The notes below the pieces were generated by a model. That model saw only the letters and a list, made by a program, of their open reading frames with translations. It did not search any database and was not told the DNA's origin. DNA of 64,000 nucleotides from assembly GCA_051362555.1 (NCBI GenBank), contig CM120642.1, positions 62,001 to 126,000 on the forward strand, written 5' to 3'. Source of the DNA: Lingula anatina. Taxonomy: Eukaryota; Animalia; Brachiopoda. The position numbers and the translations under genes were made by a program. Shown one piece after another: positions 1 through 64,000 of the stretch (positions within the stretch are counted from its first letter, which is position 1; each line of letters starts with the position of its first letter).

Positions 1-2
1 CA

Positions 3-40
<38 letters not shown>

Positions 41-765
41 CCCCCCCACCAACATACCCACTAGCAATGTGGCTATATCTCCATTCTTTACTGATACTGT
101 GTGGACGTTCCTATTATCTCTACACACGACCTAAGCCAGGATATGTTTGTCAGGGACCCGAATCTTAGTCAAGTGTAAAGTTATATGGAGATGATGGGTT
201 TTGTCTGCAAAATTGAATTTCCCAAAGATTGTTTCATTGATTTTGAGAAAAGTGTCTCTCATGGGAGCTGTATTGAAAGGGTAACCCGGTCAACAAAGCT
301 TTGATATATGGAAGATAGATATCGGAAAAGATATCACGTATAGTTAGGCCACTTTACCCAATGAAATGAGAAATAAAGCACCGCTGTTCCTAACACAAGG
401 CATGGTACTAGGTTTGTGATCTCCAACTATATTAAGGCATATATACAGAAGACACGCTATCGCTATTATTAACGACCCATTCATTAGGACGATGTATATC
501 GTGATGGCCACCAAAAACAGTTGAAGTATATTGGAAAAAAGCCGAAAAAATACCACGAAAGAAAACCATCGGGTAGTGTAAAGCCCACAGAAGCTCCTTT
601 TCATTTCTGAAATAGGCTTATGAGTAAACCATGACCCATTCTTTGAAAATGTTGACCAAGCAAACATGCACATAGTGTATGTGTATGTAACGAAAAAGTT
701 TTGTGCCATTAAGGACCTATTTCCAAATGAACATCTGGATGAAAAAGGGGTTTTATTGAGAAAAG

Positions 766-1117
766 TTAAAAGTACGCTCCTTCAGATTTACCCGCCAAAA
801 TGGATTTTTCAGGGAAAATAAGCTATTTTCTCGTACTTACGAACCTGTAACCTATCCCTCTCTGCAATTGGATACCACCTTTGATAAAATGTATAAAGGT
901 TAATTTTAGCTTAAAATTACTGGTCGTTCATTTTAACAGCGACCATTTTCCTATAATCCCCAACGGAAATATCAACGGAAATATCAACATTAGGTGCGCT
1001 CCAGAAAAATATTAAAAGGGCTTTAATCATTTTAAAGTGTATAATAGGTTTTATAAGAAGCTGTGGATTGCAAAAACTAGCATTTTGAGATTTTAAAACA
1101 ATGGAGTGTAGCTTTAA
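766..1117. mobile_element. TTAA-flanked MITE (Kolobok/piggyBac-type ends), with a second copy at ~7257-7583
   Basis: TTAAAAGTACGCTCC ... GGAGTGTAGCTTTAA. The internal GATTTACCCGCCAAAATGGATTTT and the following ~300 bp recur at 7276 onward. Confidence 0.6.
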
Positions 1118-2285
1118 CGGAAGAAGATATTCAGCATTTTATATATGTTTCAGAGGAACTGAAATTTAAATTTGATTTGATATCAGTGTAAATCACCAAG
1201 TCAATATCTCTTGTCCTGTTAGACAGCTTGGTAGTGACATATACTCTCCTCGCTCAGGCATTAAATCTATCAACATTTGTCAGGAAACACACTGCAGACA
1301 GCCGGAAGTGAACAACAGTGCTCACAATAGCGCAAATGAGCCAGTCTGCTTGATTGAATACCATTCATTGTCAGCTATTATTTCTACTTCGTTACCGTTA
1401 TCGAGCACAGAAATAAAGTGCTTTGTCAAACCTGGAAAACGTCCTGAAATTGACTACGTTTTAGCGGGCTATTATCTTTCACTTTAGAGAAAGATGATCT
1501 CACTTTGTACAAATAGACTTTCAGCCACATTGAAACGTCCCACAGGAAAAGAACACAATCAAAAATTAAGCTTCATTATCGACCAAACGATTTAATGTTT
1601 TGCTGAACTTGTGTAAGGTCCGGTAGAGAGCGTGCTATTTCACTTACTTGCTGTTTATTTCACCCGCTATGCATAAAGTGTTGACTTCTAAATTTCTTCG
1701 ATATTTCTTTTTTTATTTTTTCTTTTCTCTCGGTTTTGAATATTTATTTTATTCTTTATGTTTTATATTTAAGTGCAAGCGTCATTTGTTTTGTCTCTAT
1801 AGGAGAGCCTACACTTACATGTATCTCAATCCATGTAAATACATAGAAGCAGGGGGAACATTCAAATCAACACATTTACTACCTATTAGTTACCAATACA
1901 CTTCCCTGCCCCAGAACTATTTGTGGATACATTGCGTGTGGTTTATTTTTTCTTGCTTTTTATCTTTTATTTGATGTTAATGTCGGCCATACCCTGTTCA
2001 TGGGTGTGCTACGAAGCTTAATTAAGGTGGCATTGCCCCAGGGAGGTCCTGCTGATAGAGCTGAGAGATGAGGAACAGTTGTGAAAATCTACAGCGACGA
2101 ATTCTGACCTCAGGTTTTCTCCTTGCTGTTGATCAGCTTAGCGTTTGGAGTGTTAATGCATTGGCAAAGCTGGCTATGATTTCTTCCTGTCAGATGCCGC
2201 GGATACTCTCTGTCACCAACCTCTGGATAGGACTGTGTCCTTTCTGAATATGTGTGACTTAGGGAGCGTTCAGATAAGCCCACCG

Positions 2286-2517
2286 TACTAGCTGGATCGA
2301 TCCAACTCTGCGGGAGATTCTCCCAAAGTGCAATCAGTGTACTCAGCTTTAATGTGTGACACGCCTCCTCGAGCTGCTATGGGGTAATTAAGCCGAGAGT
2401 ACACAAAAGTTTATTACCCCCTAGTTACTCAAGGAGGCATGTCAGACAATTATGAAGATTACACTGAATGCAATTTAGCGAGAATCCCCCCTCAGAGACG
2501 GATCGATTTAGCTAGTG
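2286..2517. mobile_element. Palindromic MITE
   Basis: Imperfect end-to-end inverted repeat ACTAGCTGGATCGATCC...GGATCGATTTAGCTAGT, with inner arms GGGGTAATTAA / TTATTACCCC. Confidence 0.6.
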
Positions 2518-3269
2518 CGATGTTTAAATCTGAACGCAGACTTCATGTAGCCCAAGAAAAATAATAGGTTTAACACATGTGAAATACGCCCTTGCAGTTT
2601 TAAAAGTACACTTTTATTATTAAATGTATTAATATTATTATTAAATCCTTTATGGGTCGGATAAAAACAAAAAAAATCGTGACATAAGAAAAAAACGAAC
2701 TGATAGAAAATCAAAAATGCTATAAAACCGATTAATATAAAAAACGAAAAAGTTAACAAACTTTTTAACTAGCGATCTAACAATATATAAGATATGTAGA
2801 AATAACGGCACAGGCAACCAGTTAACTGTTCATAAAGCAGGGTTTTAGTATCTGAAAATAATGTCAAGATTATCCTTCCATTTTGATGTGAAATGAAGTA
2901 TAGAGTGGTTAATGTTTGCTAATGTGTATCTGTGTTATCACCATGTCCTTAGAGATTTCTCAGTTTGCCTGACTGAACATTGGTCAACAGGTTCACAGTC
3001 TAGACCACGATAATTTTCAAATTAAATTGCGAGGTGGAATCATCTGGAAACTAATTGAGCTCATTCAGAAGCTGTGAACAAAGACCTTGCATATAAAATA
3101 AAGCAACTTTCTATAACTTGAAACAAAGTATTTGCATTGCTTATGATCTTGAACTGAGTTCCAGAGCTGAAATAATTTTGTGGACTCGACTCATTTCAAA
3201 TTAATGAACTTTAGGCCCAACTGTGGCGGCGCCATGACATTTTCTTTCTTTATTGTTATTCGGTCGAAT

Positions 3270-3475
3270 GAGATATTTGCCTAACGTCTGAGAGTGAGGG
3301 GTTGTGGTAAAATATTTTTTATATTATTTTGGTTGGACATGATATTTGCCTAACGTCTGAGAGTGAGGGGGTGTGACAAAATATTTTTAAAATTATTTTG
3401 GTTGGATGTGATATTTGACTTACGTCTGAGAGGGGTGTGTGTGGTAAGATTTTTTTTTTATTATTTGGTTGGATT
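3270..3475. repeat. ~69-bp x 3 degenerate tandem repeat
   Basis: GATATTTGCCTAACGTCTGAGAGTGAGGGG recurs at ~3272, 3341 and 3410. Confidence 0.75.
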
Positions 3476-4092
3476 TTATGATTTTTTTCTTAAGAAACAA
3501 TTTTGACATGAATTTGCGTGAGCTTTTCATACCCCCCCCCCTTCTCAGACCCCCCTTATCACTGGGGTATGCAGGCTTAGCAGCCTGGCCTCACCAACAG
3601 TCTAAGTGATAAATAAGAATCCAGTCAAAAAGTGTTCTTAAGTATTATATCCTGACAGTTCATACCAAGAAGTACTCCAATCTACCGATACCATATCACT
3701 GCAGTACCGGCGCAATGAGCTGTGGAAAAGATTGCTTCAAAAAAGTACAATAGTGACCACAAAATTCACCACCTTTCACCAACACGGAGTGAACTGTTTT
3801 ATAAGGTTTGAAGTGCCCAGATATTTAAAGTGCCAAACTTAAGAACAGTGAGAGCCTCGAGGACTTTTATACCCCGGGCATTGTCAACCTTTCAATCAAT
3901 TTATGATTTAACCAAATACATCCAAAGATTCACTTTTTGTGCAGTTCTTGAAAATGAAAACGTGTTTTTAATGACTTTAAAATTTATTTTAGAAACTTTT
4001 TAATGTGTGATGTGTTTTTCTTCTTTTCTTTCTGTTTCTTACCATTTTACTACAATTAAATAGGTACCACCCAACTTTTAGTTGCAAATAAA

Positions 4093-4093
<1 letters not shown>

Positions 4094-4139
<46 letters not shown>
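4094..4139. repeat. (ATT)n microsatellite
   Basis: Read directly from the sequence. Confidence 0.9.
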
Positions 4140-4140
<1 letters not shown>

Positions 4141-6989
4141 ATCTTGAATCTTGAATGTTGCCTACTCGGAATAATAAGCTTTGATAATTCACGCAAACAA
4201 AATTACTTTTGAGGTATTTAAGCCAATAACACTTTCGACAGTTTCAGGGCAAAATTTAAAACGATCACCAAACTCCACTGGTCGCCAGACGTCCCATTAC
4301 ATACACATTTTCTTCACGTTATTTTATCTGCCAAGGCGCCAAACATTCAGTATAAATAGACAATTTACTCTTAGATTATGGATTAGTCAAATATCAATAT
4401 CTTGTTGACGTTCGCTTACATCCCTATCAAAAATATCAAACTCCTGACTTCTAGGCTTTAAGTCACGCACATCATGGTTACTTGGCTTCTTCGCGATAAA
4501 ACAATACTTTAATGATAAATAGCTTCATGAACGGACAAAGATGATAGTGTACTCCAAGAAGGAAGAACTCTTTTTAAACGGTGAAGTGTACATTTGTATT
4601 GTTCAGTTCTAACGGCTTTTAATCTTTATATTTCACTTTTAAGTTGATAAATAATCCTTTGCGTATTTTACAGTTCAAACATGATTGTTTCCTGTATTTA
4701 ATGACTGTCACCTTTGTCCGTTCAATTAGGTTGAACTTCATCAGTTTTATCTTGAGTGCCTCGATGCGTGTAAGGATCGCCGGGTTCCTAGACATAAAAA
4801 GTGCAGCTGGAATTGCAATAATGATGAAGAAGAGGTAGGAGCTTCTCTAGCGCCTGATGCCCTAGCTGCCACTGCCGGTTGATAAGTCTTGTACAACACG
4901 TGTTAAAGCAGTTCTTGTAGGCTGCCGCTACAGTAACTGTGTAATTAATGGCTCTATTAGACCCGGTGCCTTCACAATATTCAGCTGGTGTGTTTTCATT
5001 TGGAAGCATGCTTAACTTGAACTTTTAAACTTCAGAAACAAAATGTGGACAATTTAGACAACATGTTAGCTTTCAAAGGCATTGCAATGTATTACAAAGG
5101 GGCAGAATTTCCGTCTCTTAGTAACCATCTTACGTGAAAAAGAAATGTTAAATAAATAAATAGATAAATAAATATAGATGTATTTATGTGATTGCAACTA
5201 AAAATAACATAACAAATCATAGCCGCTACACACTCACACACACGAAAGACATAAATCTCCACCTATACCTATACATAAGTCATACAGTATCTGTTTATAT
5301 GTTACTGTTAGGGGTCATTCCGAAGTTTACCACCTAGAAACATGCCCCAGCGGTAGCTCCGTTTATGCTTACATAAACCTCTTCCCATCCCGCGGGGAGT
5401 TTAATGGACTGAAAGTCACGATAAGGCAGGTCACCGACCTCTAATCGGCAAAGTTGTGGCGAATATGAAATTCTGGAAGATGCAGCTTGTGATGGCCTTG
5501 TTTTCGGTCGTTGTCAAACAGAAGGGACCTCAAGAACTGTGTAAGCCATCACACCATTCACAATAACGTAGCCGTTCTCAGAAAAGTATCATCATCCATT
5601 ACATTGTACAACGTACTAAAATGCATTTCTAAGATACCAGAATTAAGTCATTGAGCGTGTAAAAATGGGAAAAGCTTCAGTTTACTAAGTAACAAAATAC
5701 CACCCATCTATCTTGCTTGTATCTCATCTAGATTTTTCCAAGATCATTACGTCATACAACTTAAAATGTAGCTCTGCACTCCATAGCAAACACTTCATGT
5801 TCACAGTTGGAAAGCAAAGCTGTACGTCGTAGCTAGCACCATATGCGTAGACATGCGTATATATCCTCTAATACCCTCACGTTTGTTTTAAGGTTTGGAA
5901 TCTTTGTATGGGGGATATGTGATGTTATATGTATATTGTATGTATATGTGAGCATTCGCCAAAACTCCCAAGTTTGTTATTTTTTATATGTATGTGGGGT
6001 ATGTGTTTATTATGTCCCTTGTCATTTGTATGACTTAGAACATACGGATACGTAATTTACTGATAGGTAATATACGGATAGACATTTACCGATAGGTTGT
6101 ATACGGAAAGGTAATTTACGGATAGGTCACTTGCGGGTCGTCTTATCAAAACAGTGAAATATTATTCTGAGGTGTTTTACGATGAATTTCGATCATTAAG
6201 CGATATTCAAACACCAGGCCCTTCTGAAAATGGAAAACTGAAGTTGGCAATTAAAACACTTAGTAATTGCTCTTGATGACTTCAAATTAGAAGGCAACGC
6301 ACATTTCTCGCACCCAAACTGATGTAACGTCTTACTTCAGTAGATTTACTTAAACCGGATATACCAACTGACGTCACAAGACGTCCCACCGACCTATTGT
6401 ATGTAATACTTAATAGCGTATGACTTTATTGTTCAATGCAGGTGACGTCAGCTAGTCTGTTCACGAATTAAGCTAGAAAGGCTGTATAGCCGCCTTAGAC
6501 TCCGTCTTACTAGTATACTTAGTGTATGAAGCCCTGGCACTGACTTCATCCTATATCAAGTTGCACACCCTCTAGGCTGTTGTACTAACACCCGTGCAGA
6601 GGATGTTACTCACTAGATGCTTGTTTTAGTGCGTCCACTTGTTACATAAAGTAGACAAGATCAGGCCTGATTGCTCGAGAAATGAATGGCGGTTAAGACT
6701 CGTAGAAGAACGCGAACAAACGCTTCCTTGTTGCACTGTGTAATGAAGAGTGGCATTACTACAACTGTACAAATTGATTAGGTGTGTACATTGCACAAAG
6801 GGGTTTACTGTCTTGCAAATGTTTTAACACGTGCTAAACGGACACATTCATGTATAGACAGATGAAGCTATCATGTGTTGCTAGGGCTGGGGGTGATGAA
6901 ATACCTCGTCATTCTAAAGTCGGTTTGATTTACTGTTAACGTAAAATGGCGTAGAAAATTAAAAAAAACTATTAATGGCGTGCAAAAAA

Positions 6990-7032
<43 letters not shown>

Positions 7033-7256
7033 AGATCCAGACAGGTGGCTTACCACCCTATCTCTCCTCCATGTTCTAAGCCTGTGGGATATCAAAGTCA
7101 AGGTCTGGAAGAAAATTCAAACAATAATCTAACAGAGATGGCATTTTGTCCAGAATTTCAATGAGCAAAATTGCGGTATTAGTCTTCGTCTCTTGCCACC
7201 GGTAGAGAGGAGATGCAGGGCTATGATATCCTTTGTGACTCTTCTTTTATGGCAGT

Positions 7257-7583
7257 TTAGAGGAAAACTCCATGGGATTTACCCGCCAAAATGGATTTTC
7301 CTGGGAAAACGAGCAATTTTTTCATACTCACGAATCGTTTATCTATCCTTCTCTGCACTTTGATTAAATTTATAAAGGTTGATTTAGTTTAAAATGACTG
7401 GCCAGTCATAATAACTAGCGACCATCTTCCTTAGCTGCGATGGAAGTATCTACATCAGGCACGCTCCAGAAAATATACTTTAAGGGGATTAATGATTTTT
7501 GAGGTGTATGTTAGGTCTTACTAGAAACTGTGAATGGAAAAAATAAGGTTTTGGGGGTTTTCAAACCAATGGAGAATTCTTTG
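7257..7583. mobile_element. Second, diverged copy of the 766-1117 MITE
   Basis: Colinear similarity to 766-1117 over ~320 bp. Confidence 0.6.
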
Positions 7584-8202
7584 AAGTGGAGTGTTCTAAA
7601 TGATCAATAGTTGAAAACATGTCTTCACACTCGGCCTTCAGTTTTTCCTCTATATAATACCAAGTTACGGCGCAGTGGACATGATGTTAGTTAAACAACA
7701 GGGGAAAAAACTCAATCAATTTAGAATTTACTTTTGTTCCAGGAGCACATCTAAAACCTATTCCTCCGGTCACGAGAGGTGTTCTAGTAAATCTTTAGTA
7801 GAGAAGAGGTTAAATGCAGTGTGCTACCTATTTACTACGGTTTGGTCTGGATTATTCGCATGGATGTCGAAACAATTTAAGATAGGTTTATAAAAACGAA
7901 TGAGAAATCCAAGGCCTTTGTGTCTCTATTACCGCCATGTAACATTGCCCAAGGGTTAGTTTATCCCATCCTGACAAGCATCCTTCAAAGTAAACGGATG
8001 AAACTTAATGCATTCCCGCCTTAACTTAATAAATCCCAAACGCGAAGTAGAATAATCGTTGTTGATCCAAGATGCCCAAGTACGTTAGGCTGCGCTTTTC
8101 AGAAATTTGAGGAGAAATGTGGTATAGAAATCAAAAAAAATGTCAGAAAGTGATTTATGCGGAAGGTAAGAATGTTAAAATGCCTTCTTGTATTTGTTAA
8201 TA

Positions 8203-8911
8203 CAGGGTAACTAAAAAAAATCGGAACCCATAAAAAATCATTAAATCCTACAAAGTTCCATGAAATTTCACGAAATTTGCTCGAAATGCCTTCTGCAGCT
8301 CACTCAACGCTACAATTGTTGCTGCTCAGTCTGTTCCGACATCGCTAGGTGGCAGTACTGAGGAAGTTTTGGACATCACTGGGATGACGCAGAGGCATAG
8401 ATCAAGATGGACAGTGGTTCCAGCAAGACAGGGCCACCCCTACACATCAAACAGCTCCCTAGCCCGGCTGACAGAGCGATTTCAGGAACGACTGGTCAGC
8501 AGAAAGTGTGACCTTGAGTGGGCACTGCATAAACCAGACTTGAACCCCCGAGATTTTGATTTGTTGGGGGTGTCTCAAAGATAAATACCAGAACAATTAA
8601 CCCTCAAGCAATTGCAATTGGCGAACTGTAGGAAGAATCACAGAAAAAAAAATCAGGGAAATCCCAAGAGAGAAATGTGTTCGAGTAATTGACATTTTTC
8701 GCGACGTTCGCGAACGTGCATCAAATGCCACAGAGTAATTTTTTTAAAAGAACATATCTTTTATGCAAAGGAACCAAGTTAACTGAAACTTTTTTTTGTA
8801 ATCTGATGGACCTTTGTAGGGTTTAGTAAACATTTTATGGGTTCTGTTTCTTTTCCTTTTTTTTTTTTTGGGGGGGGGGGGGGGAGGGGGGAAGGTAGAG
8901 GGGTCACCCTG
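8203..8911 (+). mobile_element. Internally deleted Tc1/mariner element with transposase remnant
   Basis: TA-flanked inverted termini CAGGGT(A/G)AC...GAACCCATAAAA...CCTACAAAG. Frameshifted transposase motifs WFQQD(G)ATPHTS and WALHKPDLNPRDF (compare WPPxSPDLNPLDF). Confidence 0.8.
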
Positions 8912-9591
8912 TATATGGTTCCTCACAATAACAGTACAGTAATACTTAAAGTATCAAATAGGCTAATTAAAAAACTACAAAAACCGTGAGAATGTGCGTT
9001 TTATAAAAAAATTCTCCACCCGTAAAAGTGGTGATAAAATAGTGATATGTCTGTTATTTAAATACAATGTTGGCAAATTATGTTTATAAAATAAAAGAAC
9101 ATTGCCGCTGTATGCACAACACGTGATGCGCTGAGCGGATGGTCGATGCTGTAGAGGTGATTCCATTGTGACACATTCTCAAAAACAGCATCCCCGAGAG
9201 AAAAGAAAGGGCTGTGCCGCGTTTTTGCCAACAATCTTAATATCCCATCAGTTATATTTCTTCCTACTGCTCACCCGAGTCGCCAGGAAATGGAGGCAGA
9301 AGGTAAACAGGCTGGAGGTGGACCTAACTTAACAGTGAATTACATTGATAAGAGAAAATGTTATTAGATGTTCCCAGAAACAATATCGTATTTTTAATAA
9401 ATTTTTAAACAAAAAAGCGGTAAAATGAAAGCTACACGAAAGCCACATGACAGCCAATTTACACCATGGACTGTCTGCATATTCCTCACCTCAGAATGAA
9501 GCACGTGGCGCAAGCAAGGGACCCTGTTAAACCTGACTTTGTGAAATGTGAATTAACGAATTGGTTATTTATTTATTTATTTATTTATTTA

Positions 9592-12500
9592 TTTTTTTTG
9601 TGTGTGTGTGACACAAATGTGTCTGTACATATAGCCGTCGCCTGTGTTTGTGTGTGTGTGACACAAATGTGTCTGTACATATAGCCATCACCTGTGTTTG
9701 TGTGTGTGTGACACAAATGTGTCTGTACATAAAGCCGTCGCCTGTGTTTGTGTGTGTGTGACACAAATGTGTTTGTACATATAGCCGTCGCCTGTGTTTG
9801 TGTGTGTGTGACACAAATGTGTCTGTACATATAGCCATCACCTGTGTTTGTGTGTGTGTGACACAAATGTGTCTGTACATATAACCGTCGCCTGTGTTTG
9901 TGTGTGTGTGACACAAATGTGTCTGTACATATAGCCGTCACCTGTGTTTGTGTGTGTGTGACACAAATGTGTCTGTACATATAGCCGTCGCCTGTGTTTG
10001 TGTGTGTGTGTGACACAAATGTGTCTGTACATATAGCCATCACCTGTGTTTGTGTGTGTGTGACACAAATATGTCTGTACATATAGCCGTCGCCTGTGTT
10101 TGTGTGTGTGTGACACAAATGTGTCTGTACATATAGCCGTCGCCTGTGTTTGTGTGTGTGTGACACAAATGTGTCTGTACATATAGCCGTCGCCTGTGTT
10201 TGTGTGTGTGTGACACAAATGTGTCTGTACATATAGCCGTCGTCTGTGTTTGTGTGTGTGTGTGACACAAATGTGTCTGTACATATAGCCGTCGTCTGTG
10301 TTTGAGTGTGTGACACAAATGTGTCTGTACATATAGCCGTCGCCTGTGTTTGTACATATAGCCGTCGCCTGTGTGTGTGTGTGTGTGACACAAATGTGTC
10401 TGTACATATAGCCGTCGTCTGTGTTTGTGTGTGTGTGTGTGACACAAATGTGTTTGTACATATAGCCGTCGCCTGTGTTTGTGTGTGTGCGACACAAATG
10501 TGTCTGTACATATAGCCGTCGTCTGTGTTTGTGTGTGTGTGTGACACAAATGTGTCTGTACATATAGCCGTCGTCTGTGTTTGTGTGTGTGTGTGTGACA
10601 CAAATGTGTCTGTACATATAGCCGTCGCCTGTGTTTGTACATATAGCCGTCGCCTGTGTTTGTGTGTGTGTGACACAAATGTGTCTGTACATATAGCCGT
10701 CACCTGTGTTTGTGTGTGTGTGACACAAATGTGTCTGTACATATAGCCGTCGTCTGTGTTTGTGTGTGTGTGTGTGACACAAATGTGTCTGTACATATAG
10801 CCGTCGCCTGTGTTTGTACATATAGCCGTCGCCTGTGTTTGTGTGTGTGTGACACAAATGTGTCTGTACATATAGCCGTCACCTGTGTTTGTGTGTGTGT
10901 GACACAAATGTGTCTGTACATATAGCCGTCGTCTGTGTTTGTGTGTGTGTGACACAAATGTGTCTGTACATATAGCCGTCGTCTGTGTTTGTGTGTGTGT
11001 GTGACACAAATGTGTCTGTACATATAGCCGTCGCCTGTGTTTGTACATATAGCCGTCGCCTGTGTTTGTGTGTGTGTGACACAAATGTGTCTGTACATAT
11101 AGCCGTCACCTGTGTTTGTGTGTGTGTGACACAAATGTGTCTGTACATATAGCCGTCGTCTGTGTTTGTGTGTGTGTGACACAAATGTGTCTGTACATAT
11201 AGCCGTCGTCTGTGTTTGTGTGTGTGTGTGACACAAATGTGTCTGTACATATAGCCGTCGCCTGTGTTTGTACATATAGCCGTCGCCTGTGTTTGTGTGT
11301 GTGTGACACAAATGTGTTTGTACATATAGCCGTCGCCTGTGTTTGTGTGTGTGTGACACAAATGTGTCTGTACATATAGCCGTCGCCTGTGTTTGTGTGT
11401 GTGTGACACAAATGTGTCTGTACATATACCCGTCGTCTGTGTTTGTGTGTGTGTGTGACACAAATGTGTCTGTACATATAGCCGTCGTCTGTGTTTGTGT
11501 GTGTGTGTGACACAAATGTGTCTGTACATATAGCCATCACCTGTGTTTGTGTGTGTGTGTGACACAAATGTGTCTGTACATATAGCCGTCACCTGTGTTT
11601 GTGTGTGTGTGACACAAATGTGTCTGTACATATAGCCATCACCTGTGTTTGTGTGTGTGTGTGACACAAATGTGTTTGTACATATAGCCGTCGCCTGTGT
11701 TTGTGTGTGTGTGACACAAATGTGTCTGTACATATAGCCATCACCTGTGTTTGTGTGTGTGTGACACAAATGTGTTTGTACATATAGCCGTCGCCTGTGA
11801 TTGTGTGTGTGTGACACAAATGTGTCTGTACATATAGCCGTCGTCTGTGTTTGTGTGTGTGTGTGACACAAATGTGTCTGTACATATAGCCGTCACCTGT
11901 GTTTGTGTGTGTGTGTGACACAAATGTGTCTGTACATATAGCCGTCGTCTGTGTTTGTGTGTGTGTGTGACACAAATGTGTCTGTACATATAGCCGTCGC
12001 CTGTGTTTGTACATATAGCCGTCGCCTGTGTTTGTGTGTGTGTGACACAAATGTGTCTGTACATATAGCCGTCACCTGTGTTTGTGTGTGTGTGACACAA
12101 ATGTGTCTGTACATATAGCCGTCGTCTGTGTTTGTGTGTGTGTGTGTGACACAAATGTGTCTGTACATATAGCCGTCGCCTGTGTTTGTACATATAGCCG
12201 TCGCCTGTGTTTGTGTGTGTGTGACACAAATGTGTCTGTACATATAGCCGTCACCTGTGTTTGTGTGTGTGTGACACAAATGTGTCTGTACATATAGCCG
12301 TCGTCTGTGTTTGTGTGTGTGTGACACTAATGTGTCTGTACATATAGCCGTCGTCTGTGTTTGTGTGTGTGTGTGACACAAATGTGTCTGTACATATAGC
12401 CGTCGCCTGTGTTTGTACATATAGCCGTCGCCTGTGTTTGTGTGTGTGTGACACAAATGTGTTTGTACATATAGCCGTCGCCTGTGTTTGTGTGTGTGTG

Positions 12501-15500
12501 ACACAAATGTGTTTGTACATATAGCCGTCGCCTGTGTTTGTGTGTGTGTGACACAAATGTGTCTGTACATATAGCCGTCGCCTGTGTTTGTGTGTGTGTG
12601 ACACAAATGTGTCTGTACATATAGCCGTCGTCTGTGTTTGTGTGTGTGTGTGACACAAATGTGTCTGTACATATAGCCATCACCTGTGTTTGTGTGTGTG
12701 TGACACAAATGTGTCTGTACATATAGCCGTCACCTGTGTTTGTGTGTGTGTGACACAAATGTGTCTGTACATATAGCCATCACCTGTGTTTGTGTGTGTG
12801 TGTGACACAAATGTGTTTGTACATATAGCCGTCGCCTGTGTTTGTGTGTGTGTGACACAAATGTGTCTGTACATATAGCCATCACCTGTGTTTGTGTGTG
12901 TGTGACACAAATGTGTTTGTACATATAGCCGTCGCCTGTGTTTGTGTGTGTGTGACACAAATGTGTCTGTACATATAGCTGTCGTCTGTGTTTGTGTGTG
13001 TGTGTGACACAAATGTGTCTGTACATATAGCCGTCACCTGTGTTTGTGTGTGTGTGTGACACAAATGTGTCTGTACATATAGCCGTCGTCTGTGTTTGTG
13101 TGTGTGTGTGACACAAATGTGTCTGTACATATAGCCGTCGCCTGTGTTTGTACATATAGCCGTCGCCTGTGTTTGTGTGTGTGTGACACAAATGTGTCTG
13201 TACATATAGCCGTCACCTGTGTTTGTGTGTGTGTGACACAAATGTGTCTGTACATATAGCCGTCGTCTGTGTTTGTGTGTGTGTGTGTGACACAAATGTG
13301 TCTGTACATATAGCCGTCGCCTGTGTTTGTACATATAGCCGTCGCCTGTGTTTGTGTGTGTGTGACACAAATGTGTCTGTACATATAGCCGTCACCTGTG
13401 TTTGTGTGTGTGTGACACAAATGTGTCTGTGCATATAGCCGTCGTCTGTGTTTGTGTGTGTGTGACACAAATGTGTCTGTACATATAGCCGTCGTCTGTG
13501 TTTGTGTGTGTGTGTGACACAAATGTGTCTGTACATATAGCCGTCGCCTGTGTTTGTACATATAGCCGTCGCCTGTGTTTGTGTGTGTGTGACACAAATG
13601 TGTTTGTACATATAGCCGTCGCCTGTGTTTGTGTGTGTGTGACACAAATGTGTCTGTACATATAGCCGTCGCCTGTGTTTGTGTGTGTGTGACACAAATG
13701 TGTCTGTACATATAGCCGTCGTCTGTGTTTGTGTGTGTGTGTGACACAAATGTGTCTGTACATATAGCCGTCGTCTGTGTTTGTGTGTGTGTGTGACACA
13801 AATGTGTCTGTACATATAGCCATCACCTGTGTTTGTGTGTGTGTGACACAAATGTGTCTGTACATATAGCCGTCACCTGTGTTTGTGTGTGTGTGACACA
13901 AATGTGTCTGTACATATAGCCATCACCTGTGTTTGTGTGTGTGTGTGACACAAATGTGTTTGTACATATAGCCGTCGCCTGTGTTTGTGTGTGTGTGACA
14001 CAAATGTGTCTGTACATATAGCCATCACCTGTGTTTGTGTGTGTGTGACACAAATGTGTTTGTACATATAGCCGTCGCCTGTGTTTGTGTGTGTGTGACA
14101 CAAATGTGTCTGTACATATAGCCGTCGTCTGTGTTTGTGTGTGTGTGTGACACAAATGTGTCTGTACATATAGCCGTCACCTGTGTTTGTGTGTGTGTGT
14201 GACACAAATGTGTCTGTACATATAGCCGTCACCTGTGCTTGTGTGTGTGTGTGACACAAATGTGTCTGTACATATAGCCGTCACCTGTGTTTGTGTGTGT
14301 GTGACACAAATGTGTCTGTACATATAGCCGTCGTCTGTGTTTGTGTGTGTGTGTGACACAAATGTGTCTGTACATATAGCCGTCACCTGTGTTTGTGTGT
14401 GTGTGTGACACAAATGTGTCTGTACATATAGCCGTCGCCTGTGTTTGTGTGTGTGTGACACAAATGTGTCTGTACATATAGCCGTCGCCTGTGTTTGTGT
14501 GTGTGTGACACAAATGTGTCTGTACATATAGCCGTCGCCTGTGTTTGTGTGTGTGTGACACAAATGTGTCTGTACATATAGCCGTCGCCTGTGTTTGTGT
14601 GTGTGTGACACAAATGTGTCTGTACATATAGCCGTCACCTGTGTTTGTGTGTGTGTGACACAAATGTTTCTGTACATATAGCCGTCACCTGTGTTTGTGT
14701 GTGTGTGACACAAATGTGTCTGTACATATAGCCGTCGCCTGTGTTTGTGTGTGTGTGACACAAATGTGTCTGTACATATAGCCGTCACCTGTGTTTGTGT
14801 GTGTGTGACACAAATGTGTCTGTACATATAGCCGTCGTCTGTGTTTGTGTGTGTGTGTGACACAAATGTGTCTGTACATATAGCCGTCACCTGTGTTTGT
14901 GTGTGTGTGACACAAATGTGTCTGTACATATAGCCGTCGTCTGTGTTTGTGTGTGTGTGTGACACAAATGTGTCTGTACATATAGCCGTCACCTGTGTTT
15001 GTGTGTGTGTGTGTGACACAAATGTTTCTGTACATATAGCCGTCACCTGTGTTTGTGTGTGTGTGACACAAATGTGTCTGTACATATAGCCGTCGTCTGT
15101 GTTAGTGTGTGTGTGTGACACAAATGTGTCTGTACATATAGCCGTCACCTGTGTTTGTGTGTGTGTGTGACACAAATGTGTCTGTACATATAGCCGTCAC
15201 CTGTGTTTGTGTGTGTGTGACACAAATGTGTCTGTACATATAGCCGTCACCTGTGTTTGTGTGTGTGTGACACAAATGTGTTTGTACATATAGCCGTCGC
15301 CTGTGTTTGAGTGTGTGTGTGACACAAATGTGTCTGTACATATAGCCGTCGCCTGTGTTTGTGTGTGTGTGTGTGACATAAATGTGTCTGTACATATAGC
15401 CGTCGCCTGTGTTTGTGTGTGTGTGACACAAATGTGTCTGTACATATAGCCGTCGCCTGTGTTTGTGTGTGTGTGTGACACAAATGTGTCTGTACATATA

Positions 15501-17755
15501 GCCGTCGCCTGTGTTTGTGTGTGTGTGACACAAATGTGTCTGTACATATAGCCGTCGTCTGTGTTTGTGTGTGTGTGACACAAATGTGTCTGTACATATA
15601 GCCGTCGTCTGTGTTTGTGTGTGTGTGACACAAATGTGTCTGTACATATAGCCATCACCTGTGTTTGTGTGTGTGTGTGACACAAATGTGTCTGTACATA
15701 TAGCCGTCGTCTGTGTTTGTGTGTGTGTGTGTGTGTGACACAAATGTGTCTGTACATATAGCCGTCGCCTGTGTTTGTGTGTGTGTGACACAAATGTGTC
15801 TGTACATATAGCCGTCGCCTGTGTTTGTGTGTGTGTGACACAAATATGTCTGTACATATAGCCGTCGTCTGTGTTTGTGTGTGTGTGACACAAATGTGTT
15901 TGTACATATAGCCGTCGCCTGTGTTTGTGTGTGTGTGACACAAATGTGTTTGTACATATAGCCGTCACCTGTGTTTGTGTGTGTGTGTGACACAAATGTG
16001 TCTGTACATATAGCCATCACCTGTGTTTGTGTGTGTGTGTGACACAAATGTGTTTGTACATATAGCCGTCGCCTGTGTTTGTGTGTGTGTGACACAAATG
16101 TGTCTGTACATATAGCCGTCGCCTGTGTTTGTGTGTGTGTGACACAAATGTGTCTGTACATATAGCCGTCGCCTGTGTTTGTGTGTGTGTGACACAAATG
16201 TGTCTGTACATATAGCCGTCGCCTGTGTTTGTGTGTGTGTGACACAAATGTGTCTGTACATATAGCCGTCGTCTGTGTTTGTGTGTGTGTGTGACACAAA
16301 TGTGTCTGTACATATAGCCATCACCTGTGTTTGTGTGTGTGTGTGACACAAATGTGTTTGTACATATAGCCGTCACCTGTGTTTGTGTGTGTGTGTGACA
16401 CAAATGTGTCTGTACATATAGCCGTCGCCTGTGTTTGTGTGTGTGTGACACAAATGTGTCTGTACATATAGCCGTCACCTGTGTTTGTGTGTGTGTGTGA
16501 CACAAATGTGTCTGTACATATAGCCGTCACCTGTGTTTGTGTGTGTGTGACACAAATGTGTCTGTACATATAGCCATCACCTGTGTTTGTGTGTGTGTGA
16601 CACAAATGTGTCTGTACATATAGCCGTCACCTGTGTTTGTGTGTGTGTGACACAAATGTGTTTGTACATATAGCCGTCACCTGTGTTTGTGTGTGTGTGA
16701 CACAAATTTGTCTGTACATATAGCCGTCGCCTGTGTTTGGCGTAGTTGTCATCGTCGCCGTCGCCGTGCACTTTCACCGATAACACGATAAGTGGAAAAC
16801 CATTTTACTTTTTGGATTGAAACTTACAGAACTGATGAATATTCATAATACGCAGGTCAAGTTTAAAAATCAGCCTGATCGTACCATTTCCCAATTGTAT
16901 GCTTTTTTCGCTTTTTAGGATATTTTATCCGCTGTTTTACAAATGAAATGAAATGAAAACCATGTCATAATTTGCTTTAAAACTTGCAGGACTGATTCAA
17001 ATCTCTGATATATAGATCAAGTTCGAATATTAGATTGATTACTTTTTTTTGTTGAAGTTACATGTATGGTGGCTTTTCCTCATATTCAATTCTCAGGCAT
17101 GTAAACAGTCTCAGTATTGAACTTATTATATTTGTAAAAGTGTTCTTTGACATTTTCTGCATCTCAACAATTCTGTTAGTTGATTGTATAAAAGTATGGC
17201 AAATCTGTCATCGTGTATTGTGTAATAAAGAGTCAAATCAGTGTAGTTTGTCAGATTCAATTCCTCATTATTTTCGGAATCTCAGAATGGAGCAAATTGG
17301 GCATTTAAATTGTTCTATTGATATTTTACCATCTTAAAAAAATAATCAATTATTTAAAATGAAAATAAATTTCTTATTGTATATTATTTAATAAGTGTTG
17401 AAAATGAAAATCACACATTTCAGTGCTTGTGTACATATTTGCATTTTAACGTGTGAGTTTTCATGGGCCTGAAGACCAAGGCTGGTCACGTTTTTAAAAT
17501 ATCTATGTTACCTGCAGTGCATAATTTAAAACTAGTGATGATTATAAGCTGTTAAGTATTAAGTAACGCTGCATCAAAATTGATAAAAATATTTTGTGCA
17601 CTGCCACTGCAAATGCTCTAAAAGGCAAATTGTGTTACTTACTATTTAGTAATTTCCAAGAATGATTGGCATACAGCTCAAATTGGCAAACCAACTTGAC
17701 TGGATTATTTTTCCTTCTTGTTGTCTGTACATTTGACAGCTTCGCTGTCTTTTGG
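9592..17755 (-). mobile_element. Helentron/HINE-like non-autonomous element (family A) whose 3' end has expanded into the satellite
   Basis: 17721-17755 is the reverse complement of the family-A 5' end (ACAAGGCAGCAAAGCTGTCAAATGTACAGACAA at 38397 and 40407). 16740-16900 is the reverse complement of the 161-bp core plus GGCGAC microsatellite seen at 42200-42420. The element ends in an A-run on the minus strand at ~9592. Confidence 0.8.
9598..16738. repeat. 7.1 kb satellite, ~50-52 bp unit (~140 copies) with 27-bp truncated subunits and ~1.14 kb higher-order blocks
   Basis: Unit (TG)n-ACACAAATGTGTCTGTACATATAGCCGTCGCCTGTGTT, read directly. Variant patterns recur at offsets of ~1141-1143 bp (for example the ORF pair 11589..12050 and 12730..13191). 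Confidence 0.97.
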
Positions 17756-18983
17756 GGCACTGAAATGTATTATCACACACAAATATTGTGCACTCATAAA
17801 TGGACACTCCTGCCTCGTACTCATGACGTCAGTTCAGGAACTATTTGTCATATGGCAGAGGTGACAGCCATGCGACTGGTAATGGCGCATTGCCATCGCC
17901 TGAGATCGTATCAGCCACGGCTTGTACGGTTGGGTAGCACTTAGGCAGGAGAATTGATTCTCAACACTCTGTGGTGTCTGCTGTGTTATAGTTTCTCAGT
18001 GCACAAATATCGTGCTATGCTGCACGTACGGCTGGTCCATATACCGCCTGGATTGACACATGAACAATAATTGCACGCCAATGCAGAAAAATTCTCACGC
18101 TTCTTTTTTCACTAATGCAATAACATAATAGCTTTATTAGTCCAGTCTCAATCTCAATCAATACGGAATCTGTGCCGAACCCTAAGTACCGTTTTTTTCC
18201 CTGTATTGAAAGGCTTGACTTTTTACAAACTTTAAATTCTCGAGTTCATCAAAATATAAAATAATTCTTACCAGTGTAATTTGTTTTGCTGTAAACCTTC
18301 AAACCCTCTCCCAAAATGGGAACATTTAATTCGAAAAAAATCGTCTCACTCTGTCATATAAACCCTAGTTACAGAAATTATCATGCTGACCAATGACGGG
18401 GTAGAGATCTCAGGAGTAGGAGAAAAATAGATCTGACCACCTGTTTATAATGAGATCATACTTATTAACTGTTTATAATGAGATCTTGCTTACTGTTCAT
18501 AATTAGGTCTGAATATCTGTTTATGATGAGATGTAGCTAACTGTTTATGATGAGACCTGACTTACAGTTTATCACGAGATATGACTAACATTTAATAAGG
18601 AAATCTGATTAACATTATATCAATGACATTTGTGTGTATTGTCATCGAGGGCCCTTACGTTGAATTATTAACACGGCAACGCCATTCACCGTGTCATAAA
18701 ATAGAAACCCATCTGTGAATTCTAATTCTTAAGTCTTATTTATTTTCTTTAATAATCTTCAATTATCTTGAAAACGTATGATTTGTAAATAAGAGCATAT
18801 ATCAAATATAAAAGAAAAAGGTTAATTTCGAGCATTTACATTATATTACACTAAAACAATATATTAAGATCAACTACATTTTAACAAACACGAGTCGATT
18901 TCCTGGGTGATCGTAGAATGCGCGTCTTGGTAGTAAGTATAGATATAGGCAATATCACGAAACTTGCACTTCCATTTTTGACA

Positions 18984-19131
18984 ACAGTGTCTGCGTACAG
19001 AACAGGAATTTAGTGTCTTTCTTTTCAAGCTCCCGGTTTCCAAGCTGATCTCAATGCACAGTGTCTGCGTACAGAACAGGAATTTAGTGTCTTGCTTTTC
19101 AAGCTCCCGGTTTCCAAGCTGATCTCAATGC
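18984..19131. repeat. 74-bp tandem duplication
   Basis: ACAGTGTCTGCGTACAGAACAGG...GATCTCAATGC occurs twice with one mismatch. Confidence 0.85.
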
Positions 19132-21018
19132 AATCAACAGAGCCTGCTGGCACATTAGCCGTCTCAACTATCGCATTTAACATGAAACGTTAACTTGTGA
19201 CCAGATCAAAAAAATCTTTACAAACTCCATGAATAGAAGCAGGATGTTATTTTTGACAAATATTTTTTTTTACATATTTGGCAGCAATAATCTGGAAAAT
19301 ATAATAATGGTAATTTGCCATGATTTAGCTACAATATGTATGTGCGTGCGGAGTGTAAACATTGATTCAAATAAAGAAATGTGGATTAAAGGGATAGTAA
19401 CTCTTCGTTTTGGCCAAAAAATGAATTTTCCTGGAGTAAACAACAATTTTCCCATAATTACTAATTTTTACATTCAAAGTTAGTCCCTGTTTTTTTTCCT
19501 AAAGAGTTTTGTTTTTAGCCATCAATGGAGGTCACTTGGTCTACAGACAAGCTCAGATATCAGAATAATAGCTATAACTGCCCTTTTTGTGGTACAATAG
19601 AATATATTATATTTCACAATGTTTTTATTGTGAAATATAGATCTCATACGGAGAGTTATTATCCCCTTTAATATAGCATGCATAATGTAAAACATACCAG
19701 AATTATCACTGTCCTCAACGTACCTCGTTCTTTGGAGTTCAAACCCCTTGATTATGAAAATCAAAGCAGTAAAGTTATCACCAACGGAGAAGACTTGGTT
19801 CACCACTCCCGACCACTCCTCGGTAAACAGATTAGGTCAACATCCCCGGTAATTTCATTTATGGCAAATGTTTTTCCGTGACAAAGATGTCTCTAACGCC
19901 AACAGTGACATTGAGCCGGGGATAAGTCAATTGTTTCATTTGTCTGTCTCAACTTGAAGGCTATGATTTGTGCGAGCTACTTGATTGTGCATTTCCATTT
20001 TTATTCACAATTCCCTGGAGTTCGACAGAAGAGGAGAGCGTATCCGGATTCAGAGTGGCACTCAGGATATGGATCAATCTAATGAGAAACGGTCTTTTGT
20101 ACCAGTGGCATATTGGGAACCTTTTTTTTATCAAGGTCAAGGTGTCTACAGCAGTATGAGGGGCTACTAGGACGCAGGGAGATGCTTACTTTCTGCTTAG
20201 GAACCAAGGCTCTGTATTGTGTAAGACTGCCATCCCAGCCACTGACCTGAAAGCTGATAATGGGACTGTTGGTAGTAATATCACATGATAACTGTTTATA
20301 TGTGTACACGACTTCCAGCTCAATTCAAAGTGAACAATCGATTGTCTCTGCCGTTATTATTGCGACCATGGCTTTGTAAGGGGTAAAGCACTCCTACTTC
20401 TCCTTGGATGTTGTAAGTGAAGACAGGGTCACAGAGTTACCCGTGACGTGAATAATCGAGCTAAATAATCGAAAGCCAGAGGTCGTCGAGCAGCGCCATT
20501 TGTGAACCACATTCTAATTATTGGCTTATTACCACTTGAGATAACGTTACATTGAATCTTTTGATATGTTCAGGTCTTCAATCCTGGGAGTACGGCTTGG
20601 GGGAGAGACTAAACGCACCGTCTGAGCATTAATTGTGTGTATTACGTGAATGAACACATTAATAAGACAAAAACAGCAAGATAGGAAATTATCAATCCAT
20701 ATGATTGAACTAATTTCACGAACGCCAAGGGTACTTCACACTCATCAATTGTTAATCGATACGTTTTACGCTGTGCTCATTTTGGTTGATAATTAACACA
20801 CTCTAATGTTGAAAAGCAGGCTTTTCTGTTCACCTGATTAAAAGTGCCGTTTTAAATGGAGGAAAAGATTGACACCATGATAACGGCATTAACAGCAGAG
20901 AACTACAAGTCAGACAAGCTGAGTCGGCCATATCAAGAGCACGGATTCTCCCGCAGCCTCCACTTACACACGTATCCTATGTTCTCAGAACTCTGAACCG
21001 CATTTTCATGATAGAAAT

Positions 21019-24000
21019 ATGGCATTTGTGCACCAAATGTGCCGCCGTCTAAACTCTAAGACTCTCTGGTATCAGCAAGCTCTCAATGTCGGAAGAATAT
21101 CTATACTAGTTATTGGAGCTGTAACTGTTCTGACACTGTGTCTTCTGATTCCCTTTCAGTACACTGATGTTTGTCGTGGGCCATGCCAATGCACGGAGCA
21201 GTCCATCACGTGTCAGGAAGGGGTGGGAGGGGTGAAAGACGGCTGTAATTGCTGTTTTATTTGCGCCCGTCAACAAGGAGAGACCTGTAACAAAAGGGAC
21301 ATATGTGACGAGGCTAAAGGACTCACGTGTGACACAACATTCGGAGATGGCACCAATGGACGCGGGATATGTAGAGGTACGTAGAAATATTGGTTAATGT
21401 TACGTTTATCGGTTCTAAATATGCACGGTTTCTGCAAACTCTGTCATATGCTCCCAGCACAAAAACACACACACACATCTTTTGTGTGAATAAAATGCCA
21501 AAACGGACCCCAAATGTTTATTAAAACTACAGTGTTTATGTCGTCTTTGCCTAAACTAGCGGTGTAATTGTTTCAGCAAAAGAAGCCAAATCCTGTGAAG
21601 TTGACGGCAAGGTCCACGAGGATGGTTCCCAGTGGTACAAAGACTGCCGCACTATGTGCACATGCCAGAATGGTAACTACGGCTGTGTCTCTGTATGTCC
21701 ACAAGAACAGACCAAACCCACCAACCCCAACTGTCAGCTGGTCACAGTCAGAGGCAAGTGCTGCAGGGAATGGATGTGTCACGTTCCCAGAGCCAGGATA
21801 CGGCAGCCGCCGCCAACCAAATCTGACTATCAGAACACAGAGGAAATTGTACGAGGTATTTACTATAGAAAGATGTTCACAGCCCACTGTTAGAATAGTT
21901 TATTAGTAACTATGTAAAAAACGTTCCTGTAGCAAACGTTTCCAAAGCAGACATACAAGTATAGCGCAGGTCTGGTAATTATGTACCCCGGCCTCTTTCA
22001 AACAAGTTTTCTGAACATGACTTCTAGCACAGATTCTTCTACCAATAAATGCCCAGTCATTGTTAAATCAAACGTTTCCTGCCCACTGTCGGTCTGTGTC
22101 AGTCGTGGGATCAGGGTCGTTGTACCTTTATGACCTTCATTGCTAAGTGCAGCATTGATTGTGCACGTATCATTGGCACTGTATGGCCTAACTCGGGTTA
22201 GACCACGAGGCAAAGCTTCATGACACCCGTTTCAGGTTAAAGTACAGTGAATAGTAAATGTTTCTGTTGCACAAGCTCGTCTATTGGTTTTTCTCCACAA
22301 TACTGACGGGTGACTGCAACAACAGGATGAGAGCATAAAATCAGGCCAAAAATGGCCAAGATATATAAGGTGGGAAGTTTGGGTGTAGGGGTGTTCTACC
22401 ACAAATTGTCCATTTCTGACGCTGAGGAATTAAGCAAACACAATCCTTAGCCAAGAGCCTGCTTAGAAAAGTCTTATGTGACGATAATTTATTTACACAA
22501 TTGTCCATTCTGCCAATGTATGGCGTGCCAAAACGACAATTCTCTTTATTACTGTGACTTCAGAAGAAAACAAGATTTACATTAGACCTTTCCCTCATGG
22601 TCCCCTCTTGCAAATGTTCCCTATCACTTACCATACATTTCACAAAGGTCGCTCCTTACACGTCATACAGGCAGTTCCTTACAAGTCAAATTGCGCTTAT
22701 TTATTTTGAGTGTAATGTGTGTTAACGAGACAACCTGTCAGGACTCCCTACTTATGCAACGTGATTTTGGTTTGGAGGTCAGTTTAATCTCCTTGAACAT
22801 AGCAGATGTACCATCACAGATCATAACACCCCCCACTGTCACTGGATAGACCGCTAATGTGACATTAGTAGCGGCGTACGCGTGTGTGACAGCATCAGTA
22901 CTCTTTAACTCACTGGAATATGTAACCTAGCCCGACACATCCTCTATGCTTCAAACACCAACTAAATTAACTTAGCAAATTACCATAATCAAACTCTACT
23001 CTGGTTTCTCTGACAGGATTATGTGGACTAAATTGGCGTTTAATACATCCTTCTTGCTCATCACTTCACGTGTCTGCTTTAAGGAACTTGTTATTTTGCC
23101 AACCATACAAAGTGTCAGGATATAGTCTGTTAGATAAGTGAGAGGAGAGGATGTTGCCATCAGCTATCTGAAGATTAACCTCGGAATAAAACTAGTTTCG
23201 GAATTGATGGTCTGAGGTAACCTTGTGTGTGGTTGTGATTTGATCCCGCTTAGTTCCGTAGCTGATATGTGAATAACCGTGATCGCGCATGTGTGGCAGG
23301 AATGGTAGTCCTAGGAATGAAGTCCTGAGTCCCATGTGATTACTACAGGTTTGGGCTAGTCAATATGACAGGAATTATAGTCCTAGGAATGAATGTCCGG
23401 GGGCCCATATGATAAATGCAGGTTTGGGTGAGTCGGAGTATAGGGGATTAAATATGGGACGCATGTCACCTGTATAAACTAATGGGGAACGGACTATGGT
23501 TCCTAGCAGACTTCAATTCCTGTCACACCTGTATAAACTAATGGGGAACGGACTATGGTTCCTAGCAGACTTCAATTCCTGTCACACCTGTATAAACTAA
23601 TGGGGAACGGACTATGGTTCCTAGCAGACTTCAATTCCTGTCACACCTGTATAAACTAATGGGGAACGGACTATGGTTCCTAGCAGACTTCAATTCCTGT
23701 CACACCTGTATAAACTAATGGGGAACGGACTATGGTTCCTAGCAGACTTCAATTCCTGTCACACAGGCACTTATCATTTAAATGCTGCTATTAAAATTTC
23801 TCCTGAAGAGAGCTGTCAATAGAAAGGTTTTTACTTTAAGCCAAAGCACAGCAGCTGTGCGGTGCGGCTTTGTCTGGTGTGGGAGCTGCAGTACTGTAAA
23901 CTGCGGAAATCTTAGAAGACTGTTAAAATCTTTTTAGTAATGGATTTGCCCTAGTTAATGTCCTGCCAATCCTTTGCCCTCAGATCACATATATATACAA

Positions 24001-25595
24001 ATATAGTTTTATGTAAATAACAGGAACAGAAAAACAAACGTCTACAAATTGTACTATTGCTGATTTTATTCTCTGTCGTCTTTTTATCAGTACTGTGTTT
24101 TGTAAGGAAATTAAAAATCTCTAGTGGTTGTTAGCCCATGTGAAGTTGGGCACATTTTAGAAGAACTGGATCGAGTGTCGTTTCCATCGGGATTTTGAAT
24201 TAGCTCCCCTTGTGTTTATGGAAGTCGCAGATAGCTCCAAAATTGAGTTACAATCGATTTTTTTTTCAACAAAGGGTTGGTTCATTGCCATATCTGTAAG
24301 GATACCAGTGTAAGCTCCAGAGCGCACTCTCTCCCTTACCTCTTATCTACATACCAACACACTGGAACTGGCGCTGTCTATTCTCACTGCGCACATTACA
24401 AAACCAGATTTGTTTTCTTAACACCCTCCGTATTCACCAAACTTTTTTGTTTTTTCTATTCACCAATAATTTTACAGAGACATTACACATTTTCAAGATC
24501 TGATGGAAACTCCCCTTTCTTGCCCGTTCTCCTATGACGCCATTTGGCTATGTTTTTACAGAACTATCAAATATATTGCCTTGGTACATAGGCCTATGTT
24601 TATTTTCTTACAGAAGGCAACTGCTCTCCTTGTTGAAGTGATTTGGCTTGTACCAGTCGCAAATGTACACTTCACGTTCATTTCTACGTTTCAGAGCCGT
24701 CGTCACCTCCAAACCGGAAATGTAACCTAATGACGTCATCCTGGAGCGCGTGTTCCAAAACATGTGGTTACGGAATCTCGGTCAGAGAGAGCAACGACAA
24801 CGCTGAGTGCAAGACAGTCCAGCAGCAACGAATTTGCATTTTCAGGACTTGCGATTTGCCCGATAAAAAGTTGGTAGGTGGTCACATATATTAGGGAGCA
24901 AAGACTGATAGTAGCTTGTAAATAGGCTTGTAAAGTGCAGCTTGATTAGAAAGGTATTTCGATATCAGAATGGACTTTCGCATTAATATAAGTACAGGGG
25001 AGTTTCAGATTGTTTTAACAATGGCGATAGCTTTCTGTGCCTGTCACGTACATATAAATAATACAAAATAGGTCATTGTTAATGTCTAAATATTTTGCAC
25101 CTTATCTTATGTGGACGGCCGTGAAGACTGTCTGCCAAGCGTACGTGCTGATGTAAGTCATGAAAACTGAGAGGCGGAGCATCCGCACGATAACTAATTT
25201 TCCCGATGAGTATCACGATTTATCTCACTTTCTTCTCTTACTTATTTATTTCTCTTTACATCCAGAGAGGAAAGACGTGCAAGGCAACTTTTAAAGCGGA
25301 GAAGTCTGCGAAGCTTACCTACAAGAACTGCACGACTACCAGGGCTTACCGGCCAAGGTACTGCGCCTCCTGTAAACGCCATCGGAACTGTATTCCCGTC
25401 AAGGACAAGACAGTCACCCTGGAGTTTGAGTGCGAGAAGGGAAGGCTGACGACATTGAGCTATATGTGGATTAAAAAGTGTAAATGTCTACATTCGAACC
25501 CATTACTTGCCAGAAAAGGCTGGAAAAAGAAACTGAGAAAGGATAAAAAGAGAAAGAAGACCAGATTGATGACGGATATAAACGAAACTGCTTGA
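21019..25595 (+). CDS. CCN-family (CYR61/CTGF/NOV-like) matricellular protein, 4 coding exons, ~381 aa
   Basis: Exons 21019-21376, 21577-21855, 24695-24873, 25266-25595 with GT-AG introns in phases 1,1,0. Exon 1 has a hydrophobic stretch and a 12-Cys IGFBP module (DGCNCCFICARQQGETC). Exon 2 is VWC (CTCQNGNYGCVSVCP...GKCCREWMC), exon 3 is TSP1 (WSACSKTCGYGISVRESNDNAEC), and exon 4 is the cystine knot (YRPRYCASC...FEC...MWIKKCKC). A specific vertebrate paralogue cannot be assigned. Confidence 0.93.
23465..23764. repeat. 59-bp x 5 minisatellite in CCN intron 2
   Basis: TGTCACACCTGTATAAACTAATGGGGAACGGACTATGGTTCCTAGCAGACTTCAATTCC repeated. Confidence 0.93.
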
Positions 25596-26408
25596 TGAAA
25601 AGCTGTACATGGATCTGTAGAGCTTGGTTTTTACGTTATTAATGACGAAAATTAAGACAGCAAGGCTCTATAGTACCGTATGTATAGATATAAGTATATA
25701 GACATATATTTACAAACAAACATTTATGTAAAGGGCCGCTTTGTGCATTAGAAAAAGGCTGATATAAGATAATAGCCTAATGATAATGGCAATCATTCAA
25801 TGTTTAGTAAGCACAGTTTGAAGGAGTTTCAGACTACATTACATTCTTTTCAACGAGATTAAGATAAAAGTTTGTTTGTTTATACTTAAAGCAATGTTTG
25901 ACCATTGTTACAGTAGCTGATGTATTATATTTAGATAGCTGATGTATATTTAGATAGCTGTTGTATATTTAGATAGCTGTTGAGCAATACCTGTCAAAAA
26001 TAGTAATGAATAAAAAATGGAAATGAGAGTTGAATTACAGTAGTAATTGATATCAATGTAATTCCTTTCAATTTCAAATGTTTTCCCGCATTTTGAAACG
26101 TAAATGGTAACAGATTTTACAACACACCGAATGACAGCGGAGCCTTGAAAAAGTTGCAATTGTTTATAACTTCAAAACTTGTAATTATATATGTATTACT
26201 TCGAAAACTTATAATAACAAATAACATCATTTTGCGTTCTTTTTCACTTGTTTTATATGGTTTGGATAAATTATTTGAAATGCATGAAAAACGCAGATTA
26301 ACGCTATGGAAACAACTTGTACAATTGAGCAAAAATGTTCATTAGCTTGGTAGTTGTACCATAAACATGAAAATTATCAAACACAAGGCGAAATATTTTC
26401 GTAGCTTA

Positions 26409-27626
26409 GGCCACACTTTTTTATGGATGACATCCTGCGCGCGCACTGATTTTCGTCCGTTCTCCAAAAAAAAAAAGAAAATCCCCCCCCCCCCCCCCCC
26501 CCCCCCCCAAGGAAGTCGTTGTCGCAAAAATGTTGTTCATAATCCCCGAAGAAGGTCCAGGGGCCGAAAGCTCGGCCTGTATTCAACAACTATTATGGAG
26601 ATCTCTCTAGATGCATCAAAATATTTATACTTCTATTAGTACCAAGATCTATACGGTAAATCAACATGAATCCTCAAAGTGAATTTGCAGGAAAATGCAA
26701 TCGGCAATCCTCGGCTAATTCCGCAAGCTCCATACCGTCATTGTCGACTGCAGAGACATCCGAGTAGTTCCGAGTGCGGAAAATGAGCTTTCTGCGCATG
26801 CGTATTATCACCACGTGGAAATATGGCCGCTTTGCCGTCAAATTCATCTCTAGCATTAACTTCAAAATACACAACAATTAAAGTCATAAAGAGAACGGGG
26901 GCCGTCGTTTTGGATTGGTTTGCCATTGATATAGTACATGGAGATATCACCTTTTTACAATTATATGAAAGGCTGACCGCGGCCAGCGATCATCGCCCGG
27001 AAAATTTCAGTGACATTCTGTCCAAAGCAGCACATACCAGGTTTTTTTTTGTAGGGAAAAAAGGGTCGACAAGAGCGTCGTGGTATTTGGTGGACTGAAG
27101 GTCGGACAGGCCACCCGATAGTTGGCTGCTACGTGTGAGTCGAAGTAGACAAAATGGCATCGACCAAAATTACCTTTTTTAGATTTGGTAGTAGGAAGCA
27201 TAGGCCTATCTTTGCTTCATTTTTTTAACAATTCTGTGAAGTGTTCACAATGCTTTAATTTTCTGAGAGTACAAATAAAGACACTCTGTTTATTTGATAT
27301 TTGTTTTATTGATTGCTATACCAACAGAATGCATGAAATATCCTTAAATAGATTTGGTAATATGCAGCATAGGCCTATATATTCATGACTTTTTACCTTT
27401 CTGCGAAGTAGGCCCTATTCACAGTGCTTTAATATTTTGAGAGCATGGATAAAGACATGCTGTTAGTTTGATACGTGTTTCTGTGGTAAATTAGTGTTTC
27501 CAGCTGTGTACTGAAAACATAACTTTTCTTAAGCAGATTTTTTTTTGGACTGTTTTTTTTTCGCCCGCTCGCACCGATTTTGGGGTCCCCAGAGGATGTC
27601 ATCCATAAAAATAAAAAAGTGTGGCC
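26409..27626. mobile_element. PIF/Harbinger-like non-autonomous element
   Basis: TIRs GGCCACACTTTTT..ATGGATGACATCCT at both ends and a TTA target duplication at 26406-26408 and 27627-27629. Confidence 0.7.
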
Positions 27627-27630
27627 TTAC

Positions 27631-27811
27631 GGCCAACCTGGGCGAAGGCCTTCATTGGAATGATGTGAGTAGATGTTCACACTCACTGACCGCTAGGTAG
27701 TTGATCTACCTGACATTTATAAGAGGGTCCTGGCCGCTACACCACCTAGCGGTCAGTGAGTGTCAACATCTACTCACATCAGTCTGATAAAGGCCTTCGC
27801 CCAGGCTGGCC
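27631..27811. mobile_element. Foldback MITE with ~70-bp inverted arms
   Basis: GGCCAACCTGGGCGAAGGCCTT...TGATGTGAGTAGATGTTCACACTCACTGACCGCTAGGT paired with its near-perfect reverse complement. Confidence 0.75.
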
Positions 27812-28011
27812 TAAGCTAACGGTACGAAGATATTTCGGCTGGGTGTTTGATAACTTTCATTTATGAACTTGGACAAATGCCTAATGACAGGTACGTATTT
27901 CCTTAAAGCTGTTTTGGATTCTGCGCCCTCTTTTATTAAATATTGTAGGCGGTGTTTAATCAGAAAAAAAACCAAGAAGACTAGTTGGTGGCTTATAACT
28001 TTACTTTGACT

Positions 28012-28223
28012 GCATTCCCACAGATTTTAGATCGGATCGATCTATCCCCGTGAGGAGTCTCACTAGATTACTGTCAGCTTAGCCGCTTAAATGTCTGTCC
28101 CGCCTACTAAAAGCTGTAAGGGGGTAATTAACTTCCGCGCGCGCTCGGCTGACAGCAATTTAGCGTGAACTCCAGGGAGTTAGGTCGATCTAGATGGATC
28201 GATCTAAATTTGTGGGAATGCAA
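28012..28223. mobile_element. Palindromic MITE (related to 2286-2517)
   Basis: Termini TGCATTCCCACAGATTTTAGATCG / CGATCTAAATTTGTGGGAATGCA. Shares GATCGATC, GGGGTAATTAA and GCAATTTAGCG with 2286-2517. Confidence 0.65.
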
Positions 28224-29337
28224 TCTTTGATGGCGTCTCTATGCATAAGCTCAATTGGTGTTTCACTTACAAATGACTCTGTTTAAAACTAATTGAATTC
28301 GGCTTGGATCCAGTTTTGTCCTCCGTCACTTTTAAAAGAACTTACAGGGTAAAATATGCATAAAGTTTGTGACGTAGGGATTGGGGTTTGGCTGCCGTTT
28401 CCGTGTGGTAGTCAAAAAAGTATAAAAAGAGACCGATCGCTCTTTAGGAGCACGTGTCCACTTATTCAATGACGTAAATAGCGCTTCACACACAGGCAGC
28501 TCCACGTACCCCGTGGTGTTGTTAGCTGTGGGGTTTAAATGAAGTCACGTTTGAAAGCAGAAATTAAAATATCTCAACATAGGCCTATCATCGGTTAAAA
28601 GTAAAAAACAACCGCAACTTAAAAACAAACTCGTTGATAACTTAATATTTGGTGGAGGGCCTATAAAATTTTTGAAACCCTAAAAATCAATTGATAACGT
28701 ACTTTATCCACCCTAGATGTCCACCCTGGATGTCTAGTGACTATCGATGAACTCACTTATCGTTAAGCCTATATGATTCTCAAAACCAAAAGATAAAGTA
28801 AGCCCCTACTGGAAGATAAACCCAACGCGTGGCTTACTTTCAAAATTGGTATTTTACGTTGTTAGAAAGTTAATGTTTTCATTAATAAGCTGAAAGTTAA
28901 TATTATCGCAATAAACGTGCGCGCATGCAGAGAAGTTGATGCACACTTTAGATCATGTATGAGTGAATCTAACTCAAATCCTATAAAATATACTACATAG
29001 TACATACGTAAGATGGAAAATTTTAAATTAAAAATATGTAAATACATTATGATATGTTAAGATTAATTCAAACTAAGAAGAAAGCATTTTTTATAACAAC
29101 TAATCAGTTCGCACCACACATATTATGAAGATGTAACGTTGGGAAATAATATTGAAAAGTTAGGGCCTAACGTTAAAAAACTGTAGAATAAGGAGGCTTG
29201 TCTTGTGCAGCAGCGCCATCTACAGTAGATGCGTAATTTAAGACCACTTCCTGTTTCCTTCTTTCACCCATTTCATATCCCATCGGCCGATTTTGAAAAC
29301 ATAGAAGAAAAGTGACTTAAATTCGCCAAAGTGTGTT

Positions 29338-31918
29338 ATGGCAGAAGGCGAAACGTCTGGACAGACTGTAGCCGTCACTCAGACAGTCACGGACACGGGG
29401 GCCAAGGTAAGAGTGGTGTTGTCAAGGGGGTTGAACTCCACAAGACGAAAGTACTCAGTACGGTACAGACGGTACAGTATGCTGAGCTTACTTATGACCC
29501 GAATTTGACGATTTTTGTGCGCATCGAAACTGGGACATTCGTCAGCTCAGCATCTGTGTTATATATTTCATTGGCAAGGTATGTTACTATTCGTTTTAAA
29601 TTTTAAGTGTAATTATGTGAAAAAGACGAAATGCTGGAGTTATTAATAAACTCAGTGTACTTTTGTCATTGGGGAGTTCACCCCAGGGCCCCTTGGATAT
29701 TTAATCTTTGTCCGGTTAATATTATACCGGTAATGCTGTATTGTACTGGGCACAATCTGTATGCATCATAATTGGAATTGACCACAGTGATTACAGCAAG
29801 ATTAAAAGAGGTGTAAGGCAAGGGGGTAATATTACCCCCCCCCCCCCCCCCCCCCACCGATCTTTTTAACATATGGAGTGATCATAAGAAAATAAACCAA
29901 TAAGAAAAATATGCTGTTCGAGGCAGGGACATCAGAAACATGAGATATGCTGATGTTAGGGCTTCCAGCACAAGATTGCAAGAGAAACCACAGGCACTAT
30001 TAAATAAATAGAGATGAAAGCAGACAAATGGGCCATTCAATAAATTGCAAGAAAACCAAATGCATAGTTTTTAGTAAGAAAAAGCAACACCCCTACCTAT
30101 GAATTGGAAGATGGCAACAATATGTGAGACAGAAATCAGTAAAAACTAAAAGAAGAATGGACAAAGCATTTGTTTCAGAAAATGTATAAGATACTCAAAG
30201 ATGGGGAAATGAAGTTGAAAAAAAATTCAGAGTGCTATTATTCTGTAGTGACCTATGACAGTGAGTGCTGGAATATATCCAATGCAACAGTAGAAAGATT
30301 GCAGGCTGTAGAAATGGGATTCATGAAGATGATGCTAAGAATAATGTGGATTGAATATATCAACAATGTTCAAATAAGTCCTAGAAAGAACTGGGAGGGA
30401 AAGAAGTTTGCTTAGAACAATAAGAAAGAGACATTTGGATTTATGGGGCTTAAAGAAATTTTCAGTTTATATGAAATATGGAATAAGATATAACTCCATG
30501 TCCTTAATAATATATCAGTGGGGGTATAGATATATCTTAATTTTTGTTAATTCTTTTGCTTAGCTTTAATATTGTGAACTGGCAGACATGGGTGGTTATA
30601 ATATATATGAGTGTTGTGTGCAATAGTTCAAGTACAAAGTATAAAAAAAAAATATTGCTTTCTTTTTACATATTTATTTATTTTATAATAGAGCCCTTCA
30701 CTGGTATTGAAGTTGAAGAAACCAAAGAATGACAAGAAAGTGAAATGGACAACAGGGACAGTGGACAATGAACATATGGGAAAGAAAAAATCCAAATGTA
30801 AGTAATAACTGCAACATAGTCAATGAACATATGGGAAAGAAAAAATCCAAATGTAAGTAATAACTGCAACATAGTCAATGAACATATGGGAAAGAAAAAG
30901 ATCCAAATGTAAGTAATAACTGCAACATAGACAATGAACATATGGGAAAGAAAAAATCCAAATGTAAGTAATAACTGCAACATAAACAATGAACATATGG
31001 GAAAGAAAAAATCCAAATGTAAGTAATAACTGCAACATAGTCAATGAACATATGGGAAAGAAAAAATACAAATGTAATTAATAACTGCAACATAAACAGT
31101 GAACACTCAGTATTTGAACAACTAACCACTGGCTTAATACAGGTCAAGAAAATTTATTTTCATCCCTTAGGACAAAAGACTCCATCACCCTATGGGCTCC
31201 TGTTAAACATTGTAGCAAACATGTTCTCTGTGTCTTAATGTGACGTCAAATGGTCTTCACCTAAACCTCTGTTAAGTCTGTGTTAAATGTTAAGCTCAAA
31301 ACTTGTTAGTCTTAATTTACCAATTCAGGTTAAATGTTTTAAACATGGCATATTTTAGTCATAATATGGATATTTATCATGGAGCTAGAACTTTAAAGAC
31401 AACACTTTGGTACTTTGCCTAGCACCATATAAAATATTTCAGTATACTACTAACAGGAATGATTTACATTCATTTTCTCATCTCCATGTTCAGGTTGTTG
31501 CATTTATGAAAAGCCAAAAATATTTGGGGAAGATTCCTCCTCTGATTCCGACTCAGACGGTGAATGTGATCATTGCAGAGGCCACACTCCAAAGGACTTC
31601 ACACAAAAAGGAGGTTAGGATTTGAAATTGTCTGCATATTGTACCATAGTCCATGCAGCTCAACCAATTAGAACAGTCTACATATATCATTTCAAAATCC
31701 ATACATCTCAGCCAATTAATTGGACCATTTTATTTAGTTACATGGAAATATGGTTTGTTTAAGAAGTATATGAAAATTCAAATAGAGAACACTGTACGAT
31801 AACAACAAAAGAAAAGTTTTAATTATTGGTCATGCTATATCATGTAGGTGTTTTCAAGTTCCCTTTTGTTATAATTATCAAAGTTTTTGCTTTGTTTTCA
31901 GACCCAGGAGACACTTAG
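29338..31918 (+). CDS. PPP1R11: Protein phosphatase 1 regulatory subunit 11 (inhibitor-3), 4 exons, ~103 aa
   Basis: Exons 29338-29406, 30692-30797, 31494-31613, 31902-31918. Spliced product [89 protein letters not shown]... contains the RVxF-type KKVKW motif, VDNEHMG and CCCIYEKP, which typify inhibitor-3. It is not visible in the ORF track. The last micro-exon is less certain. Confidence 0.92.
29920..30450 (+). mobile_element. Degenerate RTE-like LINE 3' fragment in PPP1R11 intron 1
   Basis: AGATATGCTGATG (RYAD[D] reverse transcriptase motif) and [37 protein letters not shown], resembling the RTE C-terminal motif YGCExW...RLEAFEMWCYRRMLRISW. Contains frameshifts. Confidence 0.7.
30766..31104 (+). 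repeat. 55-bp x ~6 minisatellite spanning the PPP1R11 exon 2 donor
   Basis: Unit CAATGAACATATGGGAAAGAAAAAATCCAAAT|GTAAGTAATAACTGCAACATAGT. The first copy is the true exon end. Confidence 0.92.
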
Positions 31919-33114
31919 CCAGGAAACCATAACAACAGTGAAGGGGTGTGGCCTGTCTGTCGATTGAACAGTGGGCATGGCCTGTCTGTTGATTGAAAAG
32001 TGGGTGTGGCCTGTCTGCAGATTCAATAGTGGGTGTGGCCTGTCTGTTGATATCAACTTGCTGTATCTCATTTTGTATATATTACATAGAAGTACGTTGA
32101 GGTGAATTGTACATAAAAAGTCTGCAGATTATATGACTGCTTTATGAAGAACAAGTACTTTATTGGTTTGATATTAAAATTTAAATGGTTTCATAGAGTT
32201 TGAGACAGGATGTGTGCTGTATATCAGGGAAAAAATCTTGCTATACTAGTTTAAAATGTCCACTGTGTTGTCAGCAGGAAATCATTTCACCAGTTAAAGA
32301 TATCTACTGTGTTAATTACAGCTGGCTTCATTGTCCAGAGCTGCGGCAGATTTGTGATTGGCTGATTTGGTACTGTACTCTTCAAAGTCTCTTTAAAACA
32401 CGATTGCTTACTGCTCACCAAACATAACTTTTTGCAGGTGTAGAATCTCATAAGAGCTTTAAGTGCAGTGAATGAAGTGCTATAATAACTATTACACACC
32501 AAATTGTTAGAGATTGACTATTACACACCAAAACAATTGCAAACATGTATATAATTTGTAAATATCATTGGAAAAAAAGGGGTTAGAGGTAAAAGTTTGG
32601 AAACAATTGTCATATAAACAGTTGATTACTTTTCATCATATGTCATAGTTTGCAGATACATTTCATCTGATAAAATTACAAAATCTTGTAAAAAAATGTT
32701 TAAAGTGTTATCTGTTGAATTTATTTTTAATGGATGAACATAGTATCAGCTGCCCTCCTTTGACTGTATTTTGAAGAATCTTTCATTTAAAACTTGTGTT
32801 TAAAAGGATCTCAGCTGACACATGTACTTCTGTTAATTTATTATTATTATTATTATTTATTTATTTTTTGTAAATAAGCCTATTGTAATGGATGTAATCA
32901 GTGAATAAAAGTAAAAACTGGATGTTACATATATTTGAGTATTGGATATTTCTTCATCAGTCTGTCCTTACATCCACACACATATATGTACATGCCTGAA
33001 CATATAAATCAGCGTTTGAACTGATGATTTTTGCAACCATTCCACTGCAGGAAAAATAATGGATCAACAAAAATTTGAATAAAGATGTGGTGGCACTTGG
33101 AAAATTATGCCAAG

Positions 33115-33386
33115 CAGGGCCGTAGCCGGAGTAAAATGCCAGGGGGGGGCAGTAAGCGGACACGAGGGGGCTTCGCCCCCGACGGGGGAGGGTGTGGGAG
33201 GGGGTGTCACCCTCCCAGGGTGTGGAAAATTTTTAAAAACTGTATGTATAATACTGCATTCTGGCGCATTTTAACTGTTATTTATTGCTCAATCAGAATT
33301 ATTATTTTTTTTTTACCTTTGCGATTATTTTTTTTTTGCACCTCAAATCCCAGGGGGGGCAGCTGCCCCCCCGGAGGCTACGGCCA
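33115..33386. mobile_element. GC-rich MITE
   Basis: Inverted termini GGCCGTAGCC / GGCTACGGCC with G-run-rich subtermini. Confidence 0.55.
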
Positions 33387-33794
33387 TTCCAAGTTATTTC
33401 CCATTTTAATCTGTGCCACGTGCATGTGTGCATCAAATAAAGTTTTGATTATGAGGATTCCCCACCTAAAGGGTGGTGATACAAGCAGTTGGATGAGCAA
33501 TTCATCAACAATTTAGTAATTCATTAATTTATTTTATTTATTTATTTATTTATTTTCTTGCTTTCCAGTCCAGGAGAGGGTAACTTGATGTTGACAATGT
33601 AATGAAGGTAGTGAGTCTGATCATGAATTTATCTGATCAACATGATTGCGTTGCTTTTCAAAAATGAATCTTCAGCTAAAATATACCATCCATGCATTTG
33701 TGAGATACTAGTATGATGATTTGTGAGGCGTATTTTTCAAAAGGCAAAGAAAAAAGAATTTCAAAGTAACCAGGAATCCTTAGGCCTGCTAAAC

Positions 33795-34228
33795 TGTCCT
33801 GTGTGACCTCTGTCAGTGTCCTGTGTGACCTCTGTCAGTGTCCTGTGTGACCTGTCAGTGTCCTGTGTGACCTCTGTCAGTGTCCTGTGTGACCTGTCAG
33901 TGTCCTTTGTGGCCTCTGTCAGTGTCCTGTGTGACCTCTGTCAGTGTCCTGTGTGGCCTCTGTCAGTGTCCTTTGTGGCCCCTGCCAGTGTCCTGTTTTA
34001 CCTCTGTCAGTGTCCTTTGTGGCCTCTGTCAGTGTCCTGTGTGACCTCTGTCAGTGTCCTGTGTGGCCTCTGTCAGTGTCCTTTGTGACCCCTGTCAGTG
34101 TCCTGTGTGACCTGTCAGTGTCCTTTGTGGCCCCTGCCAGTGTCCTGTTTTACCTCTGTCACTGTCCCGTGTGACCTCTGGCAGTGTCCCGTGTGGCCTC
34201 TGACAGTGTCCCGTGTGGCCTCTGACAG
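33795..34228. repeat. 20/22-bp minisatellite (~20 copies)
   Basis: TGTCCTGTGTGACCTCTGTCAG variants. Confidence 0.9.
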
Positions 34229-35093
34229 TATCCTTTACTGTGTGACAGCCAGCCAAAACAGAAAGGCAGCCTTTGTTTGTAAACAGCAAACTCCATGGCA
34301 TAGATTGTCTTTGTAAAATGCCAGATAGGCAGCATATTTCTTCTCTGAGCAACTGTGACACCTAGGATGATGTCCACTGATATCACTAACTCAATATCGG
34401 CTGGTGTGCAGAAGTTGAAATTGTCATGAAATAAGTTACATTTGAAAAAAAAAAAAAAAAGGACACTGCTTACAGCTTTACATCATGTTTTATTTTGGCA
34501 AATAACATAAACACCTTTACTGCGCGAGCTCCGTAGTATCGCTGGTAAGCATTTTACCCACTAGGATGCCAAGACAGTCTCTTTCGCTGCTGGGATAACA
34601 AGTAAGGCTTGTCTCGTCAACTCAATTTAATAATGTTCTCACCTGCACAGATCACGTGTGTGAAAATATTTGAATTGAATATGTATCATAAGAACGAGAA
34701 ATAAATTCCGGTAAGTTAAATGATAACATATTCAACGTTAACTAGTGCTGAGTAATTTCAGCCTAGCTCTTTCATCTCTGACAACGTAGCCTTGACGTTT
34801 TTTTTTATGTCGCTACTAATTGTACTATGTAATACTACAGTTTGAGAAAAAAGTGCGTGCCAGAGGTTGAAAAGACAGACTGTAATAGTGTATGTACATG
34901 TAGATTAATTTAGTATTCCTGCAACCTTTCATGCGTCCACTGTGCCATAAACGTTATTTTTAAAATTATTTTTTTTTTATTGACGTTAGTACCATTTCGT
35001 TCTTAGCACTAAAAGTATATCTGATCCAGTGTCATACTGTAATCTGTACACCCCCTCCATCACAGCCCCTGCCCGGTCAGTCCACACCATGAG

Positions 35094-38000
35094 ATGACCA
35101 CAAAGAGGAACATCACCAGACTGGTGAGGTACATAGAGGAGGACAGGGTACACAGGCTGAAGTCTTATGTGAAGAAACACAGTAACATAGATGTCAGCAC
35201 AATACGGCTGGACCATGACAGGACTTTGCTCCACCTGGCTTGCCTGGGGGGCCACGATGCTTGTATTAGGTACTGTAGGAATGTGTGTGTGTGTATGTGT
35301 GTGTGTGACCACAATGCCTGCATAAGTGCTATAGGGATGGGTGCGTGTGTGCGTGTGCATGCATGTGTGTGTATCTGGGAGACCAAGTTGTATTTGGTAC
35401 TGTAGATATGAATGTTTGCAATATTTTGTGTTTTAAAGAGGTGAATTAAGATATATGTGTATATATATATTGTTTAACATGCAGGTTATGTTCTCATCTT
35501 GTGAAAATGAAGTTATCAGAATCTTTTGTTTAACATGCAGGTTATGTTCTCATCTTGTGAAAATGAAGTTATCAGAATCTTTTGTTTAACATGCAGGTTA
35601 TGTTCTCATCTTGTGAAAATGAAGTTATCAGAATCTTTTGTTTAACATGCAGGTTATGGTCTCATCTTGTGAAAATGAAGTTATCAGAATCTTTTGTTTA
35701 ACATGCAGGTTATGTTCTCATCTTGTGAAAATGAAGTTATCAGAATCTTTTGTTTAACATGCAGGTTATGTTCTCATCTTGTGAAAATGAAGTTATCAGA
35801 ATCTTTTGTTTAACATGCAGGTTATGTTCTCATCTTGTGAAAATGAAGTTATCAGAATCTTTTGTTTAACATGCAGGTTATGGTCTCATCTTGTGAAAAT
35901 GAAGTTATCAGAATCTTTTGTTGCAAGGAGGAAACTACAGGGTCTAAAGAGGTAGATAGTGTTGCTTAATGAGACCATATCAATTTTCAGGTTTTTATTG
36001 AAGAAAGGGGTGGATCCCTTGCTATGTGATGCAGATGGAAACCTGGGGATTCACCTTGCTGCTATTTATGCCACAAAAACAGGGAATTCATATGGTAAGT
36101 CTAGGCATGATGATCTCACTACTGATAATCACTCTTATCATTGTTTTAGAAAGAATTAAAAAAACCTTTTTTGTTTGAAAGTATTTTGATTAACTTGTAT
36201 TGTTTAGTTTTAATAACTTGTATATTAGTTTTTAATTTATTTGTGTAGTTTTAAGTTTTAATGTACATATTTGAACAGCGCTGAGTTGCATGTGTAATGC
36301 AGTTTTAAGAAATGAATTATTTTTATTCTTATATTAATTTGCAAAGAAAAGAAAATCATAACTCAAGTATATTGACTTATTTACATTAATTAGGTTTGGT
36401 ATTCTAAACATTTCAGTGTATACAGACCTTGTACTTCCACTGATCAAGGCATGTTCACATTCACTAGATGTGGCCAACAACAGAGGCGTCACAGCCAGAG
36501 AGCTGTTAGTTGATGTGAAAACACGGCTAAGACACCATGTAACCCAGGTATAGTAGTTCATAGGCTAAGACACCATGTAACCCAGGTACAGTAGTTCATA
36601 GGCTAAGACACCATGTAACCCAGGTACAGTAGTTCATAGGCTAAGACACCATGTAACCCAGGTACAGTAGTTCATAGGCTAAGACACCATGTAGCCCAGG
36701 TACAGCAGTTCATAGGCTAAGACACCATGTAACCCAGGTACAGTAGTTCATAGGCTAAGACACCATGTAGCCCAGGTACAGCAGTTCATAGGCTAAGACA
36801 CCATGTAACCCAGGTACAGTAGTTCATAGGCTAAGACACCATGTAGCCCAGGTGCAGCAGTTCATAGGCTAAGACACCATGTAACCCAGGTGCAGCAGTT
36901 CATAGGCTAAGACACCATGTAACCCAGGTACAGCAGTTCATAGGCTAAGACACCATGTAGCCCAGGTACAGCAGTTCATAGGCTAAGACACCATGTAACC
37001 CAGGTGCAGTAGTTCATAGGCTAAGACACCATGTAGCCCAGGTGCAGCAGTTCATAGGCTAAGACACCATGTAGCCCAGGTACAGCAGTTCATAGGCTAA
37101 GACACCATGTAACCCAGGTACAGTAGTTCATAGGCTAAGACACCATGTAGCCCAGGTACAGCAGTTCATAGGCTAAGACACCATGTAACCCAGGTACAGT
37201 AGTTCATAGGCTAAGACACCATGTAGCCCAGGTGCAGCAGTTCATAGGCTAAGACACCATGTAACCCAGGTGCAGCAGTTCATAGGCTAAGACACCATGT
37301 AACCCAGGTACAGCAGTTCATAGGCTAAGACACCATGTAGCCCAGGTACAGCAGTTCATAGGCTAAGACACCATGTAACCCAGGTGCAGTAGTTCATAGG
37401 CTAAGACACCATGTAGCCCAGGTGCAGCAGTTCATAGGCTAAGACACCATGTAACCCAGGTACAGCAGTTCATAGGCTAAGACACCATGTAGCCCAGGTA
37501 CAGCAGTTCATAGGCTAAGACACCATGTAACCCAGGTGCAGTAGTTCATAGGCTAAGACACCATGTAGCCCAGGTGCAGCAGTTCATAGGCTAAGACACC
37601 ATGTAACCCAGGTACAGTAGTTCATAGGCTAAGACACCATGTAACCCAGGTACAGTAGTTCATAGGCTAAGACACCATGTAACCCAGGTACAGTAGTTCA
37701 TAGGCTAAGACACCATGTAGCCCAGGTACAGTAGTTCATAGGCTAAGACACCATGTAACCCAGGTAACGACAGAAAACATCAGATAGCTGACAATGTAAA
37801 CTTGAAAATCTGACCGTCTTCCAGAAGACCCAGAAGACGGCCTAAATCCGCCCCTGATGTAGCCCAGGTACAGCAGTTCATAGGCTAAGACACCATGTAA
37901 CCCAGGTACAGCAGTTCATAGGCTAAGACACCATGTAACCCAGGTACAGTAGTTCATAGGCTAAGACACCATGTAACCCAGGTGCAGTAGTTCATAGGCT

Positions 38001-39195
38001 AAGACACCATGTAGCCCAGGTACAGTAGTTCATAGGCTAAGACACCATGTAACCCAGGTACAGTAGTTCATAGGCTAAGACACCATGTAACCCAGGTACA
38101 GCAGTTCATAGGCTAAGACACCATGTAACCCAGGTACAGCAGTTCATAGGCTAAGACACCATGTAACCCAGGTGCAGTAGTTCATAGGCTAAGACACCAT
38201 GTAACCCAGGTACAGTAGGCTGAGATGCCTTCATAATCTTTTATATGTTGAATCATACGCTAACTGGGTCAGTAATGATCAATTTGAAAGTAATGTATTA
38301 TTAATAGGTTTTGCATACCTTGTCAGAATTATGTTAATTATAAATAAATTAATGCCCAAGACTTGTGATAATTTGACTGTTTATCAAAATGAGAGTACAA
38401 GGCAGCAAAGCTGTCAAATGTACAGACAAAAAACAGAAAATAAAGATGCAAAATAGGTCATTTTGTCAATTTTGATGCAATAATAAATAATGCTTATAAT
38501 AGCACTGTCAGTCAACACTGAATTTTAATCATGCACAACAGGTAAAATGGTCAATAACATGAGCGGACCCAGAGATATTTTCTGACAGTATTCCAAAGTA
38601 TCTATTTTGATCCATCCTCCATTTCGATGGTCTTCCAACAGAAGAAAAAATAGATACCAGGCAATATAAACTTAATAACCTGACTGTCTTCCGGAAGTCC
38701 CAGAAGATGGTCTCAATCTACCCTTTCAATAAGATTACAGTTTCAGGACCATGAGAGTTCAAATTCACATGATGTAAGTATCAATATTTGAAAAATGATG
38801 ACAGTGCATAAAATAATATTACATAAGTAACATAATGTTTAAAGACATAAAAAACAATACAACTGCTTATGTGGAAAAACAGAAATGTCAGAGTCTCAGG
38901 CGGATGAGAGTTTAAAGTCACAAATGCAAGTGTTTGAGAAAAAATTATAAAGGAAAACAACAAAACTAGAAAAGCACTCCGAGAGTGCAGACCTCTGCCA
39001 AGGTAGCAATTGTTGATTATTATTGATTTTTGTCCTCTTTGGCCCACTTCTGACAGTTCCTGAAAATTTCAGCAAAATCGGTCCATAACTTTTTGAGTTA
39101 TGTTGATGACAAACAGGGGTGAAAATATAACCTCCTTGGCAGAGGTAAATATAATTCCAATGAAGCTGTTATTCAAACTTTTAATCTTTCAGTTT

Positions 39196-39247
<52 letters not shown>

Positions 39248-40838
39248 TTATTTGCAATATTAAACAAAATTTACCTGCATAATTATCACTGCTTCCTTAT
39301 TATTAATCTAGCAGAGAGCTTAACCTATGGGAGTTTACAGGGAAATATCAACAAGTGTGCTTTATGTAATCTCAAATCACAAGTGTGCTTTATGTAGCCT
39401 ATCAATTAGGCAAATTACTTTATAACTGAAATTAGCGAAGTGATACCCAAGGGAAATTTATAGACTGACCCTCTCAAAGGTCTTTCAGGCCCATAAGTCA
39501 CAACTTAAGAAGAGCACAAAACAATAATGCACAAAATAGGAGACTACCACTTCTGATGCAATAATACATTATGTTTAACTGCACAGTCAACATCAAATTT
39601 TAATTTTGCACAACAGGTAACACCGATGAGAGTAAAAGCATAAGGCTTCAGGCCCATCAGAGTTCAAGTTTATACTTAGAAAGTGCCAGAATGAGAAAAA
39701 TGAAATTTCACACAAAATTGCATTAAATTCATTAATAAATGATAACCCAATTGACCTGGCTTTCTAATTTGAACTGCATGCCAATCCTAAAAATCATACT
39801 CTTAAGTTAAATATAATAATAAATAACACAGTTTTCTTTTCATAATGTTTGCAGTAGCAGTGCAAAAAGATTATTGTCAATTTTGATGTAACATTACATA
39901 ATAAATTATAGAATAATTATCACCAATTTTTGATTATTGACTATAAATAGCATGAACATGTAGAAAATTTGATTACCATCCGGCTTCATGTCCATGGGAG
40001 CTCCGAGTCCCACAATGAATATGCCAAAAAGATAATGAATATTTCACTAAAATGAATAACTTCCAGAAAAAGAAGCCCATTAGACTGCTTTTCCAACTTG
40101 GGCTGCATTTTAGTCCTGTGTTTCTTTTTTGAAAGTTTGACAATCATAAAGAACACGGTTTTCCCATCATGGTCATCATGGCAGATGTGGATGATTGAAT
40201 CTGACAAACTGCAATGATATGAGTTTATTTCCGTTTTGGACACTTGATTACACAATACATGATAACAAGTTTACCATCATTTTTACATAATCAACTAACA
40301 ATGTTGTAAAGATGCAGGAAATATCAAACACACACTTTTACGTATCTTATTAGTTCAATAATGAGACTGTTAACATGCCTAAGAATTGAATCTGAGGAAA
40401 TTTGAAACAAGGCAGCAAAGCTGTCAAATGTACAGACAAATAACAGAAAATAAAGATGCAAATAAGTGAAAAATTAAATTTTCACAAAAAACTGTTAAAT
40501 TGCCAGAAAAATTTACCAAACAGACTGCGTTGCCTATTGAAGCTGTATGTTAGACCCATGTTTCTTTCCTGTAAGTTTGAGAACAGTAAGTGACATGATT
40601 TCCCTTAAATGGTCATCATAGGAGCAGTGCCCAAAATAGGGGTTTCTTCAAATTTTGATGCAACATTACATAATGTTTAACAGCATAATGACAATCAAAT
40701 GTTATTAATAAAATATTAGTAACATGGACATTCAGAAAATGTGACAAGCAAAAGTCTTCAAGATCATGGAACTTTAAAGTCACACCTTGAAAATGCCAAT
40801 ATGTGAAAAATTAAATTTTCACAAAAAACTGTTTAACT

Positions 40839-40883
<45 letters not shown>

Positions 40884-42368
40884 AAAAAAAACAAACAGAC
40901 TGCATTGCCTACTGAAGCTGTATTTTAGTCCCATGTTTCTATCCTATAAGTTTGAAAACAGTAAGTGACATGATTTTCCTTAAATGGTCATCATGGAAGC
41001 AGTGCCCAAAATGGGGGTTTCTTCAAATTTTGATGCAATATTACATAATGTTTAACAGCTTAATGACCATCAATTTTTAATTATAAAATATTTGTATCAC
41101 AGATATTCAGAAAATGTGACTAGCAAAGGTCTTCAGGCCCATGGAACTTCAAAGTCACGCCTTGATAATGCCAAAATGTAAACAAGACAGCACTGTTCTG
41201 AAATGGGTTTATTTCCATTTTTAACACTTTTTTAAGTAAAAAAAAATACACATTTTACTGCCATTTTTATATGTCCAACTAAGAAAATTGATGAGATGGG
41301 AAAAGTATCAATAGAACAGTGTTAAATGTCCAATTTCCTCCATTCTGAGATTCTGAACATAGTGGATGATTGAATCTGACAAACTGCAATGATATGAGTT
41401 TATTTCCATTTTTGACACTTTATTACACAATACATGATAACAAGTTTACCATGTTTTTTACATAATCAACTAACAATATTGTAAAGATGCAGGAAATATC
41501 AAACAAACACTTTTAGGCATCTTATTAGTTAAATAATGAGACTGTTAACATGCCTAATAATTGAATCTGAGGAAATGTGAAAAAACAGTATAACTTCTTA
41601 AGTAATGGCCCGATTATGCTTATTTTCGAACTCAACCTGCATTTTAGTAAGATTGACCACTCCTGTGAGTATAATTACAATTGGCCAATCCGTTTTTCTT
41701 ATATTGTGTTATCAGTGTTGCATTTATATTGAAAATAGTGAAAAAACTGCATAAATTACCTAAAAGTGACCCGATCATGCTGATTTTCGAACTTGACCTG
41801 CGTATTATGAATATTCATCAGTTCTGTAAGTTTCAAGTCAAAAGGTAAAATGGTTTTCCACTTATCGTGTTATCGGTTCTGCATATATGCTGAAAAAAGT
41901 GAAAAAACAGCATAAATTCCCTAAAAGTGACCCGATCATGCTGATTTTCGAACTTGACCTGCGTATTATGAATATTCATCAGTTCTGTAAGTTTCAAGTC
42001 AAAAGGTAAAATGGTTTTCCACTTATCGTGTTATCGGTGCTGCATACATGCTGAAAAAAGTGAAAAAACAGCATAAATTCCCTAAAAGTAACCCGATCAT
42101 GCTGATTTTCGAACTTGACCTGCGTATTATGAATATTCATCAGTTCTGTAAGTTTCAAGCCAAAAGGTAAAATGGTTTTCCACTTATCGTGTTATCGGTG
42201 CTGCATATATGCTGAAAAAAGTGAAAAAACAGCATAAATTCCCTAAAAATGACCCGATCATGCTGATTTTCGAACTTGACCTGCGTATTATGAATATTCA
42301 TCAGTTCTGCAAGTTTCAAGTCAAAAGGTAAAATGGTTTTCCACTTATCGTGTTATCGGTAAAAGTGC

Positions 42369-42399
<31 letters not shown>

Positions 42400-44941
42400 C
42401 AGCGACGACGGCGACGACAGACGCAGATGATGGCTATATGTACAGACACATCTGTGTCTGTACATAAAAACAGTACAACTTCTAAAATAATGGCCCGATA
42501 ACACTGATTTTCGAACTCAACCTGCATTTTTGTAAGATTGACCACTCCTGTGAGTATAATGACAATTGGCTAAGCTGTTTTTCTTATATTGTGTTATTAA
42601 TGTTGCATATATGTTGAAAAAAGTGAAAAAAACAGCATAAAAAAATTAAAAGAAAATGTAAAATAAAACATAACAAAAAATACCAATAAAGCTGCTATTC
42701 AAACTTTTAATCTAGCCGTACAATTACTAACATGATATGAATAACCCTATTGAGTTTGAGAATAATAAGGCACTGTTATTCATCTTTAACATTAATGTAA
42801 GCGTTACACAAATTTTTTTTTGTAAACTTATTTTCCATATTAAATAACATTTACCTGCATAATAATCATCGATTCCTAATTATGTGACACAGTTAAGAAA
42901 GCTAAACCGATGGGACTTTACAATGAAATCTCAATGTGTGTTTATGTAATCTCATTTAATACCCACTTGAAAATTAATTAAGCAAATTATTTTATAACCC
43001 TGAAATAACTTGAAAATCAATTAAGCAAATTATTTTATAACCCTGAATTAACTGCCTACTATCCATATACATTTATTGCACCAAATAGCACTGTACTGCA
43101 TTGCTTTCAAAACAGAAAACAATTACGATGGTTTTCCAACACAAGCTGCACTTCACTCTTTTCAGTAAGGTTGATTATCATAAGTAACATGGTTTTCCCT
43201 TAATCGCTATCCTGGCAGCAGTGTCCAAAATAGGGTTTTCTTTAACTTTCATGCAATATAACATAATACTTAACAGCATAATGACCATCAAATTTTTTAT
43301 AAAAAAATAAAAGTATCATGGATATTCAGAAAATGTGATATGGAAAGGTCTCCAAGGACATGGAAGTTAGGGTCACACTTTCAAAATGCCAAAATGTTAA
43401 CAAGAGATAACTGTACTGAAATGATTTTCTTTCCATTTTCAACACCTTTTTTACATAAAACCATCATCAATTAACTGTCATTTTTAAATGATCAACTAGG
43501 AAAATTGTTGACATAGGAAAAATATCAATAGAACAATTTATAATGTCCAATTAGCTCCATTTGGAGATTCTGAACATAGTGAATGATTGAATCTGACGAA
43601 CTGCAATGATGAGTTCCTTTCCATTTTTGATACTTTATTACACAATGCAGGATAATAGGTTTACCGTCATTTTTATATAATCAACTAACAATATTGTTAA
43701 GAAGCAGAAAATGTTAAAACAACACTTTAACATATCCAATTAGTACCGTTATGAGACTGTTAACATGCTTAAGAATTAAATCTGAAGAAAAACCACTTAT
43801 ATACAAAAAGGCTAATAACTTCATCAAAACTTAACTGATCAAGCTTATTTTCAAACTTGATCTGTATAGTGCTGAAAAAATTGAAAAAAAAAAAAAAAAC
43901 AGGATAACTTCCATAAAAATTGCCCGATCTTGCTGATTTTCAAACTTGACCTGCGTATTATGAATATTCATTAGTTCTGTAAGTTTCAAGCCAAATGAAA
44001 AAACAGTTTTCCACTTATTGTGTTATCAGTGCTGCATATATGCTGAAAAAAGTGAAAAAAACAGCATAAATTCCCTAACAATAATCGAATCATGCTGATT
44101 TTCGAACTTGACTTGTGTATTATGAATATTTATCAGTTCTACAAGTTTCAAGCCAAAAGGTAAATTGGTTTTCCACTTATGGTGTTATCGGTGCTGCATA
44201 TATGCTGAAAAATAGTTAAAAAACAGCATAAATTCCCTAAAAATGACCCAATCATGCTGATTTTCGAACTTGACCTGTGTATTATGAATATTAATCAGTT
44301 TTGTAAGTTTCAAGCCAAAAGGTAGGATGGTTTTCCACTTATCGTGTTATCGGGGTTGCATATATGCTGAAAAAAGTGAAAAAAACAGCATAAATTCCCT
44401 AAAAATGACCCGATCATGCTGATTTTCGAACTTGACCTGCGTATTATGAATATTCATCAGTTCTGTAACTTTCAAGCCAAAAGGTAAAATGGTTTTTCAC
44501 TTATCGTGTTATCGGTGCTGCATATATGCTGAAAAAAGTGAAAAAACAGCATAAATTCCCTAAAAGTGACCCGATCATGCTGATTTTCGAACTTGACCTG
44601 CGTATTATGAATATTCATCAGTTTTGTAAGTTTCAAGTCAAAAGGTAAAATGGTTTTCCACTTATCGTGTTATCAGTGCTGCATATATGCTGAAAAAAGT
44701 GAAAAAACAGCATAAATTCCCTAAAAGTGACCCGATCATGCTGATTTTCGAACTTGACCTGCGTATTATGAATATTCATCAGTTCTGTAAGTTTCATACC
44801 AAAAGAAAAAACAGTTTTCCATTTATCGTGTTATCGGTAAAAGTGCACGGCGACGGCGACGACGGCAACGACGGCGACGACAGACGCAGATGATGGCTAT
44901 ATGTACAGACACATCTGTGTCTGTACATAAAAAAGGATTCC

Positions 44942-44980
<39 letters not shown>

Positions 44981-46053
44981 CTTTTAGATAACCTGGCACT
45001 TATGAACGGAGGCATGCCACATCATTTTAAGTAAAATATCAATGGTTTACATTGCAGACTGTTCCTGAAGCTTCAGAGGAGACACCAGAGGAAAACTGGA
45101 CTGACAAGTTGTTTTCAGAGCTGCAGGATGACTTGGAAGAGAGATATGAATATGGTATGGGGACTTGCATGGTTTAGAGGACCTTATCTTTGGGAATTAT
45201 TGTTTGGGAAAAATAAAGAAGATTTAATTTTTTTTTTTTGGGGGGGGGGGGTTGAAGAGAATACATACTTGTTTTCTCTGAAAGTGTTTTCTTTATTTAA
45301 AGAATTACCAAACCAGTGAATTGATGAGATTATCAGATGGTGAAAAAGTAGTTTATATTAGTACTAGAGAAAAGACCCTTCTTTATTGTAATTGATCATT
45401 TTTTTGTTCCAATAAGTCTTCTATGCTCCTTTGATTTTTATTTTTAGTAAGGACATAATCATATACCAGAGGTCTTGTTTGACGTTTCAGATTTTTACCA
45501 TGATTCTCACCAACCACGTGAGTCTTATGAGGAGTGGAGCAGACGGATGGCTAAGGAGAAATTTAGTAAAGAACAGCATTACCATGGGGCGGACAGGAAA
45601 CGAAAAACCAAAGATGAAGAGGAGACAGAAAAGGAGAAGCAAAAGAAATTTCAAAGAAAACTAGAACAAGAACATGAGGAATACCTGAAACTAGGTCAGA
45701 GAAAAGAAGAAGAGGTGATACAAGAAAAGAGACAGAAATATGAAGAACAGTGCCTGGAATTCTTCTCTGGAAACTCCAGCAGTCAGATAAGATATCGGGA
45801 CATTCCTTGGCCTGATAAGACAGATGTGTGGAGAGGGGCGGAGATAGTGACTGGGGGAGAGAACAAGGGGGATCCCACCATCTTCAAGAAGTACCTCAGG
45901 GAGCAGAGAGTCAGGTGGCACCCAGACAAATTTCTACAGAAATGTGGACACCGGTTAAAGCAGGATGAGAGGGAGAAAATCCTGGAGAAAATTAAAGAAA
46001 TTTCCCAGACATTAAATAAATTGTGTGAGGACATTGAAGCCAAGACAAGCTGA
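35094..46053 (+). CDS. NFKBIL1: NF-kappa-B inhibitor-like protein 1 (ankyrin repeats plus C-terminal WHPDKF domain), 5 coding exons, ~356 aa
   Basis: Exons 35094-35269, 35991-36094, 36417-36547, 45058-45154, 45491-46053 in phases 2,1,0,1. Ankyrin motifs RTLLHLACLGGH and DGNLGIHLAA, then WTDKLFSELQDD, a charged coiled region, YRDIPWP and REQRVRWHPDKFLQ. Confidence 0.9.
35471..35922. repeat. 56-bp x 8 minisatellite in NFKBIL1 coding intron 1
   Basis: TGTTTAACATGCAGGTTATGTTCTCATCTTGTGAAAATGAAGTTATCAGAATCTTT repeated. Confidence 0.93.
36525..38218 (+). repeat. 38-bp x ~42 minisatellite spanning the NFKBIL1 exon 3 donor, with a 90-bp interruption
   Basis: Unit GGCTAAGACACCATGTAACCCAG|GTACAGTAGTTCATA. 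Confidence 0.95.
38964..39150 (+). mobile_element. Short HINE-like element (AACTAGAAAAGCACTCCGAGAG...CCTTGGCAGAGGT)
   Basis: Subterminal inverted repeat ACCTCTGCCAAGG / CCTTGGCAGAGGT with a 3' hairpin ACCTCCTTGGCAGAGGT and A/T-rich ends. Confidence 0.6.
40406..42470 (+). mobile_element. Inner full-length family A HINE copy
   Basis: It has its own 5' end at ~40406 and 3' hairpin at ~42436-42465. The flanks rejoin as TTGAATCTGAGGAAATTTGAA|AAACAGTACAACTT, matching the uninterrupted version at 41561-41600. Confidence 0.75.
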
Positions 46054-46098
46054 TACCTCAGATATGTGTATAATGTCTTTTATGAATTGAAATACCTT

Positions 46099-46104
46099 AA
46101 TAAA
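46099..46104 (+). other. Candidate NFKBIL1 polyadenylation signal
   Basis: AATAAA ~45 nt after the stop codon. Confidence 0.45.
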
Positions 46105-46465
46105 ATTTTGTCACATTGAGTCAGATACAATTACAATGTTATTTCCATTATAGATATACCAAAAAACAATTGCAAGTAGAGACAAGGTAGCTCTGAAAGT
46201 TTCAGCACTTCTTCAGGGGTGAGCAAGTTTTACACTACATACACAGTATGTAGACAAACTGCCAACAGGATTTTTTAAAACAATAATAAATGACCTGAAC
46301 ATGTACAATTTTAGTGCGACTTGAAAAGTGCTCCTCAGTCAGATTTTTCTAAACAAAAATCATGGGGTCAAAACAAACATACAAATAACCACAGGAACTT
46401 GCAAATTCTACTGCAATTCTACTGCACAACCAACAATAGTAAATAAAGTGGTAATAGTCTTCATT

Positions 46466-47189
46466 TATTCTTTATCAGTTAGTATAACTGCCATCACACC
46501 ATGGACCATGTATTCCCATTCCTAGTATTCTCTATCAGGTAGTATAACTGCCATCACGCCATGAACCACGTGTACCCATTCCTAGTATTCTCTGTCAGTT
46601 AGTATAACTGCCATCACGCCATGAACCACGTGTACCCATTCCTAGTATTCTCTGTCAGTTAGTATAACTGCCATCACGCCATGAACCACGTATACCCACT
46701 CCTAGTATTCTCTGTCAGTTAGTATAACTGCCATCACGCCATGAACCACGTGTACCCACTCCTAGTATTCTCTGTCAGTTAGTATAACTGCCATCACGCC
46801 ATGAACCACGTGTACCCACTCCTAGTATTCTCTGTCAGTTAGTATAACTGCCATCACGCCATGAACCACGTGTACCCACTCCTAGTATTCTCTGTCATTT
46901 AGTATAACTGCCATCTCGCCATGAACCACGTATACCCACTCCTAGTATTCTCTGTCAGTTAGTATAACTGCCATCACGCCATGAACCACGTATACCCACT
47001 CCTAGTATTCTCTATCAGTTAGTATAACTGCCATCACGCCATGAACCACGTGTACCCACTCCTAGTATTCTCTATCAGTTAGTATAACTGCCATCACACC
47101 ATGAACCACGTGTACCCACTCCTAGTATTCTCTATCAGTTAGTATAACTGCCATCACGCCATGAACCACGTATACCCATTCCTAGTATC
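46466..47189. repeat. 60-bp x 12 minisatellite between the convergent NFKBIL1 and SUCO 3' ends
   Basis: ATGAACCACGTGTACCCACTCCTAGTATTCTCTGTCAGTTAGTATAACTGCCATCACGCC repeated. Confidence 0.93.
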
Positions 47190-48578
47190 ATGATGACAGA
47201 CAGGTACTGATCACAATGGAAGGCAATCTGGGACATCAAGACTCACAAGAATGCCTTTAATACTGAGACAGTTCACAACATTCAAAACTTGATTTACAAT
47301 GTATTAATTCATGTATTTATCCACACCCACATGAATTTTCTGGTTGCTGTTCAAGTCATGAAACTTTCACATTTTCTTACAATTATTATTATCTGAATAT
47401 ATAAATATCCTTGGCTCTGTCCTGACTAACTGAGCATAGTTTCCAATGTCCCATACAAATAGTTCCACCAGTTGATTTATTAAAGAAACGTGCTTTAACA
47501 TTTTACAGTAATTAAAACATAAGGGAATTTTTAAATAAGATTTTGATAGATTTAGAAACCAGAAGCCTTTTTCAAAGCCTGTGCTATGGATTATTTCAAC
47601 TGGTAACACAAGAGGTTTTCTATAACTATATTTACAACTGACCAACCTCTGCTGTGTGAAGCCAAACTTTGAAACCATCCCTGCTCCTGCATAACTTACT
47701 GTATAGCAGATAACCTTTGTTCTTTATGTTATTATAAGAAAAGAAAATCTCATGGTAACAAAGGAAACAGTCACTTCTGCATCGCAATATAATAACAATA
47801 TCAATAAACAATATTAACATAAAATATAATAATACTGATCATTATTTTACACAAAATCAACAACAACAACATGACACTATAAATAAAGCAATGATAACTC
47901 CTAACCTGTACCATATAAAAATACATTGACTTGAAGCAAGCCTTCTGTAGCACTGTAATCCTTTCAGCACTGATTGTTAGTATTCACTGGCTCTGTAATA
48001 GCTCCAGTCACTATTGTTAGTATTCTCTGGTTCTGTAATAGCTCCAGTCACTGCAGAGTAGCATTGCACATGGAATTGATACTCCACTGATGTTACTGAT
48101 ACACAGTGGGGCACCTTGCTTTCTACTCAATTGCATATGTTACTGATACTCCAATGATGTAAATGATACTCAGTGGGGCACCTTGCTTTCTACACCATTG
48201 CACACTGTACACGAGGTAAAGCACTTCCACTGGGCAGGAAGTCTCTAGTACCATAAAATATCCACCAAGATAAGATGTCGATATTGACTGGACACAGCCA
48301 TCATTCCACAGCCATGTTAGCAGAACCTGATGTGTGCCTTTTACCTCTCTTGTGGATTTTTAAGCCAAATTAACAGTGTCAAAACCCAAACATTTCACTA
48401 AGACTACAACATTTACCAACTGCAAAGCACAAAGCAGTGATAAGCTGCAGCTATGCCAACCCCTACCATAATATTCCTGTACATTTGTAGAGAAGTAAAA
48501 CAATAAACCAAACATTTTGTTACTGTCCCCTCATGACCAATTTTGATCCCACACTGATAATTTTGATTAGCACTCTAT

Positions 48579-51500
48579 TTACTGTTTCCATGGTAACCAA
48601 CTGGCAACAGAATTTATATGATTATCTGGTTTTGGACAGGAAGGAGGTAGCTGACATTGGTCTTCTCTTTGCTTCTTTTTCTTCCTAAGTGTTACTTTAT
48701 TGTTGCCTTGGTTACTGTTGTTATGGTTACTGTTGTAATGGCCATTCATCTTTCCAGTTACCATAGGTCCAATGTTTTCAATGCTGTTTGTATGTTGGTC
48801 AGATAGAGGAAAACCATTCACTGTTGGAGACTTGTCCATCTTTGGAAAACTTTGACTAGATTGATGGGAACTAAAGGCCTCCTCCCCCTGGACTAGACTG
48901 CCATTCATGACACCTGCAAACAGAAGTCCAGCACTGGTGACATCTTCATGGACTGCTTCATCATTGTGAACTGACGGACTTATAAGGAGCTGGGACGACA
49001 ACTTGGACGCTTTCTCTTGAGACTTTCGCTTCCTCACCTTTTTCTTCTTCTTGGCATCTGGTGGAGCCTGTGAAGATAAAGGCGCAATAAACACATCAAA
49101 CAGTTTGAGATCTTTTTGAAGTTTTTTGAAATGCAAACAGATACTACAAGATAAATTTAATACAGTGTTTATGATTTTTATCAAATCATACACAGTGGTA
49201 TACACAGTCTTCATCTTCATATCACAAACACTGTATGTATGGAGAAAAGACACCCAAAGCAGTATTAAAGATTTTATTCTAGGTTTCCGAGTTTGACACT
49301 GAAATACTTACCCTCAGTGGAGAATCTGTGATAAGAGGCAGTGACGGCTGAATGACGGTCAAATCTGGATCTGAACCTGCAATAAACCAAGGGAATCAGC
49401 ACATATTAAGTAAATCTAAGACAGGTACTGATGAGTCTTTCGATCCACCACTAAATGTTCTGTCTCTGGTGGTTTACTGATAACAAAGATTAGAGACTAT
49501 ATGACTCACTGTAAGAACCGACCAATCATCTTCTCTGCTGTGACTCTGTACGTACAGACATACTGTGGCTTGCAACAACCTATTAAAATCATTTTCAGTT
49601 CTTACCAGAAAGTCTCTCAGTAAGGATTGGCTCTGGACTTTCTAGGAATGCACTCTCATCAACAGAAAGACGCCGGGCTGGAATGTTGGGGCGATGGCTC
49701 TTCACCTGTACAGATAAACACTGTTTTACTTCATACCCCATAAGTTTTGGTGCAAGATAAATTTGTATCCATTTTTTTCAGTTCGCTGTGTATTCACTAC
49801 TGTCTTTATAAAAAGGAAAAACAAATTTATTGACTCAACAAAGACAAATGTTAAGAAATTGCTGTTCAATACATCAAAATGAATTTAAGGTTTCACTGGG
49901 TCTATATGTGATACTGCATGAAGAACAGCACTTCGTTATGTGACTGTAATATTTGGCTACAACATGAGAGAAGTGTATCACATTATGTGACTGGTCACCT
50001 ACCTCATTTAGAAACTTCTCCAGTATATCACATGAGACTGGTCACCTACCTCATTTAGCAACTTCTCCAGCATACCACATCGTGCGACTGGTCACCTACC
50101 TCATTAAGTAACTTCTCCAGTATATCACATTATGTGACTGGTCACCTACCTCATTAAGTAACTTCTCCAGTATATCACATTATGTGACTGGTCACCTACC
50201 TCATTAAGTAACTTTTCCAGTATATCACATTATGAGACTGGTCACCTACCTCATTAAGTAACTTCTCCAGTATATCACATTATGAGACTGGTCACCTACC
50301 TCATTAAGTAACTTCTCCAGTATATCACATTATGTGACTGGTCACCTACCTCATTAAGTAACTTCTCCAGTATATCACATTATGTGACTGGTCACCTACC
50401 TCATTAAGTAACTTCTCCAGTATATCACATTATGTGACTGGTCACCTACCTCATTAAGTAACTTCTCCAGTATATCACATTATGTGACTGGTCACCTACC
50501 TCATTAAGTAACTTCTCCAGTATATCACATTATGTGACTGGTCACCTACCTCATTAAGTAACTTCTCCAGTATATCACATTATGAGACTGGTCACCTTCC
50601 TCATTAAGTAACTTCTCCAGTATATCACATTATGAGACTGGTCACCTACCTCATTAAGCAACTTCTCCAGTATATCACATTATGAGACTGGTAACCTACC
50701 TCATTAAGTAACTTCTCCAGTATATCACATTATGAGACTGGTAACCTACCTCATTAAGTAACTTCTCCAGCATACCACATCGTGCGACTGGTAACCTACC
50801 TCATTAAGTAACTTCTCCAGCATACCACATCGTGCGACTGGTAACCTACCTCATTAAGTAACTTCTCCAGCTCAATCTTGGAAGGACTGGGAGGACGTCT
50901 GCTCAAACACCACAACAACACCGCTATCAGCACCATGGCCTGGACAGCTAGCACCACCAGGTGGAACTCCACTGCCTGGAAGTATTGACAGCATTAACTG
51001 GAGTGTAACTCTGCAGACTAATGTGGAATACCATCCCAGTTTGTAGAGAACAGCATCAGTGACATTACATTTGGAAGAGGAAATTGATTTTATGATAACA
51101 AATTATAACTTTACACCACACATTTGACAAAACTAGCCTACCCCAGCATAACACAACAGTAGGAATGTATCACATACCCCAGCATAACACAACAGTAGGA
51201 ATGTATCACATACCCCATCATAACACAGCAGTAGGAATGTATCACATACCCCAGCATAACACAACAGTAGGAATGTATCACATTATCACTGCTGGCAATA
51301 AGCCAATCCATCAGATGTATTATCCTACACTATCCTCACTACAAACTTCATTACTGTATCATTCATCAGACAACATAATCTGTGGTCTACAAACACAATC
51401 ACATTCAGCAGACTACATTTTCTGTGTCCTCACCTTTATCTGCATCTGCTTCATGTCGTCTGCCATGGCTACCATGGTGTAAGTCAGATTCTCCAATCTC

Positions 51501-54500
51501 TGCTGCAGACTAGCTATAGTGGCTTGTTGAACCAAGTCCTGAAATATTCACATGAATGTTATTTACTTTGTCACAATATCTCATTGCATCGCTACACTTT
51601 AAACAAGGCAGAACTATTTAAAGTCTTGAAGTCATGTAAACAGGCTACTTCTCTTTATCACAAACAAATTATAACTGCTTCAATCATTCAGAGCTATCAG
51701 CAGGATTGTGAGCTTACCCTATCCTCAGCATCTTGTGCTGTTTTCCTCAAACTGGTGATGGTTTTATTGAAAGCTTTTTGCATGTCTTCATTCTTCTTCT
51801 TGAAACTTTGACTTAATTCCTCTAAATACCTGCAACAAAGAGATGAGAGGCAAATCACCATTGCGAGTGAACAGCACATATTCTGATATCAATGTGACTG
51901 CTGAAGTAAATCATTGACAACACATAAATAATGCCTAATACTTTGATTAAATAGTTTATCTTTATTAGGTAATACCCAATGATGTCTGGTACTTTCATAA
52001 AATAACTTTACTTAAGTAATATAATTGTAACTAGTGTTTTATGCCTACCTGCTGCTAAGGGATATATTCAGCTCCAGAGCTTTCATCTTATTATTCAACC
52101 TCATCATAGCTGTCTCCTTCTTGATGTTTCCCACAGCAATTATTTTATCCTCATCAGGCATCATATCATGTTTACCTGTCTCAGTCTTGTTCTGGGCATA
52201 AAACTCTTTCTCTTTACTGCCATTCACTTGGGCCTGTATTGGCTCAGTGGTGCCATCTATAGGTTCAGTCACTGGCACTTGTGTGATGGCTTCCTGTGAA
52301 GCTGGACTGTCTTGTGTGCAAGGTTCTAAAAACACAGATTCTGATGCTGATGATGACAGAGAACTCTCATCTTTTTCCCCTGCTGTATTGGATTGTAGAG
52401 GTGGAGGATGAAGTTGATCCGTAGGCTCTACTGCCTTGCTGCTGACTGTTTTCAAAGATGACTGAAGCGTTTCACTAGTCTGCTTTGAAGTGTTCCCAGT
52501 TGCTGCCTGTTGGTGTGTTTTATCTCTGGACTCCTCTATTTCTGTTCTTACTTCTCCAGTGGTGGGTGTGGTTTGTAGTCCAGGGTCTGTGCCAGTGCTA
52601 GACATGTCAGTTTTTATACTCAACTTCTGTGTTGATTCTTTAAACTCCCTGTGTATGCTGGTGGAGCTGGGGTCACTCTGGCTAGGAGCTATACTTCCTG
52701 TGGAACCCGCTGAGTTCAGAGCTGTGCTACTGCTCACCACAACTGTCATGGAGGTGGGTGTGGTCTGGATGACTGACATCTCAGTGACTGACTTTGATAC
52801 TTCACTGGAGGTGGAGCTTGTTCCATCTTTTACTATGTGGGTGGAGCTTGACTTGAGGGCAGAGGTTGGTCTATGGGCGGAGTCAGTCCCACTGACACCT
52901 GTCCCCTGTGTGATTGGCAGTCTGTCACTACATGACATGGGGTGCATACAGCTACCTGTCAGGGCTATAAAATAGCCACAAGTTCCTGATGTCACCTGAG
53001 TTTGATGACTGGTTTTGTCACATACACTACACTCAGATAACAACGACTGCAGGAAACTCTTACGTTTTGACTTCCAAGGTTTACTTCCAGGGCTTGAAGT
53101 GGTTTCTGAGACCTCAGATGGGGTATCTAAACCAAGTTCAGGCCGAACAACAGGTCTGAAATGAATAATAATAATATTAAGTGGTTCATAACATATGCAG
53201 GTTTCTCCTACTGATTATTTGATTAAATATTTTGTAGCTTTGAAGAGTGATCAAACTTATTATTTAAGACAGAAGTCTTTACATAAGACATTTATCAAAT
53301 AAATGTAATGTCAAATGCTGAAGTGTATTTGCCTGGAAACAGCAATAAAACTACGTCTAGTCTAAGACAGTCTTGTTGTCAAAGTGACAGGAGTGTTTTA
53401 ACAGTGTACTTACTTGTCATCAGGAAAACAAGGTTTGGGAACAGCTTCCACAGGTGGCGCCTCTGTACTGCTAGTGCCATTGGTTGCATTACCTACAGAG
53501 ACAAAAGTGACATATTTATATCATGCTGTATTCCAAGAATTTGAACACAGGCTCATAGGGCAATGCCTTAATTGTTTTTTTGTTCATTCATAACAAAATA
53601 ACACAACTCAACTTTAACGAAATCTAAATAAAAATTGCCAATTCTCTTGTAACAGTAATGACTACATGAACAGGTGGCGGTGGAGAAACATTCCCACTGA
53701 AATTAACATTAATTTAGTTGCCAAAACTGACCCAGTAACTATCACACTCACCTGCAGCATCAGCGGTATCACTGTTTACTGTCAACACTGTCTTTACAAT
53801 ACTTAACACTGTATCTGGAAAAAAAAAGATGTACTGTGAGTTTCAGCAGCAAGAGAGATAATGAAGCAAGAAACTAGTCAAACTACTCTTCATATAACCT
53901 AGCTTTTAACTCACCTTTTACCACATCATTTGTCAAAATGGGGAACCTGTGTATTTTCTTCACTTAAAAGAATGGAGAACCAACACAGGGGCGTAACCAG
54001 ACCTTTAAAAATTGTACGCACAGCTTTTTAAAATTCCCAGCAAAATGTAGACTAACGCAACAGATGAAGGACAGCGTAATCACAGCATTTGTACCACACA
54101 TCGCAGCTTAATTTCCATTAATAATAAAATCATCATTTAGTCAGAAATATTCTCGCAATTAAAAAAGTTTCAATATTCTTATTACCCAGAACGGTATTTA
54201 TTTATTTAAAAGGAGGCTAGCTTCGCATATGTGGAACCCCCTTCGAACTAGAGGATCAGAGAGGCGATACCGCCTCCAAATATTGTACCACCAGCTGGAG
54301 CAAGCGCATTCGTATAGACCCCCACATACACAAAATAAGGGACACAGCCACCAGTTTTGTGCTTGACAAGCTGTAAAAATGCAATCAACAAGAATTTTTA
54401 AACTATTGCAAAAAATATATATGGTACAATCAAATTTAAGTTCTTCGTAAGGTAGGTCAAGGGTCAATTTCAAGGTCACAGTAAATTGCCAGTATATGAC

Positions 54501-57500
54501 TTCCTATTCAAGTTCAAGAGTAACTATGGACCTATCTCTGTCAAGTTTGAAGTTAAAAGAGAAAGAAATTAGCAGAGTTCAGTTCATGATAATAAGTAGG
54601 TCGAACGTCATTTTCAAGGTCACACTTAGATTGCCAGTATAGGACTTCCTATTCAACTTCAATAGTAACTATGGACCTATCTCAGCCAGTTTTGGAGATA
54701 AAAGGGAAGCAAAATTTGCAAAATTCAGTTCATGGTGAAAAGTAGGTCAAAGGTCAATTTCAAGGTCACATTTAGATTGCCAGTATATGACTTTCTATTC
54801 AAGTTCAATAGTAACTATGGACCTATCTCTGCCAGTTTTGGAGATAAAAGGGAAGCAAAATTAGCAGAGTTCAGTTCATGATAATAAGTAGGTCAAACGT
54901 CATTTTCAAGGTCACACTTAGATTGCCAGTATAGGACTTCCTATTCAACTTCAATAGTAACTATGGACCTATCTCAGCCAGTTTTGGAGATAAAAGGGAA
55001 GCAAAATTTGCAAAATTCAGTTCATGGTGAAAAGTAGGTCAAAGGTCAATTTCAAGGTCACATTTAGATTGCCAGTATATGACTTTCTATTCAAGTTCAA
55101 TAGTAACTATGGACCTATCTCTGCCAGTTTTGGAGATAAAAGGGAAGCAAAATTTGCAAAGTTCAGTTTATGGTGAAAAGTAGGACAAAGGTCAATTTTA
55201 ATGTCACATTTATAATGCCAGTATATGACTTCCTATTCAAGTTCAATAGTAACTATGGACCTATCTCTGCCAGTTTTGGAGATAAAAGGGAAGCAAATTT
55301 TGCAAAGTTCAGTTTATGGTGAAAAGTAGGTCAAAGGTCAATTTTAAGGTCACATTTAGATTGCCAGTATATGACTTCCTATTCAAGTTCAATAGTAACT
55401 ACGGACCTATCTCTGCCAGTTTTGGAGATAAAAGGAAAGCAAAATTTGCAAAATTCAGTTCATGGTGTAAAGTAGGTCAAAGGTCAATTTTAAGGTCACA
55501 TTTAGATTGCCAGTATATGACTTCCTATTCAAGTTCAATAGTAACTATGGACCTATCTCTGCCAGTTTTGGAGATAAAAGGGAAGAAAAATTTGCAAAGT
55601 TCAGTTTATGGTGAAAAGTAGGTCAAAGGTCAATTTCAAGGTCATAGTAAGATTGCCAGTATATGACTTCCTATTCAACTTCAATAGTAACTATGGACCT
55701 ATCTCTGCCAGTTTTGGAGATATAAGGGACTAGATGTTATAATTTTGGAATTACCATAATGTGCCTTAAATTTCGTACAGAAAAAATTAATTAAAATAAA
55801 GAAAATGTCATTTTGGTCAAAATTCTTGAAATAGGAGGTGCTCTGAAGTTTCAGAAGTTCAAATTTGATGAAATAATGTCATTTTTGAACACAAGTTGTC
55901 TGCTTTGCCAAGCCTTATGTTTTATTTTTCCAGAGTTCAAAATTTATTATCCATTACCGTACTGCATATTTTGCTCTTACCACCAATATGTACTTTTTGA
56001 TAGAGTGTAACTCGAAAACCGTATGGAATACAAAAAAACCGAGACCACCTCCAGTGTTGGGCTTTACATGCTCTACAAAATGCAAAAAAGAATGGGTCTC
56101 TAGCATTAACGGTTCCCGAATTAGAAACAGTTTTAAGTTTCGGTATCTTATGGCCGCTACTCCCGTGAAAATGCACCGATTGACCCCAAATTCATGGAGA
56201 TGAAACATGACCTGAAGGGTAACACTTTCCAATAATATTATTGGTTAAGTCTGTGTGGTGTCTGAATAACAGGGCAAAAAAATTTTTTTTCGTAAAAAAT
56301 TTCATTTTTTTGAAAATTTTGGCCCATTTGACCTTGAAGTAGAGGTCAAAGGTCAAATCCAAGGGTATATTTGAAATCTACACCTATGACTTTTGGAAAG
56401 CCGTCTATAGAAATTTTTCCCATAACTCCTTCCGTAGGGTAGATAATTAGCATTTAATTTTGCCATTTTTAGACAAGGGTGCATTGCAATGAGTGCCACA
56501 CCCAGACCCCAATACCGACAAAGCCCAAATTTTACGTGGAATGAGTTGAGATTATAGGTGACCTAAATCCATGAGATGGGTACGGGGGCCCTTACCATCT
56601 AGGAGGATAAGCGGTAACGGTAGCCGTCCGGCGGAGCCAGCGGAGCCGGCGGAGCCGGCGGAACGATCCGGACGGGACCGAAACCATGTGCACCGCCAGC
56701 GTTAACGCTGGTGGTACAATAATCCTGGATCCACCTCTGAGTTGAACTAACATACGGTTTCATTCACCTTACATGTGGATGCATGGCTCCCCAAAACATC
56801 CAATTGTACGACACGACAGAGCTCTGATACATCCAAGTTTAATTATTTGTTTGTAAAAATTGCCCATGTCACCCTGTTAGTTTGGAGGGGTAAGCTTGGT
56901 CAAGTCCGTGTCAAAATTCTTTGAAGCTTTGCAGGAAAAATTCTTCCTTTGTTTCTCTAGCTCCTTATTAAACCTGGTGTCCAGATTTTATCTAGTGCCC
57001 CCAGGGTTGCGGGAGCTGCTCCTTGAAAATAACACTCAGGCAGATTTTTACCTGAGATAAACATCGCCAGCGAGAATGCGTTCGATATTCTCAAGAAAGA
57101 GGCTGCAAGAGAGTTGAGGGCCAGTGAACCCTCCAATTAAGAGGTAAAGGAAGTTCCAGTTAGATGGACGATTAAGATGGGACTTGTTAAGGTTACAGGC
57201 ATTGTTTACCTCAATTCAATAAAAGTATGTAAGGGGGGGGGGTCAGAACAATTGTGCCTATACAATTGATACAGAGGATTTGTACATACAGGTGACTTTA
57301 ATAAGCAGAGGATTTTCTTTTATATTTCGTGAAAAATACACTTTATTTATATAAAATAATATCATAGTTGGCCAAAAAATTGTACGCACAGTGCATCCGT
57401 ACGTATGCCTAGTTATGCCCATGCCAACAGATTACATATTTTCACCACTTGGTAAAATGGGGAACCAATAAAAGTATTCAGTGAAAGTATTTTCTCTGGT

Positions 57501-60500
57501 TATTACCTTTAGCTGTATTAAACAAGTTCACGGATCCTGTATCCTCTGCAGTGCTGCCATCTTCAGGGCTTTGGTCATCTTCACCATCATCATCAAGGTC
57601 ATTCATGTTCCAACCAAATACCCTGAAACATGGTGGGGACACCTAAATAAATTCAATCTTTTCACTGTGTCAATGTAAGATACTTGACACCTATGACACC
57701 TACTTCTCAATAGCCTATCACCACAATTACCTCTACATATCACAGATTATTTCAATTGCATTTCAAAAACAGCTAGGTCACCATACACATATTAAAACCT
57801 GGCAAAATGGGTATGCCTGTATTTTGGGGTCACCATACACATATTAAAACCTGGCACATGGGTATGCCTGTATTTTGGGGTCACCATAGACATATTAAAA
57901 CCTGGCACATGGGTATGCCTGTATTTTGGGGTCACCATACACATATTAAAACCTGGCACATGGGTATGCCTGTATTTCCAAAATTAAAGTGTTTTTTTTT
58001 TCTTACATTTTAATGGTCAAATAAGATGATGCAAGAGTATTAAGTTAACTAGACAGCAAAGCTGGCCTGTAACACAAAAAAACATTTCCCATTGCTTCAT
58101 ATTAACATTAAGCAGTACACTCCAATTAACAATAATTTTGAATGAAATTGCTCACAGAGCAAGGACTTGTGAATTATATAATATAATTTATACTTCTTGT
58201 GTGAAAACAAAGGAATAAGAGAGTGCTGGAAACTTGAGTTTTAACATAACATTTAATCCTGAATCCAGCTGTGTTGTTTAATCAAGTGGCTAATGGTTTA
58301 CACCAACAGATTACTAAAGGGCTTTCTGACAGTGTAATCAATTTTACTGTGTAGCATTTCAATAAAATAAGAGTTCAAAATTGTAAGATATCACCAAACT
58401 GAATCTAGTTTCTGATCCTCATGAAAATCAAAGCAGTTCACCCTAGGTCTTTTATCAATCTACAAAACAATGAGGCAAAAATCTCTAAGATTGTGGCCAC
58501 TACTGCCGACCCAAAAAATGGTACTGCAGACAAACTCACAAAAGCACAAACAAACAAGCAGACAATTAGACCAGCAAAAGTTTTTTCACAAGTAAAATGA
58601 TTGATTTTACTAATATTGGAAAGGTTCCTTCCTGTATACCAAATATAGCCACTCAATAAATTTAAGTAATTTAAAACAAAAATATGATTTGGCAGTTTTT
58701 AGGCTGAACAACAGATGTTTTGGACAGTAACACAGTGATACAGACAGACATATTATTCAGAATATATGAGGACACAAAATGTACATAAAATGAGGTCTTC
58801 ACGTTAACACTACCTGAGAATGCTGACTGGGCAATAGTGTTCTTTACCATAATATGATATATATAAATGACACAAAGTGTCTGTATATAAAATGAGGTCT
58901 TCATGTTAACACTACCTGAGAATGCTGACTGGGCAATAGTGTTCTTTACCATAATATGATATATATAAATGACACAAAGTGTCTGTATATAAAATGAGGT
59001 CTTCATGTTAACACTACCTGAGAATGCTGACTGGGCAATAGTGTTCTTTACCATAATATGATATATATAAATGACACAAAGTGTCTGTATATAAAATGAG
59101 GTCTTCACGTTAACACTACCTGAGAATGCTGACTGGGCAATAGTGTTCTTTACCATAATATGATATATATAAATGACACAAAGTGTCTGTATATAAAATG
59201 AGGTCTTCATGTTAACACTACCTGAGAATGCTGACTGGGCAATAGTGTTCTTTACCATAATATGATATATATAAATGACACAAAGTGTCTGTATATAAAA
59301 TGAGGTCTTCACGTTAACACTACCTGAGAATGCTGACTGGGCAATAGTGTTCTTTACCATAATATGATATATATAAATGACACAAAGTGTCTGTATATAA
59401 AATGAGGTCTTCATGTTAACACTACCTGAGAATGCTGACTGGGCAATAGTGTTCTTTACCATAGTGGGTCAGCATTTCAAACTGAAACAATGATGAAAAA
59501 GTTGAAACCATTAAAAACTGTGCTTCAAAGACAAAGCACATATTCTAGTCAACACTGACAACTATCTGCATATTGTGCATCTATTTGTCTTCAGTTTAAC
59601 TTAGGTAAACAGAAGGCAGCATTGTAAATGATGGCAACAGTAGTATGTACACTGCAAGATATTAGATGACAGTTTCTCTTTAGAAAGGAGCACTTGTACA
59701 TGTTAATTCCTATTTGTCTGACAATTAAGTTAAGTTGCAATATAACTATTCTAAAAAAGCCACATGGTAAAAAGGTAGTAAGAATGCATATCCCATGATG
59801 TGCCACTTACCTTGACATATTTGGCATAGGTCTGACCATCTACATGAAAGCTCTGTACATCTCTCTCCTCCCTGGCGTGGAACAACCCCAGCAACTGCCA
59901 GTCTTTAGTGGGATACCTGTAACCAGATCACAGATATTGTTGAATACAATATGTGCCAGTCTTTAGTGGGATACCTGTAACCAGATCACAGATATTGTTG
60001 AATACATTATGTGCCAGTCTTTAGTAGGATACCTGTAACTAGATCACAGATATTGTTGAATACAATATGTGCCAGTCTTTAGTGGGATACCTGTAACCAG
60101 ATCACAGATTGAATACAATATGTGCCAGTCTTTAGTGGGATACCTGTAACCAGATCACAGATTGAATACAATATGTGCCAGTCTTTAGTGGGATACCTGT
60201 AACCAGATCACAGATATTGTTGAATACAATATGTGCCAGTCTTTAGTGGGATACCTGTAACCAGATGACAGATTGAATACAATATGTGCCAGTCTTTAGT
60301 GGGATACCTGTAACCAGATCACAGATATTGTTGAATACAATATGTGCCAGTCTTTAGTGGGATACCTGTTACCAGATCACAGATATTGTTGAATACAATA
60401 TGTGCCAGTCTTTAGTGGGATACCTGTAACCAGATCACAGATATTGTTGAATACAATATGTGCCAGTCTTTAGTGGGATACCTGTAACCAGATCACAGAT

Positions 60501-63500
60501 ATTGTTGAATACATTATGTGCCAGTCTTTAGTGGGATACCTGTAACCAGACCAAAGATTGAATACAATATGTGCCAGGCTTTAGTGGGATACCTGTAACC
60601 AGATCACAGATATTGCTGAATACAATATGTGCCAGTCTTTAGTGGGATACCTGTAACCAGATCACAGATATTGTTGAATACAATATGTGCCAGTCTTTAG
60701 TGGGATACCTGTAACCAGATCACAGATATTGTTGAATACATTATGTGCCAGTCTTTAGTGGGATACCTGTAACCAGACCAAAGATTGAATACAATATGTG
60801 CCAGTCTTTAGTGGGATACCTGTAACCAGATCACAGATATTGTTGAATACAATATGTGCCAGTCTTTAGTGGGATACCTGTAACCAGATCACAGATATTG
60901 TTGAATACAATATGTGCCTATTTGCAGCACATTTAAAATAACGACAAAAAGCTCACTAAATACAAAAATAAAACTACTCATTGCCACAATGGCTTAGGCT
61001 ACTGGGCTAGCTGCACAAGAGGCTGGTGTAACTGCTCACCTTTCTGCCACATAAGCTTTGAAAGTCTCCGGCACAGAGGAGAAGAGCTCAAAGTTGGCAA
61101 TCTCTAGAGTCCTCACTTGAATGGGCTCACACAGTTCCACCACAAACCTGGAACAGAACAGGAAACAGAACATAATGGGTAATTTCTTCAGCTTCTACAA
61201 CTCTCAGCATTGTATAAAAGATACCCTTGACAATTACATATCTAATATTAAAAAATGTCTTCATGCATTCTACATGTGAATGGACACTTTCAGTCCAGTT
61301 AAAACCAGTTTCAGGAAATAAGGAGCACACCTTAAACCCACAATTATTTGCTGTCACTAAGGTTAATGACATACTCACCATTTCTTGATGTTGCAAGGGT
61401 TAATCACGTACTCACCATTTCTTGATGTTACAAGGGTTAATCATATATTCATCTTTGTTCTCAGTGAGGACAGACAGGGTATCTCTAGCTTCAGGGTTGT
61501 GAGCCACCAGCTTGGCACCACAGGACTTGGAGGCATAGTTGATGTTGGGTTTCTTCACTGACTTGGTGTTGCCGTTGGTGTGGGGGAGCACCTGCTGGTC
61601 TACAGTGATTTTACAAGTAAATAACTTTGCATTAAAGTTGGTGTGGGGGAGCACCTGCTGGTCTACAGTGATTTTACAAGTAAATAACTTTGTATTAAAG
61701 TTGGTGTGGGGGAGCACCTGCTGGTCTACAGTGATTTTACAAGTAAATAACTTTGTATTAAAGTTGGTGTGGGGGAGCACCTGCTGGTCTACAGTGATTT
61801 TACAAGTAAATAACTTTGCATTAAAGTTGGTGTGGGGGAGCACCTGCTGGTCTACAGTGATTTTACAAGTAAATAACTTTGTATTAAAGTTGGTGTGGGG
61901 GAGCACCTGCTGGTCTACAGTGATTTTACAAGTAAATAACTTTGTATTAAAGTTGGTGTGGGGGAGCACCTGCTGGTCTACAGTGATTTTACAAGTAAAT
62001 AACTTTGTATTAAAGTTGGTGTGGGGGAGCACCTGCTGGTCTACAGTGATTTTACAAGTAAATAACTTTGTATTAAAGTTGGTGTGGGGGAGCACCTGCT
62101 GGTCTACAGTGATTTTACAAGTAAATAACTTTGTATTAAAGTTGGTGTGGGGGAGCACCTGCTGGTCTACAGTGACTTTACAAGTAAATAACTTTGTATT
62201 AAAGTTGGTGTGGGGGAGCACCTGCTGGTCTACAGTGATTTTACAAGTAAATAACTTTGTATTAAAGTTGGTGTGGGGGAGCACCTGCTGGTCTACAGTG
62301 ATTTTACAAGTAAATAACTTTGTATTAAAGTTGGTGTGGGGGAGCACCTGCTGGTCTACAGTGATTTTACAAGTAAATAACTTTGTATTAAAGTTGGTGT
62401 GGGGGAGCACCTGCTGGTCTACAGTGATTTTACAAGTAAATAACTTTGTATTAAAGTTGGTGTGGGGGAGCACCTGCTGGTCTACAGTGATTTTACAAGT
62501 AAATAACTTTGTATTAAAGTTGGTGTGGGGGAGCACCTGCTGGTCTACAGTGATTTTACAAGTAAATAACTTTGTATTAAAGTTGGTGTGGGGGAGCACC
62601 TGCTGGTCTACAGTGATTTTACAAGTAAATAACTTTGTATTAAAGTTGGTGTGGGGGAGCACCTGCTGGTCTACAGTGATTTTACAAGTAAATAACTTTG
62701 TATTAAAGTTGGTGTGGGGGAGCACCTGCTGGTCTACAGTGACTTTACAAGTAAATAACTTTGTATTAAAGTTGGTGTGGGGGAGCACCTGCTGGTCTAC
62801 AGTGATTTTACAAGTAAATAACTTTGTATTAAAGTTGGTGTGGGGGAGCACCTGCTGGTCTACAGTGATTTTACAAGTAAATAACTTTGTATTAAAGTTG
62901 GTGTGGGGGAGCACCTGCTGGTCTACAGTGATTTTACAAGTAAATAACTTTGTATTAAAGTTGGTGTGGGGGAGCACCTGCTGGTCGATCTACAGTGATT
63001 TTACAAGTAAATAACTCTGGGTTGTATATTCATCAAATATGTGTCATTTCTCAGACAGGGTACTGGTATGGCAGAAAGGTCAGAACATTTGATAGACTTC
63101 TTTAATGACATTTCTTACAGTCTTCAATAAAACGTTGTTCCTTACCAGCTAACACCAACAGGCTGTAATGTATCCCCAGTCAATACTCTACTAAAACAAT
63201 GCAATCAACGTTAACCTTTTTCTCAACTACATCAACTGTATAAAACAGCCACACAGCAAGGCATAACTTACCATCTTGTTTTTTCTTCTGTTCCTCTGCC
63301 AGCTTCTGCTGTGCCCAGGCATCAAAGGGGAGGATCTCTTTGTCTGAGGAAGGCACTATGGGCTCATCATCTCTGCTGACAGGGGGCACAACCGTCTTCT
63401 GCTCCTCTGTTGGCCCAACTTTTGAGGAAGGTTCAGTTTTATCAACTTGGACAGAATCTGGGGTCTTCTTGATATGACCATCACCTGGTGGTGTTACGCC

Positions 63501-63768
63501 ACCTGGTGGTGGTTTTCTTTCCTCTGTCACATCTTCACCTGGTTTCTTTGTACCACCTGTGCTGCCATCTTCAGAAGTTTTCTGACCATTGTCTACAGGA
63601 ACATCTTGCCCAGAGGCTCCATCTAGTTTTGGTTCCTTAATCCTCTGCTGTGTTGGAAGGGTTTCTTCTGTCTTTGGCTGGTGCTGAGCAGGAAGTGTCT
63701 CTCCATTAAGCTCATCTTTCTCTGTCACAGAGGCAGCCTCCTGTACAGCCTGCCCTGTGGCTTGTGAT
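48579..63768 (-). CDS. SUCO: SUN domain-containing ossification factor (SUCO/Opt), 15 exons in window, 5' end outside the window
   Basis: Minus-strand exons 63768-63272, 61599-61416, 61147-61040, 59916-59811, 59481-59426, 57622-57507, 53814-53752, 53492-53414, 53155-52049, 51829-51718, 51538-51434, 50975-50850, 49705-49606, 49376-49312, 49067-48579, all phase-compatible. Mid-SUN domain [18 protein letters not shown]...[29 protein letters not shown]...[21 protein letters not shown]...[28 protein letters not shown]. Coiled coil [31 protein letters not shown], and a transmembrane helix in exon 50975-50850. Confidence 0.92.
49973..50870 (-). repeat. 50-bp x ~18 minisatellite spanning a SUCO donor (transmembrane exon)
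   Basis: Minus-strand unit CTGGAGAAGTTACTTAATGAG|GTAGGTGACCAGTCACATAATGTGATATA. Confidence 0.93.
51139..51283. repeat. 36-bp x 4 intronic minisatellite
   Basis: TACCCCAGCATAACACAACAGTAGGAATGTATCACA repeated. Confidence 0.88.
53986..57423. mobile_element. TIR-bounded non-autonomous DNA element hosting the family B HINE
   Basis: Imperfect termini CAGGGGCGTAAC / GTTATGCCCATG, an internal repeated AAATTGTACGCACAG near both ends, and the direct repeat CCAACA at 53980-53985 and 57424-57429. Confidence 0.55.
54246..56722 (+). mobile_element. Helentron/HINE-like element (family B) in a SUCO intron
   Basis: 5' AACTAGAGG... with subterminal TGTACCACCAGC, ~9 copies of a ~146-bp core (54440-55730), a (GGCGGAGCC)n microsatellite at ~56630-56665, and a 3' hairpin ACCGCCAGCGTTAACGCTGGTGGTACA. 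Confidence 0.75.
57776..57977. repeat. 51-bp x 4 intronic minisatellite
   Basis: GGTCACCATACACATATTAAAACCTGGCACATGGGTATGCCTGTATTTTGG repeated. Confidence 0.88.
58768..59463 (-). repeat. 102-bp x ~7 minisatellite spanning a SUCO SUN-domain donor
   Basis: Minus-strand unit TATGGTAAAGAACACTATTGCCCAGTCAGCATTCTCAG|GTAGTGTTAAC..., with donors every 102 bp from 59425 to 58813. Confidence 0.93.
59896..60918 (-). repeat. 58/53-bp x ~18 minisatellite spanning a SUCO acceptor
   Basis: Minus-strand unit ...ATCTGTGATCTGGTTACAG|GTATCCCACTAAAGACTGGCA. Confidence 0.93.
61372..61443 (-). repeat. 37-bp duplication spanning a SUCO donor
   Basis: Minus-strand TGATTAACCCTTG(T/C)AACATCAAGAAATG|GTGAGTA occurs twice. 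Confidence 0.85.
61574..63015 (-). repeat. 63-bp x ~23 minisatellite spanning a SUCO acceptor, open in the SUCO frame
   Basis: Minus-strand unit TTTAATACAAAGTTATTTACTTGTAAAATCACTGTAG|ACCAGCAGGTGCTCCCCCACACCAAC. ORF 61412..62977 reads through the array into the SUN exon. Confidence 0.95.
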
Positions 63769-64000
63769 CTGATCAATAAGAACACAACAAGTGATGCCTG
63801 CACCTAAACAGCTATAGGATTCTTCTTGGTTCCAAAGATTTCTAATTTCTAATGTTTTAATGATAGTAATCACTTACTTTGGAACATAATTATTAGTGAA
63901 ACACATTTTCACTAATTGGCCAATTACTATTCTGAGAGAGAATTCAGAGGTCTACAAACACCCAACAACATGGGGGCATTTAGCCTGATGATGCTCTTGT

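Follow-up and report, generated by a model that had tools for sequence, protein, structure and literature searches.

Tandem repeats spanning exon–intron borders in three adjacent genes of the brachiopod Lingula anatina

Why should tandem repeats lie across the exon–intron borders of three adjacent genes, and which of the repeated splice sites is used? In this study, we addressed these questions in a 64,000-nucleotide stretch of the Lingula anatina genome (the window; contig CM120642.1, positions 62,001 to 126,000). The reading that we favour, and hold to be fairly probable, is that seven separate minisatellites, each spanning a real splice site and each therefore a 'mirage', arose by local duplication, grew and are tolerated through splicing at the proximal site. 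The arrays are likely to be harmless.

The arrays and their host genes

Three coding spans carry the arrays and a fourth serves for comparison:

29338..31918, plus strand: PPP1R11 (inhibitor-3) coding span; exons 29338-29406, 30692-30797, 31494-31613 and 31902-31918, with an open joined frame.
35094..46053, plus strand: NFKBIL1 coding span; exons 35094-35269, 35991-36094, 36417-36547, 45058-45154 and 45491-46053.
48579..63768, minus strand: SUCO (SUN-domain ossification factor; PF07738); the window contains 15 exons but not the 5' end.
21019..25594, plus strand: CCN-family gene, for comparison; IGFBP, VWC, TSP1_CCN and Cys_knot matches in an open frame of 381 codons.

Joined together, the 15 SUCO exons form a single open frame that is identical to protein P0001 at 1096 of 1103 residues, the five NFKBIL1 exons are identical to protein P0002 at 352 of 356 residues, and the PPP1R11 exons flanking the donor at 30797 (exons 2 and 3) match PF07491 at positions 1-36 and 37-57. 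The protein hits point to Lingula anatina as the organism. Compared with the joined SUCO and NFKBIL1 exons, P0001 and P0002 contain no repeat-derived insertion. By these exon models and their protein or domain matches, the repeat unit spans a genuine exon–intron border in all seven arrays, two of which also have RNA backing:

30764..31105, plus strand: PPP1R11 donor array, 55-bp unit (about 33 nt exon and 22 nt intron), 6 junction copies; genuine donor after 30797; 32 exon nt common to the adjacent copy.
36525..38218, plus strand: NFKBIL1 donor array, 38-bp unit (23 nt exon and 15 nt intron), 42-43 junction copies; genuine donor after 36547; 23 exon nt in common.
49972..50870, minus strand: SUCO donor array, 50-bp unit (21-22 nt exon and 28-29 nt intron), 18 copies; genuine donor between 50850 and 50849; 22 exon nt in common.
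58780..59463, minus strand: SUCO donor array, 102-bp unit (38 nt exon and 64 nt intron), 7 junction copies; genuine donor between 59426 and 59425; 38 exon nt in common.
59896..60918, minus strand: SUCO acceptor array, 58-bp unit (37 nt intron and 21 nt exon), 18 copies; genuine acceptor at 59916; 21 exon nt in common.
61361..61451, minus strand: SUCO donor duplication, 37-bp unit, 2 junction copies; genuine donor between 61416 and 61415; 14 exon nt in common exactly, about 27 allowing one mismatch.
61574..63020, minus strand: SUCO acceptor array, 63-bp unit (37 nt intron and 26 nt exon), 22-23 copies; genuine acceptor at 61599; 26 exon nt in common.
35259..35415, plus strand: candidate eighth, decayed case; NFKBIL1 donor 35269 with one degenerate 17/18-nt copy 127 bp downstream (35269/35396).

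The seven arrays are head-to-tail tandem repeats with periods of 37-102 bp and 88-99% matches, and TRF recovered each of them at the position and with the period given in a preliminary description of this DNA; its call for the 63-bp array ends at 63016. That description had placed them at seven of about 48 splice sites, which we confirm as seven among 49 coding sites with exon models that match proteins, and had held that the units share no sequence; the seven consensus units indeed differ by inspection. It had also presented as peculiar that the exon-proximal copy is the genuine junction and all extra copies are intronic. The geometry is present, but it is not a separate oddity, since any tolerated duplication across a junction needs it. 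The GT or AG is intact in 109 of about 110 extra junction copies over the seven arrays. The 38-bp array is broken by a 90-bp insertion at 37767-37856; in the 58-bp array five of the 18 copies are 53-bp variants and every copy reads AG|GT; the 63-bp unit preserves the reading frame and contains no stop, staying open over 442 codons. A transposon-derived repeat family was considered and rejected, because every unit reproduces a junction of the gene that hosts it and the consensus units are unlike one another.

When the 49 coding splice sites were scanned for nearby junction copies, two weaker matches appeared beside the seven array sites. The score of the decayed copy at 35269/35396 was reached by about 2 of 2000 shuffles, and this copy was left out of the enrichment statistics; the distant match at 51433/49037 was taken as chance.

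Junction arrays compared with chance

The window holds more junction arrays than chance would place there, as had been claimed, and it does so under each of seven nulls, although the estimate is post hoc, the window having been chosen for this very pattern. Seven arrays were observed against 1.3-3.0 expected, a 2.4- to 5.4-fold excess (P 0.0002-0.01). The expectations were 1.3 (P=1.7e-4), 1.7 (5e-4), 2.4 (3e-3), 2.6 (5e-3) and 2.9 (0.01), and 2.6-3.0 when computed per intron (0.004-0.009). These nulls are generous in that a 1-nt overlap counts as a junction and harmful placements are kept in. The excess persists after allowing for short introns (median 294 bp once arrays are collapsed) and for the purging of exon-internal repeats; short introns alone lower it to about 2.4-fold without abolishing it. 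Purged exon-internal duplications and short introns would together account for about 2.4-3.0 of the seven cases, and such a neutral filter falls short of explaining all seven arrays. The remaining excess is likely to reflect partly a genuine but modest bias towards junctions and partly the selection of the window for its pattern. The further statement that junction arrays make up about half of the non-TE minisatellites depends on the count: it fails for periods of at least 20 (7 of 23) and holds for arrays of at least 4 copies (6 of 12) and for those inside coding spans (7 of 14).

According to one alternative, short tandem duplications arise preferentially at the borders of transcribed genes and then expand, still as tolerated passengers, with breaks or nicks tied to co-transcriptional splicing, R-loops or exon nucleosome edges as putative causes. 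We consider this rather unlikely, although the excess itself speaks in its favour, as do the possible eighth case at 35269 and the several amphioxus genes that bear such structures in the available text of PMC3087553 and PMC3902484. The junctions also lie near the centres of the units, the exon fraction being 0.36-0.73, and are more central than uniform placement predicts (P 0.004-0.03, with post hoc thresholds; P 0.11-0.21 when 10 nt are granted for microhomology). Against this it has to be considered that a single window was chosen: the L. anatina genome of 329.3 Mb (PMC13121700) divides into about 5,100 such windows, of which about 1-50 should reach P values of 0.0002-0.01 by chance. AG|GT proto-splice sites show no preference, with 4 of 7 array junctions vs 18 of 42 other sites (P=0.69), and array ends at junctions resemble those of other arrays; a crude script, which missed cases visible by eye, found no difference in microhomology between the two, and similarities of 4-10 nt can be seen at the ends of four junction arrays and equally in non-junction arrays. 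Weak splice sites were considered as a cause: donors at junction arrays match the consensus at 6-8 of 9 positions vs 5-9 of 9 for other donors, and the two junction acceptors have rather low pyrimidine fractions of 0.53 and 0.60 (range 0.53-0.87; n=2). The absence of arrays from CCN junctions, to which attention had been drawn, is real in that none of the six sites is duplicated, but as a contrast it is expected by chance (P=0.38); the comparison of housekeeping or germline genes with CCN is thus uninformative, and the CCN gene was the sole basis for a link to such genes. That a splicing-linked bias acts genome-wide, with duplications born or kept preferentially at borders in Lingula and perhaps in other repeat-rich marine invertebrates, seems to us conceivable but doubtful.

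Copy choice in RNA and the nature of the arrays

The spliced copy was sought in raw short-read RNA runs labelled Lingula anatina, about 6-25% of each run being read. At PPP1R11, 44 of 130 placed reads join the first donor at 30797 to exon 3 at 31494 (7, 11 and 26 reads in three runs from three studies). There was no read-through past the first donor, the depth over 30800-30819 being 0 in all three runs, which sets a 95% upper bound of 6.6%. Use of a distal donor in this gene would give an immediate stop, so that poly(A) reads under-count it. RNA is thinner at SUCO (10 and 8 reads in two runs), where six of the 10 reads placed in run X14 pass from the upstream exon to the exon-proximal acceptor at 61599 and continue into unique exon sequence; in the intron part of the 63-bp array the depth over 61606-61660 is 0 in both runs. 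Here decay cannot mask the use of distal acceptors, since the unit is free of stops over its open 442 codons. At both junctions, therefore, the proximal copy is spliced and the mRNA is unaltered, low-level distal use being possible. At the other five, among them the 61416 donor, which no RNA read covered, the protein matches suggest that the proximal copy is likewise chosen.

These data also bear on the idea that the extra copies are decoys that tune splicing or expression, whether as sponges for U1 or U2AF, through recursive splicing via AG|GT, or by adding an in-frame 21-residue insertion to SUCO. The nearly complete retention of GT or AG would accord with such a role, as would the AG|GT of the 58-bp copies, the 63-bp unit, in which the reading frame stays open through 21 copies, and the nearby pseudo-sites used in human 6-16 and CBS (PMC1557585, available portion). 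Two sense-strand reads of X14 fall within the 58-bp array; unspliced RNA and distal-acceptor use are indistinguishable as their source. However, intact dinucleotides are expected anyway in arrays whose units are 88-99% identical, no read-through occurred at the PPP1R11 donor in 44 junction reads, the intron part of the 63-bp array had no RNA depth, the two reference proteins lack repeat insertions, and one DNA run differs several-fold from another in array depth. We regard a function of this kind as quite improbable.

Four of the arrays (55-, 58-, 37- and 63-bp) were found in independent DNA runs, and three of these arrays show head-to-tail joints or increased depth together with flanks that agree. 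Run X2 contains a head-to-tail junction of the 55-bp array and, for the 63-bp array, a joint that goes back 63 bp and a depth of 1201 vs about 75 in the flank; in run X3 the latter array has a depth of about 300 vs 50, and the two runs agree on its intron-distal flank. The 58-bp array and its 53-bp variant were also seen in DNA runs, and one X3 contig spans the 37-bp duplication without a gap. As regards length polymorphism between individuals, the ratio of array to flank depth differs among X2, X3 and the copy counts in the window, though contig depth is not copy number. An assembly artefact, which the preliminary description had named as a way in which it might fail, is thereby refuted for the four read-checked arrays; for the set as a whole, artefact or wrong exon models are scarcely credible given the variant units, the 90-bp insertion and the 99% match to named proteins, even though the check covered four of seven arrays and no long read was seen across a whole array.

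We therefore return to local duplication followed by growth and tolerance. Each array probably began as an ordinary tandem duplication of 37-102 bp across an exon–intron border, presumably between short direct repeats, and then probably expanded and turned over as a VNTR by slippage or unequal exchange; such turnover is suggested by the 88-99% unit identity, the variant blocks, the diverged end copies and the depth that differs between DNA runs. The arrays are probably tolerated because the spliceosome takes the exon-proximal copy, as seen at two sites, and so leaves the mRNA unchanged, a choice that probably stems from exon definition or from upstream-first selection of the 5' site as in human F7. 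To judge from the sequence, use of an extra copy would cause a frameshift or stop in six of the seven arrays, and nonsense-mediated decay may serve there as a back-up filter.

Relation to known junction repeats

The Lingula arrays belong to a known type of repeat, the 'mirage' of lancelets, with human junction VNTRs as further examples. The earlier reading had overlooked both this name and a prior study of proximal choice among identical copies in human F7. Amphioxus mirages are described for Adh3, where somatic instability has been reported, troponin C, the globins BflGb6 and BflGb9, and PGBD5 (PMC3087553, PMC3902484, in the parts available). In these accounts, as in Lingula, tandem units lie over a 5' or 3' border, with both donor and acceptor cases, end copies have diverged from interior ones, and splicing is normal, in Lingula at the two sites with RNA reads; copy number varies in amphioxus and may do so in Lingula. 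Unit sizes overlap (10-160 bp in amphioxus, 37-102 bp in Lingula). The Lingula arrays differ in belonging to Brachiopoda, in occurring in three adjacent genes, at 7 of the 49 coding splice sites and with up to 43 copies, and in including one in-frame, stop-free acceptor array; an enrichment estimate, as made here, is absent from these portions of the amphioxus literature.

Human junction VNTRs, as presented in the available part of PMC1557585, include F7 IVS7 (37 bp), CBS IVS13, 6-16 intron 2, LAMIN B2 and PDGF intron 4. As in the Lingula donor arrays, the first unit spans the donor and has identical pseudo-sites behind it, and in F7, LAMIN B2 and PDGF splicing takes place at the site furthest upstream. 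All the human cases listed there are donors at isolated, scattered loci, whereas Lingula has two acceptor arrays, and an F7 unit carries 4 exon bases vs 21-38 in Lingula. Our literature search found no report of junction-spanning repeats in brachiopods and no genome-wide test for junction enrichment of tandem repeats. The portion of PMC6905558 available does not describe the abalone minisatellite as junction-spanning, and the main text of the 2026 Lingula genome paper does not mention tandem repeats, satellites, splicing or introns, though its supplementary repeat tables might bear on the question.

PPP1R11 and SUCO supply two clean instances, found in nature, of a proximal splice site being chosen. 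In the SUCO acceptor array nonsense-mediated decay cannot conceal errors, and with its 23 copies, in frame and stop-free, this array would lend itself to assaying, independently of decay, how a 3' splice site is selected from identical candidates. Gene prediction and short-read assembly can also go wrong at such arrays. Should the 2.4- to 5.4-fold excess hold throughout the genome, repeat birth or survival would be coupled to splice sites, which would bear on the origin of introns and of alternative splice sites, and mirages would be a general process giving a steady supply of new splice sites. This touches on the Rogers model of intron gain through tandem duplication of splice signals (described in PMC3087553) and on human segmental duplications with internal tandem repeats at exon–intron borders (PMC2812944), as far as the available text of either goes. 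Like these systems, the Lingula arrays contain duplicated splice signals able to seed introns or exons; unlike them, the joined Lingula exons match named proteins without insertions and show no new intron or exon. The Lingula arrays extend this junction-repeat oddity, known from lancelets and humans, to a brachiopod.

Tandem arrays at seven splice sites

Seven minisatellites have repeat units that span a genuine splice junction. Each was recovered by Tandem Repeats Finder at the position and period assigned to it in the preliminary description, which was a good account of a real feature:

30797, PPP1R11 donor: 55-bp unit, 6 junction copies
36547, NFKBIL1 donor: 38-bp unit, 42-43 junction copies
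50850, SUCO donor, minus strand: 50-bp unit, 18 junction copies
59426, SUCO donor, minus strand: 102-bp unit, 7 junction copies
61416, SUCO donor, minus strand: 37-bp unit, 2 junction copies
59916, SUCO acceptor, minus strand: 58-bp unit, 18 junction copies
61599, SUCO acceptor, minus strand: 63-bp unit, 22-23 junction copies

A scan of each of the 49 coding splice sites of PPP1R11, NFKBIL1, SUCO and CCN for nearby junction copies returned these arrays and two minor matches. One is a single decayed copy that follows the NFKBIL1 donor at 35269 by 127 bp; the other, a distant match, was taken as chance. Units carry 21-38 nt of exon, and the intron share is 37 nt in both acceptor units. The GT or AG is intact in 109 of approximately 110 extra copies, and terminal copies are often truncated or diverged. 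Read from the sequence, use of an extra copy would cause a frameshift or stop in six of the seven arrays; the 63-bp SUCO acceptor unit is in frame and stop-free across 442 codons. In four junction arrays the beginning of the array shows short similarities to its end, and non-junction arrays likewise have them. The 38-bp NFKBIL1 array is split by a 90-bp insertion (37767-37856, within 37753-37870) with a 14-nt near-identical direct repeat on both sides. Of the inserted sequence, 82 nt resemble another part of this intron, 38643-38724 (score 93 versus a shuffle maximum of 34); the arrangement suggests that a small mobile element or a repair event inserted here and left a target-site duplication.

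Mapping the named L. anatina proteins onto the window gave 15 SUCO exons (1096 of 1103 residues identical) and five NFKBIL1 exons (352/356). One SUCO exon matches the L. anatina SUN domain-containing ossification factor at 100%, and the last NFKBIL1 exon matches its L. anatina protein at 98%. The two PPP1R11 exons flanking 30797 cover positions 1-36 and 37-57 of Pfam PF07491, and the comparison gene CCN (21019-25594) is backed by four domains and an open frame. PPP1R11 and NFKBIL1 adjoin within 29338-46053, with SUCO at 48579-64000. In human, the first two lie in the MHC region and SUCO lies at 1q24, in an MHC paralogon, so the stretch may be a piece of the ancestral proto-MHC linkage group.

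Other repeats were also noted. In NFKBIL1 intron 1, a 56-bp x 8 array (35470-35922) has an acceptor-like AG in every unit and stops 68 nt short of the true acceptor at 35991, of which its units are not copies; the array is a possible sign of an alternative exon that is not annotated. Within 9597-17600, a 7.1-kb satellite of 50-bp units adjoins a dispersed element, whose end the unit resembles by inspection and which recurs in NFKBIL1 intron 3 (41000-44950) at 70-76% identity with internal 161-162-bp arrays. A 60-bp x 12 array (46466-47188) lies between the convergent NFKBIL1 and SUCO 3' ends. The SUCO intron 53815-57506 is filled by an insertion-like block of about 3 kb (54250-57400) with a 146-bp x 9 array; the block has no second copy in the window and was handled as transposon-derived by assumption.

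Splice-site use

RNA evidence on site choice, from runs with the same species label, covers two of the seven junctions, PPP1R11 30797 and SUCO 61599, and at both the exon-proximal copy is used. The stretches compared with RNA reads contain one further junction, the 61416 donor, over which no read was found. Among 130 reads over PPP1R11 30600-30880, drawn from three studies with one RNA run each, 44 (7, 11 and 26) splice from the first donor to exon 3, five have two possible placements, and none of the runs has any read depth over 30800-30819. At 95% confidence read-through does not exceed 6.6%, although decay could mask distal use here because an immediate stop would follow. At SUCO 61599, six of ten reads from RNA run X14 connect the preceding exon with the proximal acceptor and extend into unique exon sequence, and 61606-61660 has no depth in either RNA run; since the 63-bp unit is stop-free, these reads provide a decay-independent test, in a small sample. 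Two sense-strand X14 reads lie inside the 58-bp acceptor array (60850-60914) and contain a 53-bp variant unit. They reflect either unspliced RNA or distal acceptor use, and count against strictly proximal splicing.

Excess over random placement and possible origins

For the null model each array was reduced to a single unit, and positions lying entirely within coding exons were left out as purged. Window-wide, seven of 23 non-transposon arrays (period at least 20) span a junction, where 1.3 are expected (P=1.7e-4). The excess persists within coding spans (7/14, expected 1.7, P=5e-4), after removal of two transposon-like blocks (7/12 versus 2.4, P=3e-3), with CCN also left out (7/11 versus 2.6, P=5e-3), and on shuffling per gene (expected 2.9, P=0.01) or per intron (expected 2.6-3.0, P=0.004-0.009). 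With arrays collapsed, introns have a median length of 294 bp, so their shortness accounts for part of the pattern and not all of it. These P values are post hoc and come from a single window; the genome, put at 329.3 Mb in PMC13121700, holds about 5,100 such windows, of which roughly 1 to 50 are expected to yield values this low by chance. CCN does lack junction arrays, as originally remarked, but chance suffices to explain this (P=0.38). The junction is central in the unit at P 0.004-0.03, or 0.11-0.21 once microhomology is allowed for, and AG|GT context is not enriched at the junction arrays.

Most likely, ordinary local duplications chanced to cross splice sites, grew as VNTRs after the initial duplication and were tolerated, an account in which we infer birth, growth and neutrality. 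Tolerance would follow from splicing of the exon-proximal copy, with duplications inside exons removed; the position of the extra copies in the intron, pointed out in the preliminary description, is a consequence of this account. That splicing biases where repeats are born or survive across the whole genome is rather unlikely. The main rival, that repeat birth is targeted to splice junctions, draws on the residual excess over the nulls in a single window, and we regard it as unlikely. A regulatory role of the arrays found little support and is very improbable.

Independent DNA runs and known border-spanning repeats

Contigs of DNA runs X2 and X3, which come from different studies, were compared with the window over 60850-61660. 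At the 63-bp array, X2 has a joint that steps back 63 bases, with a depth of 1201 there and about 75 in flanking sequence; the figures for X3 are about 300 and 50, contig depth not being equal to copy number. X2 and X3 share the intron-distal flank of the window. Depth over the 58-bp array is raised in both runs, and X3 contains the 53-bp variant. The 37-bp duplication is contained in a single X3 contig, which has two copies like the window. Over this duplication (61354-61437) X2 depth is 208-387 versus about 73, which, while not a copy count, suggests more copies in X2 than in the window. The head-to-tail junction and distal flank of the 55-bp PPP1R11 array are both in X2, which represents another individual, since many positions differ from the window. 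The check covers these four of the seven arrays, and their presence in independent runs leaves little support for an assembly artefact, which is extremely improbable.

In the largely open-access literature searched, we found neither a report of junction arrays in Lingula or brachiopods nor a genome-wide enrichment test of such arrays. The Lingula arrays nevertheless belong to an already known type of repeat. According to PMC3087553 and PMC3902484, tandem repeats spanning exon-intron borders in amphioxus are termed 'mirages'; they occur at either border in Adh3, troponin C, two globins and PGBD5, are unstable in length, are compatible with normal splicing and have been proposed as a route of intron gain. 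In human, PMC1557585 describes donor-spanning minisatellites in F7, CBS, 6-16, LAMIN B2 and PDGF, with upstream-first site choice in F7 experiments, and PMC2812944 describes duplications with repeats at exon-intron borders. Of the six listed features of mirages, the Lingula arrays share four: head-to-tail arrays of minisatellite size, units across a true border, retained splice signals and, at the two sites with RNA evidence, normal splicing.
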